Below are positions 1-62,139 of a stretch of DNA of 62,139 nucleotides, one piece after another. The position numbers were made by a program, and so were the translations under genes. Source of the stretch: an uncultured Clostridia bacterium (lineage in GTDB: Bacteria > Bacillota > Clostridia > TANB77 > CAG-508); the NCBI GenBank assembly GCA_934155625.1, contig CAKPHD010000003.1, forward strand, positions 1-62,139. Direction: 5' to 3'. Each line of letters opens with the position of its first letter. Within the stretch, counting starts at the first letter, position 1. Under the pieces are notes generated by a model. It ran no database searches. It was not told where the DNA came from and was given only the letters and a program-made list of their open reading frames with translations.

Positions 1-305
1 GCTTTTAAACTTGCATCTCTCATCATTTTGTCTTTATTTGTTTTTGCTTTTCTTATTTGTCCTTCTAATATATCTATATATTTATCTATTGATGAATATA
101 GATCTTTATCTTCTGTTACAGCTCTAAACATTTCTCCGTTTGCTGATACTTTAATTTCTGCAATTTGTACATTTTTTTCTACTTTTAACATTACATCTGC
201 TTCAGCATCATCAAAATATTTTGCTACTCTTTCCATTTTTCTCTCTACATAATCGTTTATTGCTTCTGTTACCTTTAGTTCCTTTCCTGTTATTTTTATT
301 TGCAT
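1..305 (-). CDS. hpf: ribosome hibernation promoting factor (HPF/YfiA family), N-terminal part; the 3' end runs off the window
   Basis: Absent from the ORF track because it stays open to the window edge. Reverse translation from the ATG at 305 gives MQIKITGKELKVTEAINDYVERKMERVAKYFDDAEADVMLKVEKNVQIAEIKVSANGEMFRAVTEDKDLYSSIDKYIDILEGQIRKAKTNKDK..., a typical HPF N-terminal domain. AGGAGAG RBS lies 6 nt upstream. Confidence 0.85.
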   Translation of the reverse strand, partial: MQIKITGKELKVTEAINDYVERKMERVAKYFDDAEADVMLKVEKNVQIAEIKVSANGEMFRAVTEDKDLYSSIDKYIDILEGQIRKAKTNKDKMMRDASLK

Positions 306-451
306 AAAAATCTCTCCTCTCTTCGTTATATTTTTTTAGTATATCTTCATTATACCTTTTATTACTATTTTTGGCAAGGTTTTGTTGAAATTTTCTCATT
401 TTTGTGACATAATAGTAGTGCTATAAAGCTGAATTTATGCTTTAGGAAGGA

Positions 452-2869
452 ATGAAAAAAATGAACAACAATCTAAAAAAATTAGAATTTGATAAAATAT
501 TAGAAAACATATCAAACTATTGTAAAACATATATTGGGAAAAAATATGCAGAAGAATTGCGTCCATCACAAGACAAAGCAGAAGTACAAAAGACACTAGC
601 CGAAACAAGTCAAGGAGTAATTTTAATGCAAAGAAACAGCACACCACCACTTGGAGAAATCGCTGACATCACAGTATATTTAAAAACATTAGAAGGCTGT
701 GGTTCACTTAGCATAAAAGCATTATTAGAACTTCAAAACATTTTGCAAATGTCAGCAGACTTAAAAGAATATCTTTCAAAAGACTTTCTTACAACATCAG
801 ACTTCTCTGCCATCGAACCATACTTTGCAAAATTATATGTTAATCCAAGTATAGTCGCTACTTTTGCAAAATCAATTGTTGATGAAGATACAATCGCAGA
901 CATTGCCTCTTCTAAATTACAAGACATTCGTAGAAGAGAACGTAAAATCGAACAAGATATTCGTTCTAAATTAAATACCATTTTGCATTCTTCTACATAT
1001 TCAAAATACATGAGAGAAAATCTTGTAACTATTCGTAATGGTCGTTTTGTAATCCCTGTAAAAGAAGAATACCGCAGTTGTGTAAAAGGATTTGTTCATG
1101 ACATGTCAAGCAGTGGTTCAACTGTGTTTATCGAACCATTAGCTGTATTCGATTTTAATAATGAACTTTCTAATTTACACATAGAAGAAGAACTTGAAAT
1201 TGAAAGAATTTTACAAAACTTAAGTGGCTTGCTATTCCCTTATACAAAAGAGCTAGAAAGTAATGCCAATTTAATTGGAAAACTTGATTTTATATTTGCA
1301 AAAGCTCACTATTCGTTAGAATTGCACTGCACCACTCCAGAAATAAATAATAATAAACAAATTATTTTGAATAATGCACGTCATCCTTTAATTGACCAAG
1401 ACAAAGTTGTACCGATTTCTTTAGAACTAGGCACTGACTTTTCAAGTTTGATTATTACAGGTCCAAACACTGGTGGAAAAACTGTATCTTTAAAAACAAT
1501 TGGCCTTTTATCAGTCATGGCATGTAGTGGTTTAAATATACCTGCAGATGAACATTCTAGCCTCTATGTATTCGATAGTATCTTCGCTGACATTGGTGAT
1601 GAGCAAAGTATTACTGAATCTTTAAGTACATTTTCATCTCACATCAGTAATATTGTAAAAATCACTCAGACAGCCACTGCAGACAGCTTAATTCTTGTTG
1701 ACGAATTAGGTTCTGGTACAGATCCACTTGAAGGTGCACATCTTGCAATCAGCATTTTGCAATACTTTACAGAGCTTGGTTGCCTTACTGTTGCAACATC
1801 ACATTATCAAGAATTGAAAAAATATGCTTTGGTTACACCTGGCTTCAAAAACGCCAGTGTAGAGTTTGATATAGAAAATCTAAAACCTACTTATCGCTTG
1901 CTAATTGGTATCCCTGGAAAAAGTAATGCTTTTGCAATAAGTAGAAAATTAGGATTAAATGAAACTATTATAGATCGTGCCTCTTCTATGATTGACAAAG
2001 AAACTGTTAATCTTGAAGATTTACTTAAAAATATTTATGATGAAAAATCTAAAATTGAAGATGAAAAACGACGTACTTCTATTGCTTTAAACGAAGCTGA
2101 AGAATTGCGTAAATCTTTAAAGAATCAGCATTTTGATGTTTCTAGCAAAGAAAAAGAATTAATTGCTAATGCTAAGCAAGAGGCTAAACAGATTTTAATT
2201 GACGCAAAAGAAACTGCCAATTCTATCATTAAAGATATGGACCATACTAATTCTGCATCAAAAGCCAATAAACTTAGAAATAAATTGAATGACGAAATAT
2301 CTTCACTTTCTGGCTCTGGCTTGAGTAACGCTGGTAATATCGAACTATCTGATAATTTACTTCCACCTATTGAACGTGAAGATATAAAACCAGGCTTGAA
2401 TGTATATGTAAATACTTTAGGTACGGATGCTATTGTTGTTTCTAATATTTCTAAAGATGACACCGTTCAGGTTCAAGTTGGTATAATGAAAATGAAAGTT
2501 GATATAAAAAATTTGTATCAAGCTAAGTCCAGTGGACATTCTTCAAGTACTGCTCACGGAAAAACTAGTATTGGAAGCTCTAACAAAGTGCTTGGTAGTG
2601 CAAATTTTAAAGCTCAAACCGTAAAACCAGAAATTAATGTTTTAGGCTTAACTGTTGATGAAGCTGTTCCAATTATAGACAAATATATTGATGATTGTTT
2701 TATGGCTAAATTATCACCTATTCGTATAATACACGGAAAAGGCACTGGAGCCTTACGTAAAGGAATACAACGTTATTTAAAAACAAATAAGTTTGTTGAT
2801 TCTTTCCGCCCTGGTACTTTTGGCGAAGGTGAAATGGGCGTTACTGTAGTTAACTTGAAAATTAAATAA
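452..2869 (+). CDS. mutS2: endonuclease MutS2 (MutS domain V ATPase + C-terminal Smr domain)
   Basis: 805-aa ORF. Walker A GPNTGGKTV, DELGSGTDP, and a C-terminal Smr signature LGLTVDEA...IIHGKGTGALRKG. AGGAAGG RBS before the start. Confidence 0.93.
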   Translation: MKKMNNNLKKLEFDKILENISNYCKTYIGKKYAEELRPSQDKAEVQKTLAETSQGVILMQRNSTPPLGEIADITVYLKTLEGCGSLSIKALLELQNILQMSADLKEYLSKDFLTTSDFSAIEPYFAKLYVNPSIVATFAKSIVDEDTIADIASSKLQDIRRRERKIEQDIRSKLNTILHSSTYSKYMRENLVTIRNGRFVIPVKEEYRSCVKGFVHDMSSSGSTVFIEPLAVFDFNNELSNLHIEEELEIERILQNLSGLLFPYTKELESNANLIGKLDFIFAKAHYSLELHCTTPEINNNKQIILNNARHPLIDQDKVVPISLELGTDFSSLIITGPNTGGKTVSLKTIGLLSVMACSGLNIPADEHSSLYVFDSIFADIGDEQSITESLSTFSSHISNIVKITQTATADSLILVDELGSGTDPLEGAHLAISILQYFTELGCLTVATSHYQELKKYALVTPGFKNASVEFDIENLKPTYRLLIGIPGKSNAFAISRKLGLNETIIDRASSMIDKETVNLEDLLKNIYDEKSKIEDEKRRTSIALNEAEELRKSLKNQHFDVSSKEKELIANAKQEAKQILIDAKETANSIIKDMDHTNSASKANKLRNKLNDEISSLSGSGLSNAGNIELSDNLLPPIEREDIKPGLNVYVNTLGTDAIVVSNISKDDTVQVQVGIMKMKVDIKNLYQAKSSGHSSSTAHGKTSIGSSNKVLGSANFKAQTVKPEINVLGLTVDEAVPIIDKYIDDCFMAKLSPIRIIHGKGTGALRKGIQRYLKTNKFVDSFRPGTFGEGEMGVTVVNLKIK

Positions 2870-2871
2870 GT

Positions 2872-2946
2872 GGTACGGATGGGACCGGTTCTTAAAAGTA
2901 CACTTTTATGTAAAGTGTACTTTTAAGAACCGGTCCCATCCGTACC
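2872..2946. repeat. REP-like doublet in inverted orientation; forms a 32-bp perfect hairpin followed by a T7 run and acts as the mutS2 terminator
   Basis: GGTACGGATGGGACCGGTTCTTAAAAGTACAC (2872-2903) and its exact reverse complement (2915-2946), with an 11-nt loop, then TTTTTTT. Contains the family core GGGACCGGTTCT / AGAACCGGTCCC. Confidence 0.9.
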
Positions 2947-2968
2947 TTTTTTTGCAAAATATATAAAT

Positions 2969-3523
2969 TTATATTTCCATTTGACTTCCCAAAAAACTTG
3001 CAGCTGACTGAGCAACCTTTTTTTCGACTTCATTCATTTTTGTATTTGATTCTTTAGACAATAAAATTACTGTTCCAATTGTATCCCCATTTGAAATTAT
3101 TGGGTATACTACTTGTGCATTATATTTTCTTTCATTATTATCATTTTTTGTTATAGGAACTGCAACATCACTATTTTCTTTACTTGTATATATTTCTTTA
3201 TCTTCCATTAATTGTTCTAGCTCTTCACTTACATTTTGCTCTAAAAATTCCTTTTTAGGTCCACCAGACATTGCTATTACTGTGTCTTTATCTGTTATGC
3301 ATGCTATGTGTCCAGTTGTTTTTGATAATGTTTCTGCATATCCTGATGCAAATTCTGATAGTTCACCTATTGGTGAATATTTCTTTAATATTACTTGGCC
3401 TTCTCTATCTGTAAATATTTCTAAAGGCTCGCCTTCTTTTATACGCAATGTTTTTCTTATTTCTTTTGGTATTACTACTCTACCTAAATCATCTATTCTT
3501 CTTACAACTCCTGTTGCTTTCAT
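2969..3523 (-). CDS. spoVT: stage V sporulation protein T (AbrB-family transcriptional regulator)
   Basis: 184 aa. N-terminal swapped-hairpin motif GVVRRIDDLGRVVIPKEIRKTLRI followed by a GAF-like C-terminal half. AGGAGG RBS. Confidence 0.88.
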   Translation of the reverse strand: MKATGVVRRIDDLGRVVIPKEIRKTLRIKEGEPLEIFTDREGQVILKKYSPIGELSEFASGYAETLSKTTGHIACITDKDTVIAMSGGPKKEFLEQNVSEELEQLMEDKEIYTSKENSDVAVPITKNDNNERKYNAQVVYPIISNGDTIGTVILLSKESNTKMNEVEKKVAQSAASFLGSQMEI

Positions 3524-3618
3524 AATCTTCCTCCTTTTTGTTTTTTAAGTATATTCTTATTATGACAAAAAAGGAAAAAAATATACATTTGCATTTTAAT
3601 TTTTCAATTTAAAAAAAC

Positions 3619-3647
3619 TTGAATTTAATTTCAAAATATATTATAAT
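3619..3647 (+). promoter_or_regulatory. sigma-A type promoter for ssrA
   Basis: TTGAAT (3619-3624), 17-nt spacer, TATAAT (3642-3647), about 19 nt upstream of the mature tmRNA 5' end. Confidence 0.6.
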
Positions 3648-3665
3648 AATTATTGTATTTTATAT

Positions 3666-4019
3666 GGGGATGTAATGGTTTCGACATTGCATTGGAAACA
3701 CAGATAGCGAGTAGTGGATTCTCGTTTGCCACTTTAAAAAACGAGAAAACTAAATATAAACGCTGATAATACAGAATTAGCATTTGCTGCCTAATTGCAG
3801 CATCGCCTATTAAAATATCCCCACATATTTTAATTTGGTGTCATTTTAGTGGGAAACAAAGCTGTTTTTTCTGCAAAAACAGTGGGTAACTTCGCAGATA
3901 TATCTATCAATCGTTTGTTTATTAATGCTTGTTAGATGAATTTTAATAATAAACTGCACTCGGAGAAGTTTGTGTGGATGGTGTTATGGACAGGGGTTCG
4001 ACTCCCCTCATCTCCACCA
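3666..4019 (+). ncRNA. ssrA: tmRNA (SsrA)
   Basis: 5' GGGGATGTAATGGTTTCGAC pairs with the 3' tRNA-like end GGACAGGGGTTCGACTCCCCTCATCTCCACCA. Internal tag frame GCT GAT AAT ACA GAA TTA GCA TTT GCT GCC TAA (3762-3794) encodes ...ADNTELAFAA, a typical hydrophobic-Ala-Ala degron. Confidence 0.95.
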
Positions 4020-4081
4020 AAAGTTAAAACCATAAAGCGAATGAGATAGAATACTCATTCGCTTTGTAGTAAAATAGATTA

Positions 4082-5123
4082 TTAATTACTTTTTTGAATT
4101 GATGTAACTTTATCATTTTCAAAATAAATATATCGCTCATTACCATAAACCCATTGTTCATATGTACCAGATTTAGTTTCAGTAATATTCTTTTTCTTAG
4201 GACTACCCCAAGCTCCTTTTAAAACCTCTTCTTTTGTCATTCCTATAGATGGTTCCTTAGATTTCTCTTCTTTTTCCTTTTCTGCTGCAGCTAATTCATG
4301 TTCTCTTTTGTCTTCATAATAAATTTTTAAATATTCTTGCATAAATACTAAAAAGTCCTTGTTTTCTTCCATAGTTTTATTAACACTATCTATATCAAGT
4401 AAAACATATTTTTCATTATTGTAATAGTCTCTTGATACATTCTCCCATATACCATTATCACTAGCCGTATCATTTATTCCTCTTTTTCTATAATAATCAT
4501 CATTCTTTCCAAAAAAATAATTTGTTGCATTATGATTTTCTTTATTATTTTTATCAAGCCAAAAATTCATCTCAATTCCAGCATCTTGATAATATTTTAA
4601 ATTAGACAAAATAACTATCTTTCTATGTTTTTGAGGATTGATATTGTTTTCACCAGCACCTACTATCCAAGCTTTTTCTATCGGTTTTTCTAATGAAATA
4701 TAGTTTCCTCCATCAGCCCAATAATACATTAAACCATTCAAAATATCTTTTGAAGTTTGTTCAAGTGAATCATAATTTATTTTGTTATATTCTTCTTGAA
4801 ATTTTTCAAAGAATAAATTATTATGTACTTCTTTTGATGTTGTTTCTTCTGAAATTTTAAAATCATCAGATAAGTTTTTATAATATGTATCTAATGTTCC
4901 TGTTGTTCCTCCGCGAAGAATATAAATATATCATATTATTAGAAATTTTGGAATTCAAACAATCATCTTGCCAAGTTTTTGATATAGATGATATAGAATC
5001 ATTGCTTTGTTCATCATTTTTTATGTTTTTAGAATTGTTTTTATACAATAAACTTGCTATTATTATAATAGTTATTATTGCGATAAAAACAAAAATAGTA
5101 ACTTTTAAAGTTTTCTTGTTCAT
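4082..5123 (-). pseudogene. membrane-anchored/secreted hypothetical protein, apparently split by a frameshift near 4925-4940
   Basis: ORF 4878-5123 encodes only an N-terminal TM anchor (MNKKTLKVTIFVFIAIITIIIIASLLY...). The frame of ORF 4082-4741 is open upstream without an ATG as far as ~4935 (..YIYILRGGTTGTLDTYYKNLSDDFKISEETT..). The two frames meet in the AT run ATATATTTATATT. The C-terminus carries a GMTKEEVLKGAWGSP...YEQWVYGNERYIYFENDKVTSIQ motif common in small Firmicute lipoprotein-like domains. Confidence 0.5.
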
Positions 5124-5138
5124 TTTAAATCTCGCTCC

Positions 5139-5984
5139 TTAAAAAAAGCTGTCCTTACCGAACTTTATAAAAGTATTCGCACTACTTATTGAATTTTTTA
5201 TAGCATTTATTTGTTTATCCCTTTCAATTGAACTTTTTATCCCAAATATCAAAACAATTACTATAACACTTATTAAACCTATCGCAAAAATTCTTGCTAT
5301 TTTTTTATTTTTCTTAACTTTTTCATCATAGTCTTTTTCCATTTTTAAATCAATAGCATCATCTACACCTTCAGAAATTTTATCACTTATTTCTTTATAC
5401 TTTTTAGTTGTTTGTTCATCACCAAATTTTATAATACAATCAAAGTATTGGTTATCTTCTAATTTGCTCTCTAAACTAATACATTTTTCAATCAATTCAT
5501 CATCATTTGAAGCTTTATAATCTATATATAATTTCATTATGTACAACTTTACTTCCTCTTGAGTTAATTCTACAGGTCTTGCTTCAATAATTTGTTCCAT
5601 ATAAAGCTCTGCGCTTAAATAATCTCGATTTTTAATGTAATTTTCGATCTTCTTTATTATTTCATCTTTTGGCGTTGTTGTAAAATAGTTGTTTTTCTTT
5701 TTTTGTTCAATATCTTTTATTACATTTAAATCTTCTTTTGTTATTTTAATTGTATCTCTAGAATTACAATGTGGGCATTTAACATAATCCACAATTTTAC
5801 TTGAAGCATTATTAGCTATTTTATTTTGTTCATATGCATCATACCTTGTTCCTCCAATAGCATTAGCAACTGTACCAATAGCAGCAATTCCAGCCGTTAG
5901 AGCTTCTCTTGTACTAGCCTTTACATCCTCATCTGTATAACACCAAATATGTCCACAAACGTTACACTTTCTCATATATTCCAT
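5139..5984 (-). CDS. hypothetical zinc-ribbon protein with a C-terminal TM helix
   Basis: 281 aa. CNVCGH...CPHCNS (CxxC...CxxC) at the N-terminus, a helical repeat-like middle, and the single TM IARIFAIGLISVIVIVLIFGI near the C-terminus. GGGGGAATAG RBS region. Confidence 0.6.
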   Translation of the reverse strand: MEYMRKCNVCGHIWCYTDEDVKASTREALTAGIAAIGTVANAIGGTRYDAYEQNKIANNASSKIVDYVKCPHCNSRDTIKITKEDLNVIKDIEQKKKNNYFTTTPKDEIIKKIENYIKNRDYLSAELYMEQIIEARPVELTQEEVKLYIMKLYIDYKASNDDELIEKCISLESKLEDNQYFDCIIKFGDEQTTKKYKEISDKISEGVDDAIDLKMEKDYDEKVKKNKKIARIFAIGLISVIVIVLIFGIKSSIERDKQINAIKNSISSANTFIKFGKDSFF

Positions 5985-6014
5985 TTCTATTCCCCCTTAT
6001 TTTCAATAATAGAT

Positions 6015-6476
6015 TTAATATATTACTCCATTTTCCCTTTTATATTCTTCAAAAGCATGTATACATTCATCTCTATCCATTTGCTTTAAATTAATCAAAT
6101 CTTTATTTTCACCCTTTAAATATTGATATATAATGTCATCTCTAAAACCGATACTTCCTGCATCTTCCTTTGTGCAACCATAATATACTGTTTTAATATT
6201 TGCCCAAATTATTGCGGACAAACACATTGGACATGGTTCACATGAAGTGTATAATATATAACCTGATAAATCATAAGTTTTTAGCTTTTCACAAGCTGTT
6301 CTTATTGCAACTACTTCTGCATGAGCTGTCGGATCATTACTACATAATACTCTATTATTTCCTTCTGCTATAATATTACCTTCCTTGTCAGTTATTACTG
6401 CTCCAAAAGGTCCACCTTCTTTGTTTTTGAATCCTTGTATTGATTTGTTTTTGGCTATTTCCATATATTTGTTCAT
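6015..6476 (-). CDS. guaD: guanine deaminase-like CDA-fold zinc deaminase
   Basis: 153 aa. GGPFGAVI, DPTAHAEV (HAE zinc/catalytic motif) and TSCEPCPMCLSAI (PCxxC). Overall very close in pattern to B. subtilis GuaD rather than TadA. Confidence 0.7.
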   Translation of the reverse strand: MNKYMEIAKNKSIQGFKNKEGGPFGAVITDKEGNIIAEGNNRVLCSNDPTAHAEVVAIRTACEKLKTYDLSGYILYTSCEPCPMCLSAIIWANIKTVYYGCTKEDAGSIGFRDDIIYQYLKGENKDLINLKQMDRDECIHAFEEYKRENGVIY

Positions 6477-6505
6477 AATATCGCTATCCTCCTTATTTTC
6501 TAAAA

Positions 6506-6575
6506 GGTACCGTTGGGACCGGTTCTTAAAAGTACCATTTTTTATTGGAACTTTTTGGACCGGTTCTCTGCTGTC
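6506..6575. repeat. REP-like doublet (direct orientation; second unit degenerate)
   Basis: GGTACCGTTGGGACCGGTTCTTAAAAGTACC (6506-6536) and GGAACTTTTTGGACCGGTTCTCTGCTGTC (6547-6575; core TGGACCGGTTCT at 6556-6567). Confidence 0.85.
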
Positions 6576-6621
6576 TCTTTTGACTTATTTTATACTATAT
6601 TATAATAATATTCAAGTATTA

Positions 6622-7932
6622 TTAATATTTATCTCTTACATATAATTGTATTCTTTGTCCTTTTTTTATAACATATGGTTCAGTATATCCTCTTTCATCT
6701 TTTTCCAAAACAATATCATCAACATCCAAAAAATTTTCTGGAACTATTCCAAAAGTTTCCCAAAAATTAATTGCAATAACTTTATTTTCTTGTGTTAAAG
6801 CTGTTATAGAAAACTCATTATTAATTATCTTTTTATATGATTCATTTTTATTATGTAAATAAAAGTCAAAATTGTTCCATTCTTCTATATTTTTCATTGG
6901 AACAATGGTATTATCTAATTTTATTTTATACATATTCTCAATTTCGCACAATCCAAACAATCTATCTATTTTAGTGTCTCTTAAAATTCCATTACTGTAC
7001 ATATCTCCATTATTTAACACAACATATATTTCATCATTCCAACAGCTTTTTTCCAATTGTTTTACATCTTTTATATTAATTCCATCTAATACATTAGTAT
7101 AATCTTTTAAACATCTTAATTTTTGTTTTAAACTAATTTCTTCTATCTCAAGATATTCATCTTCCTCATCACACTTTTTTAAACTTACAAATTTCAAATA
7201 TTTTTTTATGAATAACAACTCTACTATATTTTGATTTTCTTGCATACTTTTTGCCACTATAACTTCTGCAATATCTTTTTTATAACTTTCTGTATTGTAA
7301 TAATCATCTCTATACAATAGCATTATTATATCTGCCTCTTCTACAACAACACTATACAAATCAGTCAGTTTAGGCCTAGCTTCTTCTTTTAGATAAAACC
7401 TTACATCTGGCTTATTTGATAGTTGTGATGTTACTATTATTGGAATTTCTATTTCTTTAGAAAGTGTTTTTAATTTTTTAGTAATTTCTATAATTTTTAG
7501 CTCTTGTATATCATAATTATTATCACTTCTTATTAATTCTAGTGAATCTATTAATATTAATTTTATATTCTTTTCCTTTTTTAAATTTATGCACTCTTCA
7601 CGTATCTTGTTTATTGAAATTGCAGGTGTATCATCTATATATATACCTTTTTCAGAAAAGTCTTCATCTTCAATTGTTTCTGTTATCACTTTGTCAATAT
7701 CTACGTCATTTTTACTACATAATATCCTTTTAATTAAATGTTTTTTTGACATTTCAAGACTAAATATCGCTACTGATAATTTTTGCCTTATTGCTACATT
7801 TGTAGCAATATTTAATGCAAATGCTGTTTTTCCCATTGAAGGTCTTGAAGCTATTACTATTAAATTAGCTTTATTTATTCCTTGAATTGCGTCATCCAAT
7901 TTGTTAAAACCTGTAAAAATATTTGTTTCCAT
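6622..7932 (-). CDS. DnaB C-terminal (RecA-like) ATPase domain protein lacking the DnaB N-terminal domain, fused to an uncharacterised ~220-aa C-terminal region
   Basis: 436 aa. Residues 1-215 align by eye to the DnaB ATPase domain: Walker A ASRPSMGKTAFALN, Walker B LILIDSLELI, IPIIVTSQLS, RPKLTDL....EADIIMLLYRDDYY. The usual LRESGSIEQDAD segment is LYSVVVEEAD, so the Arg/Glu-Ser-Gly residues are lost. The rest (..NDEIYVVLNNGDMYSNG..ENKVIAINFWETFG..) has no motif I recognise. Confidence 0.7.
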   Translation of the reverse strand: METNIFTGFNKLDDAIQGINKANLIVIASRPSMGKTAFALNIATNVAIRQKLSVAIFSLEMSKKHLIKRILCSKNDVDIDKVITETIEDEDFSEKGIYIDDTPAISINKIREECINLKKEKNIKLILIDSLELIRSDNNYDIQELKIIEITKKLKTLSKEIEIPIIVTSQLSNKPDVRFYLKEEARPKLTDLYSVVVEEADIIMLLYRDDYYNTESYKKDIAEVIVAKSMQENQNIVELLFIKKYLKFVSLKKCDEEDEYLEIEEISLKQKLRCLKDYTNVLDGINIKDVKQLEKSCWNDEIYVVLNNGDMYSNGILRDTKIDRLFGLCEIENMYKIKLDNTIVPMKNIEEWNNFDFYLHNKNESYKKIINNEFSITALTQENKVIAINFWETFGIVPENFLDVDDIVLEKDERGYTEPYVIKKGQRIQLYVRDKY

Positions 7933-8024
7933 TGTCTATTCCTCCTAAAATTTTTATAATTATATTTTAATATTGTAATTATAATAATTTTTTTGGCAAT
8001 ATTACTGGTCAATTATTGTCGAAC

Positions 8025-8055
8025 GGGACGGATGGGACCGGTTCTCATCCGTTCC
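8025..8055. repeat. REP-like unit (single)
   Basis: GGGACGGATGGGACCGGTTCTCATCCGTTCC. The arms ACGGATG/CATCCGT are complementary around the invariant core. Confidence 0.85.
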
Positions 8056-8127
8056 ACTTTTTATTTTTGCAGCATATAATATTAAAATATTATGGTATTT
8101 TTACAAATGCCAAGAAATGAGGTTTTT

Positions 8128-9035
8128 ATGGACGATTTTGAATTTAGTTCTAATTTATTATATGAAAATTTACGTATTTTAAAACAATCTTACCCTTTTA
8201 TCCAAACTGGTTCTATTGGCAAAAGCATTATGGGTAAAGATATCCCTTTTATTAGAGTTGGTCGAGGCCAAAAAGAAGTATTTTATTCTGCAAGTTATCA
8301 CGCAAATGAATGGATTACTTCTTTGGTTCTTTTAGAATTTCTATATGATTACTGCAATGCTATCCAAACAAATTCTACTATTTGGAATTTTGATGCTAGA
8401 CGTTTGTTTAATACTGTTTCTATTTATATTGTTCCTCTAGTTAATCCAGACCGGAGTTGATTTAGTTACTGGCGCTCTTCCCACTACATCTCCTTCATAC
8501 AAACAAGCAGAAAAAATTGCTTATGGCTTTGCAACAATTCCTTTTCCTAATGGATGGAAGGCCAATATTCGCGGAGTTGACCTCAATCTTCAGTTTCCTG
8601 CTGGCTGGCAACAAGCTCGAGAAATAAAATACGAGCAAGGCTTCAATCGGTCCTGCCCCTCATGATTTTGTTGGATATGGTCCTCTTACAGAACCAGAAG
8701 CTTTAGCTGTTTATAATTTTACTTTACAACATAATTTTAGACTTATACTTGCTTATCATTCTCAAGGTGAAGTTATCTACTGGCAATTCCAAAATTATAA
8801 CCCTCCTGGTGCTTTTCAAATTGGAACTCAATTTGCTAATGTTAGTGGATATTCTCTTGAACCTACACCCTATAATTCCAGCTTTGCTGGTTACAAAGAT
8901 TGGTTTATTCAAAATTACAATAGACCCGGATATACTATTGAGGTTGGACTTGGTACTAATCCTCTTCCTATGACTCAATTTAAAAAAATCTATGAAGATA
9001 ATTTAGGTATATTGGTTTTAGGAAGTATTCTCTAA
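8128..9035 (+). pseudogene. M14-family gamma-D-glutamyl-(L)-meso-diaminopimelate peptidase / zinc carboxypeptidase, interrupted by two +1 frameshifts
   Basis: Three consecutive frames read through as one M14 peptidase. Frame 1 runs to 8460 (..YHANEW..IVPLVNPD). Frame 2 from 8453 reads GVDLVTGALP...WKANIRGVDLNLQFPAGW..GFN. Frame 3 from ~8649 reads GPAPHDFVGYGPLTEPEALAVYNF...YHSQGEVIYW...GYTIEVG...* with the stop at 9033-9035. Each break is repaired by removing one C immediately 5' of a GG glycine codon (GAC-C-GGA at 8452; AAT-C-GGT at 8648). Likely start is the ATG at 8128 (GAGG RBS). Confidence 0.75.
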
Positions 9036-9040
9036 AATTT

Positions 9041-9071
9041 TGCACCGTTGAGAACCGGTCCCAACGGTGCA
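9041..9071. repeat. REP-like unit (single) between convergent genes; terminator-like
   Basis: TGCACCGTTGAGAACCGGTCCCAACGGTGCA. Perfect 9-10 bp arms around the core, with A/T runs on both sides. Confidence 0.88.
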
Positions 9072-9075
9072 AAAA

Positions 9076-9930
9076 TCAAGAATTATTTTTATTCATAAAT
9101 TTATTGAATTCAGCTCCCAAAAACACAGTATAAAAGCAAGAATAAGTCCACATCATAACAAGCATCAAAGTAGTTAAACTTCCATAGGTAATAGAAAATC
9201 CTTTAAAAATTGTCAAATATCTTGAAAATACAAATGATATTATATTAAGTGAAATAGCTCCAAATAATGCACCATACACTTGGCTTTTAATTGATACCCT
9301 ATGTTTTGGCATAAACTTATATAACAACAAGAATACTACAAATGTTGCAAATATAACCCCTAACTGTGTCATAATTGATGATATTAAGTTATAATTCTCC
9401 AATGCTCCAAAATTCTCTTTAATTATATCTATAGCACCATTTCCAAACACTAATATTGTCAATCCCATCACTATCATTATAATAAACAAAATTGTTTCTA
9501 ATAAAACTTTTACTCTTAAATATATATATGAAGTTATTTTTTTACTTTTAGTCTGGTAAACTGTTTGTAACCCTGCTGTTAATGCGTAAAATCCTTTTCC
9601 AGCTGACCATAATGTGAATATTATGGAAACTGAAATTGTTCCTATAGATTTCGAATATACTTCTTGAACTATTCCTAACACCATTTCGCTCATACTTGAT
9701 GGAATAACTTTTGAAATTGCATCAAATAGTGTTTGTGGCGCTATTCCCGTATATTGAATCAATGTTATCAACAAAATTACAAATGGTATAAATGATAATA
9801 TCGTGTAATATGCACATTGTGCTGCACTTTCGCTTATATGGTCTCTTTTCATATTTTCTGTTAATTCTTGAAATTTTTGATATTTTTCTCTTAATTTGGA
9901 TTTATCCATTTTGTCTTTCATTCCTTTCAC
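9076..9930 (-). CDS. YihY/virulence factor BrkB family membrane protein
   Basis: 284 aa, about 6 TM helices, family-typical AAQCAYYTILSFIPFVILL motif. The start is uncertain: GTG at 9930, ATG at 9921 or ATG at 9909. Confidence 0.75.
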   Translation of the reverse strand: MKGMKDKMDKSKLREKYQKFQELTENMKRDHISESAAQCAYYTILSFIPFVILLITLIQYTGIAPQTLFDAISKVIPSSMSEMVLGIVQEVYSKSIGTISVSIIFTLWSAGKGFYALTAGLQTVYQTKSKKITSYIYLRVKVLLETILFIIMIVMGLTILVFGNGAIDIIKENFGALENYNLISSIMTQLGVIFATFVVFLLLYKFMPKHRVSIKSQVYGALFGAISLNIISFVFSRYLTIFKGFSITYGSLTTLMLVMMWTYSCFYTVFLGAEFNKFMNKNNS

Positions 9931-10013
9931 ACCTTATCAATTATTATTCTATCATATTAACTTTTATATTTCTATATTTCATTAAAAATTACTGAAATTC
10001 TTGAAAAAACATG

Positions 10014-10061
10014 TTGACAAATATTTCCGCTCATGGTATACTAAATAACTAGAATAGTATA
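10014..10061 (+). promoter_or_regulatory. sigma-A promoter with extended -10 plus a candidate TetR operator palindrome
   Basis: TTGACA (10014-10019), 17-nt spacer, TGgTATACT (10034-10042). Palindrome TATACTA-N11-TAGTATA (10037-10061) overlaps the -10 and the TSS region ahead of the TetR gene. Confidence 0.6.
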
Positions 10062-10084
10062 TCAGTATACAGGAGGTGTTAATC

Positions 10085-10651
10085 TTGAAAGAAGAACAAA
10101 TTATAGAAGTTGCTAGAGAGCTATTCCATAAATTCGGATTTAAAAAAGTATCTATGGATGAAATCGCTAGAGAAGCTGGTGTTACCAAAAAAACAATTTA
10201 CCGTTACTTTGATAGTAAAGAAGCTTTACTTGAATACTTTATCCAAGAAGAAATCCAAAATATGAAAGCAATTGTAGAAGAGGTCGAAAGTAAAAATCTA
10301 GACTTTTTTGATACCGTAAATGAAGCAACTTGTAAATTATTAAAATACAGAAAAGAAAAAGACTTTTTAAATATAATTTCCAAAGAAGCTGAATGGTTAA
10401 AAAACCCAATTATTATAAAAAATCTAACATTGATTGACACACAAATTCAAAATTACATCAAAAGTAAACTACAAAAAGCAAAAGAAAAAGGGTTTATCGA
10501 ATTCACTGACTTAGATGTCACATCATTTTTAGTTTATAAAATGTATATGGCTCTAATTCTTGAGTGGACTGATAAAGATAAAACAATGGATGAACAAATG
10601 ATAGCAAATAGTATATCAGAAATTATAAAAAAAGGATTAAGAAAGGAATGA
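10085..10651 (+). CDS. TetR/AcrR family transcriptional regulator
   Basis: N-terminal HTH ARELFHKFGFKKVSMDEIAREAGVTKKTIYRYFDSKEALL. Probable TTG start at 10085, 8 nt after AGGAGG; the track ORF begins at an in-frame GTG at 10076. Confidence 0.85.
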   Translation: MKEEQIIEVARELFHKFGFKKVSMDEIAREAGVTKKTIYRYFDSKEALLEYFIQEEIQNMKAIVEEVESKNLDFFDTVNEATCKLLKYRKEKDFLNIISKEAEWLKNPIIIKNLTLIDTQIQNYIKSKLQKAKEKGFIEFTDLDVTSFLVYKMYMALILEWTDKDKTMDEQMIANSISEIIKKGLRKE

Positions 10652-10658
10652 TTTTATT

Positions 10659-12737
10659 ATGAAAAAAGAAAAAATCTTAAAAATCTTGATTTTTGCTGTA
10701 GTTTTATTAATCCCTATTATCTATAGCTTTTTCTATTTAAAATCTTATTGGAATCCATATGGAACTTTAAGTGACATGAAAATAGCAGTAGTTAACTTAG
10801 ATAGTGGAAAAGATGACAAAAATCAAGGAAATGAATTTGTACAAAGTCTAAAAGACAGTGCAACATTTAATATTTGCGAAGTAAGCAAAGAAGACGCAAA
10901 TGATGGAATGGAAAAAGGTGATTATTATGCAACAATAGAAATTCCAGAAAATTTCACAGCATGTTTAGAAAGTGGTGCAACTACTGATAAACAAGTTGCT
11001 CAAATAACATACAGACCAAACCAAGCCACAAACTATTTAGCAACACAAATTATAAATAGTGCTGTAAAAACTATCGAATTAAACCTACAATCAAAAGTTG
11101 ATAGAGAAATCATTGCAAATCTATCAGATAAATTAAACGAAGTTCCAGATAGCTTACAAACTATAAGTGATGGTGCTAGTTCAATTTTAGATGGTTCTCA
11201 AAATTTAAATGATGGAATTAAACAACTTAATGATGGTACAAACCAATTAAGTAGTAGTTATAAAGAATTTGACAATGGTGTAGCATCAGCTTATACAGGA
11301 AGTCAAAGTCTAGAAAGTGGATTATCTCAAGTTTCTACTGGTGTTGATACATTAAAAAATGGTGGTCAAACTCTAGATAGTGCTATATCTCAAATAAATG
11401 CTGGTGTTGATGAATTATCAGCTCAAAGTAATTCAGGCATCGTTTCATTAGCTAGTGGTGTAAATGATTTAAATACTGGTGCAGCTAATTTGAATACAAA
11501 ACTACCAGAATATGTTGGAAAAGTAGAATATTTAAATTCTAATGTAAAACCTCTTTTACAAGCACTTTCTAATTATTCTGATGGTGATACTCAAACATTA
11601 CAGTATTTAATTGCTAGTGCTAATCAATTATTAGCTCAAGACCCTGAAAAAGGTAACCTAGATGGTTTCCAACAATTAACTATTGGAGGTCAAGCTTTAA
11701 CAACTGGAGCAAACGATTTATATGCCGGAACTCAAAAATTAGTAGCTGGAACTCAAGATTTAGGAAAATTAACAACTGGTGTTCAAAGTTTAAAATCAGC
11801 TCTAACTCAAGTAAAACAAGGTACATCTTCATTAAATCAAGGAATTGCAACTTTATCTAATGGTACAGTTCAATTAACAGCTGGAAGTTCTACATTAACA
11901 AATGGATTAGCAACTTTAAATTCAAATTCTAAAACAATTGATAATGCTTTAACCACATTAAATGCTGGAACTGCTTCTGCTTATGATGGAAGTAACAAAT
12001 TAGTTGAAGGTGTTCAAACATTCAAGACATCTATTGATGAAGGCCTTGCTAATACTAAAGAACAATTAAAATCATTAAAAGGAATCGAAGATTTTGGAGC
12101 TAAACCTGTTGAATTCAAAACAGAAGCTTATGGTGAAGTAAATTCTTATGGTATCGCCTTTACCCCATTATTCTTATGTATTGGTTTATGGGTTGGTGCT
12201 TTAATGGCTTATGTTGTTCTATACTATGATCAAAAACATAGATTTAAAATCTTTGACCATGATTATAAAAATAAAATATTACAAAATATTGCATACATTG
12301 GACTTGGTGCTTTACAAGGTCTAATTGTAGCTATACTTTTAAAATTAGGTTTAGGTTTTGATATTCAAAACAATGCATTATATTACACAGCAAGTATTTT
12401 AGTTGGTATTACTTTTGTAAGTATTATACAATTCTTAATTAGAAATTTCGGTGATATTGGAAAATTCTTAGCATTAGTTGTTTTAGTATTACAATTAGCA
12501 GCTTCTGGTGGTACATTCCCTATCGAAACAATTGATAAAGGATTCCAAGGACTTACATCATACTTACCTATGACATACTCAATCAAATTATTCAGAGAAA
12601 TTTTAGTTCCAACTGCTACAAATTTCAAAGGTCAATATTTAGGTATTTTAGTTGGTATTACAGTTGTTACTTTGGCAATTACTTGTATAGTTGATGTTAT
12701 TAAACATAAAAAGTCAACTGAAGAAGCTAAAGCATAA
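10659..12737 (+). CDS. YhgE/Pip domain-containing membrane protein (ABC-2-like permease family)
   Basis: 692 aa. N-terminal TM, a long Q/N/S/T/L-rich helical-repeat ectodomain (LxxGxxxL periodicity) and a C-terminal block of about 5 TM helices. Classic pairing with an upstream TetR gene. Confidence 0.8.
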   Translation: MKKEKILKILIFAVVLLIPIIYSFFYLKSYWNPYGTLSDMKIAVVNLDSGKDDKNQGNEFVQSLKDSATFNICEVSKEDANDGMEKGDYYATIEIPENFTACLESGATTDKQVAQITYRPNQATNYLATQIINSAVKTIELNLQSKVDREIIANLSDKLNEVPDSLQTISDGASSILDGSQNLNDGIKQLNDGTNQLSSSYKEFDNGVASAYTGSQSLESGLSQVSTGVDTLKNGGQTLDSAISQINAGVDELSAQSNSGIVSLASGVNDLNTGAANLNTKLPEYVGKVEYLNSNVKPLLQALSNYSDGDTQTLQYLIASANQLLAQDPEKGNLDGFQQLTIGGQALTTGANDLYAGTQKLVAGTQDLGKLTTGVQSLKSALTQVKQGTSSLNQGIATLSNGTVQLTAGSSTLTNGLATLNSNSKTIDNALTTLNAGTASAYDGSNKLVEGVQTFKTSIDEGLANTKEQLKSLKGIEDFGAKPVEFKTEAYGEVNSYGIAFTPLFLCIGLWVGALMAYVVLYYDQKHRFKIFDHDYKNKILQNIAYIGLGALQGLIVAILLKLGLGFDIQNNALYYTASILVGITFVSIIQFLIRNFGDIGKFLALVVLVLQLAASGGTFPIETIDKGFQGLTSYLPMTYSIKLFREILVPTATNFKGQYLGILVGITVVTLAITCIVDVIKHKKSTEEAKA

Positions 12738-12827
12738 TATATAAAAGACAAAAAAATCACAAAAGTCAAACGACTTTCGTGATTTTTTTCGCATTTTTCA
12801 AATGACTTTTGTGCAAAGCCTCACATT

Positions 12828-15425
12828 TTATATACGACTTATAAATAAACCATCTTGATTACTATCAATTTTTACTGTTGTATTAGGCAATATTTCTTGC
12901 GATAAAATCTTTTTAGCAATTAAAGTCTCAAGCTTTTTCTGTACAAATCTCTTTAAAGGTCTTGCACCATAAACTTCATCATAACCATTGTCTATTAAAT
13001 AATCTTTAGCAGATTGAGTTAATTCAAGTTTGATGTGTTTATCTTCAAGTCTTCTTTCCAAATCTTTAATTAGAAGTTCTAATATTTTTGATATTTCTGT
13101 TTTACGAAGTGGTTTATAAAATACTATTTCATCTAATCTGTTTAAAAATTCTGGTCTAAAGCTTCTCTTTAATAATTCCTCTACTTTATTTTTAGCCTCT
13201 TCTGAAATCTCTCCATTTTCCTGAATTCCTTCTAAAATATATTCAGAGCCTAAGTTTGATGTTAATATTATAATCGTATTTTTAAAATCTACAGTTCTGC
13301 CTTGTGAGTCTGTAATACGTCCATCATCTAAGACTTGCAACAATACATTAAATACGTCTGGATGTGCTTTTTCTATTTCATCAAATAATACAACTGAATA
13401 TGGTCTTCTTCTAACAGCTTCTGTTAATTGTCCACCTTCATCATATCCTACATATCCTGGAGGCGCACCAATTAATCTTGAAACAGAATATTTTTCCATA
13501 TATTCAGACATATCAATTCTTACCATATTATGCTCATCATCAAATAGTGCTTCTGCAAGTGATTTTGCAAGCTCTGTTTTACCAACACCTGTTGGACCTA
13601 AAAACATGAATGAACCTATTGGTCTACGTGGATCTCCTATACCGGCTCTTGAACGCATAATTGCTTCTGAAACCTTTTCAACAGCTTCGTCTTGACCTAT
13701 TACTCTCTTATGAAGAATTTTATCTAGGTTTAGAATTTTTTCTCTTTCACCTTCCATTAATTTAGTAACAGGGATTCCTGTCCATCTTGATATGATTTTT
13801 GCAATTTCTTCATCTGTTACTTTATTTCTTAATAATCCATCTTCTTTGCTCTTTTCTGAAATTTCTTCCTCTTTTTCTAGCTCTTTTTGTAATTCTGGAA
13901 GTTTACCATATCTTAATTCTGCAACTTTATTTAAGTCATAACTTCTTTCTGCTTGTTCAATTTGAGCATTTGTCTGTTCGATTTCTTCACGTAATTTCTG
14001 AACTTTTCCAATAGCAGTTTTTTCATTTTCCCATTTTGCCTTCATTGCATCAAATTTTGTTTTTAATTCTGCTTTTTCTTTTTGAATATCTGCTAAACGT
14101 TGTTTTGAAATTTCGTCTTTTTCTTTACTTAAAGCTGTTTCTTCTATTTCTAATTGCATAATTTTTCTAGAAACTTCATCAAGTTCCGTTGGCATTGATT
14201 CCATCTCTGTTTTGATCATTGCACATGCTTCATCAATCAAGTCAATTGCTTTGTCTGGCAAAAATCTATCTGATATATATCTATGTGATAATGTTGCTGC
14301 TGAAATTAAAGCATTATCTGATATTTTTACACCATGATATACTTCATATCTTTCTTTCAAGCCTCTTAAAATTGAAATTGTATCTTCTACTGAAGGTTCA
14401 TCTACCATTACTGGTTGGAAACGTCTTTCTAGTGCTTGGTCTTTTTCAATATATTGTCTGTATTCATTTAAAGTTGTAGCCCCAATGCAATGTAATTCAC
14501 CTCTTGCCAACATTGGTTTTAACAAGTTTCCTGCATCCATTGCACCATCTGTTTTTCCTGCACCTACAATTGTGTGAATTTCATCAATAAATAAAATTAT
14601 ACGTCCTTCACTCTTTTTTACTTCTTGTAGTACAGCTTTTAGTCTTTCTTCGAATTCTCCTCTATATTTAGCTCCTGCTATTAATAGACCCATATCAAGT
14701 GAAAATATGCTACATTCTTTTAAGCCTTCTGGCACATCTCCTCTAACAATTCTTAGAGCTAATCCTTCTGCAATAGCAGTTTTACCAACACCAGGTTCAC
14801 CAATTAAACATGGATTGTTTTTGGTTTTTCTTGATAAAATTCTAATAACATTTCTAATTTCAGAATCTCTACCAATTACAGGATCCAGCTTTTGCTCTCT
14901 TGCCATTTCGGTTAAATCTTGGCCATACTTTTTAAGAACATCATAAGTATCTTCTGGATTATCAGAAGTAACTCTTGTGTTACCTCTAACCTCTGACAAA
15001 GCTTTTAGAAATTCATTTTTAGTAATGCTATATCTACGTAATAAATCTTTAATTTTGCTATTAGCATCATCAAAAATCCCAATCATAATATGTTCAACAG
15101 AAACATATTCATCTTTCATCTTTTTAGCAATGTTTTCTGCATCAGCCAATGTCTTATTAACATCTTGTGACACATAAATGCTATCATTCTGTGTAGCTCC
15201 TCCAGTAATTCTTGGCATATTATTAATTATGTTGCCAAGTTCATCTTCTAGCCCATCTATTGTACTAATTTTTTTCAATAACTCTTTAATCAAGCTATTG
15301 TCTTGCTCCAATAAAGCTAATAATAAGTGTTCTTGCTCTACTTGTGCATTTTGCCTTTCTGCTGCTAATGTTTGTGCACTTTGTATTGCTTCTAATGATT
15401 TTTGAGTAAATTTTTGAATATTCAT
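12828..15425 (-). CDS. clpB: ATP-dependent chaperone ClpB
   Basis: 865 aa. Clp N-domain, AAA-1 [10 protein letters not shown], a long middle coiled-coil, AAA-2 [12 protein letters not shown], and a C-terminal D2-small domain. Confidence 0.95.
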
Positions 15426-15443
15426 AATACCTACCTCCTTTTT

Positions 15444-15510
15444 GGTACTTTTGGGACCGGTTCTTATCGGTGCATTTTTGGTACTTTTGGGACCGGTTCT
15501 TATCGGTGCA
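15444..15510. repeat. REP-like doublet (two identical direct units, 36-bp period) inside the clpB 5' leader
   Basis: GGTACTTTTGGGACCGGTTCTTATCGGTGCA at 15444-15474 and again at 15480-15510. Confidence 0.9.
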
Positions 15511-15586
15511 TTTATCTTATAGTTTTAGACCAGAAACTTGATGTCCCGGCCTTTTTACTTTTATTATATATCTTTTGACATTTATT

Positions 15587-15629
15587 ATTATATCACTTTG
15601 TTTTAGCAGAGTCAATAGTAGAGTGCTAA
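15587..15629 (-). promoter_or_regulatory. clpB sigma-A promoter overlapped by a CIRCE-like (HrcA operator-like) element
   Basis: Minus strand: TTAGCACTC-TACTATTGA-CTCTGCTAA (15629-15603), compared with the CIRCE consensus TTAGCACTC-N9-GAGTGCTAA. -35 TTGACT (15615-15610), 17-nt spacer, -10 TATAAT (15592-15587). Confidence 0.55.
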
Positions 15630-15676
15630 TTTATATCAAAAAAAATCCTAGGATTTTATAACCCTAAGATTTGATA

Positions 15677-15762
15677 TGGTGGACAGGGAAGGATTCGAAC
15701 CTTCGTACTCGTATGAGAACAGATTTACAGTCTGCCGCCTTTAGCCACTCGGCCACCTGTCC
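15677..15762 (-). tRNA. tRNA-Tyr (anticodon GTA), CCA encoded
   Basis: Reverse complement GGACAGGTGGCCGAGTGGCTAAAGGCGGCAGACTGTAAATCTGTTCTCATACGAGTACGAAGGTTCGAATCCTTCCCTGTCCACCA. Long variable arm, anticodon loop CTGTAAA. Confidence 0.92.
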
Positions 15763-15792
15763 AAATTTTTTATTACTTATGTAATAAAAAAA

Positions 15793-15869
15793 TGGTGCTC
15801 CCACTAGGACTTGAACCTAGGACCTACCGGTTATGAGCCGGTTGCTCTAACCAACTGAGCTATAGGAGC
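15793..15869 (-). tRNA. tRNA with CAT anticodon (elongator Met or lysidine-modified Ile2; not initiator-like), CCA encoded
   Basis: Reverse complement GCTCCTATAGCTCAGTTGGTTAGAGCAACCGGCTCATAACCGGTAGGTCCTAGGTTCAAGTCCTAGTGGGAGCACCA. Anticodon loop CTCATAA. No triple G-C run in the anticodon stem and a paired 1:72 position, so not fMet. Confidence 0.88.
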
Positions 15870-16011
15870 ATGTCATTATTTTGTTATTGCTCAACGCAGT
15901 TCTTAGTATACCCTATTTATTTTTAATTGTCAATACTTTTTCAAAAAAATTTTAACATTTTTTTATTTTTGTCATATTATGTAATATACAATCAAGAAAA
16001 GGAGGATTAAT

Positions 16012-16377
16012 ATGTTTACGCGTAGATATCAAAAATGCCGTTGCATGAATAATAATGCATGTTGCAATACTGCAAATAACATGCTCGAAGACAAATGTAA
16101 TGATGTTTGTCCTTGTGATTATGAAATGAATGTTGCAGACGAATGTGAATGTGGATTTGACGAAGAATATGAAATGAGTGTTTTTCCAGAAAATCCAATG
16201 TTAGCTCAAAGTTATGTTCCTTGGCAATACATGGATAAAACTTTCAAACCTTGTGTTGGTTTAAAAATGGGAACAATCTTCCCTGAATTAGTAAGTCCTT
16301 ATATGCCTTGCCAATCTATGAGAGTTAACGAATTCTTAGAAGCAACAAATACTATTGGAGAGGGGTGCAATAAATAA
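16012..16377 (+). CDS. cotJA: spore coat-associated protein CotJA
   Basis: 121 aa. CotJA signature LAQSYVPWQ....F.P..GLKMGTIFPELVSPY. Cys-rich N-terminal extension. GGAGG RBS. Confidence 0.8.
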   Translation: MFTRRYQKCRCMNNNACCNTANNMLEDKCNDVCPCDYEMNVADECECGFDEEYEMSVFPENPMLAQSYVPWQYMDKTFKPCVGLKMGTIFPELVSPYMPCQSMRVNEFLEATNTIGEGCNK

Positions 16378-16736
16378 TGATGAATAATACAAATAGAAAC
16401 TGCAATTGTATGGGCAATACGAATACTATGAATTCTATGCCTACAATGACAACAAACACTATAAATATGTCTTTTAATGATGACTGTAGACCAACTCAAA
16501 AAGAAATGTTGCAAAATATCAAATGCTTAAATTTTGCTATAATTGAATTAGGTCTTTATTTAGACACTCATCCTGATGATGAAAAAGCTCTTTGTTTACA
16601 CAGAAAATATTGTAAAGAGTATAGAGAATTAACTGACAAATATCAAAAAGTTTATGGGCCTTTGACAATCCAATTTCCTTGTAATAAATGGAGATGGCTT
16701 GAAGAACCATGGCCTTGGGAAGGAGGAATTGTTTAA
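16377..16736 (+). CDS. cotJB: spore coat protein CotJB
   Basis: 119 aa. LNFAIIELGLYLDTHPDDEKAL..HRKY..EYRELTDKYQKVYGPLT is typical of CotJB. The start overlaps the cotJA stop by 1 nt. Confidence 0.85.
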   Translation: MMNNTNRNCNCMGNTNTMNSMPTMTTNTINMSFNDDCRPTQKEMLQNIKCLNFAIIELGLYLDTHPDDEKALCLHRKYCKEYRELTDKYQKVYGPLTIQFPCNKWRWLEEPWPWEGGIV

Positions 16737-17360
16737 ATGTGGACTTATAATAAAGTTTTAGAATATCCAATTAATATTAAATGCTCAGACCCACGTCTTG
16801 CAAAAGTTATTATTAGCCAATATGGAGGTCCAGATGGAGAACTTGCTGCCTCTCTTAGATATTTATCTCAAAGATTCGGTATGCCAGACCAAAAAGCTAA
16901 AGCTATTTTAAATGATATTGGTACAGAAGAATTAGCTCACCTAGAAATGGTTGGCACTATTGTTCATCAATTAACAAAAAATGCCTCAATTGAAGAAATT
17001 GAAACTGCAGGTCTAAGTGCATATTATACAGACCATGGTGTAGATGTATATCCACAATCAGCTGCAGGAGTACCATTTGATGCAAATTGTTTAGCTTGTA
17101 AAGGAGATGCTATTGCAAACTTACAAGAAGACTTAGCAGCAGAACAAAAAGCACGTGCCACTTATGAAAAATTAATAGATTTATGTAGAGATAATCCAGA
17201 TGTAGTAGACCCTCTTCGATTCTTACGTGAAAGAGAAGTTGTTCACTTCCAAAGATTTGGTGAGGCTTTAAGAGGTGTTCAAGATAAACTAGCAGAAAAG
17301 AAATTTTATATGAATGATGGTAGTTGCTTAGATATGCAACAAAATGATTGTAATTGTTAA
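16737..17360 (+). CDS. cotJC: spore coat protein CotJC (manganese catalase family)
   Basis: 207 aa. DPRLAKVIISQYGGPDGELAASLRYLSQRF and EELAHLEM motifs. Short Cys-rich C-terminal tail. Confidence 0.9.
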   Translation: MWTYNKVLEYPINIKCSDPRLAKVIISQYGGPDGELAASLRYLSQRFGMPDQKAKAILNDIGTEELAHLEMVGTIVHQLTKNASIEEIETAGLSAYYTDHGVDVYPQSAAGVPFDANCLACKGDAIANLQEDLAAEQKARATYEKLIDLCRDNPDVVDPLRFLREREVVHFQRFGEALRGVQDKLAEKKFYMNDGSCLDMQQNDCNC

Positions 17361-17371
17361 TTTTATATATA

Positions 17372-17400
17372 AATGAACTCTGTATTGTACAGAGCTCATT
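17372..17400. terminator. bidirectional hairpin terminator between cotJC and the convergent membrane-protein gene
   Basis: AATGAACTCTGTA-TTG-TACAGAGCTCATT (13-bp stem, 1 mismatch) flanked by A/T runs. Confidence 0.6.
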
Positions 17401-17416
17401 TATTGTTTTAACTTAA

Positions 17417-17956
17417 TTATTTTAAAATTCCATATCCATTTTCTATAGGCTCCTTAAATAACCCTATTTGTGGTGTAAAATAGGTAAATAATACAAATGC
17501 CGCAAACAAGAACGTCAAAACGATTATTGCCAAATTTTTATTACATTTAAATTTAAAACTAGATGAAATCATAATTCTATAAGCTATATACTCACCTAAT
17601 ATAACTGCAACAAAGAAACTTCCAATATCTAGAATTGCAAAATTCCTACCAACCACTCCTGTATAAGTATAAAAGAAAATTATAACAAACAATATTGCAG
17701 TAACAATACCATATGTTTTTGCACATAAAAAATTAGGCACATTCTTCCCTATATAAAAATATCCTATAATTGTAGTTATCAGCATTGGAAAAAACAATAA
17801 CTTTAAATGTTCCCATGTACTTTCATTCATAGCAGAAAACGCTGCTACTATTTTATTATCCAAAGACCACTCATAAGTAAAATGTAATAAAGTCCCTAAT
17901 ATACTAACAAATATAATGCTAAATATTTGGAACTTTAAAACTTCTTTTTTGTTCAT
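17417..17956 (-). CDS. hypothetical polytopic membrane protein (DUF6512-like pattern, tentative)
   Basis: About 179 aa with 5 predicted TM helices and the motif HFTYEW....NESTWEHLKLLFFP. The ATG at 17956 has AGGAGG 8 nt upstream; the track start at 17962 is too close to the RBS. Confidence 0.6.
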   Translation of the reverse strand: MNKKEVLKFQIFSIIFVSILGTLLHFTYEWSLDNKIVAAFSAMNESTWEHLKLLFFPMLITTIIGYFYIGKNVPNFLCAKTYGIVTAILFVIIFFYTYTGVVGRNFAILDIGSFFVAVILGEYIAYRIMISSSFKFKCNKNLAIIVLTFLFAAFVLFTYFTPQIGLFKEPIENGYGILK

Positions 17957-18004
17957 ATACATTACCTCCTTGATAATATATATGATATGATTTAAAATAT
18001 TAAA

Positions 18005-18502
18005 TTATCTTTCTTGTTCTTCATTAACAAAACTATCTAAAATTTTTGCAGAACCATGTTTCTGATTTCCTATTAATATTCCATCCTCATCTCTATGAAG
18101 ATTTATAAATGCTAAAAGGTTATAATCTTCTTTTTCTAATTGTCCTTTTAATACTTTTAACGCTTGCTTTTGCTTTTTAGAAATTTCTTTAGGCATATAG
18201 AAAATTCCTGTTTTGTAGTCTGGTGATGAAGTATTTTCAGCAAATACAATATGTCCTAATTTTTGCATTTCATAAAAAACACTATTTACATCACTTCTTT
18301 CTTTTAAAGCATTTTGCAATTCCTCTTCATCTTTCATATGAGATTGCAAAAATTCTCTTATATAAAAATAATGAGCTGTATCATCCTCATCTCTAAATAT
18401 TCTCTCTACTTTTCCATCTTTATTTTCTCCATCAACTGGTCTGTCTCCATATAAAATTAAAATTTTTACTTTTTCAATTAAATTATTTTCTAATTCACTC
18501 AT
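18005..18502 (-). CDS. hypothetical cytoplasmic protein
   Basis: Acidic, soluble, no recognisable motif. The start at 18502 (MSELENN..) has a GAGGTGGAG RBS. An extended -10 promoter TGGTATAAT (18535-18527) with -35 TTGAAC (18555-18550) would put the TSS at about the upstream ATG (18520), which argues against that start. Confidence 0.55.
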   Translation of the reverse strand: MSELENNLIEKVKILILYGDRPVDGENKDGKVERIFRDEDDTAHYFYIREFLQSHMKDEEELQNALKERSDVNSVFYEMQKLGHIVFAENTSSPDYKTGIFYMPKEISKKQKQALKVLKGQLEKEDYNLLAFINLHRDEDGILIGNQKHGSAKILDSFVNEEQER

Positions 18503-18614
18503 TTTCTCCACCTCACTCATATTTATATTATACCATATTCTACAAAAAAGTTCAAATCTATTGCTTTTCCAAACTTCCGAGAGTATAATATTTCTGTAAG
18601 AAAGAAGGATTGAA

Positions 18615-19238
18615 ATGTACTTAGATTTAAAAAATAATAAAGATTATACAAAATTAATCGAACCTGCCCAAATCATAAAAAACGGAGGTTTAGTAATATT
18701 TCCAACAGAAACAGTTTATGGTATTGGAGCTAATGGATTAGATAAAAATGCTATTAAAAAAATATATGAAGCAAAACAAAGACCTTTAAATAAACCTATA
18801 AGTCTTTTAGTTAGCAATATTGGCATGATTGAAAGTGTTGCAAAAGACATTACAGATATAGAATATGCTATAATAAAAAAATTCTTTCCTGGTCCTTTAA
18901 CTATTATTTTAAATAAAAAGAAAATTGTTCCTGACGTTTTAACTGCTGGCTCTGATACTATTGGAATTCGTATGCCTGCAAATGATATTGCTTTAAATTT
19001 AATAAATTATGCTGGTGTTCCAATTGCTACTCCTAGTGCTAATATTTCTGGCAAACCAAGCGGAACCAATTTAAATGATATAATGAAAGATTTTGCTGGA
19101 AAAGTTGATTGCTTTATTGATGATGGTCCTAGCAAAATTGGCCTTGCTTCTACTATTGTTAAAGTTGTTGATGGCAAAGTTCATATTTTGAGGCAAGGTT
19201 CAATATCAATTGATGAAATAAATTCAGCTATAAAATAA
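18615..19238 (+). CDS. tsaC: L-threonylcarbamoyladenylate synthase (TsaC/YrdC/Sua5 family, short form)
   Basis: 207 aa. GGLVIFPTETVYGIGANGLD, KPISLLV and IATPSANISGKPS motifs. Confidence 0.88.
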   Translation: MYLDLKNNKDYTKLIEPAQIIKNGGLVIFPTETVYGIGANGLDKNAIKKIYEAKQRPLNKPISLLVSNIGMIESVAKDITDIEYAIIKKFFPGPLTIILNKKKIVPDVLTAGSDTIGIRMPANDIALNLINYAGVPIATPSANISGKPSGTNLNDIMKDFAGKVDCFIDDGPSKIGLASTIVKVVDGKVHILRQGSISIDEINSAIK

Positions 19239-19271
19239 AAATGAGGTTGTTATTCAACCCCATTTTTATTT

Positions 19272-21269
19272 CTATACTGCTTGATGTTCTTTTACAATCT
19301 CACAAATTAGATTTGCTGCATTCTCTACACCAATTGCATCACTATTAATACAAATATCATAATTAGAAGGATCTTTCCACTCTTTTTCTGTATAATATTT
19401 ATAATGATTTGCTCTTAATTTATTTATTCTGATTATTTCTTTTTCAGCTTTTGCCCTATCTAAATTGTAAAATTCAGTTGCTCTTTTAATTTTATCTTCC
19501 ATGCTACTAGCAACAAAAATACTAACAACATTTTCTTTATCTTTTAATATAAAATCTGCACATCTTCCTACAATTACGCAAGATTCCTTTTCCGCAACTT
19601 CTTTAATTAATTCAGATTCTTTTATAAATAAGTCATCAGAATTGTTTAAACCTGCATAATATCCATTATTAAGTATTGCTAATGCATCTCTTTTTTGTTC
19701 ATTGCTTTCAATATATTCTTCTGCTAAACCTGTTTCTTCTGCTAATTTTTCAACAAATTCTTTATCATATAATTTTATTCCTAATTTGTCTGCAATTAAT
19801 CTTCCTATATATCTTCCGCCTGAACCATATTCTCTAGAAATTGTAATTACTATTTGTTTATCAGTTGTACTATTTTGCTTTGTTTCTTCTTTTACAATTT
19901 CATTAGCATTTACATTTGCTTTTAATCCTTTAACCTCTTTTATTAAGAATATCGCCGCTAAAATAAATGCTATTCCATCTGCTACTGGTCCTGCACTTAA
20001 CACTCCCATGATTCCAAACATACTACTTAATATTATCATTGATGGAATTAATATAACAATTTGTCTTGAAAGTGATAATATTGCACTTTTTGTACTTTTT
20101 CCAATTGCTTGGAAGAATATTCCTGATGGAATTTGTACACCATTTACTATTGTAAGCATTAAATATGTTCTAAATGCTAAACATGCAAATTCCATGTAAT
20201 TTTCATCACCGCTACCAAATATTAATATTAATTTGTCTGGTATTGTTTGGAATAATATAAATGCTATTGTACTTATTACTACACTTGAGCCTAATACTAT
20301 TTTTAATGCTTGTTTTACTCTATCATATTTTCTTGCACCATAATTATATCCAAATATTGGTTGACTTCCTGCTGCTATACCAATTATTATACTATTTAGT
20401 ATTTGGCTTATTTTCATTACTATTCCTAATACTGTTATTGGTATTTCTGCTCCAAATTTGCTTTCTGCTCCGTATTTTCCAAGTAAATTATTTTCAGCTG
20501 TCATAACACATACAACACTCATTTGCGTAATAAAACTGCTTATTCCTAATGCTGAAACTTTTTTACATACATTTGCTTTTAATTTAAAGCTTTCTTTTGA
20601 TAATTTTATTGATTTAAATCTTTTTATATATGCAACATTTAATATAAATGTTAATATTTGACTTATAACTGTTGCTAATGCTGCACCTTCTACACCTTTA
20701 TGAAATACAAATATGAATATTGGATCTAATATTGTATTTAATACAGCTCCACTTACCATACTTACCATTGAATATTTTGGACTTCCATCTGCTCTAATAA
20801 TAGAGTTTAATGTTGTTCCTATCATTGAGAATGGGAATCCTATTGCAATGATTTTCCCATATGCCATTGCATATTCTTTTAAATTTTCTGTACATCCAAA
20901 TATTTTTAAAAATACTGGTAAAAATATAAGTGTTATAATGCAGAATATTACTGAAACAATTGCAGATAGCAATACTCCATTTCCTATTCCTGTTTCTGCC
21001 TCTTTTTTCTTTTTTTCTCCTAATTTTAAACTTAGATATGCTGATGCACCATCTCCAAACATTAATGAAAATGCTAAACATATCATTACTAATGGGAATA
21101 CTACATTTGTAGCTCCATTTCCTAAATATCCTACTCCTTGACCTATAAATATTTGGTCTACTATATTATATAGCGAGTTTACCAACATAGATATTATACA
21201 AGGAATTGAGAATTTTCTGATTAGTTTTCCTATTTTTTCTTTTCCTAATATGTTTTCTTCTTGTTCCAT
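19272..21269 (-). CDS. MATE family efflux transporter fused to a C-terminal cytidylate-kinase-like (Cytidylate_kin2-type P-loop) domain
   Basis: About 12 TM helices of MATE type (..YNIVDQIFIGQGVGYLGNGATNV..) for ~450 aa, then a linker, then IVITISREYGSGGRYIGRLIADKLGIKLYDKEF...VIVGRCADFIL...KLRANHYKYYT. The ATG at 21269 has a GGGAGA RBS; the track start at 21311 lies at or before the predicted TSS. Confidence 0.75.
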   Translation of the reverse strand: MEQEENILGKEKIGKLIRKFSIPCIISMLVNSLYNIVDQIFIGQGVGYLGNGATNVVFPLVMICLAFSLMFGDGASAYLSLKLGEKKKKEAETGIGNGVLLSAIVSVIFCIITLIFLPVFLKIFGCTENLKEYAMAYGKIIAIGFPFSMIGTTLNSIIRADGSPKYSMVSMVSGAVLNTILDPIFIFVFHKGVEGAALATVISQILTFILNVAYIKRFKSIKLSKESFKLKANVCKKVSALGISSFITQMSVVCVMTAENNLLGKYGAESKFGAEIPITVLGIVMKISQILNSIIIGIAAGSQPIFGYNYGARKYDRVKQALKIVLGSSVVISTIAFILFQTIPDKLILIFGSGDENYMEFACLAFRTYLMLTIVNGVQIPSGIFFQAIGKSTKSAILSLSRQIVILIPSMIILSSMFGIMGVLSAGPVADGIAFILAAIFLIKEVKGLKANVNANEIVKEETKQNSTTDKQIVITISREYGSGGRYIGRLIADKLGIKLYDKEFVEKLAEETGLAEEYIESNEQKRDALAILNNGYYAGLNNSDDLFIKESELIKEVAEKESCVIVGRCADFILKDKENVVSIFVASSMEDKIKRATEFYNLDRAKAEKEIIRINKLRANHYKYYTEKEWKDPSNYDICINSDAIGVENAANLICEIVKEHQAV

Positions 21270-21326
21270 TCTTTTCTCCCTTCTTTTATCTTTTTTATTA
21301 TTTTTTGGCATTTTGCCAACTTGACT

Positions 21327-21355
21327 ATTATATAATTTTTTTCAAGATTTGTCAA
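21327..21355 (-). promoter_or_regulatory. consensus sigma-A promoter for the MATE-fusion gene
   Basis: Minus strand TTGACA (21355-21350), 17-nt spacer, TATAAT (21332-21327). Confidence 0.65.
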
Positions 21356-21485
21356 AGGGTTGTTCGGAATTTTTTTTAAAAATTGACTTTTCTCTTATTT
21401 TCTGCTAAAATTATTATTGTCACATAAAATATATGGAATGGATTATTTTCCATGGCGTTGTTTTTTCATTATTAGGAGGACATTT

Positions 21486-21896
21486 ATGGAAGTTAAACAA
21501 GTCTATGTAACTCGGGAAAATCCTGGTAAGATTTTTTCAATTATAGAAGATGAACTACTAGAACAAATTAATACTCAAATCTATATTAAAAACGAAATTT
21601 ATCTTGCTATGAGAAGAAGTGGTTATAATTATCACGTATTTTCTCGGAACTATACCAAAGGTTACCATTATTACCACAATGATGATGAAAATGGTTACTT
21701 TGGTGGTGAAGAATGGTTAGAATTGTCAGAAGGATGTGCTTTTGACAAAGGTATTGCTAGAGCAAGTTTTATTGCTAACAACAATGAATACATGCAAATA
21801 GTAGATTTTAATTCTTCAAAAATACAAAATTATAAACATTATCTTGTAGGATTTCAAAAATTGTTACTTATCCAATTTGAACCTAAATCAAACTAA
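21486..21896 (+). CDS. hypothetical protein
   Basis: 136 aa from the ATG at 21486 (AGGAGGA RBS). No recognisable motif. Followed by the hairpin CAAGAGAATCT-GCAACTTT-AGATTCTCTTG plus a T-run (about 21906-21940). Confidence 0.55.
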   Translation: MEVKQVYVTRENPGKIFSIIEDELLEQINTQIYIKNEIYLAMRRSGYNYHVFSRNYTKGYHYYHNDDENGYFGGEEWLELSEGCAFDKGIARASFIANNNEYMQIVDFNSSKIQNYKHYLVGFQKLLLIQFEPKSN

Positions 21897-22021
21897 GATT
21901 TGAACAAGAGAATCTGCAACTTTAGATTCTCTTGTTTTTATTATTTTTCTCTTAAGTTGATTGGTATTTATAATACCATTTTCATCAATAGCTTCATCAT
22001 TAAATTATTTATATTGAAAAA

Positions 22022-22047
22022 GACTGACATCTTTTACAATGTCAGTC
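22022..22047 (-). terminator. rho-independent terminator of secA
   Basis: Minus strand GACTGACAT-TGTAAAAG-ATGTCAGTC followed by TTTTT. Confidence 0.7.
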
Positions 22048-22057
22048 AATATTGCTA

Positions 22058-24811
22058 CTATTGATTTTTACCACAACAATTTTTATATTTCTTCCCGCTT
22101 CCACATGGGCATGGGTCGTTACGACCAACTTTAGGACCTTCGTTAACAACAGTTTTGTTAACTTCAGTTTTAATTTGTTCCCCATTATCTAAGCTATTGA
22201 TAGCTTGTAGAGCTGCACCAGTAATTTTAGCTGCTTCTTCTCTCTTAACATCTTCTTGTTTACGTAAATTCATAAGAATTTTTACAACATCATGTTTAAT
22301 ATCAAGAACCATTTCCTCGAACATGTCCATACCTTCAATTCTGTATTTAACAACAGGATCTTGTTGTCCATACGCACGAAGACCAATACCATCTTTTAAT
22401 TCATCCATAGCATCTATGTGGTCCATCCATTTTTGATCAACAACTTTAAGCATAACAACTCTTTCAAGTTCTCTTAAGTCATCATTTCCAATTTCTTGTT
22501 CTTTTTCATCATATTTAGACAATGCTAATTCTTGAAGTTTTTCTATTATAGCATTTGAATCTTTTGAGTTTTCTTTAATAAAGTCAACCATTTCAATTCC
22601 AAATGTATTTCTAATATCTGTGTCAAGTGCTTCTACACTAACTTCTTCTTCACTAGCAAAGTATGTTAATACAACTTCTTCTGCAAGTGATTTTATCATT
22701 GTTAATATATTGTCTTTTAAGTTTTCTCCATCTAAAACTTCTCTTCTTTGTTTGTAGATTATTTCTCTTTGTGCATTCATTACATCGTCATATTTTAATA
22801 CATTCTTTCTAGTACTAAAGTTTCTACCTTCAACTTTTCTTTGAGCTGATTCAACTGCATTACTAATCATTTTGTTTTCAATTGGAACATTTTCGTCCAT
22901 TCCTATTTTGTTGTAAACTTTTGTAATCATGTCTCCACCAAAGATTTTCATTAAGTCATCATCAAGTCCTATATAGAATTTAGATTCTCCTGGGTCTCCT
23001 TGACGTCCACTACGTCCACGTAACTGGTTGTCAATTCTTCTTGATTCATGTCTTTCTGTACCAATTATTTTTAGACCACCTGCTGCTATAACTTTTTCTT
23101 TTTCTTCTTTGATTTCTTCATCATATTTCTTTTCTAATTTTTTGAATTCTTCTCTTGCTCTTAAGATGTCTTGTTCATCTGTTTCATAATATGTGTTTGA
23201 TTCCTCTATTAAGTTTTCTGGAACTTTGTTTTTCTTCATTTCTTGTTTTGCTAAGAATTCACTATTTCCACCTAACATAATATCGGTACCACGTCCTGCC
23301 ATGTTTGTAGCAATTGTTACTGCTCCAAACTTTCCAGCTTGTGCTATGATTTCAGCTTCTTTTTCATGGAATTTAGCATTTAATACTTCATGTTTAATTC
23401 CTTCTTTTTTAAGAATTCTACTTAATTTTTCAGATTTTTCTATTGATACTGTACCAACTAGGACTGGTTGTCCTTTTTCGTGGCTTTCTTTTATGCTTTG
23501 TACTATTGCATTAAATTTAGCATTTTCGTTTTTGTATATTACATCATTTTGATCATTTCTTATCATTGGCTTGTTTGTTGGAATTGCAACAACGTCTAAG
23601 TTGTAGATTTCTTCGAATTCTGCCTCTTCTGTCATTGCTGTACCTGTCATACCTGATAATTTGTCATACATTCTGAAGTAGTTTTGGAATGTAATTGTTG
23701 CTAATGTTTTTGATTCATCTGCAATTTTTACTCCTTCTTTTGCTTCTATTGCTTGATGTAATCCATTGTTGTATCTTCTTCCATACATGATACGTCCTGT
23801 GAATTCATCAACTATTAGTACTTCTCCATCTTTTACGATATAGTCTATATCTTTTTTCATTACTCCATGTGCACGTAATGCTTGATTTACATGGTGTACT
23901 AATGTTGAGTTTTCTATATCATTGAAGTTTTCTAGTCTGAATGTTTCTTCTGCTTTCTTAATACCTTTTTGTGTTAATGATGCTGATTTTGCTTTTAAGT
24001 CTACAATGTAATCATATTTTTCATTGTCTTCTGCTTGTGCTTCATCTTTAACATCTTCTTCTACTATTACTTTTGGTGTTAATCTTTTTACAAAGTCATT
24101 TGCTTTTTTGTATAAGTCTGAAGATTGATTTGCTCTACCTGATATGATAAGTGGTGTTCTTGCTTCATCAATTAAAATACTATCGATCTCGTCTACGATT
24201 GCATAGCTTAATCCTCTTTGTACTAATTGATTTTGGTAAATTACCATGTTATCTCTTAAGTAATCAAATCCAAATTCATTGTTTGTTCCATATGTGATGT
24301 CACATGCATATGCTTCTTGTTTTTGTTTTGGTTCCATTCCTGCAATTACAAGACCTACTGATAGTCCTAAGAATTTATATAATTTTCCCATCCATTCACT
24401 ATCTCTTTTTGCTAGATAGTCATTTACAGTTATTACATGTACACCTTCTCCTGTTAGAGCATTTAAATATACTGGAAGTGTTGCTACAAGTGTTTTTCCT
24501 TCACCTGTTTTCATTTCTGCAATTCTTCCTTGATGTAGTATAATTCCACCTATTAATTGCACGTCAAAGTGTCTCATTCCTAATACTCTTTTTGCTGCTT
24601 CTCTTACTACTGCAAATGCTTCTGGTAATATATCGTCTAAAGTTTTTCCTTCTTCTAATTGCTTTTTGAATTCGTTTGTTTTATTTTTTAGTTGTTCGTC
24701 TGTTAATTTTGATATTTCTTCTTCTAGTCCATTTATTTTATCAACTATTGGCATTACTCTTTTTACTTCTTTTTCACTATAGCTTTTAAATATCTTTCTG
24801 AATATTCCCAT
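22058..24811 (-). CDS. secA: preprotein translocase ATPase SecA
   Basis: About 917 aa. DEAD-motor motifs ([42 protein letters not shown]) and the C-terminal zinc motif [14 protein letters not shown]. The ATG at 24811 (MGIFRKIF..) is better spaced from the GGGA RBS than 24823. Confidence 0.95.
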
Positions 24812-24951
24812 GTTTTTTCTCATTTCCCTTCTTATATATTTATCGACTTGTTATAATATATCATGATTATATGGACTTTTCAAGTGTTTTTAATTATTTT
24901 TTTGTAAAGGTTAATTACCAGCTGATAATTTATTATAAATTAACGTCAAAA

Positions 24952-24975
24952 AGAAGCTCCCATTTGAGAGCTTCT
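24952..24975 (-). terminator. rho-independent terminator closing the beta-CASP / ClpX-like cassette
   Basis: Minus strand AGAAGCTC-TCAAATGG-GAGCTTCT followed by TTTTTGA, 16 nt after the stop at 24991. Confidence 0.7.
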
Positions 24976-24990
24976 TTACTGATTTTATGG

Positions 24991-26085
24991 TTACTTTAAA
25001 ATATATTTTGTGTTATCTTCTTCAATCCCTTCTTGCAAAATCAATTCTTTATAGGTTCCTTTTGGCTTTGACATCACTTGATACATAATTTTATCAAATA
25101 CATAATTGGTTACATTAGCAAGTTCACGAGCTCCAGTCTCTTTGCCTTCTATTTTTGCTTTTTTTGCAAATGCACTTATATTCTTTTTGGTATACTTGGT
25201 TGTAATTCCATCATTTTTCAGACAGTTTACATACATTTTGAATCTAGACTTTTGAGAACTTGTTAGAATATTTTCAAGTACCTCTTCTGATAATTCATTT
25301 AATTGAACTATCTTATCAATTCTTCCAATAAATTCTTCTTTAAGTCCAAACTCAATCAAATCACTCTTTTTGATTTTTTTGTCTAACTGCATCTGCTTTT
25401 CTGATATTGTTTCTGCTGAAAATCCCATCTTAGTTTCTTTTTTTAATCTTGCTTTTACTATTTCATCAATTCCAGAAAATGCTCCAGCAAAATAAAACAT
25501 GATTTTATCTGTGTTCATTTCAACAGAATCAATGATTCCATTCACTCTGACTAGCTGAAGTGGTATAGTTTTTCCTTCGACTAATTTAAGTAGTGCATCT
25601 TGCACTCCCTTTCCAGAGATATCATGTTGGCTAGGATCCTTAGAAGCTGCTTTTTTATCGATTTCATCAATAATTATTATTCCATTTTCTGCTCTTTCTA
25701 CATCATATTCTGCAACCTCGAGCAGTCGAATAATAATATCTGACACACTTGCCCCAACATAACCTTCTTTTGTGTAATCATTTGCATCTATAGTTATACA
25801 AACTTTTCCTGTTTTTTTAGCAAGCTGTCTTAAAATCTCAGTTTTACCAGTTCCACTTTTTCCAATAATCAATACATTAGACTTTATTTTATAATTGATT
25901 GATTTATATTCAGCATTTACAATCTGCCGAACTTGTTCATCTTGACCTTTTACAGTATCTAAAATAAATTTTTCAGTTTCTGTAATCGTTGGAACTTTAA
26001 CTCTTATAACTGTTTTTGATGTCTGTTGCGGTATTTTTTCCTTTGGGACAGCTTTTAACTTTCTTTTTAAAAATTCCATTTTCAT
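24991..26085 (-). CDS. ClpX-paralogous AAA+ ATPase lacking the N-terminal zinc-binding domain and the RKH loop
   Basis: 364 aa. Walker A IIGKSGTGKTEIL, pore-1 loop EGYVGASV (GYVG), Walker B IIIIDEIDKKA, DISGKGVQDALLKLVEG, and KMGFSAE at the position of the ClpP-docking IGF loop. The bona fide ClpX at 37572-38897 has SMGFGAD there. EFIGRIDKIVQLNELSEE is also present. No CxxC pairs, and no GGRKHPQQE. Confidence 0.8.
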   Translation of the reverse strand: MKMEFLKRKLKAVPKEKIPQQTSKTVIRVKVPTITETEKFILDTVKGQDEQVRQIVNAEYKSINYKIKSNVLIIGKSGTGKTEILRQLAKKTGKVCITIDANDYTKEGYVGASVSDIIIRLLEVAEYDVERAENGIIIIDEIDKKAASKDPSQHDISGKGVQDALLKLVEGKTIPLQLVRVNGIIDSVEMNTDKIMFYFAGAFSGIDEIVKARLKKETKMGFSAETISEKQMQLDKKIKKSDLIEFGLKEEFIGRIDKIVQLNELSEEVLENILTSSQKSRFKMYVNCLKNDGITTKYTKKNISAFAKKAKIEGKETGARELANVTNYVFDKIMYQVMSKPKGTYKELILQEGIEEDNTKYILK

Positions 26086-26143
26086 GATAGATACCTCCTT
26101 TTAGCATCTAAGATATCTTAGATAGAACTTCCTAAAGGAAGTT

Positions 26144-27664
26144 CTATCTAGAATAAGAATTCTTTCTCCGACAAATCATTCTGAGTTTCTTTTTCTTCTT
26201 ATCACTCTTTTCTTTTTTCGGTGGCTCTTGTTTATTTTTAAGCATCGTGTAAAGCTTAGCTCCCATAATTTTTATAAAACCATAATGTGCTAACTTTACA
26301 GTATATTCTCCAAGAACCTCAACTCTCTTAGTAATGTCTGCATTTTCAACTCTTAATGCAAACTTTTTCTTTGTTTCTTTTTCTCCGTGATTTACTAAAA
26401 CTAATTTCAGATTTTTGAATCTAGAAAGTAATTCTAGTAATTCATCAGCTTTTGCATGAGATGAAAACTGACTTGTTGAATAGATTTGAGCCTTAACATA
26501 AAATTCTTGTCCCATAATCCAAACAGCATGATTTTCAAACTCATTGTCAATAAGCTTACGTCCAAGAGTTCCTTCACTACAGTAACTTGTTAAGAAAATT
26601 GCCCAGTTTTCATTGCTAATAACAGATGGCAAATATAACTGTGCTGGACCATGGTCTAACATTCCAGATGTTGTCAAAATAATTTTTTGCCCTTTGGATG
26701 CCATTACAAATGGTCTAGTATCTTTGTCTACCCAATGGAAGTTTTCTGGAAGAAATTCTAATTTTTCCTCTTCGATTTCAAGTTCACCACTCCGATATTT
26801 GTGTGTATATTGATGTGATAAATTTCCATCCAAATAAATAGGAATTTCTTTACTGATTCTTCCGTCATCTTGCATCTGCTTAAGAATAAGCAAAATCTCC
26901 TGAGCCCTGCCTTGTGCCAATACTGGAATAAATAAACTTTTTCTCTGTTCCAATATCATTTTTACATCATCTTCAAAGTTATATTGAATCTCTTTAGTTT
27001 CTGTATCTCCATAAGTAGATTCAACAATAACATTCATCGGCAATCCATAAACCCAAGTAGGTATTGGCTGCACTTCTTTAAAAATGTTGTAAGGCTTGTA
27101 ATCACCTGTAAAGAATAAGTTGATATCTTGTTCTCCAGGATAACTTATCTGCACAAGAATCATTCCTGCCCCAATAATATGCCCATTGTCAAAGTACGTT
27201 ATTTTGATGTTTGGATTAATCCGAATTCCTTCACCAATATTGCATGGTTCTAAGTATTCAAATACTCTCTCAACATCTTCCTCCTCATAAAGTGGTTTTA
27301 CCTTCTGTCTTTGAGAATCTTCTTTCATTATTTGATAAGAATTGCTTAATGAAATTCTCAAAAGCTTGCTGGTAGGCTTGGTTGTAAATATTTTTCCATG
27401 AAAGCCATACTTACATAATAATGGCAATTTTCCAATATGATCTGCATGATTGTGCGTAATTAACACAAATTCAATGTCTTCACTTGCAAATGGAAAATCT
27501 AATTTATTCAACTCGTTGTAAAGCTTTTCTTGGAAAAGACCACAATCGACTATAAATTTAATCTTCCGTCCATTTGGTAAATGCACAACCACTAATAAGC
27601 AGGAACCTGTGACTTCTGGATGCAATGCTGTAATGTGTACATAAAGCTTTTCTTTTGAACCCAT
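26144..27664 (-). CDS. metallo-beta-lactamase fold nuclease of the beta-CASP family (RNase J/CPSF-like)
   Basis: 506 aa. MBL motifs VDCG, ITHNHADHIG (HxHxDH), DNGHIIGAG and FFTGDY. Beta-CASP motifs A VIVESTYG, B FSSHAKADELLELL and C LVNHGE. Lys/Arg-rich C-terminal tail. AGGAAGGAGAG RBS. Confidence 0.8.
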   Translation of the reverse strand: MGSKEKLYVHITALHPEVTGSCLLVVVHLPNGRKIKFIVDCGLFQEKLYNELNKLDFPFASEDIEFVLITHNHADHIGKLPLLCKYGFHGKIFTTKPTSKLLRISLSNSYQIMKEDSQRQKVKPLYEEEDVERVFEYLEPCNIGEGIRINPNIKITYFDNGHIIGAGMILVQISYPGEQDINLFFTGDYKPYNIFKEVQPIPTWVYGLPMNVIVESTYGDTETKEIQYNFEDDVKMILEQRKSLFIPVLAQGRAQEILLILKQMQDDGRISKEIPIYLDGNLSHQYTHKYRSGELEIEEEKLEFLPENFHWVDKDTRPFVMASKGQKIILTTSGMLDHGPAQLYLPSVISNENWAIFLTSYCSEGTLGRKLIDNEFENHAVWIMGQEFYVKAQIYSTSQFSSHAKADELLELLSRFKNLKLVLVNHGEKETKKKFALRVENADITKRVEVLGEYTVKLAHYGFIKIMGAKLYTMLKNKQEPPKKEKSDKKKKKLRMICRRKNSYSR

Positions 27665-27735
27665 AAAATCTCTCCTTCCTTATATATCAAAATAATTTTT
27701 TGATATGAAAGAATTATGTTAATAGTTACATTTTT

Positions 27736-27764
27736 ATTATACACAGATTTCCTCAATAATTCAA
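27736..27764 (-). promoter_or_regulatory. sigma-A promoter of the beta-CASP / ClpX-like cassette
   Basis: Minus strand TTGAAT (27764-27759), 17-nt spacer, TATAAT (27741-27736). The leader contains a 9-bp-arm palindrome ATATCAAAA-N5-TTTTGATAT adjacent to the RBS. Confidence 0.6.
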
Positions 27765-27800
27765 TACTTTATGCATACTTTTTCAAAATTTCACAATTTT

Positions 27801-28352
27801 TTATAATATTCCACTTGTAGGAATATAATCATTGCTTGGTGGCATTACACAAGAATTCTCTGGTTCATCCGCTTCTTTAATCTCTGTAATCATAATAAAT
27901 GGAATTTGTTCATTATGATATTTTCCCATCTCTATACTTCCAGTAATATTAACCCAAGTTCCATCAGTAAATTTCTCTGCCTCTTTACTTTCACACAAAA
28001 AACCGACAACCACAGCTTGAGTTTTACTTTCATTAATAAACATATCTCTTGCTATAACAAACTGATTATCTTTAAAATCAATAACTCTATATATGTAACC
28101 TGTAAAATTAACTTTCATACCAATATATGAATCTGGATCATCATGAACAGCTTTTAAAATATTTGTATAATTCTCTGCCTTAATTTCTGTAATATCTTGC
28201 CTTTTCATTTTATCATTTACTACAAATTTACCACTTGTAAAAAAAATTTTGTAAACACTAAATCCAAATACTCCTAACATAAATATAGAAAGTACTACAA
28301 TTATAATCTTTAGTACTATTCCACCATTTACTTTAAAATTATATATAAACAT
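27801..28352 (-). CDS. hypothetical N-terminally membrane-anchored protein (DUF1980/TIGR03943-like C-terminal domain, tentative)
   Basis: 183 aa. One TM (IVLKIIIVVLSIFMLGVFGFSVY), then GMKVNFTGYIYRV...FVIARDMF......GTWVNITGSI, resembling the C-terminal domain of DUF1980 proteins. Confidence 0.45.
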   Translation of the reverse strand: MFIYNFKVNGGIVLKIIIVVLSIFMLGVFGFSVYKIFFTSGKFVVNDKMKRQDITEIKAENYTNILKAVHDDPDSYIGMKVNFTGYIYRVIDFKDNQFVIARDMFINESKTQAVVVGFLCESKEAEKFTDGTWVNITGSIEMGKYHNEQIPFIMITEIKEADEPENSCVMPPSNDYIPTSGIL

Positions 28353-28419
28353 AAAAAACGCCCCTTCACTTATTTTTGTTTATATAAGTTTATGAGTTAT
28401 TTTCCAATTTATGTCAAAA

Positions 28420-28494
28420 GGTACTTTTGGGACCGGTTCTCAACGGTGCATTTTTATGTTAAGTGTACCGTTGAGAACCGGTCCCATCCGTCAC
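28420..28494. repeat. REP-like doublet in inverted orientation (long hairpin) between convergent/tandem genes
   Basis: GGTACTTTTGGGACCGGTTCTCAACGGTGCA (28420-28450) and GTACCGTTGAGAACCGGTCCCATCCGTCAC (28465-28494). Core plus inner arm give a stem of about 20 bp. Ends 3 nt from the ytvI-like stop codon. Confidence 0.9.
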
Positions 28495-28496
28495 AA

Positions 28497-29585
28497 TTAC
28501 ATAAATCGATTTGATATTCCTTCTTCTAGAACACTAGAAAAAACACTTTTTAGAATTATTAAAACAATTGGTCCAACAAGCATTCCCATCACCCCAATTA
28601 CTTTAAACCCTGTGTACATTGCAATCAATGTAAAAATTGGATGTATTCCTATTTTTCCACTTACTATTTTAGGTTCCAAAAACTGTCTTACAAGTGACAT
28701 TATTATCCATAGCACAATTATTGCCACTCCTAACTGTATATCACCATTTAATGCTTCAATTACAGCCCAAGGAGCCATAACAGAACCAGAACCAAGTATT
28801 GGCAATGCATCTACAAATCCTATTCCTAATGCTATTAATAGTGGATATTTTACATTCATTCCTACAAATTTAAATATATACAGTCCCACCAACGAAATTA
28901 CAAATGACACCAATATAAGTATTGCCTCTGCTTTTAAATATCCTCCCAACTTTATTGTTATTTCTCTAATATGCACTCCTATTTTTTGCACCCATTTTCT
29001 TGGCATATGATGTTCCATAAAGTCCAAAATATAAATCCTATCTGTACATACAAAATATACTGAAAGAATTGTTATTACCACATATATTGCAATTGATGGT
29101 ATTGACGTAATAACTGACATCAATTTTGTTAAAAATCCTGTTATCCAAGTTGATAGCTTAAGCAATACTTCTTTTGAAGCATCTTGCACCAGATTAGCTA
29201 CATTATTCGATATGCTTACTCTTGAAATACTTATTTTTCCTATCGCCTCTTGAATCTGTGTATATGCTCTATCTATATATAAATTCAAAGTTTGCAAAAG
29301 ATTTGTTGATTCCGAAATTAGCGAAACAATCCCCCAAGTTACACTCCCAATTATTACAGCAAAAACTATTACAAATATTATAATTGAACTCATTTTTCTT
29401 GATAACTTTGTTTTTTTCATCAAATACTTTATTCCTGGCTCTATCATCAATGAAATTACAAAAGCCACTAAAAATGGCATATAAAACACTGCCATTTTTA
29501 CCCCTATGTACACCCCAACTATTACTAGGACAATATTTAAAACTCTTCTAATAACTTTATAAATATAATTTAAATCTTCTGACAT
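28497..29585 (-). CDS. ytvI: AI-2E family transporter (sporulation integral membrane protein YtvI-like)
   Basis: 362 aa, about 8 TM helices. The N-terminal pattern and PILGSG..APWA motif are typical of the PerM/AI-2E family. Confidence 0.7.
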   Translation of the reverse strand: MSEDLNYIYKVIRRVLNIVLVIVGVYIGVKMAVFYMPFLVAFVISLMIEPGIKYLMKKTKLSRKMSSIIIFVIVFAVIIGSVTWGIVSLISESTNLLQTLNLYIDRAYTQIQEAIGKISISRVSISNNVANLVQDASKEVLLKLSTWITGFLTKLMSVITSIPSIAIYVVITILSVYFVCTDRIYILDFMEHHMPRKWVQKIGVHIREITIKLGGYLKAEAILILVSFVISLVGLYIFKFVGMNVKYPLLIALGIGFVDALPILGSGSVMAPWAVIEALNGDIQLGVAIIVLWIIMSLVRQFLEPKIVSGKIGIHPIFTLIAMYTGFKVIGVMGMLVGPIVLIILKSVFSSVLEEGISNRFM

Positions 29586-29618
29586 TTGCCCTCTTTTCTA
29601 TGGTAAGAAGTTATATGA

Positions 29619-29808
29619 TATAAAATATCTTAAATATAAACTTTAAATGTAGCTACGAATGTGACTGAAAATCATTTAGAAATTCTATGCAATTTTATGG
29701 AAAGAGTTCACGTTAGTGGAAGGGTGCCATAAAATAAATTAGAATTTCTTAATGATTGTAATGAGCCGAGTAGCCAAATGCAAAGTTTATATTTAAGGAT
29801 ACTTTATA
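29619..29808 (-). repeat. long-hairpin structured repeat element, copy 1 (unassigned ncRNA or MITE)
   Basis: About 85-90% identical in its central ~130 nt to 43724-43908. Outer arms TATAAAATAT-CTTAAATATAAACTTT... pair with ...AAAGTTTATATTTAAGGATACTTTATA. Inner helices are 29670-29687/29740-29757 and TTTTATGG/CCATAAAA. The strand call is tentative, based on G-U wobbles and the direction of flanking genes. Confidence 0.8.
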
Positions 29809-29815
29809 CTAATAC

Positions 29816-30262
29816 TTACCCATTATTCTTAGTTTGTCCACCACAACCACAAATATCTTCAACAGTATTGCAGAAATGATCCTCTCCAGTCTCTTCATTA
29901 TAATGAGCCAAATCTCCTAAAGTAAGAATACCAATAACCTTATCATTATCAACAACTGGAATTCTCCTTATTTGATTTTGAGCCATCTTATTTTCAGCTG
30001 TATGAACATCATCATTTCCATTACAAGTACAAACATTACAAGTCATTATTTCACTTGCAGGTGTATTTTTTGCATCTTTATCACAAGCAACTGTACGCAA
30101 TATAATGTCTCTATCTGTAATTAATCCTAAAAGACAATTGTTATTATCACATACAGGCACACAACCAATATGATTTTGTTCCATCAATTTTGCAACATCA
30201 TTGATTTTTGTTTCTGGCTTTACGCAACAAACTTCGCCACACATACAATCTTTAACCTTCAT
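29816..30262 (-). CDS. CBS domain pair protein, unusually Cys-rich
   Basis: 148 aa. Two CBS motifs (VPVCDNNNCLLGLITDRDIILR; IPVVDNDKVIGILTLGDLA). Clustered cysteines: CMCGEVCC, CNVCTC, CGCGG. Confidence 0.75.
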   Translation of the reverse strand: MKVKDCMCGEVCCVKPETKINDVAKLMEQNHIGCVPVCDNNNCLLGLITDRDIILRTVACDKDAKNTPASEIMTCNVCTCNGNDDVHTAENKMAQNQIRRIPVVDNDKVIGILTLGDLAHYNEETGEDHFCNTVEDICGCGGQTKNNG

Positions 30263-30407
30263 AGTAAACTCCTTTTTGTTTTATTGAATTAATATTAATT
30301 CTTTATATATTTTAGTCAAAAATCCAAAAGATTATTCTTGTTTTTGAATAATCTTTCTTTACTTCTCAATTAAAAAATGCTATTATATTTGCAAAGGAGA
30401 GATTTAA

Positions 30408-31292
30408 ATGATAGATTTACATATGCATACAACTTATTCAGATGGCACTGAAAGTTGTACTGCAGTTTTAAAAAAATGCCAAGAAAAAAATTTAAATTAT
30501 ATTTCAATAACTGACCATAACACTGCTTTTGCTTACGACGAATTAAAAAAACTTGATGTTAAGTCACTTTTTAGTGGAAAAATCATTCCAGGAATTGAAC
30601 TTAACACAAAAGCTTTAAATATTCCAATTGAAATTTTAGGATATGGAATTAATTATAAAAAAATGAATGAACTAGTAAAAAAAGTCTATATTCCTGCAAC
30701 TGAAAGAAATAAAATAGAAGTCAAAAGACTATATGACAAATGTATTCAAGCTGGTATCATTCTTGATAAAAATTGTTTAGATAATTATAAGCCTGAAATG
30801 TTTGCTTCTGTTTTCTTCCATAATGAAATTACAAAACATGAAGAAAATAAAAATATATTATCAGAAGAAGCTTGGAACTCTAGCAAAATCTTTTATAGAC
30901 AATATATGTCTGATCCCAAAACACCTTTATATGTTGAAATGGACGACTTTGTACCAGATTTTGAAACTGCAAGCAACTTGGTTCGTCAAGCTGGTGGATT
31001 AGTATTCATTCCTCATATTTTTGAATATAAGAAAAATGCTGAACCAATTTTAAATTATATTTTAGATAATTTTAATATTGATGGAATCGAATGTTATTAT
31101 ACAACATTTACACCTGAACAACATGATAAACTTATAAAACTTTGTAACGAACGTAATTTATTTATTTCTGGTGGTAGTGATTTTCATGGAAAAATTAAAC
31201 CAGATGTTGATATTGGTGTTGGTTATGGCAATATGCAAATACCTGATGATATTATTGATAATTGGAAAAATAATGTCGAATTTTGGCAATAA
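30408..31292 (+). CDS. PHP (polymerase/histidinol phosphatase) domain metal-dependent phosphoesterase
   Basis: 294 aa. MIDLHMHTTYSDGT, ISITDHNT, and GGSDFHG near the C-terminus. Confidence 0.8.
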   Translation: MIDLHMHTTYSDGTESCTAVLKKCQEKNLNYISITDHNTAFAYDELKKLDVKSLFSGKIIPGIELNTKALNIPIEILGYGINYKKMNELVKKVYIPATERNKIEVKRLYDKCIQAGIILDKNCLDNYKPEMFASVFFHNEITKHEENKNILSEEAWNSSKIFYRQYMSDPKTPLYVEMDDFVPDFETASNLVRQAGGLVFIPHIFEYKKNAEPILNYILDNFNIDGIECYYTTFTPEQHDKLIKLCNERNLFISGGSDFHGKIKPDVDIGVGYGNMQIPDDIIDNWKNNVEFWQ

Positions 31293-31399
31293 TGTTTGAC
31301 ATAAATCAACTTATATTATATAATTATTATATAAATATATTCAATGATTCATTCTAGATTTTATAGAATGAAAATATCAACATTGAGGAGGACAACTAT

Positions 31400-32041
31400 A
31401 TGAGAAAAAAGACAGCGTGGATCGTGGTAACTGGATTGGACGGCTCTGGAAAAACTAGTCTTGTTAGTAATTTAACTTCTTGGCTTGTAGAAGAAAAGCA
31501 GTTAAAAGTAAAACGGGATAGGTTTCCACATGACAGATATTTAGTAAAAGATTTACTAAATAAATCCAAAGACAGATATACTGATCGGTTATTATTCGCC
31601 TTAGACAACCGTTTATTTGGAACAGAATTAGCTGAAACTATGGAGTCTGGCGAATATGATGTAATCATCACCCAAAGAGGTTTTCTGGACAGCTTTGTTC
31701 ACGGTGCAGTACAAGGATTTTCATATTCTTGGATTGAAGAATTAAATCAGATTGCTGACTTACCAAAATGCGATATCATGATTCACATGGTATGTGAGGC
31801 AAGAACTGCATACTCAAGAATTTGTGATGATCCTGATGCAGACAAATTTGAATATCCTGCTTATATTGATAAACAGGAACGTGAAACTCGCAAAGCTTAT
31901 GCAGAAGTTATGTCTGGCACAAATCCAGATCTCGAGCATTTTAAGGACTCAAAAAATTTCTATATAGACACCACGCAGATGTCTATTGACGAAGTCTTCA
32001 ACTTAGTCAAAAAGAAACTTGAGGATTCCAAACTCCTCTAA
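31400..32041 (+). CDS. P-loop nucleotide/nucleoside kinase-like protein (thymidylate-kinase superfamily, substrate unknown)
   Basis: 213 aa. Walker A VTGLDGSGKTS and a DR..-type motif region. GAGGAGG RBS. Visibly higher GC (about 38% in the first 120 nt) than the surroundings. Confidence 0.55.
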   Translation: MRKKTAWIVVTGLDGSGKTSLVSNLTSWLVEEKQLKVKRDRFPHDRYLVKDLLNKSKDRYTDRLLFALDNRLFGTELAETMESGEYDVIITQRGFLDSFVHGAVQGFSYSWIEELNQIADLPKCDIMIHMVCEARTAYSRICDDPDADKFEYPAYIDKQERETRKAYAEVMSGTNPDLEHFKDSKNFYIDTTQMSIDEVFNLVKKKLEDSKLL

Positions 32042-32050
32042 GTACAAGTT

Positions 32051-32080
32051 AGAGTAGATATTGTATACAATATCTACTCT
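32051..32080 (+). terminator. perfect 30-nt palindromic hairpin terminator after the kinase-like gene
   Basis: AGAGTAGATATTGTATACAATATCTACTCT followed by TTACTTTT. Confidence 0.65.
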
Positions 32081-32138
32081 TTACTTTTCCCCCTCAACAT
32101 GTTAAAATATTTATATTAATAAATTTAAGGAGGATTTT

Positions 32139-33677
32139 ATGGAATCAAAAGAACTAATCTTAATATTAGACTTTGGAGGCCAATACAATCAATTAATTGC
32201 TCGTAGAGTAAGAGAATGTAATGTATACTCTGAAGTTGTACCATTTAATATTTCAATAGAAAAAATAAAAGAAAAAAATCCAAAAGGAATAATCTTCACA
32301 GGAGGGCCTGCAAGTGTATATGGCGAAGCTTCTCCAAAATGTGCTGACGGAATTTTTGAATTAGGAATCCCTGTACTTGGAATCTGTTATGGAATGCAAT
32401 TAATGGCACACACACTTGGCGGAAAAGTTGCATCTGCAACAACAAGAGAATATGGCGAAACAAATGTGAATATAGATAATACCTCTCCTCTATTCCAAGG
32501 ATTTGAAAACACAAATGTATTTTTAATGAGTCATACAGACTATGTAGAAGAAGTCCCTCAAGGATTCAAAAAAATTGGTTATACACCAGTTTGCCCAAAT
32601 GCAGCAATGGAAAACCAAGAAAAGAATTTATATGGAATTCAATTCCATCCAGAAGTAAATAATTCAATAAATGGAACACAAGTTATCAAAAACTTTTTAT
32701 ATAATGTTTGCCATTGTTCAGGAGATTGGGTTATGTCATCATTTGTGGAAGATTCTATAAAATCTTTAAAAGAAAAAATCGGAGATAAAAAAGCTTTATG
32801 TGCTCTATCTGGTGGTGTTGATTCATCTGTTGCAGCAGTACTTTTAAGTAAAGCTATTGGGAAAAATTTAACATGTATTTTTGTTGACCATGGATTACTT
32901 AGAAAAAACGAAGGTGACGAAGTTGAAAAAATCTTTACAGAAAATTATGATTTAAATTTCATCAGAGTTGATGCAAAAGATAGATTTTTAAACAAACTTG
33001 CTGGAGTTACTGATCCAGAAAGAAAGAGAAAAATTATAGGTGAAGAATTTATCAGAGTTTTCGAAGCTGAAGCAAAGAAAATTGGAACTGTAGATTTCTT
33101 AGTTCAAGGTACTATCTACCCAGACGTTATCGAAAGCGGACTTGGAAAAAGCGCTGTAATCAAGAGCCATCATAATGTTGGTGGACTTCCTGACTATGTT
33201 GATTTTAAAGAAATTGTTGAACCTTTAAGAAATTTATTTAAAGATGAGGTTCGTAAAACTGGTCTAGAACTCGGCATTCCAGAAAATCTAGTCTATAGGC
33301 AACCATTCCCTGGTCCAGGTCTAGCAATTAGAGTTATTGGAGATATTACAGATGATAAGCTTACTATTTTAAAAGATGCAGATGCTATTTTCAGAGAAGA
33401 AATTGCTAATGCAGGATTACACAAAAACATAAATCAATATTTTGCAGTTCTTACTAATTTAAAGTCTGTAGGTGTTATGGGTGATGAAAGAACTTATGAT
33501 TATACAGTTGCTTTAAGAGCTGTTGAAACTACTGACTTTATGACTGGTGTTTGGAGCAGAATTCCATATGAAGTGTTAGAAAAAGTTTCTAGCAGAATTG
33601 TTAATGAGGTTAAACATGTTAACCGTGTAGTTTATGATATTACTTCTAAACCACCAGCAACAATTGAGTGGGAATAA
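32139..33677 (+). CDS. guaA: GMP synthase (glutamine-hydrolysing)
   Basis: 512 aa. GATase-1 ([11 protein letters not shown]) plus the ATP-pyrophosphatase SGGVDSSV loop and a C-terminal dimerisation domain ending ATIEWE. Confidence 0.96.
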
Positions 33678-33680
33678 AAA

Positions 33681-33748
33681 TGCACCGTTGGGACCGGTTC
33701 TCTGACGTACCTTTTTTGGTACCGTTGGGACCGGTTCTTATCGGTGCA
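33681..33748. repeat. REP-like doublet (direct, 36-bp period) after guaA
   Basis: TGCACCGTTGGGACCGGTTCTCTGACGTACC and GGTACCGTTGGGACCGGTTCTTATCGGTGCA. Confidence 0.9.
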
Positions 33749-33768
33749 TTTTTATGTCAACTTTTTTC

Positions 33769-34521
33769 CTAATATGCTAATTCCCCATCCTCTAATGAAG
33801 AAAAATATTTAGGTGACTCATATATATCAATCTCTCTTCCTCTTGGTCTTGGAGGTCTTCCTGGTCCAGGACCCATTGGTGGTCTCATTGGAGGACGTGG
33901 TGGTGGTCTAGGAGGTCTAAATCCAGGGAATCCTGGTCTTCCAAGTAATTCTCTTAATAATAATATACGAATTATATCATTTAATCCTGTATTTCTTTGT
34001 CTGCTATCACAGTTCTGACAATATCTATCTTCTTTATTTTTTTCTGTTTTTCCAGTGTTTGTTGTTGTAGATTTTGCATCTATTTTTGTAGCTTCCGCTT
34101 CTCCTCTATCTTGAACAAGTTCTCTGTCTTCTACCGCAGAATATATTTCATCTGTTAGTCTGTCTACCAATTCTCTTGTAATTTCTCCTCTATTCTCTGC
34201 ACATGCTTTTTGCACCATAGGATATACTATCTGGTATATCTCTGGATAGCATTTCTCCAACTCTTGAATTTGTATATTACTCATTGCTGTCATTGGTCTT
34301 GCAGACATAGATTGCATATTTTGATTTTGCATTGGCATCATACTATTCATCATTTGCATTCCTTGATTTTGCATATGCGCCATTACAGGTACTGCATCAT
34401 AACTTGAATAATTATCATAACTATTATAGTTATATGTATCTTGATAATTATTCGTTGGTTGATAACTTAATACACTTCTCATATAGTCTTCATATAATGA
34501 ATCATTCATTTTTAATTCCAT
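33769..34521 (-). CDS. hypothetical low-complexity protein (N/Q/M/Y-rich N-terminus, Pro/Arg-rich C-terminus); possibly a spore coat-type protein
   Basis: 250 aa. The central motif LEKCYPEIYQIVYPMVQKACAE recurs in clostridial sporulation-associated hypotheticals, as far as I recall. C-terminal RPGFPGFRPPRPPPRPPMRPPMGPGPGRPPRPRG. The start may be the ATG at 34509. Confidence 0.5.
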   Translation of the reverse strand: MELKMNDSLYEDYMRSVLSYQPTNNYQDTYNYNSYDNYSSYDAVPVMAHMQNQGMQMMNSMMPMQNQNMQSMSARPMTAMSNIQIQELEKCYPEIYQIVYPMVQKACAENRGEITRELVDRLTDEIYSAVEDRELVQDRGEAEATKIDAKSTTTNTGKTEKNKEDRYCQNCDSRQRNTGLNDIIRILLLRELLGRPGFPGFRPPRPPPRPPMRPPMGPGPGRPPRPRGREIDIYESPKYFSSLEDGELAY

Positions 34522-34582
34522 TCCTTTCTTTTAAAATTCATAATACATTATATGTTTTAATCTAATTTATGTGCGCAAAAAT

Positions 34583-34648
34583 GCACCGCAAAGAACCGGT
34601 CCCAAACGTACCAAAAATGCACCGCAAAGAACCGGTCCCAAACGTACC
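34583..34648. repeat. REP-like doublet (two identical direct units, 36-bp period, opposite orientation to 33681-33748)
   Basis: GCACCGCAAAGAACCGGTCCCAAACGTACC at 34583-34612 and again at 34619-34648. Confidence 0.9.
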
Positions 34649-34657
34649 AAATGTATA

Positions 34658-36064
34658 TTAAAATTTCATAACCATATCCTTAAATTGATCTCCTCTGTCA
34701 TACATATCTTTAAACATATCAAAACTTGTACTAGCAGGTGAAAATAAAACAATTTGGCCTGGCTTAGCAACTCTTTTAGCTAATTGCATGCTTTGTTCAA
34801 ATGTTTCACACATATGAATATCCATTTTCCTATGTTGGTGTTCTAATTCTTTCTTAACAGCTTCATAAATTTTATTTGCTGTTTGCCCAATTAAGATTAA
34901 GCATTCTACATTATCTACTATTGGTTTGCCAATTGGAGTATAGTCTAAATTCTTGTCAGCCCCGCCAGCGATTAACACAATTTTTCTATCCTTAAATGCA
35001 TTTAATGCTGAAATTCCTCTAGTTGGACTTGTACTTGCAGAGTCATTATACCATTCTACTCCATCAACTGTACGTACATATTCTTGTCTGTGATGTACTC
35101 CCGCAAATTGTTTTATTGTTTCTACTGCATCATCTGTATCTACAAGACCTTTGGTTAATGCTAATACTGTACATGCATTTTGAAAATTATGCATTCCTTT
35201 TAGTTTCATATCTTTAGTATCTAATATATGTCTTCTTATTCCATCATTACATTCTTTAATTATTCCATCTTCATCAACAATAAATCCATTTTCAAGTTTT
35301 TGCTTACTACTAAACATTATTACTTTTCCATTTGCCTCATCTTTGCAAGAATTTGTAATTTCATTGTCCGCATTTAAAACTAATATTCCATTTTCATTTT
35401 GATATTTAAAAATGTTTTTCTTTGCATCTATGTATTCTTGGTAATCTTTATGTACATTTAAATGATTTGGCGTGATATTAGTGATTGCTGCAATATCTGG
35501 ACTAATTTGCATATTCATTAATTGAAAACTGCTTAATTCTAATACAATTATATCTTCTGGATTTATTTCATTTAATTTCGTAAATAATGGTATTCCTATA
35601 TTTCCCCCTACATGAACTGCATATCCTGCTTTTTTTAAAACTTCTGCAGTTAATGTAGTTGTTGTTGTTTTTCCATCACTGCCTGTAATTCCTATAATCT
35701 TGCAAGGTGCTAATTTCATTAATTGTTCAATTTCAGTTGTAACTATGGATCCTCTGTTTGTTTCTTCAACTAATTCTGGCTTAGTCGGTAAACAACTTGG
35801 TGATCTAAATATTAAATCAAATCCTTTTAAATTTTCTAGATTTCCAGCACCTAAATATTGTTTAAATCCATATGATTTAATTTTACTTATAACTTCTTTA
35901 TTTAACTTCTCTTCTTCTCTATCATCAAACACTGATACATCTGCATGCTTATTATAAAGATAGTCTATCAATGGTATATTGCTAACACCAAGCCCTATTA
36001 CTGCTACTTTTTGATTTGGTAACATTTCTTCAAATTTTTCTAATTTTTTATTTTTAAATTCCAA
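34658..36064 (-). CDS. murD: UDP-N-acetylmuramoyl-L-alanine--D-glutamate ligase
   Basis: 468 aa. N-terminal Rossmann VAVIGLGVSN, Mur ligase P-loop GITGSDGKTTTTT and a C-terminal domain. Confidence 0.92.
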   Translation of the reverse strand: MEFKNKKLEKFEEMLPNQKVAVIGLGVSNIPLIDYLYNKHADVSVFDDREEEKLNKEVISKIKSYGFKQYLGAGNLENLKGFDLIFRSPSCLPTKPELVEETNRGSIVTTEIEQLMKLAPCKIIGITGSDGKTTTTTLTAEVLKKAGYAVHVGGNIGIPLFTKLNEINPEDIIVLELSSFQLMNMQISPDIAAITNITPNHLNVHKDYQEYIDAKKNIFKYQNENGILVLNADNEITNSCKDEANGKVIMFSSKQKLENGFIVDEDGIIKECNDGIRRHILDTKDMKLKGMHNFQNACTVLALTKGLVDTDDAVETIKQFAGVHHRQEYVRTVDGVEWYNDSASTSPTRGISALNAFKDRKIVLIAGGADKNLDYTPIGKPIVDNVECLILIGQTANKIYEAVKKELEHQHRKMDIHMCETFEQSMQLAKRVAKPGQIVLFSPASTSFDMFKDMYDRGDQFKDMVMKF

Positions 36065-36734
36065 TTTTAATGTCCTCCTTCATGTTTTCTAATACCAATT
36101 TTTCTGATTCTTTTGCACTTTTGCACTTTGTTACATCTATAACTTTGGTTTGCGGATATATTTTATAATATCCTGATTTTTCTTGAAGTTCATCCCTAAC
36201 TTGTATCATTTCTTTAATTTGCTCTTTTGGTATCTCTTTATTATATTGCATATATTTTCTATTTGTTCTTTCTTCTATTGAAGCATCAATAAAAAAGTGA
36301 TATGTAACATCAGGATACATTTTTATTATATCTCTTGAAGATAAAATCACATTATATTTTTCTCTATATTTATCTATTAACTCTTTTCCAAATTGATATA
36401 ATCTTGTATTATCTGCAGTATTACTAACTTTTGAAACTGCCATAGATGATTTTTTTGATTGCAAATCTTTTTCATCTACTTTTTTTCCATTCATATATAT
36501 TACTGTTTCTTTATTTTCTAATTTGATTTCTATTCCAAGCTTTTTCATAATATCAAATGCATCTAAATTTTGTGTATTTTCTATTTTTGTTTGCATCATT
36601 CCATACACTATTGCTCTATATATCTCTCCTCCATGCAGTATTATTGAATTTTCTATGTCTTTTAATAGTTCTCTGCATATTGATGTTTTTCCAGCTCCAA
36701 CTGTTCCTTCTATTCCTATTACTATATTTTCCAT
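36054..36734 (-). CDS. divergent (d)CMP kinase-like P-loop protein
   Basis: 226 aa from the ATG at 36734 (AGAGGA RBS). IGIEGTVGAGKTS, GGEIYRA, SSRDI....FFIDASIEERTNRKY resemble cytidylate kinase motifs. Overlaps the murD start by 11 nt. Confidence 0.6.
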   Translation of the reverse strand: MENIVIGIEGTVGAGKTSICRELLKDIENSIILHGGEIYRAIVYGMMQTKIENTQNLDAFDIMKKLGIEIKLENKETVIYMNGKKVDEKDLQSKKSSMAVSKVSNTADNTRLYQFGKELIDKYREKYNVILSSRDIIKMYPDVTYHFFIDASIEERTNRKYMQYNKEIPKEQIKEMIQVRDELQEKSGYYKIYPQTKVIDVTKCKSAKESEKLVLENMKEDIKIGI

Positions 36735-36872
36735 TTTATTTTTCCTCTTTATTGACAAATCTTTTGATTTCCTATATAATATGAATAGGAAATAAGTAAC
36801 CACAAACGTGGTTGCCTTGTATATGTAAAAAAACACATCAGTCAGGCAAGTTACAGATGTGTTTTTTATTGT

Positions 36873-36974
36873 CTATTTGCTTAATATTATAATTAAGGCA
36901 AATACTATAATAGTTTCGACAACTAATGCAAATAAAAGTAAGTATATTATTTCTAATAAAACAGCTTCTATCAT
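36873..36974 (-). CDS. 33-aa hydrophobic peptide (small membrane protein; type I toxin-like in format)
   Basis: Not in the ORF track because it is too short. GGAGGTGGTGCT-ATG, then MIEAVLLEIIYLLLFALVVETIIVFALIIILSK*. Followed by the hairpin ACACATC-N14-GATGTGT with T-runs (about 36826-36868). Confidence 0.5.
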   Translation of the reverse strand: MIEAVLLEIIYLLLFALVVETIIVFALIIILSK

Positions 36975-37116
36975 AGCACCACCTCCATTCTCACAACATA
37001 AAGTCATGGATTAAAAGTGGCAACCACATCTGCAATTCTTATTTTCTACTATATTAATATACTATAAATTCGACCAAATAACAAGTAAAATTTTTAAAAA
37101 TATAAATCGTATTTTA

Positions 37117-37264
37117 GAAAATTGATAATATATTGTTTTTGCAATACCGCGTAAGCGACCAAACGAGCTTATGCGAGTGCGATATGGAGCAATCAACATA
37201 CTAGAATTTTTAATATGTGGATTGCGACAGCAAGGTATAAAAAAACAATATATTATCAATTTTC
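37117..37264. repeat. 24-bp perfect inverted repeat enclosing a 100-bp GC-richer core (structured RNA or invertible/cruciform element)
   Basis: GAAAATTGATAATATATTGTTTTT (37117-37140) and AAAAACAATATATTATCAATTTTC (37241-37264). The stem extends by ATACC/GGTAT. Internal candidate helices are GCGTAAGC/GCTTATGC and GCAATC-A-ACATA/TATGT-G-GATTGC. Confidence 0.8.
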
Positions 37265-37374
37265 CAAATAATTTTTTATATGCTATAAATTATATTGTAA
37301 TAATAATTTCACTGTATATTTTTTAACTTTATGGGTAAAATATTTGAGAAAGATTAGAATGGAGGTGTTCTTCT

Positions 37375-37470
37375 ATGTCAGATAAAAAAAGCAAACAAAA
37401 CAAAAATAACAACAGAAACAATGAAAACAATAACAACAACAATAATAGCCAAAATAATAACAACAGATAA
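37375..37470 (+). CDS. 31-aa Asn/Lys-rich peptide (possible small spore protein; very tentative)
   Basis: GGAGGTG RBS 8 nt before the ATG. MSDKKSKQNKNNNRNNENNNNNNNSQNNNNR*. Followed by the hairpin AAAGCAGTT...AACTGCTTT plus a T-run, shared with the convergent clpX. Confidence 0.4.
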   Translation: MSDKKSKQNKNNNRNNENNNNNNNSQNNNNR

Positions 37471-37571
37471 TTGAATTTCTTACGCAATAAATACAAAAAA
37501 TAAAGCAGTTAGCTAGTAGTTTTTAGCAAACTATAGTAAACTGCTTTTATTTTATACAAAATTAAATGATT

Positions 37572-38897
37572 TTATGCTGTTTCTTTTTGTTCAACAGTAA
37601 TTCTTTCACTTCTAACCTTTTTAACTTTATTAGGATTTTCTATAATTCTTGGTTCTTGATTATCTAAAACAGTTTCTTTTGTAACAATACACTGTTCAAT
37701 TTTTTCATTAGAAGGAATATCAAACATAATATCTCTCATAATTTCTTCAATTATAGAACGTAATCCTCTAGCACCAGTTTTTCTTTCAATTGCTTTATCT
37801 ACAATGGCTTCTAGTGCTTCATGTTCAAATATTAATTCTACATCATCCATTTGCAATAATTTTTTGTATTGTTTTACTAATGCATTTTTTGGTTCTGTAG
37901 TAATTTTAATTAAAGCTTCTCTATCTAGCTCTTTTAATGTAGCTATTATTGGCAATCTTCCTATAAATTCTGGAATCATACCAAATTTTAATAAATCTTG
38001 TGGTAATATTTGTTCAAACACTTTATATCTATCTATATCCTTTTTGCTTTCAATATCAGCTCCAAATCCCATTGATTTCTTACCAATTCTGTCTTTGATA
38101 ATATTTTCAAGACCTTCGAAAGCGCCACCACAGATAAATAATATATTTGATGTATTTATTTGTAATAATTCTTGTTGAGGATGTTTTCTTCCTCCTTGTG
38201 GTGGAACAGATGCAACTGTACCTTCTACAATTTTCAACAATGCTTGTTGTACCCCTTCTCCACTGACATCTCTTGTTATAGATGGATTTTCAGATTTTCT
38301 TGTTATTTTGTCAATTTCATCTATATAGATTATTCCTTTTTCTGCTTTTTCTATATCACCATCAGCAGCTTGAATTAATTTTAAAAGTATGTTTTCAACA
38401 TCTTCTCCAACATATCCTGCTTCTGTAAGTGTTGTAGCATCAGCAATAGCAAATGGAACATTTAATATTTTTGCAAGAGTACTTGCTAACAATGTCTTTC
38501 CACAACCAGTTGGTCCTAGCAACAAAATATTACTTTTTTGTATTTCTACATCATCATCATTTTTTTCATGTTTAGCCATCATTTCTTCTTCATTTGCTAT
38601 TCTTTTATAGTGGTTGTATACAGCAACTGACAATGTTTTCTTAGCCTCATCTTGGCCAATTACATATTGATCTAATATTCCTTTTATTTCTCTAGGACTT
38701 GGTATTTTATCTAATCCTGCTAAAGTGTAAGCATCATCATCTTCATCATAAAATTCACTTTCGATTATTTCATTGCATAGTCCGATACATTCATTACAAA
38801 TGTATACTCCAGGACCTGCAACAATTTTCTTTACACTCTCTTGTGTTTTACCACAAAATGAACATTTTACACCTTTAGGTGTATCATTTTTTGCCAT
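37572..38897 (-). CDS. clpX: ATP-dependent Clp protease ATP-binding subunit ClpX
   Basis: 441 aa. N-terminal C4 zinc finger CSFCGK...[38 protein letters not shown] (RKH loop) and the MGFG ClpP-docking loop. Confidence 0.96.
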
Positions 38898-38973
38898 CTA
38901 TATTTCTCCTTTTCTTATTTTATCAAATTCTAATAACTTTATTAATGTACATTAAATGTAATTATTATTAGAA

Positions 38974-39585
38974 TTAAATTCTTTTGTCCATAATTCCATC
39001 AATAAGACCATATTCTAAAGCTTCTTGAGCTGTCATATAGTGGTCTCTTTCAGTATCTCTCTCAATTGTCTCTATAGATTGACCTGTTTTTTCACTTAAT
39101 AATTTATTTAATTTTTCTCTTGTTCTTATCATATGGTCTGCATGAATTTTAATTTCTGTAGCTTGACCAGAAATTCCTCCACCTTGACCACCAATTAATG
39201 GTTGATGTATTAATATCTCTGAATTTGGTGTAGCATATCTTTTTCCTTTTTCACCATTAGCTAGTAAAACAGCTCCAAAGCTTGCTGCTAAACCAACACA
39301 TATTGTTGAAACAGGACATTTGATATAATTCATTGTATCAACAATTCCCATTCCATCTGTAATAGATCCACCAGGTGAATTAATATATAAAAATATTTCT
39401 TTATCTGGATCTTCTGACTCTAAGAATAATAATTGTGCAATTATTAAACTTGCAGATGTTGGATTTACATCTTCTCCTAAAAATATTATTCTATCTTTTA
39501 ATAATCTTGAGAAAATATCATAAGATCTTTCTCCTTTGCTTGTTTGTTCAATTACATATGGTACTAAACTATCTTTTTCTATCAT
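38974..39585 (-). CDS. clpP: ATP-dependent Clp protease proteolytic subunit ClpP
   Basis: About 203 aa from the ATG at 39585 (AGAGGAGGA RBS). [30 protein letters not shown], and the catalytic Ser context GLAASFGA. Confidence 0.95.
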
Positions 39586-39607
39586 ACTTTTCCTCCTCTT
39601 TATAGAT

Positions 39608-39678
39608 TGCACCGATGGGACCGGTTCTTATCGGTGCAATTTTTCTCTGCACCGATGAGAACCGGTCCCATCGGTGCA
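39608..39678. repeat. REP-like doublet (cores in inverted orientation, identical palindromic arms) between tig and clpP
   Basis: TGCACCGATGGGACCGGTTCTTATCGGTGCA (39608-39638) and TGCACCGATGAGAACCGGTCCCATCGGTGCA (39648-39678). Confidence 0.9.
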
Positions 39679-39740
39679 ATCATTTTCAAAAATAAAAGGG
39701 CGCAAATTATTAAATCACCAATTTGCCCCTTTTTTAGCTA

Positions 39741-41069
39741 TTATTTTTTGCTAGCTGTTGTTTTTTTTGTTTCTTTTTTCTTGTCTGTGAATTTTGCATT
39801 TGCTACTATGAATTCTAATGCTTTTTCTGATTTTATTCCGTCTTCTAAGTAGTTCTTTAAGTTTTCATTTTTGCTTAATTCTTCTACATCTTTTCCATAG
39901 CTTTTAGCCATTTCTTCCATTTTTGCTTTTACTTCTTCTTCACTTGCTTCGATTTTTTCTGCTTTTATTACAGCTTCTAATACAAGTCTTGATTTTATTG
40001 CTTCTATAGCTTGTGGCTCATATTCTTTTCTTACTTCTTCTTCAGTCTTTCCTAACATTTTTAGGTATTGTTCTAGATTTAGTCCTTGATATGCAAGTCT
40101 TTGTTCAAAGTCTTTTAACATATTGTCTATTTCTAGTTCAATCATTCCTGATGGAACGTCTAATTTTGAATCTTCACATACAGCTTTGATTGCTGCATCT
40201 TCTGTTTCATATTTTGCTTTTTGTTCATTATTTTTTGTTAGTTTTTCTTTGATACTTTTCTTTAATTCATCTAATGTATCAAATTCACTAACGTCTTTGG
40301 CAAATTCGTCATCTAATTCTGGTAATTCTTTTTTCTTTATTTCATGTAATTTTACTTTGAATGTAGCATCTTTTCCTGCTAAGTCTTTTGAGAAGTATTC
40401 TTTTGGGAATGTTACTTTTATTTCTTTTTCTCCATCAATTTCCATTCCTACTAATTGTTCTTCAAATCCTGGGATAAATGCTCCACTTCCTATTTCTAAT
40501 TCATGACCTTCTGCTTTTCCACCATCAAATGCAACTCCGTCAACAAATCCTTCGAAATCAATTGTTGCTGTATCTCCATTTTCTAATGGTCTGTCATCAA
40601 CTGTTATTAATCTTGAATTGTGTTCTTGCATATGTCCTAATTCATGATCTACAGCTTTTTTGTCTACTTTGTATTCTATTTTTTCGATTTCTACTCCTTT
40701 ATATTTTCCAAGTTTTACTTCTGGTTTTGTTTGTACTACTGCAGAGAATATTAAGTCTTTTCCTTTTTCCATTTGAGCTATATCTACTTCTGGTCTGCTT
40801 ACTGCTTCTATTTTGTTTTCTTTTATAGCTTCTTCATAGGCTTCAGTTGCAACTTCGTTGAATGCATCTTCATAGAATATTTGCTCTCCATAATATTTTT
40901 CTACTATATTCATTGGTGCTTTTCCTTTTCTGAAACCTGGTATGTTAAAGTATTTGGCATTTTGAAAATATACTTTTTTCATAGCATTTTCAAATTTTTC
41001 TGCTTCTACTGTAATTTCTAATTTTACTTCATTTGCGTTTTTTGTTTTTTCAACTTTACAATTCATCAT
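39741..41069 (-). CDS. tig: trigger factor
   Basis: 442 aa. N-terminal ribosome-binding GFRKGKAP motif, central FKBP-type PPIase (FIPGFEEQLVGM) and an acidic/Lys-rich C-terminal arm domain. Confidence 0.95.
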   Translation of the reverse strand: MMNCKVEKTKNANEVKLEITVEAEKFENAMKKVYFQNAKYFNIPGFRKGKAPMNIVEKYYGEQIFYEDAFNEVATEAYEEAIKENKIEAVSRPEVDIAQMEKGKDLIFSAVVQTKPEVKLGKYKGVEIEKIEYKVDKKAVDHELGHMQEHNSRLITVDDRPLENGDTATIDFEGFVDGVAFDGGKAEGHELEIGSGAFIPGFEEQLVGMEIDGEKEIKVTFPKEYFSKDLAGKDATFKVKLHEIKKKELPELDDEFAKDVSEFDTLDELKKSIKEKLTKNNEQKAKYETEDAAIKAVCEDSKLDVPSGMIELEIDNMLKDFEQRLAYQGLNLEQYLKMLGKTEEEVRKEYEPQAIEAIKSRLVLEAVIKAEKIEASEEEVKAKMEEMAKSYGKDVEELSKNENLKNYLEDGIKSEKALEFIVANAKFTDKKKETKKTTASKK

Positions 41070-41135
41070 AATCTTCCTTTCTTGTCTTCTTATAGCTTTT
41101 ATATTATATCACATATTTTCTATTTTGCAATACTT

Positions 41136-42038
41136 TTACTTTATAATACTATAGAAATTTTCAAATTCAAATCCTTTATCTCTAAAATATTTAATAATTG
41201 TTGGTAATGCTTTTGCTGTTGCTTGTTTATTTCCTGCATCATGCATTAATACAACTACACTATTATGTTTTGGAACTGTTTTTTCTAATTCTGCTATAAA
41301 CTGTTCCGTTGTTTTTGCTCCTGCTGCATCTGATGTTAATGCATTCCAATCAATATGCAAAATATCATTTTCGTCTAATAATTGTTTTGCTTGTTTTTTT
41401 ACTTCTGCATATTTTCCACCCCAATATCCTCCTGGATATCTAAATAGATGCGGATTATATTCTTGCTCTCCTATTGCATTTCTGATGGAAGTAACACTTC
41501 TGTTATATTCATCTATTACACTTTGTGGAGATGCATATATTTGTGAATATACATGAGAATATCCATGACTAGCCAAATAATGTCCTTCATTGTATTCACG
41601 TTTTACAAGTTCTGGATTAAGCTCAACTCTGCTTCCTAACAAAAAGAAGGTTGCTTTTATATTTTCTTTTTTTAATGTGTCCAAAACTACTGGTGTTACA
41701 GTCTCTGATGGACCATCATCAAATGTTAAAAATACTCGTTTTGTATCTGAATGATATATATTTTCTAAGTTGCTTTTTCCTTCTTCTGTTAGTTGTGGCA
41801 ACTTGGCTTTTTTTTCTGCTTCCTTTTGTTCTTGTGTTTTGTGCTCTTCTCCTTCTTGTTGACCCCCTTGAAGTTGTTTTATTTGGTTTTCATATGATGT
41901 ATATACCTTTTGATATTTTGATTTTTTATTTAATTCTTTTATTACTAATCCAAATATAATCACTAATACTAGTATACATATTGCTATTATTATATTTCTT
42001 ATATTTCTATATTTTCTTCTAATTGATATCAAATCCAT
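41136..42038 (-). CDS. polysaccharide deacetylase family protein (NodB domain, membrane-anchored)
   Basis: 300 aa. N-terminal TM, then VFLTFDDGP and HGYSH NodB motifs. Confidence 0.85.
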   Translation of the reverse strand: MDLISIRRKYRNIRNIIIAICILVLVIIFGLVIKELNKKSKYQKVYTSYENQIKQLQGGQQEGEEHKTQEQKEAEKKAKLPQLTEEGKSNLENIYHSDTKRVFLTFDDGPSETVTPVVLDTLKKENIKATFFLLGSRVELNPELVKREYNEGHYLASHGYSHVYSQIYASPQSVIDEYNRSVTSIRNAIGEQEYNPHLFRYPGGYWGGKYAEVKKQAKQLLDENDILHIDWNALTSDAAGAKTTEQFIAELEKTVPKHNSVVVLMHDAGNKQATAKALPTIIKYFRDKGFEFENFYSIIK

Positions 42039-42060
42039 TTTTCCACCTTTTATCTAATAA

Positions 42061-43617
42061 TTAGCTTCTTAAATATTCTAATTCCTCTTCAATATCTTTT
42101 CTCATAAATAGTGGTTCACCTTTTTCAATCACTTTGATGCCTTTTAATTTATCATATTCATACAAGCTATTCCATGTTTGAAATTCTTTTGTTATTCCAA
42201 TTTGATGTAATAAATTTTTTGCTGTTTCTTCCATAAATGGTAATAGAATTATTCCTATTTTTCTAATATTTTCTATTAGATGATATATACTAGATTCTAG
42301 TTTTTCTGTTTCTTCGTTTTTAGCAAGTTCCCATGGTCTAGTTTCATCTATATATTTATTTGTTCTAGAAATTAATGCCCATAGTTCTTTTAAAGCATCA
42401 GCCATTTCATATTTTTCGATTAATTCTTCTACTTTTTTAATTTGAAAGTTTGTGAATTCTTCAAATTCTTTGTCTACTTCGTTTGGGGTACCATTATATT
42501 CTGGTACTTTTCCATTAAAGTATTTATTTACCATTGATACTGTTCTATTTACTAGGTTTCCTAAATCATTACACAAGTCTGAATTATATCTTTCTACAAA
42601 TCCTTCTGGTGTATATAATCCATCTTGTGATGTTTGCATTTCTCTTAATAAGAAATATCTTGTTGCGTCTAATCCATATCTGCTTATTAATTTTTCTGGA
42701 TATACAACATTTCCTTTTGATTTTGACATTTTTCCGTCTTTCATCATTATCCAATTATGAACCAATATTTTCTTTGGCAATGGTAAATCTAATGCCATTA
42801 AGAATATTGGCCAATATATTAAATGGAATCTTGCTATGTCTTTTCCTATTATTTGTAAATCTGCTGGCCAGTATTTTTTGAATAATTCATCTTCATCTTG
42901 TGTATAACCTAATGCAGTTAAATAATTTGTTAGTGCATCTAACCATACATATATAACATGTTTTGGATCTGATTCTACTTTTATTCCCCAATCAAATGAT
43001 GTTCTCGTTACACACAAGTCTTCAAGTCCTGGTTTTATAAAGTTATTTATCATCTCTGTTTTTCTATATTCTGGTTGGATGAAATCTGGATGTTCATCAT
43101 AATATTCTAGTAATTTGTCTGCATATTTTTTCATATTGAAGAAATATGCTTCTTCTTTCATTAATTTTACTTCTCTACCACAATCAGGACATTTTCCGTC
43201 AACTAATTGTGTTTCTGTAAAATATGTTTCACATGGCATACAATACCAACCTTCATATTCGCCTTTATATATGTCTCCTTTTTGTAAAAAGTATTCAAAG
43301 ATTTTTTGAACAGCTTTTTCATGTCTTGGCTCTGTTGTTCTTATAAAATAGTCATATTTTATATTCATTAATGCCCATAACTCTTTTGCCATTTTTGCCA
43401 TTTCGTCAACATGCTCTTGTGGTGTTTTTCCATGTTCTTTTGCTACTGTTTCTATTTTTTGCCCATGTTCGTCTGTTCCTGTTAACATGAATACATCATA
43501 CCCTCTTAATTGTTTACATCTTTTTACTGTGTCAGCTAATACTGTCGTATATGCTGTTCCTATATGAAATTTTCCACTTGGGTAATATATTGGTGTTGTT
43601 ATATAGAATTTTTCCAT
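42061..43617 (-). CDS. metG: methionine--tRNA ligase (short form)
   Basis: 518 aa. HIGH-type FHIGTAYT, KMSKSKGN, zinc knuckle CMPCETYF...CPDCGR. Confidence 0.95.
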   Translation of the reverse strand: MEKFYITTPIYYPSGKFHIGTAYTTVLADTVKRCKQLRGYDVFMLTGTDEHGQKIETVAKEHGKTPQEHVDEMAKMAKELWALMNIKYDYFIRTTEPRHEKAVQKIFEYFLQKGDIYKGEYEGWYCMPCETYFTETQLVDGKCPDCGREVKLMKEEAYFFNMKKYADKLLEYYDEHPDFIQPEYRKTEMINNFIKPGLEDLCVTRTSFDWGIKVESDPKHVIYVWLDALTNYLTALGYTQDEDELFKKYWPADLQIIGKDIARFHLIYWPIFLMALDLPLPKKILVHNWIMMKDGKMSKSKGNVVYPEKLISRYGLDATRYFLLREMQTSQDGLYTPEGFVERYNSDLCNDLGNLVNRTVSMVNKYFNGKVPEYNGTPNEVDKEFEEFTNFQIKKVEELIEKYEMADALKELWALISRTNKYIDETRPWELAKNEETEKLESSIYHLIENIRKIGIILLPFMEETAKNLLHQIGITKEFQTWNSLYEYDKLKGIKVIEKGEPLFMRKDIEEELEYLRS

Positions 43618-43723
43618 TCTTTCATCCTCCTTTACTAGTTCGAATTATAATAGCCATCTTGCGTCGTTATAATTTATTAAAAACTATTTTAATTCAAACA
43701 GTTAGTTTATTCTTAATTTTAAT

Positions 43724-43908
43724 TGAATGCCTTAAAATATAATCTTTAAATGTAATGACGAATGTGATTGAAGAAACTTTAGAAATTCTATGCAATTTTA
43801 TGGAAAGAGTTCGCGATAGTGGAAGGGTGCCATAAAATAAATTAGAAGTTCTTAAGTTTCGTAATGAGCCGAGGAATGTAATGCAAAGATTATATTTCAA
43901 GGCATTCT
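43724..43908 (-). repeat. long-hairpin structured repeat element, copy 2 (between truB and metG)
   Basis: Outer arms GAATGCCTTAAAATATAATCTTT.. / ..AAAGATTATATTTCAAGGCATTC. Inner helices are 43783-43800/43843-43860 and TTTTATGG/CCATAAAA. The conserved internal-loop strings ACGAATGTGA and GTAATGAGCCGAG are shared with copy 1. Confidence 0.8.
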
Positions 43909-43914
43909 TTTAAT

Positions 43915-44763
43915 TTATATTATTATATCTCTTTTAAGCAAATTATTTTTAACAGTCCCAATTCCAATAAAATGTTCATTACTGTAGATTCTATAAACTC
44001 CATCCGGTAATGGCCAAGTCAATTGTACACCATTTAAAAATAATTGCAACTTTTTTTCATTTAAATTAATATTTTTATTTTGTCTAAAATACTCTTCAAT
44101 TGTAATGCAAGTTTGTTTTTGTTCTAATTCCTCTATCGCAATTGCATCTTCTATTTTGAACTCACCCACTTGAGTTCTTTTTAGTTCTTTCATATATCCT
44201 ACTGTACCAAGCTTTTCAGCTATATCTTCACATAATTTTCTTATATATGTTCCTTTAGAGCATGATACTCTAAATTCAATTTGCTTGTCGGCTTCATTAA
44301 TACTTATCAGTTCTAAACTGTAAATTTCTATTTTTCTAGGCTCAATTTCAACTTTCTCACCTTTTCTAGCATATTCATACAATTTTTTTCCATTTATTTT
44401 TATTGCAGAATACATTGGCGGAACTTGTTCTTGTTTTCCTTCTAATGCTTTAAAGATTTGTTCTACATATGTTGCTTCAAAACATTCTAAAAATACTGGT
44501 TTCGTCTCTATTACTTCACCTTCTACATCTGCAGTGTCTGTCTTTTCTCCTAGTTGCAAAACTGCTTCATATGTTTTGTCATGATTAATTATGTATTTTG
44601 AAATTTGAGTTCCTTTCCCAATAAGTAATGGTAACACACCTGTTGCATTAGGATCTAATGTACCTGTATGTCCAACTTTTTCATTCAATATTTTCTTTGC
44701 TTTTCTTACTATATCATGTGATGTACAATTTTTAGGCTTATTTATTATTATTATTCCATCCAT
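43915..44763 (-). CDS. truB: tRNA pseudouridine(55) synthase
   Basis: 282 aa. GHTGTLDPNATGVLPLLIG catalytic-Asp motif. Confidence 0.93.
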   Translation of the reverse strand: MDGIIIINKPKNCTSHDIVRKAKKILNEKVGHTGTLDPNATGVLPLLIGKGTQISKYIINHDKTYEAVLQLGEKTDTADVEGEVIETKPVFLECFEATYVEQIFKALEGKQEQVPPMYSAIKINGKKLYEYARKGEKVEIEPRKIEIYSLELISINEADKQIEFRVSCSKGTYIRKLCEDIAEKLGTVGYMKELKRTQVGEFKIEDAIAIEELEQKQTCITIEEYFRQNKNINLNEKKLQLFLNGVQLTWPLPDGVYRIYSNEHFIGIGTVKNNLLKRDIII

Positions 44764-44764
44764 T

Positions 44765-45724
44765 TTATTTTTTTAATCCTTGTTTTACTGCATTTATAAT
44801 TTTAGTTTTTGCTTGTTCAAGAGTTCCACTTACAAAACATCCTGCAGCTCCTCTGTGGCCTCCACCACCAAGTAACATACAAATGTCTGATACATTGATT
44901 ACTTCATGTGAACGTAATGACGCTTTATAGCCGTTTGCACCTTCTTTTTCTTTTAGCAATACCGCAACTTCTACATCTTCAATATCACGAATCATTTCTA
45001 CTAAGCCTTCGTCATCTCCCATTTCTGCATGAGAATTTTCATAATCTTCTAAATTAATATATGCTATAGCAATTTTTCCATCTTCTAAAAATTCTAGTCT
45101 ATTATAAATCAATTTTTCTAATTCACAATGAGCTTTGCTTTTCTTTCTTAATGCGATTCTGCAAATATCTTTAAGTTTAGCACCTTTTCTTACTAAATCT
45201 GCTGCAAATTCAAATGTTTCTGGACTTACTCCACCCCATTGGAATCCACCAGTATCTGTTATTATACCTGTCAAAATACATGTTGCTAAATCTTTATTTA
45301 TATCAATATTGTAATATTCAAACATTGCTGCAAGTACTTGGCAACAAGCTGGTGCTACTGGATCTACATAATTGTAATCTGCAAACATCGCATTTACTGA
45401 ATGATGGTCTATTTGGATTGTTGTTTTTGCTGGTTCAAAATATTCATTACCACATGCAAGTCTTTTTAAGTCTGTACAATCAACTGATATTGCTAAATCA
45501 TATGGTTCTTCTTGACCTTTTTCTAATATTTTTTCTGCACCTGGCAAAAATTTAAAATCTCTTGAATATTCAGGAATTACAACATCAGCCTTTTTCCCTA
45601 ATTGCTCAACTGCATGCATCACTGATAGAGAGCTAGCAACAGCATCTCCATCAGGTGACTCATGTGATAATATTACAATTGTTTCTGCCTTTTTTATTTC
45701 TTCTAATATATCATCTAATGTCAT
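44765..45724 (-). CDS. nrnA: DHH/DHHA1 family phosphoesterase (NrnA-type oligoribonuclease/pAp phosphatase)
   Basis: 319 aa. SHESPDGDAV, IQIDHHS and GGGGHRGAAG motifs. Confidence 0.85.
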   Translation of the reverse strand: MTLDDILEEIKKAETIVILSHESPDGDAVASSLSVMHAVEQLGKKADVVIPEYSRDFKFLPGAEKILEKGQEEPYDLAISVDCTDLKRLACGNEYFEPAKTTIQIDHHSVNAMFADYNYVDPVAPACCQVLAAMFEYYNIDINKDLATCILTGIITDTGGFQWGGVSPETFEFAADLVRKGAKLKDICRIALRKKSKAHCELEKLIYNRLEFLEDGKIAIAYINLEDYENSHAEMGDDEGLVEMIRDIEDVEVAVLLKEKEGANGYKASLRSHEVINVSDICMLLGGGGHRGAAGCFVSGTLEQAKTKIINAVKQGLKK

Positions 45725-46098
45725 TATTTATTATTTCCTCCGTTATCTTTGTTTTTCATTATATCATTTAATATGCTATCTATTCTAGCTCCATACTCTA
45801 AAGATTCATCTAATTCAAACACTAACTCTGGAGTATTTCTTAAATTAATTCTTTTAGCCAATTCTGAACGTAAATATCCAGAAGATTTTTTCAATCCTGC
45901 TAAAGTTTCTTTTACATTTTTCGAGTTCAAAATGCTAACAGATACTTTTGCATATTTTAAGTCCGGCGTAACTTTAACTTTAGTAACACTAATCATTCCT
46001 GTTACACTAGGTTCTTTTAAATCATAACTAATTATTTGACTAAGTTCTTTTCTAAATTCTTCATCAATTCTTCCTTGACGGTTATTGTTTTTAGGCAT
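45724..46098 (-). CDS. rbfA: ribosome-binding factor A
   Basis: 124 aa. R...E.....IS..L.D......ISVT.V.V..DL..A.V pattern. Operon position after infB. Confidence 0.9.
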   Translation of the reverse strand: MPKNNNRQGRIDEEFRKELSQIISYDLKEPSVTGMISVTKVKVTPDLKYAKVSVSILNSKNVKETLAGLKKSSGYLRSELAKRINLRNTPELVFELDESLEYGARIDSILNDIMKNKDNGGNNK

Positions 46099-46115
46099 TT
46101 TTCTCTACCTCCTGT

Positions 46116-49037
46116 CTATCTTTTAATTTCTTCCATAATGTATGCTTCAATAATATCTCCTTCTTTGATATCATTGTATTTTTCAATTTGGATACCACAT
46201 TCATATCCCTTTGAAACTTCTTTAGCATCATCTTTAAATCTCTTTAATGATGCTAGTTTACCATCATGTATAACTACATTATCACGTAATACTCTTACTC
46301 CTGCATTTCTTTCTAGTTTTCCATCTAATACATATGCACCAGCAATTGTACCAACATTTGATATTTTAAATGTTTGTCTAACTTCTGCATTTCCTATTAT
46401 GTGTTCTTCATATTTTGGTGCTAACATACCTTTCATTGCAGATTCTACATCATCTATTGCTTGGTATATTACAGAATATTGTTTTATTTCTACCTCTTCT
46501 TTTTCTGCCATATCTTTTGCAGTTGGCATTGGTCTAACATTAAATGCTATGATTATTGCATTTGATACTTTTGCAAGTGTTACATCTGATTCTGTAACAG
46601 CTCCTGCTGCAGCATGAATAACTTTTACCTTTACTTCTTCATTTGACAATTTTTCCATTGATTGTTTGATTGCTTCTACAGAACCTTGAACATCTGCTTT
46701 TACTATTAAATTAAGCACTTTCAAGTCTCCTGCTTCCATTTGACTGAATAAATTGTCTAATGTTACTTTGTTCATTGCATTTATTGTTTTTTCTCTTTCT
46801 TGACGTTTTCTCTTTTCAATTAAGTGTTTAGCAGTTTTTTCATCTTTTACTTCATAGAAAATATCTCCAGCTTGTGGAACTTCTGTTAATCCCATTATTT
46901 CTACTGGTGTTGATGGTCCGGCTTTTTTTACTTTTTTGCCTTTCTCATCTGTCATACTTCTAATTCTACCAATTGATGAACCTACAACTATTGTATCTCC
47001 AACATCAAGTGTTCCCCTTTGTACAAGCATTGATGCAATTGCTCCTCTGTTTTTATCAAGTCTTGCTTCTATTACTACACCTTTTGCTTGTTTATTTGGA
47101 TTTGCTTTTAATTCTAACATATCAGCTTCTAATAATACCATTTCTAGCAATTGATCTATATTTTGATGTTTTTTAGCAGAGATTGGTACAAATATTGTAT
47201 CTCCTCCCCATTCTTCTGGTACTAATTCATAAGCCATTAGTTCTTGTTTTACTTTTTCTATATTGGCGTCAGGTAAATCCATTTTGTTTATTGCAACAAT
47301 TATTGGAATTCCTGCTGATTTTGCATGGTTTATAGCTTCTACTGTTTGTGGCATTACACCATCATTTGCTGCAACTACAAGTATTGCTATATCAGTTATT
47401 TGAGCACCTCTTGCTCTCATTGCTGTAAATGCTTCGTGTCCTGGTGTATCTAAGAATGTAATTTCTCTGTCATTTACTTTTACTTTGTATGCACCTATAT
47501 GTTGTGTAATTCCTCCAGCTTCGCCTTCGATTACATTTGTTTTCTTAACAGCATCTAATAAAGAAGTTTTTCCATGATCTACGTGTCCCATTACTACTAT
47601 TACTGGTGGACGTGGCATTAAATCTTCTTCTCTATCTTCTGAATCATCAAATAGGATATCTTCTTCTGTTACTGTTTCCTTTTTGTTAACTTTTACTCCA
47701 AATTCGTCAGCTATTAAAGATGCAGTATCAAAATCGATATCATTGTTGATTGTTGCCATTACACCATAACCAAGTAATTTTTTGATAACTTCTGCAGTTG
47801 TTTTCTTTAATTCTGCTGCAAAGTCTTTTACTGTAATTGTTTCTGGAATTGTGATTTCTTCTAATTTGAAGATTTTTTGTTTATTACGATTTTCATCATT
47901 TTTGTTTATTTTCTTTTTACCTTTTTTACCCCTTTGTGTTGTTAAATCATAATAATCTAGCATTCCACCTTCTTGGTCATTAAACATATTTGATAAGCTA
48001 TCTGTTCTCTTTAATCCTTTTAGTTTGTGTTCATTTATTTCACCATTTTGATTGTTTCTTCTTGTTTTATTTTTCTTTCTATTATCATCAAATCTAGTGT
48101 TTTGTTTTTGCTTATCAATTGATTTGTTATATTCTCTTGCTGGTTCTTTTTCTACACTTTCAACAGACATTATATCTTTGATATTTTTTTCAATTCTTTT
48201 TTCATCTAATGGTCTATTTCCATTATTGAATCTTGGATTTCCACCTTGTCTATTTCTGTTATCAAATCTTCCACCATTATTGTTATTATTAGGTCTATTA
48301 TTTCTATCAAATCTTGGTCTATTTCCATTATTTGCATTATTGCCATTATTTGTATAATTTCTGTCAAATCTTGATCTGTTTCCATTTTGTTGATTTCTAT
48401 CATTATTAAATCTGTTATTATTGTTTTTTCTGAAACCATTATTATTTTGCCTATTATTTTGATTATAATTCTTTTCTGGCATTACTTTTTGTTCATTTAC
48501 TTTTTTTACTTCAACATCCATTTTATTTTCTTTTACTTCTACCTTTTCTTCAACTTTTTGAGGTTCTGGTTTTGGTGTTTCTACTTTTGGTGTTACAACA
48601 TTTTCCTCTTTTTTCGCTTCTTTTTTAATTCCAAATAATTCATCTACTGTCATTGGCTTAGTTGGTTTATTTCTGTAAACAATATTGTAATCCTTTTTCT
48701 TTCTTTCTACAAATCCTACATTATTGCTCTTTTTCTCTTCTTTTTTATTCTCTTCTATTGGCTTAATTGGTTCATCATTTATTATAACTTCTCTTCTTAT
48801 TATAACAGGAGAATCATTAGCTGTTTTAGCCTTCTCGTTAGATGTCTTCTTTACTTCTGGCTTGCTCTTAAAATTCTTAGCACTATCTTTTATTCTTTGT
48901 GCCTCAGCCTCATCTACTGCACTTAAATGACTTTTTACATTCAAGTTTAATTTTTTAGCTATCTCTAATACTTCTTTACTGGTTAAGTTTAATTCTTTTG
49001 CTATGTCATACAATTTTATCTTACCCAATAACATCAC
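46116..49037 (-). CDS. infB: translation initiation factor IF-2
   Basis: 973 aa. G-domain [26 protein letters not shown]. Long N-terminal low-complexity Asn/Arg-rich repeat region (GNR[PS]RFDRN-like units). Confidence 0.96.
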
Positions 49038-49302
49038 CCCCTACTTTGCTTTCTATTATATTTTTGATTTCATCATATATCTCATCATCTATTTTTATAT
49101 CTAATGCTTTTTCAAGTTTTTTTGTTTTTTTAGCTTTTTCAAAGCATTCCATATTTAAACAAATATAAGCTCCACGTCCTGGCTCTTTTCCTTTTTCATC
49201 TACTTTAATGATATTCTCTTTATTTTTTACTATTCTTAATAATTCGTTTTTATTTTTTTGTGTTCTACACACTGTGCATGTTCTTTGTGGTATATTTTTC
49301 AA
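49021..49302 (-). CDS. ylxR: YlxR/RnpM family (DUF448) RNA-binding protein
   Basis: 93 aa. PQRTCTVCR...K.ELLRIV...GRGAYIC motif. Overlaps the infB start by 17 nt. Confidence 0.88.
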
Positions 49303-49347
49303 TTATATTCCTCCCTCAAAATTACTAAGTCACATTTTTAATGAGCC

Positions 49348-50481
49348 TTATTCTTCAACTTTTTCTTCTGGTTCTTCGTTGTTCTCTGTCTCTTCTATTT
49401 TTTCTGATTCTTCTGTTTTTTTAGCTAGCATTTCTCTAAATTGTGTTTCTGATTTTATATCTATTTTCCATCCTGTTAATTTTGCTGCTAATCTTGCATT
49501 TTGACCAGCCTTTCCTATTGCTAGTGATAGTTGATCATCTGGAACTATTACTTGTGCAAATTTTTCTTCTTCTTTTATATCTACTGCCATTATTTGTGCA
49601 GGTAATAATGCTGATGATATGAATATGCTTGGATCTGCATTCCATTCAATTACATCTATTTTTTCTCCATGTAATTCATTTATTACATTTTGAATACGTA
49701 TTCCTTTTTGACCTACACATGAACCTACTGGGTCTATGTTTTCGTCTGGTGAATATACAGCAACCTTACTTCTTAATCCTGGATCTCTTGATACGCTTTT
49801 TATTTCGATTAGTCCTTCATATATTTCTGGTATTTCGAATTCTAATAATTTTCTTACAAAGTCTGGATGTGTTCTTGATATAATTGCTTGTGGTATTCCT
49901 TTTTCTCCTCTTTCTACATCTACTACATATCCTTTTATTTTGTCATTTACATGATATTTCTCTGTTGGAATTTGGTCTTTTGCTAACATTATTCCTTCTA
50001 GTTTTCCTAAATCCATTACTACTATGTGTTTATCTGCTTTTTGAATTAGTCCAGAAACTATTTCTCCTTTTCTTTCGTTATATTCATTAAATACCATGTT
50101 TCTTTCTGTTTCTCTCAATTTTTGAATTATTACTTGTTTTGCTGTTTGTGCTGCAATTCTTCCAAAGTCTCTTGGTACTATTTCTACTGCCACATTATCT
50201 CCTAAGTTTAGTTGATTGTTTATTTTTCTTGCTTCTTCTAAACTAATTTCTAATGCATCATCATTTGCCCTTTCCATGACTTCTTTTATTGAGTATATAT
50301 GAGTTTCTCCTGTTTTTTCATCTATTTTTACGTCTACATTTTCTAATGCATCAAAGTTTCTTTTATATGCTGTTATTAATGCTGTTCTTATTGATTCTAA
50401 TAGTTCTTCTTTTTTTATTCCTTTTTCTTTTTCTAATTCTTCTAAAGCTAATATTAATTCTTTATTATCTATTGCTTTCAT
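49348..50481 (-). CDS. nusA: transcription termination/antitermination factor NusA
   Basis: 377 aa. N-terminal domain, S1, two KH domains (GSCVGQKGIRIQ; AIGKAGQNARLA) and an acidic tail. Confidence 0.95.
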   Translation of the reverse strand: MKAIDNKELILALEELEKEKGIKKEELLESIRTALITAYKRNFDALENVDVKIDEKTGETHIYSIKEVMERANDDALEISLEEARKINNQLNLGDNVAVEIVPRDFGRIAAQTAKQVIIQKLRETERNMVFNEYNERKGEIVSGLIQKADKHIVVMDLGKLEGIMLAKDQIPTEKYHVNDKIKGYVVDVERGEKGIPQAIISRTHPDFVRKLLEFEIPEIYEGLIEIKSVSRDPGLRSKVAVYSPDENIDPVGSCVGQKGIRIQNVINELHGEKIDVIEWNADPSIFISSALLPAQIMAVDIKEEEKFAQVIVPDDQLSLAIGKAGQNARLAAKLTGWKIDIKSETQFREMLAKKTEESEKIEETENNEEPEEKVEE

Positions 50482-50516
50482 TTTTTATACTCCCTTTCTA
50501 TTACAAAAATTTAATT

Positions 50517-50963
50517 TTACCAATCGAACACAGTTTTTAATTGAGCTATGTTTTTTCTATCAAACTTGAATTTATCAATTGTAATTGTATCATTATCAAA
50601 TGCCTTTAGCTCACCAATATAATTCTTATTTCCGTTTTCATCTTTCTTGTATAGTTTTGCGTCTACTTGTTTTCCTATATTTTGTGCTAAATGGCTGTCT
50701 TTTCTTAATATTCTTTCAACTCCTGGTGATGATACTTCTAAGAAATATTGTTCTTTTATGTAGTCTGCTTGATCTAATAACTCATTTATTTCATTACTTA
50801 CTTTTTCACAGTCGTTTAAATCTATTCCTTTTGGACTGTCTATGAATATCCTTAAATAATAGTTCTGTCCTTCTTTTGCATATTCTACATCATATAGGCT
50901 GTATCCTATATTTTCTATTTTGTCTTTTAGTAGTTCTTCTACTCTTTCTTCTATTTTTGCCAT
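50517..50963 (-). CDS. rimP: ribosome maturation factor RimP
   Basis: About 148 aa from the ATG at 50963 (AGAGGAGG RBS). YLRIFID...GIDLNDCEKVS....LEVSSPGVERIL motif. The longer track ORF starts upstream of the predicted promoter. Confidence 0.88.
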   Translation of the reverse strand: MAKIEERVEELLKDKIENIGYSLYDVEYAKEGQNYYLRIFIDSPKGIDLNDCEKVSNEINELLDQADYIKEQYFLEVSSPGVERILRKDSHLAQNIGKQVDAKLYKKDENGNKNYIGELKAFDNDTITIDKFKFDRKNIAQLKTVFDW

Positions 50964-51050
50964 ATAGCCTCCTCTTTCTTTTATTATCCTCTTCACGATT
51001 GAAGAGTAGGATTTGTTCCTACTCTTCTGCGTTTTTTTATGTTCTTTTAT

Positions 51051-51079
51051 ATTATACCCAATTTTTGCCATAAAATCAA
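51051..51079 (-). promoter_or_regulatory. sigma-A promoter of the rimP-nusA-infB operon
   Basis: Minus strand TTGATT (51079-51074), 17-nt spacer, TATAAT (51056-51051). The ~80-nt leader carries two mutually exclusive hairpins. Confidence 0.6.
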
Positions 51080-51158
51080 GGGTTTTGAAGAATTTTTTAT
51101 TTAAAAATTTTCAATACTAGTATTGGCACTCTTAATTTAAGTGTATGCAAAAAATAAT

Positions 51159-52676
51159 TTAAAAAATTGAAACTCTAAAACCAATACCAACATGATAACC
51201 AGTTGTAGCACTAATAGTACGATAGTTTACTGGATAACTATTACCCTTATGATTGTAACCACCACCTCGATAAGCACAAGGTGAATTTAAATCAGAAGTA
51301 TTTTCCAGCGTCCACTCCCATACATTTCCATCGAAATCATATATTCCTTGTTTACAAAATATATCACTTGCTCCTGTTGATAATAATATATTTGAATCTG
51401 AAGTTTTTGTCCCATAAGCTTCACTTATCCATTCATAGCCATTTGCTGTATATTTAGACTCGATATTTGTTATATTCCACAAATTATTATAACAATTTCC
51501 CCAATTCGTGCTATCATTTTTCAAATCTGTTTGAGATGTTCCTTTTGTCTCTAAATATTTTAATACTAAATCCCATTGTACTCCAAACATTAAACTACTT
51601 GTATAATTTCCTGATTCCATATTACTTGCTAATGTTTGCGCTTGGCTACATGTTATCCAATTATATGGATAAGCGTTTTGTTTTATTACTGGTGTTTCTG
51701 TTGGAGCTTTTAATGGCGAGCCGGTTGTTCTTGGTTTATTCTCTATTCCAGTTTCATATTTTCCAATATAAAAACCACCATTTTGATATACACTTTTTAA
51801 CATTTTTTGTTTTAATGCTGTATATTGTTCGCTTGTTAATCCTGTTGCTTCATCTGAATGGTATTCGTCTTTGTATTTTGTTCCATTTCTATAGTCATTT
51901 GTATATGTGTGTAAATCTGCCTCTATTGCTATATATTCCTCTTCTGTAAATTCTGTTATTCCTAATCCTGCTGTGATATATACTTTTTTGGTCATAGGTA
52001 CTTCTACCCATACATATTGATTTCCTGTACTATCTTGAATTGTTAATCCATTTGCTAATGTTGTTCCTTCTACATTTGTAAATCCATCTGGCAAGTATGG
52101 ATTTGTAACTCTACTTGATACTGTTGTTGAACCTCCGTTTATTTCTTCTCCTGGTTGCTTTGGCTCTGCTGTTATGCTTACTCCAATGTTTGATTTTAAA
52201 TCTTCTTTTGTTTCGTCTATTGGTGTTTTTAATAATTTTATTGTAACTGTTAAGAACGTTTCTTCACCAGCTTTTAATGTTGTTTTATCTAATTTACTTA
52301 TTACCTCAAAATAATCACTATTTGAACTTGTAGCTTCTGCTGTTAAGTCTGATGACAAATCTTGGCTTTGATTTTTTATTGTATATGTTGCAGTTGCAGT
52401 GTCTCCTTTTGCACTTAAGCCTGAAACTTCTATTGTTCCTTCTGTTTTTTTACTTTCATTTATTGTCGCTGTTGTTGTTCCTTTTCCTCCTGTTGTTGGT
52501 GTTCCTATAAATTCTACTACAAAATTGGATTGACTTGCTTCTGATTTTGCTGTTCCATTTATATTTAGCGTTACATTTGTTATTGCTGCATATCCTACTG
52601 CTACTAGTATTATCGCTAGTAGTACTATTCCTCCAACTATCTTATTATTGGCTCTTCTCATTTTTGCTCTTTTCAT
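51159..52676 (-). CDS. membrane-anchored surface protein with a C-terminal FGE-sulfatase (SUMF1-like) domain, paralogue 1
   Basis: 505 aa. N-terminal basic stretch plus TM (MKRAKMRRANNKIVGGIVLLAIILVAVGYAAI), a Thr/Ser-rich beta-sandwich-like ~170 aa, then GGFYIGKYETG, MFGVQWDLVLKYLE, GNVWEWTLE, RGGGY......GIGFRVSIF, typical of the FGE-sulfatase family. Confidence 0.7.
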   Translation of the reverse strand: MKRAKMRRANNKIVGGIVLLAIILVAVGYAAITNVTLNINGTAKSEASQSNFVVEFIGTPTTGGKGTTTATINESKKTEGTIEVSGLSAKGDTATATYTIKNQSQDLSSDLTAEATSSNSDYFEVISKLDKTTLKAGEETFLTVTIKLLKTPIDETKEDLKSNIGVSITAEPKQPGEEINGGSTTVSSRVTNPYLPDGFTNVEGTTLANGLTIQDSTGNQYVWVEVPMTKKVYITAGLGITEFTEEEYIAIEADLHTYTNDYRNGTKYKDEYHSDEATGLTSEQYTALKQKMLKSVYQNGGFYIGKYETGIENKPRTTGSPLKAPTETPVIKQNAYPYNWITCSQAQTLASNMESGNYTSSLMFGVQWDLVLKYLETKGTSQTDLKNDSTNWGNCYNNLWNITNIESKYTANGYEWISEAYGTKTSDSNILLSTGASDIFCKQGIYDFDGNVWEWTLENTSDLNSPCAYRGGGYNHKGNSYPVNYRTISATTGYHVGIGFRVSIF

Positions 52677-52752
52677 TTTTGGTCTCCCTTCAATTTTTCT
52701 TTAAGTTATAATTTTTAATTTTACACAGTTATCTTTAAAATCTCAGCATCTT

Positions 52753-54294
52753 CTAATAAATTGAAACTCTAAAGCCCATATAAGCATTATAACCTTCTGG
52801 GCTGTTGTAATTACGGAAATTGGCTGGATATGTTTTTCCAAAATAATTATATGAACCTCCTCGTTTACTTGCCGGGCTATTTGTATTGGCTGTATACTCA
52901 AGTGTCCACTCCCATACATTTCCAGCCAAATCATATATTCCTTGCTCGCGAAAGTCTTCACTTGCTCCTGTTGACAATATAATTGATTGTTCTGAAGCCT
53001 TTTGTCCATATGCTTCATTTATCCAATTTCCTAATTTATAACTATCATCATCAAATGTAGCATATTTTGATTTTGCATTTGTTATGTTCCATAAATTATT
53101 TTTATAATTTCCAATTTTTGTACTATCAGAACATAAATCTGATTGTGCTATTCCTTTAGTTTCTAAATATTTTAATACTAAATCCCATTGTACTCCAAAC
53201 ATTAGACTACTTGTATATTTCCCAGATTCCATATTACTTGCTAATGTTTGCGCTTGGCTACATGTTATATTAATATATGGATATACATTTTTCTTTATTA
53301 CTGGCGTTTCTGTAGGTTCTATATCTGATGAACTAGAAGTTTTTGGTGTTCCTTCTATTCCGGTTTCATATTTTCCTACATAAAAACCTCCATTTTGATA
53401 TATACTTTTTAGCATTTTTTGTTTTAATGCTATGTATTGTTCCCTTGTTAATCCTGTTGTTGCATCAGAATAATATTCATCTTTATAACTTGTCCCATTT
53501 CTGTAGTCATCTGTATATGTGTGCAAATCTGTTTCTATTTTTGTGTATTGGGCTTCTGTAAATTCTGCTATATTTAGTCCTGCTGTTGGATATACTTCAG
53601 CTGTTTTAGGTACTTCTACCCATACATATTGATTCCCTGTTGAGTCTTCTATTGTTAATCCATTGTCTAAATTTGTTCCGTTTATTTGTTTAAATCCTTT
53701 TGGCAAGTATGTTCCTGCAGTTGTTTTATTACTTGATACTATTGTTGAGCCTCCATTTAGTTCATCTCCTGGTTGCTTTGGTTCTGCTGTTATACTTACA
53801 CCTATATTTGATTTTAAATCTTCTTTTGTTTCATCTATTGGTGTTTTTAATAATTTTATTGTAACTGTTAAGGACGTTTCTTCCCCAGTTTTTAATGTTG
53901 TTTTATCTAATTTACTTATTACCTCGAAATAATCGCTATTTGAGCTTGTCGCTTCTGCTGTTAAGTCTGCAGATAAATCTTGGCTGTTATTTTTTACTGT
54001 ATATGTTGCTGTTGCTGTATCTCCTTTGGCTGTTAGTCCTGCTACTTCTATTGTTCCTTCTGTTTTCTTATTTTCATTTATTGTTGCTGTTGTTGTTCCT
54101 TTTCCACTTGTTGTTGGTGTTCCTGTAAATTCTACTACAAAATTAGCTTGACTTGCTTCTGATTTTGCTGTTCCGCTTATATTTAATGTTACATTTGTTA
54201 TTGCTGCATATCCTACTGCCACCAGTATTATGGCTAGTAGCATGATTCCTCCAACTACCTTGTTATTTGCTCTTCTCATTTTTGCTCTTCTCAT
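52753..54294 (-). CDS. membrane-anchored surface protein with a C-terminal FGE-sulfatase (SUMF1-like) domain, paralogue 2
   Basis: About 513 aa from the ATG at 54294 (MRRAKMRRANNKVVGG..). It has the same GAAGGGAGA RBS as paralogue 1. The first ~190 aa are nearly identical to paralogue 1. C-terminal GNVWEWTLE, KRGGSY, YMGFRVSIY. Confidence 0.7.
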   Translation of the reverse strand: MRRAKMRRANNKVVGGIMLLAIILVAVGYAAITNVTLNISGTAKSEASQANFVVEFTGTPTTSGKGTTTATINENKKTEGTIEVAGLTAKGDTATATYTVKNNSQDLSADLTAEATSSNSDYFEVISKLDKTTLKTGEETSLTVTIKLLKTPIDETKEDLKSNIGVSITAEPKQPGDELNGGSTIVSSNKTTAGTYLPKGFKQINGTNLDNGLTIEDSTGNQYVWVEVPKTAEVYPTAGLNIAEFTEAQYTKIETDLHTYTDDYRNGTSYKDEYYSDATTGLTREQYIALKQKMLKSIYQNGGFYVGKYETGIEGTPKTSSSSDIEPTETPVIKKNVYPYINITCSQAQTLASNMESGKYTSSLMFGVQWDLVLKYLETKGIAQSDLCSDSTKIGNYKNNLWNITNAKSKYATFDDDSYKLGNWINEAYGQKASEQSIILSTGASEDFREQGIYDLAGNVWEWTLEYTANTNSPASKRGGSYNYFGKTYPANFRNYNSPEGYNAYMGFRVSIY

Positions 54295-54309
54295 GTTTGG
54301 TCTCCCTTC

Positions 54310-54529
54310 AATTCTTTCTTCAAGTTGCATACTTAAAGATATAACAATTCAAATTAATTATAGCAATAAACCCCTATTTTATCAACCGTTTTTCGACAAT
54401 TATAATAAAATAATTTTAATTAATTAAATTAGTATTTTTCACCAGGTCTAACTAACTTCTATATATTGGTATTACTAGTTTAAAAGAATTTTCACATTTT
54501 CTTTAAGTATGCAACTTAAAGAAAAATTT
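54310..54529. promoter_or_regulatory. candidate invertible promoter (inverton): inverted repeats flanking a 160-bp segment that carries a consensus promoter, currently pointing at the FGE-sulfatase paralogues
   Basis: Perfect 18-bp IR: AAGTTGCATACTTAAAGA (54322-54339) and TCTTTAAGTATGCAACTT (54500-54517), extendable outward to 29 bp with 3 mismatches (54310-54338 / 54501-54529). Inside, on the minus strand: TTGATA (54385-54380), 17-nt spacer, TATAAT (54362-54357). Confidence 0.55.
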
Positions 54530-54658
54530 TAATCAAAATTTAAATTTTTTCTTAAAAATCGACACGAAAAAATCCACACAAATATGTAATATATCCCTCA
54601 CTTTAGAATACACATTTTAATAAAGTACAATACAAGTAAGAAAGGATGATATTTATAT

Positions 54659-55654
54659 ATGAAAACTTATAAATTAGCAATTGTTGGAGCAACTGGGCTA
54701 GTAGGCAGAACAGCCCTAAAGATTCTAGAAGAAAAAAACTTACCTAATTTCGAATATACATTATTTAGTTCAAACAAATCAGCTGGAACCACATTAAATT
54801 TTTTTAATAAAGATTATATAGTTCAAGAATTAAAAGAAGATTCTTTCGATATCGGATTTGATTTTGCAATATTTTCTGCAGGTGGCAAAACTTCTGAGCA
54901 TTTTGCCCCAATTGCTGCTTCCAAAGGATGCATCGTAATTGATAATAGCAGTACATTCAGAATGGATGATGATGTACCTTTAATTGTTCCAGAAGTAAAT
55001 TTTCAAGATATTATTACGCATCATAATATAATTGCCAACCCTAATTGTTCTACAATTCAAGCTGTTGTTGCATTAAAACCTTTAGATGATAACTTTAAAA
55101 TAAAGCGAATTGTATATTCTACATATCAGGCCGTCTCTGGTGCTGGTAAACTAGGGTTAGAAGATTTAGAAAATGGCAGAAAAAATCTTGATAAACCTTT
55201 AATAAAATTTCCACACCCTATTTATGATAATTGTCTTCCACATATTGATGTTTTTTTACTTAATAGATATACCAAGGAAGAAATGAAAATGATAAACGAA
55301 ACTCGTAAAATTTTAGGTCATCCTAATTTACCAATTACAGCAACAACGGTAAGAGTTCCTGTTAGTAACTGTCATGGAGAAAGCATAAACATTGAATTCG
55401 AAAAAGATTTTTCTATTGAAGAGGCCATCTCTGTTTTAAAGAATTTTCCTGGTATTATTGTCGAAGATAACCCTAATACCAACTTATATCCACTAGCCTC
55501 AACTGCAAAAGGACATGACGAAGTTTTTGTTGGCAGAATTAGAAAAGATTTTAGTGTAAAAAGTGGACTTAATATGTGGGTTGTAGCTGATAATCTAAGA
55601 AAAGGTGCAGCTAGTAATGCAATTCAAATTATGGAAAGGATGATTCAAGAATGA
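54659..55654 (+). CDS. asd: aspartate-semialdehyde dehydrogenase
   Basis: 331 aa. VGATGLVGR, catalytic-Cys context IANPNCSTIQ. Confidence 0.94.
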   Translation: MKTYKLAIVGATGLVGRTALKILEEKNLPNFEYTLFSSNKSAGTTLNFFNKDYIVQELKEDSFDIGFDFAIFSAGGKTSEHFAPIAASKGCIVIDNSSTFRMDDDVPLIVPEVNFQDIITHHNIIANPNCSTIQAVVALKPLDDNFKIKRIVYSTYQAVSGAGKLGLEDLENGRKNLDKPLIKFPHPIYDNCLPHIDVFLLNRYTKEEMKMINETRKILGHPNLPITATTVRVPVSNCHGESINIEFEKDFSIEEAISVLKNFPGIIVEDNPNTNLYPLASTAKGHDEVFVGRIRKDFSVKSGLNMWVVADNLRKGAASNAIQIMERMIQE

Positions 55655-56529
55655 AAAAATGTCTATTTACTGGAGTTGCAACAGCTCTTGCTACTCCTTT
55701 TAACTCAAATGGCGTTAATACCGAAGAATTCAAAAAATTCATACAATTTCAAATATCATCTGGAGTTGACGCACTCGTTGTATGTGGCACTACAGGCGAA
55801 TCCAGCACCATGACCAAACAAGAAAGAATTGATGCTATAACCTGTGCAATCGAAACAGTTAATTCTAGTGAAAGCAAAATTCCTGTAATTGTAGGTACTG
55901 GTTCAAACAATACAGCTTATGCTATAGAAATGTCTATACTAGCAGAAAAACTTGGAGCTGATGGCTTATTAGTTGTCACACCATATTACAATAAAACTAC
56001 TCAATCAGGTCTTATAGCTCATTTTCGAACAATTGCCGAATCTGTTTCTATTCCGATTATTTTATATAATGTACCTAGTAGAACTGGTATGAACATTGAA
56101 CCATCAACTTGTTTTGAATTATCTAAAATCAACAATATTGTGGGAATAAAAGAAGCTAGTGGCAATATATCCCAAGTTGCAAAAATCGCATCATTATGTG
56201 GTGATGACTTTGCAATATATTCAGGCAATGATGACCAAATCTGTCCTATTCTTTCACTTGGTGGAAAAGGTGTAATTTCAGTTTTATCTAATGTTGCCCC
56301 AAAACTTACTCGTAGCATCACCAATTCTTTTTTTAAGAAGGCTCCTGATGAAGCATGTTATTATCAATTGCAAGCATTACCTTTAATTGAAGAATTGTTT
56401 GCAGAAACTAATCCAATTCCTATAAAACATGCTATAAATTCACTTGGTTTTGATTTTGGAATTCCTAGACTCCCTTTAATTGAATGTTCTAGCATTTTAA
56501 AAGTCAAACTTGCAAAAAGGAACTTTTAA
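55651..56529 (+). CDS. dapA: 4-hydroxy-tetrahydrodipicolinate synthase
   Basis: 292 aa. VCGTTGES, Schiff-base Lys context GIKEASG. ATGA overlap with asd. Confidence 0.94.
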   Translation: MKKCLFTGVATALATPFNSNGVNTEEFKKFIQFQISSGVDALVVCGTTGESSTMTKQERIDAITCAIETVNSSESKIPVIVGTGSNNTAYAIEMSILAEKLGADGLLVVTPYYNKTTQSGLIAHFRTIAESVSIPIILYNVPSRTGMNIEPSTCFELSKINNIVGIKEASGNISQVAKIASLCGDDFAIYSGNDDQICPILSLGGKGVISVLSNVAPKLTRSITNSFFKKAPDEACYYQLQALPLIEELFAETNPIPIKHAINSLGFDFGIPRLPLIECSSILKVKLAKRNF

Positions 56530-56586
56530 GAACCGGTCCCAACGGTACCAAAAAAGGGACGGATGAGAACCGGTCCCAAATGTCCC
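56519..56586. repeat. REP-like doublet between convergent genes, overlapping both stop codons
   Basis: GGAACTTTTAAGAACCGGTCCCAACGGTACC (56519-56549) contains the last codons and the TAA of dapA. GGGACGGATGAGAACCGGTCCCAAATGTCCC (56556-56586) abuts the stop of the minus-strand gene. Confidence 0.88.
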
Positions 56587-57359
56587 TATTTTTTCTTGAA
56601 ACTTTGCTTAGAAGAATCTATTTTATTTCTAATTTCTCTCTTAGAATTACCAATCTTAAGAGCAATTTCTTCTTTAGATTCTTCTATTTTCTTTTTCATT
56701 TCATCCCATTTATCATATAATATATTATTTTGAATTTTAGGGAATGCACGAGCAAGTCTTTTGTATAAAAATAATTTTTTTCTGATAATCTTTTTTACAT
56801 TTGTTGATATTTCTATTGTATTGTCTTTAAATTCTTTTGTCATTTCTTTTAGGTTAAGAATTATTTTGAATGATACTATCATATCTGTAACATAAATTAA
56901 TAAAAATACTACTGTAAATATATGTAACCCTAATTCTGGTATCATATTTATATATTTCATTATAAATGGATTTGCTATATATAATATAAATGTTCCTGCT
57001 ATTCCAAATGGTATAAGTGTTTCTAAACATATACGTCCATTTATATTGAATTTTCTTTGACTATAATCCCACCATCTTGCTTTAAATATTTTTTCCATAA
57101 CATAACTTGTCATATATTCTAGTGTTCCACAAATTAGAATAGATAATATAAATGTTAATGGTACATCTCCTGCATATTTCTGCAATAATAATGTTATTAA
57201 TAATACTCCACATCCATATATTGGGCAATATGGTCCTATTAAAAATCCTCTGTTTACAAATTTCTTTTGTCTTATTGATATTTGTACTGTTTCCATTACC
57301 CATCCTGCAAATGAGTATATAAAAAATAATGCTATATATTTTTCTATTTCTACTAACAT
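56586..57359 (-). CDS. membrane protein of the putative ABC-transporter type IV / CmpB (DUF1113) family
   Basis: 257 aa. FFIYSFAGWVMET......F.NRGFLIGPYCPIYGCG signature, 5-6 TM helices and a Lys-rich C-terminal tail. Confidence 0.7.
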   Translation of the reverse strand: MLVEIEKYIALFFIYSFAGWVMETVQISIRQKKFVNRGFLIGPYCPIYGCGVLLITLLLQKYAGDVPLTFILSILICGTLEYMTSYVMEKIFKARWWDYSQRKFNINGRICLETLIPFGIAGTFILYIANPFIMKYINMIPELGLHIFTVVFLLIYVTDMIVSFKIILNLKEMTKEFKDNTIEISTNVKKIIRKKLFLYKRLARAFPKIQNNILYDKWDEMKKKIEESKEEIALKIGNSKREIRNKIDSSKQSFKKK

Positions 57360-57445
57360 ATTTTCTCCTTCTTAATTAAAATCAGTTTTTATTTTATCAT
57401 AGGTAATATTAAAGTTCAATAGTTAAATAGAAAAGAAACCCCAAA

Positions 57446-60400
57446 TTAGGATTTCTTTTCTATTTTATCTTTCTTTTCTAATGACTTCTCATTCTCCTTT
57501 TGTAAAACCTTTTTTTCTTTCTGTTTAACCTTTAAATTATCTTTAGCAACAGTCATAAGAAGTTTAATTCTATTAGTTTGGTTAGCCTCACTAGCGCCAG
57601 GGTCATAATCAACAGGCACAATATTAGCATCAGGATATGTATCTCTTATAGTTTTAATTACACCTTTACCAACAACATGGTTTGGCAAACATGCAAATGG
57701 TTGAACACAAACTATATTTTGAATACCATTTTCCATATATTCAAGCATTTCTGCTGTTAGGAACCAACCTTCACCTGTCTGGTTTCCTGTTGATAAAACT
57801 GATTGAACATTATCTGCTAAATGCCAAATATCACAAGTTGGCAAATATCCTTTTTTAGATTTTTCCAATGCTTTTTTCGCATCTTTTTCAAACAAATTAA
57901 TCAATTTTATTCCTGTTTGAGATATTATAGACTTCATTTGTCTTCCTTTAAGCAATCTATTCGCTATTACACCATTTGCAGTAACATATTTAACAAATCC
58001 CATAAAGTCTGGAAGCACTACTTCTGCTCCTTCTTTTTCTAATAAATTTGCTACATAATTATTTCCAAATGGATGATATTTTATCAAGATTTCTCCAACA
58101 ATTCCAACCTTTGGCTTTTCTTGGTTTGCATTCCATTCAATTTTTTCAAAGTCCTCTACCATTTGATATATTCCAGCAGAAAATTCTTTTGCACTACTCT
58201 TTATTGCAAGCTTGATAGCTTTTTCCATCCACTCATTAAATAATTTCTCTGTCTCACCTTTATTTTTTTCATATGCCCTATTTTTATAAAGCATCTTCTG
58301 TAATAAATCTGCTAATACCATGGCTTTTATAAGCTTTTCTGCTAATGAAATAGTTAACTTAAATCCAGGATTTTTTTCCATTCCTACAACATTAAATGAG
58401 ATTACTGGTACTTGTTCAAATCCTGCATCTTTCAATGCTTTACGAATAAATCCTATATAATTTGTAGCTCTACAACCTCCACCTGTTTGAGACATTATTA
58501 ATGCAGTTTTATTTACATCATATTCTCCAGATTCTAATGCTTCTACCATTTGCCCTGTTGTAATAATTGATGGGTAGCATGCATCATTATTTACATATTT
58601 TAATCCTGTTTCTATAGTATGAGGTGTACATTCTCTTAAAAGTTTGGCTTTATATCCTTCACTTTGTAATACTGGCTCGATAAAGTCAAAATGAATTGGT
58701 GCCATTTGTGGTATTAATATTACATATTCTTTTTTCATTTCTTCTGTAAATGAATTTCTCTTTAAATAATATTCTCCATTTTCCTTCTCATCTTTTTTAG
58801 AATTTAAACGTTTATTTATACTTGCTAATAATGAACGTAAACGAATTCTTACAGCTCCAAGATTATTTACTTCATCAATTTTTATTAATGTGTACATTTT
58901 TCCAAAGCTTGTTAAAATTTCTTCAACCTCATCTGTTGTTACAGCATCAACTCCACATCCAAATGAATTTATTTGCACTAATTCTAAGTTATCATGTCTA
59001 CCAACAAAATCTGCTGCTGCATATAATCTAGAATGGAACATCCATTGGTCAACAACACGAAGTGGTCTTTCTGGTAATGTTTTATCTGCAACACTGTCTT
59101 CTGTTAATACACACATTCCTAAACTTGTAATTAATGTATCAATTCCATGGTTTATTTCAGGGTCTATATGATATGGTCTACCTGATAAAACAATTCCTCT
59201 CAAATTATTTTTTTCAATATATTCAACTGTTTCTTTTCCTTTATTATGAATATCTTCTCTGCATTTTTGATATTCTACTTGAGCCTTTTCTATTGCAGTT
59301 TTTAATTCTTTTCTAGTGAACTTGTATTCTTCAAATTCTGGCAGTTCCATCATTCTTTTTAATAATGCTTTAGATTCAAATGGTAAAAATGGATTCATAA
59401 ATTTTATATCATCTGCTTTTAATTCTTCTACATTATTTTTTAGTACTTCTGAATATGAAATTACTATTGGACAATTATATCTGTTATTTGCATCTTGATA
59501 TTCTTTTCTTGAATATGGCATACAAGGATAAAATATTGTTTTTATTCCTTTTTGTATTAAACTTATAACATGTCCATGTGATAATTTAGCTGGATAACAT
59601 ACTGATTCTGAAGGCATTGATTCAATACCTTTTTCATATATCTTTCTTGTACTTTTTTCTGATATTATTACTCTAAATCCCAGATTTGTGAATAATGTAA
59701 ACCAGAATGGATAATCTTCATACATATTTAAAACTCTTGGTATTCCAATCGTTCCTCTAGGTGCATCTTTTTCTTCTAATGGTGTGTAATCAAAAATTCT
59801 TTCATATTTGTATTTTACAAGGTTTGGTAAATCTTTGTGTTCATTTACTATTCCTTCTCCTTTTTCACATCTGTTTCCAGATATATGTCTTTTTCCATTA
59901 CTAAATCTATTTATTGTTAATTGACAATGGTTTTCACATCCATTGCATCTTGTATGTGTTACTTTTATGTCTAATTTGTCAATTTCTTCTATTGTTGCAA
60001 GTGTTGAATGATATTCCATATCCATATTTGCTTCATATTGTTCACATGCAAGCAATGCCATTCCATATGCTCCCATAAGTCCTGCAATGTCTGGTCTTAT
60101 AACATTTCTTCCAACTATCAATTCAAATGCTCTTAATACTGCTTCATTATAAAAAGTTCCACCTTGTACAACGATATGACTTCCTAATTTTTTTACATCT
60201 CTTATTTTCATTACTTTTTGAATTGCATTTTTTATTACTGAATATGATAGTCCTGCTGATATGTCTCCTACTGAATATCCTTCTTTTTGGGCTTGTTTTA
60301 TTTTAGAATTCATAAACACTGTACATCTTGATCCTAAGTCTACTGGATTTTGGGCTTCTAATGCTTCTTTTACAAATTCTTCTATACTTAAATTTAAGCT

Positions 60401-61774
60401 TTTTGCAAATGTCTCAATAAATGATCCACATCCTGATGAACATGCTTCGTTTAGCATGATATTATCAATTGTCTTATTTTTTAATTTGATATATTTCATG
60501 TCTTGTCCACCAATATCAACAATGCTTGTTACTTTTGGTTCAAATTTCTTTGCTGCCGTATAATGTGCTATTGTTTCTATCTCATTTAAGTCTACATTTA
60601 ATGCTGTTTGTATTAATTTTTCTCCATATCCTGTAACTCCACTATAACGTATTACTGCATCTTTTGGCATAACAGAATATAGTTTTTTTAGCATCTCAAT
60701 AATGCTTTCAAGTGGTTTTCCACCATTTCCTTGATATGCTGAATACAATAATGCTCCATCTCTATCTGTCACAACCAATTTTGATGTTGTTGAACCTGCA
60801 TCTATTCCTATAAAACAATCTCCTTTATGTTCTGATAAAGGCTTTTTTTCTACTTTGTCTTTGTCATGTCTTGTTTTAAATTCTTCATATTCCGCATTTG
60901 TTGTAAATAACGGCTTTAGTGGTTGTGTTGTTGTATCATGAGATTGTCTTAATACTTGTATCTTGCTTTTTAATTTTTCCACACTAATTGGGTTCATGTC
61001 TTTTGCATCTAAACAAGCACCTTTTGCAACTAATAAGTGTGCTTCTTCTGGTACTATAGTTTGTTCTGGTGTTAAGTGTAATGTTTCTACAAATCTTTTT
61101 CTTAGTTCTGGCAAATATGTAAGTGGACCACCTAAAAATGCTACATTTCCTCTAATTGGCCTTCCACAAGCTAGACCTGATATTGTTTGATTTACAACTG
61201 CCTGTAAAATAGATACAGCTATATCTTCTTTTGCTGCACCTTCATTTAATAATGGTTGTACATCAGTTTTTGCAAAAACTCCACATCTTGAAGCTATTGG
61301 ATATATTGTTTGATATCCTTTTGCTAATTCATTTAAACCTGCTGTGTCTGTATTTAATAATGATGCCATTTGATCCAAAAATGCACCTGTTCCACCAGCA
61401 CATGTTCCATTCATACGTTGTTCTATTGATTTTCCAAAATATATTATTTTAGCATCTTCTCCGCCAAGTTCTATTACTACATCAGTTTGTGGTATATATC
61501 TCTCTACTGCTCTTTTACATGCTACTACTTCTTGAATAAATGGTACATCTAAAAATCTTGCTGTACTCATTGCCCCTGAACCTGTTAATGCTATTGTAAA
61601 TTGTTTGTCTTTATATTTTTCTACTAATTCTTCTAGTACCTTACATACAGTATTTTTTGTATCTGAATAATGTCTTTCATATGATGTATATATTTCTTCT
61701 AAATTTTCATTCATTACTGCTATTTTTACTGTTGTTGAACCTACGTCCATTCCTATATGTACTATTTTACTCAT
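57446..61774 (-). CDS. acyl-CoA dehydratase activase-related giant protein (two BadF/BadG/BcrA/BcrD ATPase domains + DUF2229-type C-terminal region)
   Basis: About 1442 aa from the ATG at 61774. Two actin-fold activase modules (HIGMDVGSTTVKIA; FIGIDAGSTTSKLV), a Cys cluster CNGCENHCQL, and a long CoA-enzyme-activase C-terminal part. The track start at 61849 is a TTG without an RBS. Confidence 0.8.
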   Translation of the reverse strand: MSKIVHIGMDVGSTTVKIAVMNENLEEIYTSYERHYSDTKNTVCKVLEELVEKYKDKQFTIALTGSGAMSTARFLDVPFIQEVVACKRAVERYIPQTDVVIELGGEDAKIIYFGKSIEQRMNGTCAGGTGAFLDQMASLLNTDTAGLNELAKGYQTIYPIASRCGVFAKTDVQPLLNEGAAKEDIAVSILQAVVNQTISGLACGRPIRGNVAFLGGPLTYLPELRKRFVETLHLTPEQTIVPEEAHLLVAKGACLDAKDMNPISVEKLKSKIQVLRQSHDTTTQPLKPLFTTNAEYEEFKTRHDKDKVEKKPLSEHKGDCFIGIDAGSTTSKLVVTDRDGALLYSAYQGNGGKPLESIIEMLKKLYSVMPKDAVIRYSGVTGYGEKLIQTALNVDLNEIETIAHYTAAKKFEPKVTSIVDIGGQDMKYIKLKNKTIDNIMLNEACSSGCGSFIETFAKSLNLSIEEFVKEALEAQNPVDLGSRCTVFMNSKIKQAQKEGYSVGDISAGLSYSVIKNAIQKVMKIRDVKKLGSHIVVQGGTFYNEAVLRAFELIVGRNVIRPDIAGLMGAYGMALLACEQYEANMDMEYHSTLATIEEIDKLDIKVTHTRCNGCENHCQLTINRFSNGKRHISGNRCEKGEGIVNEHKDLPNLVKYKYERIFDYTPLEEKDAPRGTIGIPRVLNMYEDYPFWFTLFTNLGFRVIISEKSTRKIYEKGIESMPSESVCYPAKLSHGHVISLIQKGIKTIFYPCMPYSRKEYQDANNRYNCPIVISYSEVLKNNVEELKADDIKFMNPFLPFESKALLKRMMELPEFEEYKFTRKELKTAIEKAQVEYQKCREDIHNKGKETVEYIEKNNLRGIVLSGRPYHIDPEINHGIDTLITSLGMCVLTEDSVADKTLPERPLRVVDQWMFHSRLYAAADFVGRHDNLELVQINSFGCGVDAVTTDEVEEILTSFGKMYTLIKIDEVNNLGAVRIRLRSLLASINKRLNSKKDEKENGEYYLKRNSFTEEMKKEYVILIPQMAPIHFDFIEPVLQSEGYKAKLLRECTPHTIETGLKYVNNDACYPSIITTGQMVEALESGEYDVNKTALIMSQTGGGCRATNYIGFIRKALKDAGFEQVPVISFNVVGMEKNPGFKLTISLAEKLIKAMVLADLLQKMLYKNRAYEKNKGETEKLFNEWMEKAIKLAIKSSAKEFSAGIYQMVEDFEKIEWNANQEKPKVGIVGEILIKYHPFGNNYVANLLEKEGAEVVLPDFMGFVKYVTANGVIANRLLKGRQMKSIISQTGIKLINLFEKDAKKALEKSKKGYLPTCDIWHLADNVQSVLSTGNQTGEGWFLTAEMLEYMENGIQNIVCVQPFACLPNHVVGKGVIKTIRDTYPDANIVPVDYDPGASEANQTNRIKLLMTVAKDNLKVKQKEKKVLQKENEKSLEKKDKIEKKS

Positions 61775-61965
61775 ATTTTTCTCATTCCTTATCCTTAAAC
61801 ATTTTTCAATTCTTTGGGCTAATATATCATAATTGTTAATTTTTTTCAAGTTATCAAAACTCGATTTTATTATACAAAATAATTGTGAACAAATTGTGAA
61901 TTTGACATTTTTATGTTAAATGTGGTACAATTTATAAGAATAAACATCTTAAGGAGGATACACCA

Positions 61966-62073
61966 ATGTACAAAAGAAATATTAGCAAAAGGGAAAAAGC
62001 GGAACAGGCATTTAATTATGCTCGTGCAATAATCGTAAGTATTTGCATTTTAATTTTACTTTTTTCTTGTTAG
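61966..62073 (+). CDS. 35-aa small membrane protein
   Basis: AAGGAGG RBS 7 nt upstream. MYKRNISKREKAEQAFNYARAIIVSICILILLFSC*. Followed by the terminator AAAAAAGCTACCT-ATATTA-AGGTAGCTTTTTT (about 62082-62114). Confidence 0.5.
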   Translation: MYKRNISKREKAEQAFNYARAIIVSICILILLFSC

Positions 62074-62139
62074 TATATTTCAAAAAAGCTACCTATATTA
62101 AGGTAGCTTTTTTATATAGTAGGAAAGTTCTCCTTGTAG

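Follow-up and report, generated by a model that had tools for sequence, protein, structure and literature searches.

What is the short GC-rich motif that recurs between genes in this DNA from an uncultured gut Clostridia bacterium, and what maintains it? In the window, the whole stretch of 62,139 nucleotides analysed here, the 12-mer GGGACCGGTTCT is present in 17 exact copies and one single-mismatch copy, at 10 intergenic loci. This recount matches the 17 exact and one degenerate copies listed in an earlier, sequence-only reading, and none of 100 dinucleotide-preserving shuffles of the window gave 18 (mean 0.01). A relaxed search found no two-mismatch cores in the window and nine three-mismatch matches against 6.5 by chance, so that the earlier list is complete and decayed copies are almost absent. 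The core is 67% GC (8 of 12 positions) in DNA whose 2-kb windows range from 26 to 34%, in agreement with the previous estimate of about 67% in about 30% GC DNA.

Each core is the centre of a 31-nt imperfect palindrome, TGnnC-N4-GGGACCGGTTCT-N5-GnnCA, with an invariant centre and a covarying outer stem. At about one unit per 3.5 kb, the window holds three inverted doublets (2872, 28420 and 39608), five direct ones (6506, 15444, 33681, 34583 and 56519) and two single units (8025 and 9041). Re-listing the loci confirmed the orientations first given and the start-to-start spacing of 36–45 nt.

2872–2902, plus strand: unit GGTACGGAT-GGGACCGGTTCT-TAAAAGTACA, left half of an inverted doublet lying between convergent genes, mutS2-like (452–2869, plus) and spoVT (2969–3523, minus)
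2916–2946, minus strand: right half of the 2872 inverted doublet, with 7 T in a row after it
6506–6536, plus strand: first unit of a direct doublet, between a deaminase gene (6015–6476, minus) and a dnaB-like gene (6622–7932, minus)
6547–6577, plus strand: degenerate unit, core TGGACCGGTTCT at 6556–6567, one mismatch
8025–8055, plus strand: single unit between divergent genes, perfect 13-bp stem, CCGGT loop and a T-run after it, −21.6 kcal/mol, flagged as terminator-like
9041–9071, minus strand: single unit TGCACCGTT-core-CAACGGTGCA, perfect stem, −24.2 kcal/mol, 5 nt 3′ of the stop codon of a BrkB-family gene (9076–9930, minus)
15444–15474, plus strand: first unit of a direct doublet of period 36, between an 865-aa gene (start at 15425, minus) and tRNA-Tyr
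15480–15510, plus strand: second unit of that doublet, 31-mer identical to the 15444 unit
28420–28450, plus strand: left half of an inverted doublet (doublet −40.9 kcal/mol) downstream of an AI-2E transporter gene (28497–29585, minus)
28464–28494, minus strand: right half of the 28420 inverted doublet
33681–33711, plus strand: first unit of a direct doublet between convergent genes, A-run upstream, −44.9 kcal/mol on this strand
33718–33748, plus strand: second unit of the 33681 direct doublet, T-run downstream
34582–34612, minus strand: one copy of a direct doublet between tandem minus-strand genes
34618–34648, minus strand: other copy of the 34582 direct doublet, identical 31-mer
39608–39638, plus strand: unit TGCACCGAT-core-TATCGGTGCA, left half of an inverted doublet, −66.0 kcal/mol
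39648–39678, minus strand: right half of the 39608 inverted doublet
56519–56549, minus strand: one copy of a direct doublet between convergent genes, overlapping the last 11 nt of dapA (DHDPS)
56556–56586, minus strand: unit GGGACATTT-core-CATCCGTCCC, other copy of the 56519 direct doublet

As originally described, no unit lies within a confident coding sequence except over the last codons of dapA, an ORF of the DHDPS family (PF00701). Two other apparent overlaps were rejected: the ORF at 28411–29010 (plus) over 28420–28494 is treated as spurious, having no Pfam match and running antisense to the AI-2E transporter gene, and the overlap at 39608–39612 touches only an over-extended GTG start.

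The motif is shared by a clade of uncultured gut Clostridia MAGs of about 30% GC, with 321 exact cores in 740 kb. Inexact cores in the same DNA comprise 41 with one mismatch, 26 of these at position 1, and 33 with two; position 1 is the sole commonly varying position, the other 11 of 12 being fixed. The 319 units in the clade DNA include 199 distinct 31-mers, their ends take the form TG..C / G..CA, and the longest tandem arrays reach seven units. The core, whose frequency within genes the sequence-only reading had proposed to check, is rare there: 77% of clade cores fall outside ORFs while ORFs cover 85.5% of the DNA, and in L330, judged on called genes, all 13 units are intergenic.

Folding energies bear out the long hairpins that had been proposed for the inverted doublets, their role as terminators apart. 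The 2872 doublet forms a 35-bp hairpin (−65.4 kcal/mol, z = −14.6), and those at 39608 and 28420 reach −66.0 (z = −14.6) and −40.9 kcal/mol (z = −7.6). Arm comparison and folding likewise uphold the complementary arms noted at 9041, 39608 and 8025. Direct doublets fold unequally: the GGGACC strand reaches −44.9 and −28.4 kcal/mol, the opposite strand −9.8 and −19.0. The core GGGAC-CG-GTTCT pairs with itself only through G·T wobbles, which would let only one strand fold well. Moreover, the arms covary: among 150 distinct units, 216 cells are changed on both sides versus 122 ± 12 after shuffling (0 of 500 shuffles reached 216), and the proposed structure pairs 74% of cells versus 34–54% in slid registers.

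No RAYT gene was found within the window, as the sequence-only reading had stated. Its suggestion to look for a Y1 transposase flanked by the units led to a positive result in five related genomes, OV788638.1 (L129/L219), CAKPDZ (L125/L299), CAKPLQ (L300), CAKOYU (L303) and CANRQH (L198). Each carries one RAYT-like gene for a 262-aa Y1/HUH transposase, with plus units upstream and minus units downstream in the inverted arrangement of a REPtron or TIRtron. The locus occurs once per genome, always between yunB and hydrogenase genes; for the one complete chromosome in the set, copy number was judged among the matches listed. The same protein is encoded on 23 contigs, and the arms flanking its gene share a "dialect" with each genome's dispersed units. 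The genes of more than 25 distant homologues likewise lie between inverted units of the TGTCC-ATT-GGGGACG[G/T]TTCT-TTTT-GGACA type, with the same architecture and variant cores (GGGGACGGTTCT, GGGGACGTTTCT). The RAYTs of L301 and L302 are 95% identical, yet their flanking cores differ, indicating that the core is not rigidly dictated by enzyme sequence. In CAKOYU the gene reads as frameshifted, and the genome is still full of units.

The protein matches Pfam Y1_Tnp above the gathering score (E 1e-8 to 2e-9). Its sole NCBIfam match is REP_Tyr_transpos (E ~1e-15), with a score of 55–61 bits that falls short of the cutoff of 80, and direct comparison with the sequence of E. coli RayT gives a weak match (E 0.11). 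All of 47 homologues keep the HUH (NHVH) and YxHxNP motifs unchanged. The best PDB match of an AlphaFold model (pLDDT 85.6) is 4ER8, the E. coli RAYT with its REP hairpin (E 3.8e-7, target TM 0.74, rmsd 2.4 Å), ahead of IS608 and ISDra2 TnpA. The model has an extra C-terminal helical domain (residues ~195–260) with a faint HTH_23 match (E 0.099).

We consider it likely that the 18 units are copies of a REP-type element belonging to a RAYT-like Y1/HUH transposase encoded elsewhere in the chromosome; three bracketing relatives suggest that the window's own chromosome carries this gene. Points against this view are the lack of the gene in the window itself, the sub-cutoff RAYT score, the weak similarity to E. 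coli RayT, the missing GTAG tag, the mostly direct doublets, the differing cores beside the L301 and L302 genes, and the frameshifted CAKOYU gene. The maintaining enzyme would be a RAYT of the TIRYT, Group 1 or subclass 2.1 type, a class assigned by likeness. The repeat is an undescribed family, from uncultured gut Clostridia, of a known bacterial repeat kind. A search of the literature and Rfam found no described family with the GGGACCGGTTCT motif, and this result, with the flanked Y1 gene in relatives, supports the original proposal of a REP/BIME-type family with an unrecognised core.

If it acts like E. coli TnpA(REP) and IS608 TnpA, the enzyme may recognise the folded G-rich strand as single-stranded DNA. 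It would mobilise units by cutting and rejoining DNA, so that they are copied, replaced or deleted, preferentially beside existing units. Such action could build up direct arrays and return to the same sites again and again. If only units whose core is intact are propagated, 11 of the 12 core positions would stay fixed as the arms drift or exchange.

Orthologous sites show turnover, and the loci are not fully conserved across relatives, a possibility that the sequence-only reading had raised against itself. Of 125 pairs of orthologous sites, 54 show a different number or orientation of units and 13 are empty. Sister species largely share sites, yet the units there differ in arms, copy number and orientation; with flanks 75–95% identical, the arms are about 60% identical. 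For example, the site orthologous to the 39608 doublet holds direct doublets with other arms in CAKPDZ and OV788638, and a CAKOYU doublet (L122) is missing at window positions 46098–46116, with flanks 97% identical. This turnover could also stem from recombination or gene conversion.

Alternatively, the units may be double-stranded, operator-like sites for a dimeric protein, for instance the RAYT-like protein acting through its C-terminal helix-turn-helix part or a nucleoid protein, that serve chromosome organisation or 3′-end regulation and spread via recombination with no single-strand transposition. An invariant core with variable flanks is a binding-site signature, the C-terminal helical domain fits such a role, and subclass 2.1 proteins have been described with HTH or DnaA-C-like domains (PMC6006769). 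In addition, the majority of units in CAKPDZ and CAKOYU are poor hairpins with a T-rich internal loop, which counts against the transposase explanation. We nevertheless regard binding sites of this kind as unlikely, since the half-sites differ only by changes that yield G·T wobbles on one strand and L302 has G–C pairs at the wobble positions, pointing to pairing within a single strand. Furthermore, a spacer of 0 to 2 nt across lineages ill fits a rigid dimer, and the covarying outer arms and the strict conservation of the catalytic HUH and Tyr motifs also speak against this account. Protein binding to the units is compatible with their being RAYT-associated elements.

At least one gene end lies upstream of nine of the ten window loci, units occupy four of the eight convergent intergenic regions, and many have A-runs or T-runs as flanks. 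Because most units sit at gene 3′ ends with such runs beside them, they probably act as transcription terminators or 3′-end stabilisers, in one or both directions. Together with the strong hairpins and the sites mostly common to several species, these features could also mean that the units are ordinary intrinsic terminators, shared by descent and selection and only incidentally near a transposase gene. We find this quite improbable, as one 12-mer is common to more than 300 sites despite differing stems, arrays run to seven units, gain and loss are precise between 97% identical flanks, and the same site can appear in flipped orientation in relatives. Moreover, inverted arrays bracket the RAYT gene in every examined genome and variant cores bracket its distant homologues, and 8025 is the sole locus that meets a simple terminator rule in a scan of the first 20 kb of the window.

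It is very doubtful that the 12-mer is a DNA uptake sequence, a species tag for a competence receptor built up by biased uptake and recombination, as with the DUS of Neisseria and the USS of Haemophilus and other Pasteurellaceae. The resemblance lies in an invariant, over-represented 10–12-mer (11–12 nt here) that occurs in either orientation amid variable AT-rich flanks, often forms inverted pairs at gene ends, and has variant "dialects" in closely related lineages. However, USS and DUS are common within coding sequence, where the present motif is almost absent. Nor are they palindromic units in tandem arrays or tied to a transposase gene, whereas here arms covary, arrays run head to tail, and a Y1 transposase gene lies between copies of the motif throughout its protein family. 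Bacillota, moreover, are not known to show sequence-specific uptake.

That the units are MITEs of a conventional DDE insertion sequence with TG...CA ends is scarcely credible, for although their termini resemble those of many transposons and their presence is polymorphic, they are just 31 nt long, filled and empty sites show no target-site duplication or target motif, and the only recurrent neighbour is the Y1 enzyme, no DDE transposase recurring beside them.

Among known systems, the IS200/IS605 transposases (IS608 and ISDra2 TnpA) share the Y1/HUH fold with its HUH and Tyr motifs, and their one-strand action on imperfect hairpins is the model borrowed for strand specificity and for insertion beside an existing copy. 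Those elements are multi-copy autonomous insertion sequences carrying their own ends, whereas here the gene is syntenic, at one locus per genome, and the short repeats rather than the gene have multiplied.

The REP/BIME and REPIN-RAYT systems of Gammaproteobacteria (E. coli RayT/TnpA(REP), 4ER8; Pseudomonas REPINs) resemble the present one in several respects: short, imperfect extragenic palindromes that number in the hundreds and lie mostly past gene ends, as singles, doublets and clusters; a lineage-specific repeat sequence; one non-duplicating RAYT gene at a fixed chromosomal place with inverted repeats around it (REPtron); and an enzyme whose best structural match is 4ER8. However, the present units lack a GTAG (or CGTC) tag at the hairpin foot, and their apex is invariant and their stem variable. 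Direct head-to-tail arrays are common in place of the classical alternating or inverted doublets, and five of the eight window doublets are direct rather than of the inverted REPIN form. The enzyme, under the NCBIfam RAYT cutoff, has an extra C-terminal domain, and the host is a low-GC Bacillota lineage.

Closer are the TIRtron/TIRYT elements (Di Nocera et al. 2013, PMC3733652), which correspond to RAYT Group 1 (Bertels et al. 2017, PMC5581495) and to subclass 2.1 of TnpA(REP) (Quentin et al. 2018, PMC6006769). TIRYTs are likewise RAYT-like Y1 proteins that exceed classical RAYTs in length and carry a helical or HTH-like extension at the C-terminus, and Group 1 has been reported in Clostridia. 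TIRtron inverted repeats lie at short, similar distances from the gene and start with a G-run motif (GGGGWSAS as published, GGGGACG[G/T] in the present relatives), and in a few published species the flanking repeats are also dispersed, single, dimeric or clustered. The core of the present clade (GGGACCGG...) departs from GGGGWSAS, and published cases come from Proteobacteria, Acidobacteria and similar groups, with no Firmicutes family described. Unlike the present case, no REP-like sequences adjoined subclass 2.1 genes in the survey of Quentin et al. (PMC6006769). The 16-mers that flank Group 1 genes have a mean of about 12 copies per replicon (PMC5581495), and published TIRtron families are "moderately abundant", as against the unit density of the window. 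The REP-type part of the sequence-only reading stands, but of the kinds described so far, the nearest is the TIRtron/TIRYT variant of RAYT systems and not the GTAG-tagged REP/BIME of E. coli.

The units in the window are best read as a REP-type repeat family kept up by a resident RAYT-like enzyme, a Y1/HUH transposase encoded outside the window in related genomes. The core GGGACCGGTTCT or its complement occurs in the window in 17 exact copies and one copy with a single mismatch, compared with 0.01 in shuffles of the window. A search relaxed to three mismatches found no two-mismatch core in the window, and the nine three-mismatch cores, against 6.5 expected, are nothing above chance. Eight loci are doublets with spacings of 36-45 nt, three of them inverted and five direct, and the other two are singles; ten cores are in plus and eight in minus orientation, and there is no orientation bias along the window of the KOPS- or Chi-like kind. 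The core is 67% GC in a window of 26-34%. All 18 units are intergenic, and none lies within a credible gene: one overlaps the last 11 nt of the DHDPS-family (dapA) ORF, and the ORF that spans one locus has no Pfam match and is antisense to the AI-2E transporter gene. Four of the ten loci lie between convergent genes, five between same-strand genes and one between divergent genes, in a window that has only eight convergent regions. A recount thus bears out the coordinates, orientations and spacings of the sequence-only reading, its tally of 17 exact copies plus a degenerate one, its contrast in GC content and its placing of the units outside genes apart from the end of dapA. Its impression that the core was undescribed also holds: Rfam returned nothing at the loci, at gathering scores or in permissive mode, and literature searches with the 12-mer and its 10-mer yielded only unrelated primers and similar sequences.

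A core-anchored alignment of 319 units, taken from the window and from related genomes, defines a 31-nt unit, consisting of T-G-n-n-C, four bases, GGGACCGGTTCT, five bases and G-n-n-C-A. These units comprise 199 different 31-mers around a nearly fixed core. Across 740 kb, 321 cores are exact, 41 have one mismatch and 33 have two, and 26 of the 41 single mismatches fall at position 1. In 150 distinct units, the arms pair in the register of i with 32-i in 74% of cells, compared with 66.8% in shuffles, and with 34-54% when the register is slid. Both members of a pair are changed in 216 cells, against 122 +/- 12 in shuffles, and 0 of 500 shuffles reached 216. Pairing is strong at the outer five to seven arm positions, and many units are imperfect hairpins because the two core-adjacent positions are frequently unpaired (T opposite T). 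The core is palindromic only when G.T pairs are allowed (GGGAC-CG-GTTCT), and therefore good folding is confined to the G-rich strand. For direct doublets the energies are -44.9 and -28.4 kcal/mol on the G-rich strand versus -9.8 and -19.0 on the other; the hairpins of inverted doublets are about 20 to 37 bp long, with energies of -41 to -66 kcal/mol. Like other REP-type families, this one consists of 20-40-nt imperfect palindromes that are highly over-represented and extragenic.

A scan for direct doublets, with one genome per species, returned nearly exclusively uncultured gut 'Clostridia' MAGs of 26-33% GC. This clade includes one complete chromosome of 1.55 Mb, OV788638.1; its other sources are samples from Hadza, Nepal and rabbit and the UMGS and UBA collections. 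Four of its genomes contain segments of 86-96% identity to the window and are therefore sister species. With a genome size of about 1.5 Mb, unit density is roughly one per 3.5 kb, and GGGACCGGTTCT is the core variant of the window's clade only. On a 20.8-kb contig around the RAYT gene, 13 of 13 units are intergenic with respect to called genes. An early genome scan with ACNNNNGGGACCGGTTCT was too loose, and the matches listed were mostly single chance ones in high-GC genomes. At high-GC loci, among them those of a Phycisphaerae MAG and of Actinomycetota, the 12-mer 'doublets' belong to ordinary tandem repeats whose flanks are unrelated, and they were not counted in the family. The Phycisphaerae MAG, JBFWWY, a planctomycete of 59% GC, carries 33-39-nt tandem repeats with GGGGACCGGTTCTCAACCGGTC on three contigs (L158, L159 and L186), and its sharing of the 12-mer is treated as coincidence.

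Signs of turnover come from orthologous intergenic sites, where a comparison of sister species, in line with the strain comparison proposed by the sequence-only reading, found unit presence/absence and changes in number and orientation. Eight window loci have an orthologous counterpart, and there the relatives carry units too; their arms differ, and number or orientation is often different as well. At 39608 the window has an inverted doublet and two relatives have direct ones, within flanks that are 92-98% identical. Of 125 pairs of orthologous sites, 58 agree in both number and orientation, 54 disagree in at least one of them, and in the other 13 the partner lacks an exact core. The arms are about 60% identical at sites whose flanks share 75-95% identity. 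A doublet of the related genome CAKOYU is missing from a 17-nt spacer of the window (46098-46116) with flanks 97% identical, and tandem copy number varies between genomes with flanks 96% identical. The outer edges of arrays and the filled and empty sites display only A/T richness, and neither a motif nor a duplication was seen to mark the target. The seeming extra unit of one collected locus relative to another (L331 versus L330) is a point mutation in the core and involves no insertion.

Direct arrays reach seven units in related genomes, in a sample biased by the collection of loci with the direct-doublet pattern. In CAKPDZ and CAKOYU, arrays end in a conserved degenerate third unit, CAAGA[A/C]TGGTACTTTTTTGCGCA (for example L189:2855-2990, L175:6510-6650 and L299 upstream of the RAYT gene), and the repeated entity in these genomes therefore looks like a composite of about 90-100 nt, made of two direct units and the degenerate third. 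Over 80-100 nt, composites from different sites are 88-95% identical. Beside complete units there are short tandem duplications of one arm only, such as four copies of ggaccattt and three of gttacattt (L129:4597-4640; L146:3642-3690 and 5732-5770); they look like slippage or abortive copying at the array edge. In the CAKOYU locus orthologous to window 2872-2946 (L153:1190-2550), a 1.3-kb segment lies between two inverted unit arrays; it is missing from the window and three other relatives, where the arrays abut. This insert was considered as a possible transposase and rejected, as it encodes a 332-aa DHH-family phosphoesterase. Repeat clusters may be hot spots for gene gain or loss.

Each of the three most unit-rich related loci contains an ORF of about 262 aa that matches the Pfam family Y1_Tnp (IS200-like) at 36-38 bits, over a cutoff of 23. 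The sole NCBIfam match of the protein is REP_Tyr_transpos, 'REP-associated tyrosine transposase' (E about 1e-15), with a score of 55-61 bits that is under the cutoff of 80. The HUH motif (NHVH) and the tyrosine motif Y-x-H-x-N-P are invariant in 47 homologues. The top Foldseek match of an AlphaFold model (pLDDT 85.6) is 4ER8, the E. coli RAYT in complex with a REP hairpin (E 3.8e-7, target TM 0.74, rmsd 2.4 A), ahead of the IS608 and ISDra2 transposases. Searched against PDB sequences, a three-sequence profile found nothing, the relationship being visible by fold comparison only. The best phmmer match of E. coli RayT among 2,097 clade ORFs, with an E value of 0.11, was made meaningful only by the subsequent Pfam scan. 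The protein is 262 aa long versus 165 aa for E. coli RayT, and the model has a separate helical C-terminal domain (residues about 195-260) with a faint Pfam HTH_23 match (E 0.099) and no DnaA_C match.

The RAYT-like gene was found in five related genomes and is flanked by units in each, which answers positively the sequence-only suggestion to look for a Y1 transposase so placed; the window itself has none. In OV788638.1 the gene lies at about 109.5 kb and the window counterparts at about 1.46-1.54 Mb, so absence from the window is expected. At the RAYT loci of OV788638 (L129/L219), CAKPDZ (L125/L299), CAKPLQ (L300), CAKOYU (L303) and CANRQH (L198), two or three plus units stand 40-200 nt upstream of the gene and one to three minus units stand downstream, which is the REPtron arrangement of a RAYT gene bracketed by inverted repeats. 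OV788638, CAKPDZ and CAKPLQ share the context yunB - RAYT - nuoE/nuoF/hydA. One protein variant occurs on 23 contigs, and four of the four places shown have the same yunB/hydrogenase context. There is one RAYT locus per genome among the matches listed, the MAGs being incomplete. The CAKOYU gene (L303:2501-3287) is identical to that of CAKPDZ as far as about residue 130 and is then out of frame; a MAG assembly error is one explanation, and the other is a pseudogene in a genome where units still abound.

Homologues of the RAYT-like gene lie at 438 or more loci. The association of gene and repeat extends to more distant homologues, of which the closest 42 of 80 were compared in their flanks. The gene is bracketed in most of the 42 by inverted repeats with the same architecture, such as ATGTCC-ATT-GGGGACGGTTCT-TTTT-GGACAT, and the core variants include GGGGACGGTTCT, GGGGACGTTTCT, GGGACGGTCC, GGGACAGTCCCC and others. 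Many of these loci have more copies at other intergenic sites within a few kb. The arms that flank each RAYT gene match the dialect of the dispersed units in the same genome, namely TGTTCATTT/TAAATGAACA in OV788638, TGCGCATTT/GTTTTGCTCA in CAKPDZ and CAKOYU, and TGCACCGTT/AACGGTGCA in CAKPLQ and the window. Two loci in the same context, L301 (CALXJU) and L302 (CALXXZ), have RAYT homologues that are 95% identical and flanking cores that differ, GGGGACGGTTCTC and TGGGACAGTCCCC, by the replacement of G.T wobble positions with G-C pairs.

TnpA(REP) and IS608 TnpA serve as models for the proposed action: single-stranded DNA of the G-rich strand would be recognised in its folded form, and the enzyme may copy, replace or delete units, preferentially beside existing ones. 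Unit mobility, with enzyme binding and cleavage, is a candidate activity suggested by the precise presence/absence and the changes in number and orientation. The core may be frozen because only copies with an intact core are propagated, and the rapid change of covarying arms, the occurrence of direct arrays and the repeated use of sites would likewise result from the proposed enzyme action. Several findings speak against the RAYT reading or do not follow from it: the units lack the GTAG tag, poor hairpins make up many units in some genomes, nearly identical RAYTs can have different flanking cores (though by G.T to G-C changes), and the CAKOYU gene reads as frameshifted.

A more ambitious proposal, offered tentatively and rather unlikely, is that an HTH-bearing Group 1 or TIRYT-type RAYT is an active resident enzyme in small-genome gut Clostridia, continually rewriting genome-wide 3'-end hairpins at the same intergenic sites, with a wobble core that gives a one-strand structure. 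Such activity would belong to a RAYT class that had been credited with few dispersed repeats, if any. Continual rewriting would leave sister species of about 92% DNA identity sharing sites and an 11-nt frozen recognition core, with arm 'dialects', numbers and orientations that would be entirely different. The wobble-palindromic core would confine structure to one DNA strand as a built-in strand choice, and one-strand folding would let even direct repeats act as hairpins.

Within the broader reading of an enzyme-maintained family, a role of the units as putative terminators or 3'-end stabilisers is plausible. Stable hairpins occur at 7 of the 10 window loci on the strand folded, T-runs of five or more follow 2946, 8055, 33748 and 56586, and A-runs and T-runs adjoin many units. 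A simple terminator rule applied to window 1-20000 flags a full hairpin at 8025 only, and at 15444 and 15480 it finds short sub-hairpins only.

The window has other features besides the units. Its RNA genes include the following.

3666-4019: tmRNA gene, tag peptide ADNTELAFAA
15677-15869: tRNA-Tyr and tRNA-Met genes

The direct doublet 15444-15510 lies a short way downstream of the two tRNA genes. Single units at 8025 and 9041 bound a region in which a 122-aa ORF (8092-8460) matches only the first 100 of 286 Peptidase_M14 positions; with the sequence on to about 9035, it probably represents a carboxypeptidase gene that has been truncated or frameshifted. Another dispersed repeat, about 165-190 nt long (29619-29808 and 43735-43910; copies 86-87% identical) is partly self-complementary and sits in the 5' leaders of minus-strand genes, those of the AI-2E transporter and a 518-aa ORF (42061-43617). 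It has at least nine more copies in loci of related genomes and no credible Rfam match, and could be a MITE or an unknown leader RNA. Adjacent paralogous genes at 51159-52676 and 52753-54330 (505 and 525 aa), with DNA 76-91% identical over long stretches, are a recent tandem duplication.

The units are a useful marker for an uncultured gut lineage and a likely cause of its MAG assembly breaks, and predictions of intergenic motifs or terminators should mask them. Knowledge of REP/REPIN-RAYT systems comes almost entirely from Gammaproteobacteria, and this is a clear Bacillota case, with dense units and one syntenic RAYT-like gene per genome among the matches listed. The comparison set is unusually informative, as several sister species share sites and differ in arms and distant homologues offer graded core variants; the bases read by the enzyme, the strand used and the rate of repeat turnover therefore become tractable.

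The family can be set beside several known systems. Classical REPs carry a GTAG (or CGTC) tag at the palindrome end, whereas the position-by-position composition of the 319 units shows neither; their ends are TGnnC and GnnCA, and the invariant part is central. In REPIN systems the replicating entity is an inverted doublet; the window has three of these beside five direct doublets and two singles. DUS and USS are frequent inside coding sequence, unlike these intergenic units. For the largest RAYT group (Group 1, subclass 2.1 or TIRYT), published surveys disagree on whether a repeat population exists. Bertels et al. (PMC5581495) place Group 1 in Clostridia, with flanking 16-mers that are rare, at about 12 per replicon. 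Quentin et al. (PMC6006769) equate subclass 2.1 with TIRYTs and did not find REP-like sequences near its genes. Di Nocera et al. (PMC3733652) describe TIRYT genes with flanking inverted repeats sharing GGGGWSAS, and moderately abundant dispersed families in a few non-Firmicutes species. Among the distant homologues, GGGGACGG or GGGGACGT matches that motif at 7 of 8 positions and GGGGACAG, in the locus L235, at 8 of 8; GGGACCGG of the window's clade does not fit. Likened by published descriptions, the window family fits the TIRYT kind of Di Nocera et al. best, and its Bacillota host, much higher density and new core are new relative to that kind.

Follow-up and report, generated by a model that had tools for sequence, protein, structure and literature searches.

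The window analysed here is a 62,139-nucleotide stretch of DNA from an uncultured Clostridia bacterium. It contains two neighbouring genes on the minus strand, one for a 506-residue beta-CASP metallo-beta-lactamase (MBL) of the CPSF73/TTHA0252 type (26144..27664) and the other for a 364-residue ClpX-like AAA+ unfoldase, designated ClpXL (24991..26085). Both open reading frames agree exactly in coordinates and length with those of an initial annotation made from the sequence alone. The placement of the pair between secA and a membrane-protein gene also agrees, the membrane protein being DUF1980_C; an AI-2E gene is found among the window neighbours of the nuclease as well, beside secA and DUF1980. 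Elsewhere in the window lies a canonical tig-clpP-clpX cluster (37572-41069), which includes the genuine clpX (37572-38897), with which ClpXL was compared by alignment, and the sole clpP gene of the window (38974..39612, minus strand; Pfam CLP_protease, 7.8e-78).

The nuclease matches the Pfam models Beta-Casp (1.9e-22; 80.5 bits against a cutoff of 27.7), RMMBL (PF07521, the C-terminal region associated with RNA specificity; 2.2e-11, 44 bits against a cutoff of 21.6) and Lactamase_B_6. It carries MBL motifs 1-4 (D, HxHxDH, H, D) and beta-CASP motifs A (D/E), B (H) and C (H), and residues HNHADH(71-76), H162, D188, E215, H403 and H426 do not vary among the 11 aligned family sequences. The protein ends in a Lys/Arg-rich tail (residues about 473-506). 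In a sequence search of the PDB the top match is TTHA0252 (4.5e-40), the nearest solved relative, which is also the best length-matched fold when the AF2 model (pLDDT 83.8) is compared using Foldseek (target-normalised TM 0.83-0.86); query-normalised TM values of 0.70-0.75 are obtained with aCPSF1, CPSF73 and INTS11. These results bear out the earlier reading of gene 1 as having every MBL and beta-CASP motif and an RNase J/CPSF73-like nuclease fold. Judged from its motifs, the enzyme appears catalytically intact, and its dN/dS is about 0.10. Its likely substrate is cellular RNA, on which it would probably work both as a 5'-3' exonuclease and as an endonuclease; some beta-CASP enzymes use DNA.

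Three more specific identities were rejected. Membership of the RNase J family is not indicated by TIGR00649 (15.5 bits against a cutoff of 400) or RnjA (14.9 against 820). Cas14 is the best NCBIfam match, yet its 250 bits fall far short of the cutoff (800), and there are no cas genes in any locus examined and no CRISPR array nearby. The aCPSF1/FttA model scores 224 bits against a cutoff of 580, with only model positions 173-613 covered; N-terminal KH domains were not found in the nuclease, whose MBL domain begins at the start of the protein.

Alignment with the genuine ClpX of the window confirms that gene 2 is ClpX-derived, with the Walker A/B motifs, pore loop and sensor regions attributed to it earlier (Walker A GKSGTGKT, Walker B IIIIDEIDK, pore loop GYVG, EFIGR and TGARE). 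The pore-1 aromatic residue, arginine finger and sensor-2 are kept. Its AAA+ core is 35% identical to that of the window's own ClpX, its fold matches the ClpX chains of ClpXP complexes in structure comparison, and its scores lie below the cutoffs of the NCBIfam ClpX models (NF003745, 228 bits against 359; TIGR00382, 210 against 371). As had been noted, ClpXL is without the N-terminal C4 zinc-binding domain and the RKH loop: no Cys cluster is present in ClpXL, residues 1-28 are short, variable and predicted to be disordered, and the place of the RKH loop is taken by a loop that is hypervariable across about 76 family members. The gene is under constraint (dN/dS about 0.15). It evolves far faster than that of the genuine ClpX; in locus L015 the identities are 45% and 93%, respectively.

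The MGF tripeptide of ClpXL occupies the identical alignment column to the MGF with which the genuine ClpX of the window docks on ClpP, exactly as the initial annotation had it. In essentially all of the approximately 76 family members, including distant Bacilli-type ones, this position holds an xGF tripeptide ([I/L/M/V/A]GF). No clpP gene adjoins ClpXL in any locus examined, so it is the conserved loop that suggests that docking is retained and that points, at the level of sequence, to ClpP as the putative proteolytic partner of ClpXL.

A predicted promoter, TTGAAT-17-TATAAT (27736..27764, minus strand; 10/12 match), precedes the pair; no other minus-strand site in the region matches as well. 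The claim that the cassette has its own consensus promoter stands as to the presence of the site; since the number of such sites in the AT-rich surroundings is neither below nor above chance (22, with 17.1 +/- 4.2 expected from shuffling), the promoter is plausible but unproven. The palindrome reported in the leader next to the ribosome-binding site corresponds to an inverted repeat, ATATCAAAA-AATTA-TTTTGATAT (27679..27711, minus strand), which could form a stem-loop ending a few nucleotides before the Shine-Dalgarno (SD) sequence of the nuclease gene, AGGAAGGAGA (27671-27680, minus strand), and is kept in the closest relatives (loci L073-L075). At the other end, a terminator-like hairpin follows the ClpXL gene where a terminator had been placed (24950..24977, minus strand), its stem found by sequence analysis. 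Promoter-like sites of secA are located beyond it, at 24855-24893.

The 58-nt spacer between the two genes contains both structures described for it. The larger is a hairpin with a perfect core (26114..26155, minus strand; arms 26114-26133 and 26136-26155, each of 20 nt, 90% complementary) that covers the TAG stop codon of the nuclease gene and is not followed by a U-tract. Together with two smaller stems it gives the 86-nt stop-to-start segment a folding energy of -29.8 kcal/mol (z=-7.1). This hairpin is present in L001 and kept in L002 with changes on both arms; because it is absent from L004 and L005 (gaps of 11-16 nt) and is replaced in L008 by a terminator and promoter that separate the two genes, it is a feature of the window's sub-clade only. 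The smaller structure, a short palindrome (26106..26123, minus strand), lies just 5' of the ClpXL SD sequence AAGGAGG (26094-26100, minus strand) and is the positional counterpart of a GTATCT-TGTA-AGATAC stem-loop that precedes the ATPase SD by 8-10 nt in 16 other loci.

Both genes are widespread and chromosomal in uncultured gut Clostridia (CAG:245/CAG:567-like MAGs). The nuclease is present in at least 209 species and is broadly rather than patchily distributed within one bacterial clade. Adjacency of the two genes is seen in approximately one-sixth to one-third of the species sampled: ClpXL lies directly downstream in 12/80 nuclease loci (the order is flipped in one further locus, and another has a ClpXL remnant), and the nuclease adjoins ClpXL in 14 of about 48 ClpXL-bearing MAGs. 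The pair thus co-occurs outside this genome, and its locus varies among genomes that offer no functional annotation for either gene. It is found in at least eight flanking contexts that are unrelated to one another, the nuclease nearly always preceding the ATPase and the gap ranging from -7 to +45 nt, and this retention of order and of tight or overlapping spacing argues that the association is not simple synteny. Selection across the family is purifying (dN/dS 0.10-0.17), and in a ClpXL tree the genomes with adjacent pairs are interleaved with those in which the genes are unlinked. The two genes are a real conserved partnership, as the initial annotation had supposed. Its description of a self-contained cassette holds insofar as the pair recurs, but each gene is also solitary in many loci, even in the slot between DUF1980 and secA, which is occupied by the nuclease alone in L070-72 and by the ATPase with a PIN-PhoH protein instead of the nuclease in L049-52. 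In at least six MAGs both genes are present yet unlinked (about 32 kb or 148 kb apart, or on separate contigs), so the partnership is not obligate.

Sampled loci mostly have a single chromosomal copy set amid housekeeping genes. PIN-PhoH proteins alternate with or join either gene in L007, L049-52, L122, L123 and L145. RNase III adjoins the nuclease in L063-65, which together with PIN-PhoH gives these neighbourhoods an RNA theme. A protease theme is seen in L133 and L137, where an AAA+-M41 peptidase fusion is encoded directly downstream of the nuclease.

In the wider family, a shared leader comprises a TACAATGTA box and a hairpin, ACATTGAAT-loop-ATTTAATG, that abuts the SD sequence. Unlinked copies of both genes bear this leader in part of the family. 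Some 27 occurrences of the hairpin motif were counted across 2.1 Mb of loci, 24 of which are directly 5' of the SD of either gene (nuclease, 16; unlinked ClpXL, 8). With a covariance model (E<0.05), 12/13 matches in untrained loci end at the start of a nuclease or ClpXL gene. In a scan of 241 million metagenome records, 39/39 canonical leaders precede one of these genes, although the leader-bearing sequences are kin to one another and many of the metagenome matches come from one and the same species. The motif scan detects the hairpin on both unlinked genes in MAGs CANQDO and CANQRI; in CAAFGQ it is positive for ClpXL, and the nuclease is a borderline covariance-model match. Nuclease genes have SD-abutting hairpins family-wide (median MFE -4.45 kcal/mol versus -1.7 kcal/mol for other genes, p=1.5e-9), and SD-proximal structure is also enriched for ClpXL (p=7.6e-5). 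In the window's own clade the covariance model does not detect the canonical leader, and only the SD-abutting hairpin architecture is kept. Neither the window region nor any of 10 loci with the leader has an Rfam gathering-score match. Covariation in the hairpin is weak because its sequence is nearly invariant, and the element could just as well be a DNA operator for a common repressor; the promoter portion probably reflects a generic consensus sequence. We regard the leader as a new sequence family and a candidate cis-regulatory element that appears to be restricted to the two genes.

On balance, and with slightly better than even confidence, we interpret the pair as a lineage-specific, chromosomally inherited module in which an RNase is co-regulated with an alternative unfoldase partner of ClpP. 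ClpXL would work like a natural ClpX-deltaN, as a hexameric unfoldase that docks on the cell's ClpP via its xGF loop; substrate choice would fall not to a zinc finger with its adaptors but to the rapidly evolving loop at the RKH position. One promoter would drive co-transcription of the two window genes, with the hairpin between them probably determining relative stability or processing of the mRNA. Family-wide, common control would be achieved either by a single operon or, for separate genes, by a leader hairpin abutting the SD of each, this hairpin being the same element in part of the family. RNase E, RNase III and PNPase autoregulate via their own mRNAs; by the most likely logic, the RNase described here would similarly act on the structured leaders of its own gene and of ClpXL. 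Proteins tied to RNase action (RNA-bound proteins, or the RNase) may be removed or remodelled by the unfoldase-ClpP arm. The data above establish the folds and motifs, the constraint on both genes, their pairing and common leader, and a housekeeping setting without signs of mobility; that the nuclease acts on RNA, that ClpXL docks on ClpP, that the leaders are autoregulated and that the two proteins are linked physically or through a substrate is what we infer. A more ambitious extension seems doubtful to us at present: a previously undescribed RNase-unfoldase(-ClpP) system in which RNA degradation would be coupled to the ATP-driven removal or proteolysis of RNA-bound proteins, such as those in transcription or translation complexes that have stalled, with a new family of SD-abutting leader RNAs by which the RNase would exert feedback control on both genes.

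Two unrelated clade-specific genes could also have come to lie together through inherited synteny, in which case ClpXL would simply serve general proteostasis as a second specificity factor of ClpP, independently of the RNase. The frequency of solitary and unlinked copies fits this explanation, as do the terminator and promoter between the genes in L008, and shared ancestry could explain some of the adjacency because all loci come from one related clade. We nevertheless consider it unlikely, given the order and spacing kept across flanking contexts and the common leader hairpin on unlinked copies, with its near-exclusive placement both in the 2.1 Mb of loci and among the metagenome instances.

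Still less likely, in our judgement, is a ClpP-independent machine in which ClpXL would bind the nuclease and clear RNA-protein complexes (stalled ribosomes or RNA polymerase, RNPs) of their proteins, opening the RNA to degradation by the RNase. The conserved operon and common leader are compatible with such a machine; PIN-PhoH, itself an RNase plus ATPase, is an alternative neighbour; and beta-CASP 'torpedoes' act on transcription complexes in other systems (PMC8501993). However, no fusion proteins are found among the best 120 matches of either family, the genes are often unlinked, the termini of the nuclease are alike in linked and unlinked copies, and the universal conservation of the xGF loop argues for retained ClpP docking.

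The initial annotation had offered either a defence-type module or a specialised RNA-decay device, and the latter fits the evidence. As an anti-phage or anti-plasmid module, the AAA+ ATPase would sense or regulate and the beta-CASP effector would destroy invader or host nucleic acid. Several features are of the kind expected from such a role. The pair outpaces its flanks (ClpXL 61-70% and nuclease 35-68% identical where SecA is 97-99%), its fourfold-site divergence from L004 and L005 is near saturation (0.8-1.1, with 0.47-0.55 for adjacent genes), the nuclease partner is swapped at the slot (a 35% identical beta-CASP protein in L003; PIN-PhoH in L007 and L049-52), and the substrate loop of ClpXL is hypervariable. 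In addition, a zeta toxin adjoins the nuclease in L067-69, an integrase lies beyond secA in L070-71, and Cas14 heads the NCBIfam matches. Against this, Cas14 falls far short of its cutoff, neither cas genes nor a CRISPR array lie nearby, and PADLOC-DB v2 gave no meaningful match: LmuA (2.1e-5 over 64 residues), mad8 (1e-4 over 34 residues) and the others are generic, at the MBL-core or P-loop level (E of 2e-5 or weaker over 30-90 residues). No defence islands or mobile-element locations were seen in the loci examined, where the neighbours are housekeeping genes, and no close relatives were found in phages, IMG/VR viral contigs or plasmids (all at most 40% identity). With a broad presence in one clade, frequent unlinking and a common SD-abutting leader typical of housekeeping autoregulation rather than of defence islands, the pair has the appearance of chromosomal machinery for RNA and protein turnover, not of a cassette for phage defence, and a defence function is very improbable.

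Bacterial CPSF73-type beta-CASP enzymes and ClpX paralogues without the N-domain are both widespread and poorly understood, and their retention as an operon in a large clade of uncultured Clostridia from human and animal guts, with a common leader on split copies in part of the family, makes a functional connection of RNA decay with AAA+ proteolysis a concrete, testable proposal. If true, the link would provide a new type of partner for the bacterial RNA-turnover machinery and a natural example of how ClpX specificity can be re-targeted when both the zinc finger and the RKH loops are missing; otherwise, the two genes still make up a well-delimited marker operon of the clade. The list of new defence systems also loses a candidate that looked plausible but is unsupported.

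Among known systems, Thermus thermophilus TTHA0252 resembles the window nuclease in its combination of MBL, beta-CASP and RMMBL C-terminal regions without KH domains. It is a non-essential 5'-3' exo-RNase whose loss alters global mRNA levels (PMC4229858). The two proteins are about 26-28% identical, the Lys/Arg-rich C-terminal tail belongs to the window protein, and pairing or co-regulation with a ClpX-like ATPase, which the window nuclease has, was not found reported for TTHA0252 in the literature searched. Cas14 of type VII CRISPR-Cas and archaeal aCPSF1/FttA share one beta-CASP subfamily neighbourhood with the window nuclease (Foldseek E of 1e-27 to 1e-30); unlike them, it scores far below the respective cutoffs and is without KH domains, cas5/cas7 genes or a CRISPR array.

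ClpXL shares with ClpX the Walker A and B motifs, pore-1 aromatic residue, arginine finger, sensor-2 and IGF-type loop, and differs in its sub-cutoff NCBIfam scores, the hypervariable loop in place of RKH, the non-adjacent clpP, the linkage to a nuclease and the faster evolution. The absence of the N-domain is common to ClpXL, engineered ClpX-deltaN and Myxococcus xanthus ClpX3, a natural paralogue without the zinc-binding N-domain (PMC11423568). PhoH2 is described as conserved, poorly characterised and a post-transcriptional modulator of transcripts (PMC7390352). Like the window pair, PhoH2/YlaK-type PIN-PhoH proteins and RNA degradosomes combine a nuclease with an NTP-driven motor; in the window pair the motor is a ClpX-type protein unfoldase rather than an RNA helicase, and the two activities are on separate polypeptides. 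The 5' UTRs of rne, rnc and pnp are autoregulated RNase leaders and, like the nuclease leader, are conserved, structured and near the ribosome-binding site of a ribonuclease gene. In contrast to these, the nuclease leader represents a new sequence family, absent from Rfam, that is common to a second, non-RNase gene.

Both open reading frames of the cassette lie on the minus strand of 24947-27764, exactly where the initial annotation had placed them. The nuclease gene (26144-27664, minus strand, 506 aa) had been described as carrying every MBL and beta-CASP motif, and this is borne out: the protein has Pfam matches to Beta-Casp, RMMBL and three MBL models, and every catalytic residue (HNHADH 71-76, H162, D188, E215, H403, H426) is invariant in the family alignment. 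Among solved structures, the bacterial RNase TTHA0252 is nearest by sequence (4.5e-40), with archaeal aCPSF1/FttA, Cas14, CPSF73, and INTS11 next. An AlphaFold2 model of the nuclease (pLDDT 83.8) gives a target-normalised TM-score of 0.85 against TTHA0252, a non-essential 5'-3' exoribonuclease whose disruption alters global mRNA levels (PMC4229858). Three other assignments were ruled out: RNase J (15 bits, cutoff 400), aCPSF1 (the nuclease has no KH domains), and Cas14 (250 bits, cutoff 800, with cas genes absent). Nucleases of the 471-aa form (e.g. in L092, L095, and L107; L numbers designate fetched loci of relatives, with coordinates internal to each locus) end in a sequence, ...YGLVKTLSTKF[E/D/K], that is strongly conserved at the extreme C-terminus and is replaced by a Lys/Arg-rich tail of ~35 residues in the clade that includes the window and occupies the slot next to secA. 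When these C-termini were compared as possible degrons between linked and unlinked genes, no difference was found: neither form tracks linkage to the ClpX-like ATPase, ClpXL.

ClpXL (24991-26085, minus strand, 364 aa) is 35% identical to the genuine ClpX of the window (37572-38897) and scores 228 and 210 bits with the NCBIfam ClpX models, under their curated cutoffs of 359 and 371. Alignment of the two proteins agrees with the earlier description of ClpXL as ClpX-derived: Walker A and B, the GYVG pore loop, the arginine finger, and sensor-2 are kept, the MGF tripeptide shares an alignment column with that of the genuine ClpX, and the C4 zinc finger and RKH loop are absent. The structural model (pLDDT 71) matches ClpX chains of ClpXP complexes, with residues 1-28 disordered and the pore loops and MGF loop flexible. 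Among ~76 family members, distant Bacilli-type proteins included, [I/L/M/V/A]GF is essentially universal and the loop replacing RKH is hypervariable in both length and sequence; from these alignments, ClpP docking therefore looks conserved and substrate recognition looks fast-evolving. The replacement loop (residues ~171-192, window 25510-25575) is ~13-35 residues long across relatives and is acidic in many of them, with a recurring DPF-x-EE; this charge is opposite to that of RKH and hints at a different degron chemistry. No ClpP gene was found next to ClpXL; the tig-clpP-clpX cluster of the window is 11 kb from the cassette.

More distant ClpX-like homologues (30-36% identity) occur in MAGs of Bacilli, 'Tenericutes', and Erysipelotrichaceae and measure ~500-530 aa when counted from the most upstream ATG (L038:5497-7008, L047:5425-7014, L045:5377-6972, L043, and L040). 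A scan of their N-terminal extensions (150-240 residues) gave no Pfam match and no informative domain. These long genes are often preceded by a conserved 82-89-aa ORF and followed by a UvrD-like helicase gene.

All close relatives of the pair come from MAGs of uncultured gut Clostridia, among them a complete 1.55-Mb chromosome (OV788638.1); Clostridium sp. CAG:245, CAG:567, and 28_12 belong to the family. A family-profile scan places the nuclease in at least 209 species-representative genomes. In the best 80 nuclease loci, ClpXL lies immediately 3' of the nuclease in 12, the gene order is flipped in one, only a ClpXL remnant is present in one, and a PIN-PhoH gene takes the place of ClpXL downstream in three. 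Counted from the other partner, the nuclease adjoins ClpXL in 14 of the ~48 MAGs bearing ClpXL (at least 39% identity). Both genes are present yet unlinked in at least six MAGs, either at a distance (~32 kb in CAADUZ, ~148 kb in CAAFGQ) or on separate contigs (CANQDO, CANQRI, CALXPW, and CAJMLO). The pair thus recurs beyond the genome in which it was noticed: outside the secA clade, nuclease followed by ClpXL is found in at least eight unrelated flanking contexts, always in this order and with gaps of -7 to +45 nt that include overlapping stop and start codons. Linked and unlinked genomes are interleaved in the ClpXL tree for pairs outside the secA clade. Housekeeping neighbours of either gene elsewhere include those for IleRS, L13, RF, aldolase, HrcA, AhpC, SmpB, UvrA, and RNase III.

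The contents of the slot between the DUF1980_C membrane-protein gene and secA vary among relatives. It may hold nuclease and ClpXL, the same two genes with ClpXL first (L006), just the nuclease (L070-72), or ClpXL together with either a beta-CASP protein of 35% identity (L003) or PIN-PhoH (L049-52 and L007). The PIN-PhoH genes encode PIN_4 and PhoH (PhoH2/YlaK-like) domains (L049:4271-5680, L007:9038-10474, L122:6625-7983, L123, and L145) and, apart from these slot swaps, lie directly 3' of the nuclease in three species. Since PIN-PhoH replaces the nuclease beside ClpXL and elsewhere follows the nuclease, all pairings of the three genes occur. A 69-aa ORF and a Zeta_toxin gene follow the nuclease in some DUF1980 slots (L067:6757-7868, L068, and L069), and a tyrosine integrase gene lies just past secA in others (L070:9619-10876 and L071); the neighbourhood is therefore a local insertion hotspot.

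A 627-643-aa fusion of a ClpA/B/C D1-type AAA+ module (AAA, AAA_lid_9) to an FtsH-type Peptidase_M41 domain (HEAGH), soluble and with no evident membrane anchor, is encoded directly 3' of the nuclease in L137:6549-8429 and L133:6411-8294, and 3 kb away in L151:9376-11304. A protein family of 420-494 aa with no Pfam match adjoins ClpXL in L007:7258-8742 and flanks it on both sides in L012 (4325-5587 and 7553-8917); that the 494-aa neighbour is a cryptic beta-CASP protein was rejected (hhalign probability 0.3%). In the window itself, a 679-aa ORF (19272-21311, minus strand) is an unusual fusion of a MatE/polysaccharide-synthesis-type membrane domain to a C-terminal Cytidylate_kin2 (cytidylate-kinase-like) domain.

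Much of the family has a leader common to the two genes: a TACAATGTA box lies close to the predicted start of transcription and, ~10 nt past it, a hairpin, ACATTGAAT-loop-ATTTAATG(T), directly abuts the Shine-Dalgarno (SD) sequence (L092:4890-5003, L106:4890-5003, L010:5740-5835, L053:5905-6003, and 20 other loci). Within 2.1 Mb of fetched loci there are ~27 sites of the hairpin motif, 24 of which precede the nuclease (16) or an unlinked ClpXL (8). Searched for the exact pattern, 241 million metagenome records returned 64 matches, 39 of them with the canonical leader, and all 39 precede the nuclease (34) or ClpXL (5); the other matches, which have different loops and no leader context, look like chance. 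With 22 leaders used to build a covariance model, loci outside this training set gave 13 further matches (E<0.05), 12 of which end exactly at a nuclease or ClpXL start. Weak matches of the model before other genes were rejected, as only a generic promoter consensus was recognised there; the promoter part of the shared leader is probably such a consensus. In CANQDO and CANQRI, the motif scan finds the element on both unlinked genes of one MAG; in CAAFGQ, the canonical motif is on ClpXL, and for the nuclease leader the covariance model gives no more than a borderline match (E=0.049). Comparison of the element with Rfam gave no match.

In linked pairs, this leader stands before the nuclease and ClpXL is preceded by a different stem-loop, GTATCT-TGTA-AGATAC, located 8-10 nt 5' of the ClpXL SD whether the nuclease is upstream (L095:6425-6445, L102, L106, L107, L116, L156, L159, L020, L032, and L024) or not (six unlinked ClpXL genes: L158, L160, L163, L182, L198, and L022). 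This stem is 91% paired with G.U-type substitutions, and its covariation falls short of significance (52 of 500 shuffles reach the observed score). The 37 nt 5' of the SD are significantly more structured in both genes than in 696 others from these loci: median MFE is -4.45 kcal/mol for the nuclease and -4.3 kcal/mol for ClpXL, versus -1.7 kcal/mol for the others (p=1.5e-9 and 7.6e-5, respectively, for sequences that are phylogenetically non-independent). The leader hairpin is 96% paired and almost invariant, with one pair varying (G.U 16, A-U 4, G-C 1), so that an RNA element and a DNA operator are not told apart by covariation. Covariation gives modest support to an alternative in which the upstream box pairs with the 5' arm (only 1 of 500 shuffles reaches the observed score).

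Pure chance adjacency of the two genes is unlikely, given that their pairing is independent of flanking context and that the leader is common to both. These two independent lines of evidence indicate that the nuclease and ClpXL are functionally linked.

The canonical covariance model finds no match in the window, whose clade has the leader architecture without the canonical sequence: an inverted repeat that forms the nuclease hairpin (27679-27711, 5' of the gene) and an SD-proximal palindrome before ClpXL (26106-26123, in the 58-nt spacer). These, a strong hairpin across the nuclease stop codon in the same spacer (26114-26155), and a terminator-like stem (24950-24977) are the structures that the initial annotation had listed, and all are present. 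Its consensus promoter, TTGAAT-17-TATAAT (27764-27736, minus strand), is also there, but such matches are not rarer than chance in this AT-rich region (22 observed versus 17 expected). The intercistronic hairpin is confined to the window, L001, and L002, in the last of which it persists despite changes on both arms, and was rejected as a general trait of the pair.

Both genes are under purifying selection (dN/dS 0.10-0.17) and yet diverge much more rapidly than the genes around them. SecA identity of 97-99% is accompanied by 61-90% for ClpXL and 35-92% for the nuclease; in L015, ClpXL is 45% identical and the genuine ClpX 93%. At fourfold sites of conserved codons, divergence of the cassette from L004 and L005 is 0.8-1.1, near saturation, versus 0.47-0.55 for the DUF1980 and AI-2E genes and ~0.1 for secA. 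Against L001, cassette divergence at these sites (0.16-0.22) is below that of the DUF1980 and AI-2E flanks (0.37-0.38). This discordance between cassette and flanks at silent sites, based on small site counts, suggests allele replacement by recombination. NG86 dS had pointed to very old cassette alleles; with fourfold sites only, the discordance persists in weaker form, restricted by saturation and few sites. In some genomes the nuclease is broken and ClpXL intact: codon 20 is a stop codon in L002/L074 (OV788638.1), the nuclease gene is split in L156:3762-4772, and an identical 1-nt deletion right after the nuclease ATG is found in two independent metagenome contigs (L334:1856-2254 and L360:8328-8615). 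Conversely, L113:5976-6116 retains a 48-aa ClpXL remnant behind an intact nuclease.

The rapid evolution and partner swapping of the cassette would suit the defence-type module proposed initially, but this reading is not supported and is improbable, as a PADLOC search with both proteins gave no meaningful match, the neighbours are housekeeping genes, and searches of PHROGs, INPHARED phage, IMG/VR, and plasmids returned only distant homologues (at most 40% identity). None of 80 viral ClpX-like loci has a beta-CASP neighbour.

The observations fit a lineage-specific, co-regulated module of a CPSF73/TTHA0252-type RNase and a ClpX-deltaN-like unfoldase. ClpXL would probably work with the cell's ClpP, docking through its conserved tripeptide; we infer that the nuclease acts on RNA, and the substrate of ClpXL may be the nuclease itself or proteins bound to RNA. 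A theme of RNA turnover and proteolysis is reinforced by the recurrence of PIN-PhoH, the adjacent RNase III gene in some genomes, and the AAA+-M41 fusion (L133 and L137). The association is real and testable, and the gut bacteria in which it occurs are abundant though uncultured.

Myxococcus ClpX3, a natural paralogue of ClpX that lacks the N-domain, is a precedent for ClpXL (PMC11423568). Our literature search found no description of a partnership between a ClpX-like protein and a beta-CASP/MBL nuclease or of a two-gene leader; each protein is a new addition to a known family, and the partnership and leader are undescribed as far as we have found. The conserved structured leader before a nuclease gene brings to mind rne, rnc, and pnp, which are autoregulated. 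The nuclease may likewise regulate its own expression, and the presence of the leader on ClpXL as well would tie expression of the unfoldase to RNase activity.

Follow-up and report, generated by a model that had tools for sequence, protein, structure and literature searches.

Two long hairpins in an uncultured gut Clostridia genome as probable aged copies of a foldback-type MITE

The 62,139-nucleotide stretch of an uncultured Clostridia genome analysed here (contig CAKPHD010000003.1, positions 1 to 62,139; hereafter "the window") carries two copies of a long imperfect hairpin whose stems differ in sequence between the copies and are nevertheless paired in both. What is this element, and what keeps its arms complementary? 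A sequence-only reading of the window took it to be an unassigned structured RNA, favoured the minus strand as the one transcribed, and left two alternatives open, a 6S-like long hairpin and a MITE. The evidence favours a mobile repeat with terminal inverted repeats (TIRs), 8-bp target-site duplications (TSDs), presence/absence polymorphism and no fixed orientation over a minus-strand RNA gene; with a probability of about 0.85, each hairpin is an old copy, no longer mobile, of a non-autonomous DNA transposon, namely a foldback-type MITE of ~240–256 bp. As far as could be found, this family has not been described before, and the window copies are aged members of it with eroded ends.

Two copies of one hairpin and their surroundings

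Coordinates and alignment agree that the two regions (Table 1) are copies of one element, the column identity between them being 84% over ~250 columns. The 26-nt apical sequence AAAGAGTTCNCGNTAGTGGAAGGGTG, described earlier as conserved, occurs exactly twice in the window, once in each copy, the chance expectation obtained from shuffles being 0 matches even when three mismatches are tolerated. A search of the 62-kb window with the family profile returned copies 1 and 2 and no third copy.

Both copies fold on either strand into one long hairpin with energies from −50.6 to −61.5 kcal/mol and with z-scores, relative to dinucleotide shuffles, from −7.6 to −11.6, so that the fold originally proposed for both is borne out. 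The same is true of its details: in the 7-bp block that reads AATCATT/AATGATT in copy 1 and GAAACTT/AAGTTTC in copy 2, four positions are changed and all four changes are compensated, and the 8-bp helix TTTTATGG/CCATAAAA is present. When RNAalifold was applied to 104 distinct copies of the family, the consensus turned out to be the fold that had been drawn from the window alone; its outer part is made up of the outer stem, of a short helix that takes either a tandem G-A or a Watson-Crick form and of a conserved internal loop of ~12 × 12 nt, its inner part of a long helix followed by the 8-bp helix and by the apex, where a 5-bp mini-helix lies between purine-rich loops. The loop blocks of this core are CGAATGTG and GTAATRAGCCGAG.

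As had been noted from the sequence, both copies lie between minus-strand genes, identified by their ORFs and by Pfam: copy 1 has a CBS-domain gene on one side and a gene for an AI-2E-family transporter on the other, while truB and metG flank copy 2, which is found where a rimP-nusA-infB-rbfA-nrnA-truB string ends; this string is entirely on the minus strand. The right end of copy 1 contains the stop codon of the CBS-domain gene (29816–29818) and its left end is ~17 nt from the start codon of the transporter gene (29583–29585), whereas the right arm of copy 2 is shortened against the truB stop codon (43915–43917) and has lost the right TIR. The sole ORF extending over a copy is a 68-aa TTG ORF in copy 2, without counterpart in copy 1. 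Alignment to intact family members revealed no recognisable canonical TIR or TSD at either window copy, only eroded relics of the TIRs; the two copies are assigned to the family because they have the core and the arms in common with it.

Two further interpretations of these surroundings were considered and abandoned. The relic of the right TIR of copy 1 had been suspected to be the source of the last codons of the CBS-domain gene, an idea that was withdrawn since the same codons, AAGAATAAT, are native in the orthologue of another genome. Copy 2, on the other hand, could have been a T-box or another type of metG leader; this was rejected in view of the lack of an Rfam match, the absence of the segment from a close relative and the presence of the element elsewhere beside unrelated genes and in either orientation.

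A comparison of the whole window with Rfam at gathering thresholds yielded no match over the element, and with copy 1 as query and E-values up to 10 the only match was the plant microRNA precursor MIR6217 (18.9 bits versus a gathering threshold of 110), attributable to chance. The 6S, T-box, riboswitch, raiA and similar models are thus all without match; the earlier reading, too, could not assign the element to T-box, riboswitch, SRP or RNase P. The only Rfam matches within the window are a tmRNA at 3666–4019 on the plus strand (176.5 bits) and two tRNA genes at 15680–15869 on the minus strand.

Table 1. Positions in the window of the two hairpin copies, of their conserved blocks and of the sites that differ in a close relative
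Feature	Position	Strand	Remarks
Copy 1, long hairpin	29619–29808		Core and inner part of the outer stem; nhmmer 29621–29807, E = 1.4e-47
Copy 1, full palindrome GGTAAG...CTTACC	29602–29820		Probable extent of the eroded MITE, boundaries uncertain by ~15 nt; from alignment to intact family members, ORFs and Pfam
Copy 1, 5' block of asymmetric internal loop, CGAATGTG	29656–29663	+	Invariant or nearly so in 104 copies
Copy 1, conserved apex	29701–29726	+	5-bp mini-helix UUCAC/GUGGA between purine-rich loops; compensatory variants in other genomes
Copy 1, 3' block of internal loop, GTAATGAGCCGAG	29758–29770	+	Sequence match; family alignment
Copy 2 with unique 91-nt piece (43633–43723)	43633–43913		281-bp segment missing from the relative L004
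Copy 2, long hairpin	43724–43908		nhmmer 43720–43914, E = 1.2e-57
Copy 2, 5' block of internal loop, CGAATGTG	43759–43766	+	Sequence match
Copy 2, conserved apex	43804–43829	+	Mini-helix UUCGC/GUGGA with two G-U pairs on the plus strand
Copy 2, 3' block of internal loop, GTAATGAGCCGAG	43861–43873	+	Sequence match
Unoccupied site, AAAATTTAATTTT	50506–50518		Between rimP (50517–51071) and nusA (49348–50481)

A dispersed family: ends, target duplications and turnover

A search for further copies had been suggested when the element was first noticed. Scanning for exact matches to the apex pattern gave 26 loci, and scanning with the two internal-loop blocks gave ~105 full copies; the core was thereby found at more than 100 intergenic sites, and all true matches belong to MAGs of uncultured small-genome Clostridia from the human gut (Hadza, Nepal and others) and from the rabbit gut. 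The number of full copies ranges from 2 to ~18 per genome. Copies within one genome are nearly identical and display genome-specific variants, from which it follows that the family multiplied in bursts, and in several genomes at least two subfamilies occur together, having the apices GGAAAGAG...AGGGTGCC and GGTAAGAG...AAGGACCC. The apex pattern has 0 matches in viral contigs, and a BLAST comparison of the full element with plasmids gave only chance matches of AT-rich sequence. The genome designated CAKOYQ (loci L027, L051, L064 and L092) also contains a GC-rich repeat, GGGCAATWTGGGGTCGGTTCCNTTTTTRCCC, of which one or two units flank both arms at ~60–130 nt from the core and which seems to form a second, nested family of repeats.

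In CANRBL, the genome with most copies (~18 full ones in this single MAG), the repeat unit is sharply bounded, with GTTACARGTTAATGGTTTTA at one limit and TAAAACCATTAACYTGTAAC at the other, outside which the sequences are unrelated; the same ends, GTTACNNGWTAATGG, can be recognised in five further genomes. The bounded, younger copies are non-coding units of 239–256 bp and, in the 22 copies, from six genomes, in which both ends could be recognised, these ends carry TIRs of 15–20 bp (GTTACNNGWTAATGG..., GTTACNNGWTAATGGTTT...). Immediately outside these ends, the 8-nt flanks are identical at all eight positions in 10 of the 22 copies and at seven in another 4, while in control pairs made of left and right flanks of different copies 8/8 identity was found in 0 and 7/8 identity in 45 of 5000 cases: 8-bp target-site duplications flank the younger copies. 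These became recognisable only once the TIRs had fixed the ends of the element, a generic search for flanking direct repeats being uninformative, with repeats of 10–13 bp as frequent in mismatched controls. A transposon end was among the findings that the sequence-only reading had listed as speaking against an RNA, and the ends are there.

The TIR taken alone is present at no fewer than 40 sites in CANRBL, including TIR-TIR minis of 54–90 bp and deletion forms devoid of the core. Mini-derivatives consisting of little beyond the two TIRs and core-loss forms were identified at L146:2606-2659, L157:947-1000, L133, L149, L125, L144 and L132; in the core-loss forms exactly the core is gone, between AATGNAATGA repeats that are found on both arms. 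These derivatives imply that internal deletion is frequent. Elements of 70–130 bp with the same TIR and unrelated interiors were also seen in the JAUNSP and CACXCH/RUG11129 genomes (L136, L138, L152, L129 and L142), and the same transposase probably moves several MITE families.

A cognate transposase or autonomous element was not found beside solo TIRs, among the ORFs common to the loci or in a metagenome scan. The ORFs beside solo TIRs are housekeeping genes and no transposase-like ORF is common to the loci; the metagenome scan produced mostly chance matches, one pair of ends ~2.2 kb apart enclosing recG and one recurrent match falling inside an ABC-transporter permease gene. Since IS copies are frequently lost from MAG assemblies, a cognate transposase may have escaped these searches. 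At L145:4050-5770 a 571-aa ORF, located ~0.9 kb from a mini-element, has an N-terminus that resembles by eye that of a large serine recombinase (YARLSRDEDRE) and is probably an unrelated integrase.

The turnover of the family can be followed between the window and a close relative. The segment 43000–51000 is ~96% identical at the DNA level to CAKOYU010000002.1:136001-144000 (locus L004, from a Hadza gut MAG), and the two differ within these 8 kb by the presence or absence of the element at two sites. The organism from which the window derives is a close relative of the uncultured Clostridia species of L004, and kin genomes are ~1.5 Mb in size (OV788638.1).

The first difference concerns copy 2, which together with a 91-nt piece is missing from L004, where the ribosome-binding site of metG comes only a few bases after truB. 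No repeat of the 91-nt piece occurs in the family loci compared. Situated between copy 2 and the ribosome-binding site of metG, it contains on the minus strand a perfect TATAAT ~27 nt upstream of this site; judging from this motif, the piece could supply metG with a promoter of its own downstream of the hairpin. The second difference is found between rimP and nusA, where L004 has a 214-bp family member flanked by two AAAATTTAATTTT 13-mers, one of them with a mismatch, and the window has the unoccupied 13-mer. The latter is a target site that is empty or else the scar of a deletion and, since chance repeats of 13 bases are common in this AT-rich DNA, deletion stimulated by the hairpin is here just as likely as insertion. 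Neither polymorphism is a textbook insertion, the copy 2 segment comprising the unique 91 nt and having no right end. In either event, copies are gained or lost within a short time.

Copies at other loci are old. A decayed relic occupies the orthologous CBS/AI-2E site of CANRBL, a variant copy adjoins a homologue of the AI-2E transporter in CAKPLT, and several species have a copy in the rny-ymdB spacer; in three rabbit-gut MAGs (L002:4330-4970, L008:1-620 and L015:1150-1790) the occupant of this spacer is a variant of ~400–470 bp with extra palindromic modules.

It is because of the TIRs, the 8-bp TSDs, the presence/absence differences, the occurrence in both orientations and the deletion derivatives that the hairpins are assigned to a MITE. 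This promotes what had been left as an open alternative to the preferred reading, with the copy number as an additional argument.

Pairing, strand and the conserved core

According to the mechanism that we propose, the elements would be moved in trans by a DDE-type transposase making cuts staggered by 8 bp, and the long hairpin would result from the element being palindromic from its ends to its centre. That pairing is kept while the sequence drifts would most likely mean that the foldback itself matters, for instance by juxtaposing the ends or as a single-strand structure, and repair or recombination between the arms would probably contribute to it. The two window copies are co-oriented, and read-through of the minus-strand operons would carry each of them as a very stable RNA hairpin which, directly following the stop codons of the CBS-domain gene and of truB, could be a signal for mRNA 3'-end formation, stability or attenuation.

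The covariation is extensive. In the 104 distinct copies, counts from which are not phylogenetically independent, 96.8% of cells are paired and 41 of the 56 pairs have changed on both sides, a level that was reached by none of 500 shuffles and from which slid registers also fell far short. Covariation across further copies, for which a check had been recommended, is therefore present; as evidence for an RNA gene, however, it is confounded, for the like can be produced by mobile DNA that is palindromic.

Orientation was the other property expected to be informative, the question having been raised whether the copies always follow the direction of the flanking operons. Among the copies with genes called on both sides, and with the plus strand defined by the apex, both neighbours are opposite to the plus strand in 43 cases and on the plus strand in 24, while 12 settings are convergent and 10 divergent; no copy lies inside an ORF, and where the neighbours are co-directional the element begins just past the upstream stop codon. 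The orientation is thus not fixed, a spread that is not expected of a cis-regulatory RNA or of an RNA gene with a fixed strand. Scans for promoter-like sites and terminators gave no signals above the expectation from shuffles or chance.

Nor do the wobble pairs favour a minus-strand RNA. The several A-C mismatches that were said to become G-U pairs on this strand had been overstated, given that the consensus helices contain one A-C mismatch per window copy. In the mini-helix of copy 2, the two plus-strand G-U pairs are replaced by two A-C mismatches on the minus strand, and throughout the family, counted over copies that share descent, 268 wobbles are on the plus strand as opposed to 63 on the minus strand, this bias being carried mostly by three near-fixed positions. 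In the inner helices and apex the preference for the plus strand is almost exclusive (237 G-U versus 9 A-C in the inner helices), and only the outer stem has a weak lean toward the minus strand (54 versus 31).

Two properties of the core are left unexplained by a plain MITE, namely the wobble pairs favouring one strand and the rate at which the core changes. In orthologous copies the core is 97.6% identical, identity being ~92% in the arms and ~92.7% in the mostly coding flanks; the asymmetric core is slower-evolving than the flanking coding DNA. This leads to the strongest of the rival explanations, one that is compatible with the MITE and adds to it a sequence-specific function of the core: the core of ~115–130 nt, made up of asymmetric internal loop, long helix and apex, would itself be a functional single-strand structure, spread by the MITE and maintained by the host or by the element. 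We regard it as improbable, though far less so than the other rivals. If functional, the core would most likely be a structured plus-strand RNA with protein-binding internal loops or, alternatively, a fold of single-stranded DNA.

A number of observations speak in its favour. The stems turn over with compensation and the loops stay constant, although the loop blocks doubled as search patterns and their conservation is therefore partly built in. The apical mini-helix, found as UUCAC/GUGGA, UUCGC/GCGGA, UUCAU/AUGGA, UUCGU/ACGGA and UUCAC/GUGAA, has undergone several independent double changes while its loop sequence is free to vary, and the distant member L040 keeps the loop blocks, every helix being different. 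To these may be added the strand preference of the inner helices, the slow evolution of the core and the tendency of copy-specific wobbles to follow the transcribed strand of the neighbours (odds ratio 3.3, p = 0.024 for all states; 2.6–3.2, p = 0.10–0.16 when only rare states are considered). On the other hand, the orientation relative to the genes is not fixed and the plus strand is antisense to the neighbours in most copies, promoter and terminator signals do not exceed chance, the plus-strand bias stems largely from three positions, gene conversion among copies could account for the conservation of the core, and the decayed relic at the CBS/AI-2E locus of CANRBL indicates that the core is not always maintained. 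Moreover, compensatory change in mobile hairpin repeats is not without precedent, having been described for REPINs (PMC3116915) and for bcr1 (PMC3184786).

A tentative extension of the MITE reading, which we likewise hold to be unlikely, would see in the MITE the vehicle of a plus-favouring single-strand structure of ~120 nt that is under purifying selection after insertion. In the modelled fold, such a module would consist of the large asymmetric internal loop, the tandem-GA helix and the apical mini-helix between purine-rich loops. Were this true, a new structured RNA or ssDNA module would have been spread by transposition through reduced genomes of gut Clostridia, serving either the element, by pairing of the ends or recruitment of the transposase, or a host that has domesticated it as a signal for RNA processing, stability or protein binding. 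Our best estimate is that the core serves the propagation or maintenance of the element itself and that in the window it amounts at most to a passive hairpin in the RNA where the CBS-gene and truB messages end.

Far less probable is that the element is an inverton, in which a site-specific recombinase would flip the asymmetric core between the arms and thereby regulate the neighbouring genes. Inversions do occur: at rny-ymdB, the inner 150 bp, enclosed between 15-bp inverted repeats, are flipped in L002 with respect to L008 (146/150 identity when reverse-complemented versus 109/153 in the same orientation) with the outer arms and the flanks remaining colinear, the larger unit is inverted and truncated in L015, and L016 differs from L024 by an exchange of the asymmetric spacers around an unflipped core. 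Thus, arm-to-arm recombination takes place and may help to keep the arms complementary. However, flips are seen solely between genomes of different species, for which ordinary recombination between long arms suffices, no recombinase is linked to the copies, and TIRs, 8-bp TSDs and presence/absence differences are features of a transposon and not of a switch.

Marginally less probable still is a hairpin repeat of REPIN-like or IS200/IS605 type, which a Y1 (HUH) transposase would mobilise in the form of single-stranded DNA; the long hairpin, the compensatory changes and the strand-biased fold are as in REPINs (PMC3116915), but such systems have neither TIRs nor target duplication, both of which are present here, and a Y1 transposase gene was not seen beside any copy. 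A free-standing small RNA gene, whether known or 6S-like, is hardly credible, inasmuch as the long hairpin with its large internal bubble, which is what recommends it, is outweighed by the chance nature of the sole Rfam match, the dozens of copies per genome, lying in either orientation, the TIRs and the TSDs, and the 6S-like alternative left open by the sequence-only reading falls with it.

Significance and relation to known systems

The foldback-type MITE that we favour has some general consequences. In the present case, 41 of 56 covarying pairs and a large folding z-score have their origin in a palindromic repeat that is mobile, not in an RNA gene, so that any screen of AT-rich gut MAGs for structured RNAs needs to include a check for repeats, TIRs and TSDs. 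The family also marks recent genome flux in the small and otherwise streamlined genomes of uncultured gut Clostridia, with landings inside essential operons, i.e., at rimP/nusA of the rimP-nusA-infB operon in the relative L004 and at truB/metG in the window. Copies placed right after stop codons should, on the basis of the predicted −50 to −60 kcal/mol of their hairpin, affect mRNA ends. Finally, if the conserved, strand-biased core is functional, it would exemplify how a MITE can spread a structured nucleic-acid module.

As to its relation to known systems, the element has in common with 6S and the other long-hairpin RNAs of Rfam the long hairpin with a large internal loop, yet it matches none of their models and is multicopy, mobile and without a fixed strand. 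REPINs resemble it in being mobile hairpin repeats, with frequent compensatory changes across a hairpin whose importance is believed to lie in ssDNA or mRNA (PMC3116915); unlike the present family, which has both TIRs and TSDs, REPINs are moved by the RAYT (Y1) transposase and have neither.

Among the repeats of Firmicutes, bcr1 of the Bacillus cereus group is a mobile intergenic repeat of ~155 bp with short direct repeats and a distribution that varies between strains, and compensatory base changes keep its structure at the RNA level (PMC3184786). The family described here is likewise a mobile intergenic Firmicute repeat with compensatory changes; bcr1, however, has direct repeats of 5 bp, a different sequence and a different fold, and is known to be transcribed.

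The prokaryotic MITEs are elements of less than 500 bp, AT-rich and intergenic, having TIRs and direct repeats that fade with age and giving rise to stable stem-loop transcripts (PMC10969869). Like Correia/CREE of Neisseria, ERIC of enterobacteria, RUP of S. pneumoniae and QMITE of Coxiella, the family found here is small, AT-rich, intergenic and multicopy (PMC10969869; PMC3184786); it also shares with them the TIRs, the short target duplications fading with age and the stable stem-loop that would form upon transcription. On the other hand, it has no sequence relation to Correia/CREE, ERIC, RUP or QMITE, and its target duplication is of 8 bp compared to the TA of Correia and ERIC. It differs from those MITEs also in that here the whole element is palindromic and the part best conserved is not the ends but the asymmetric centre.
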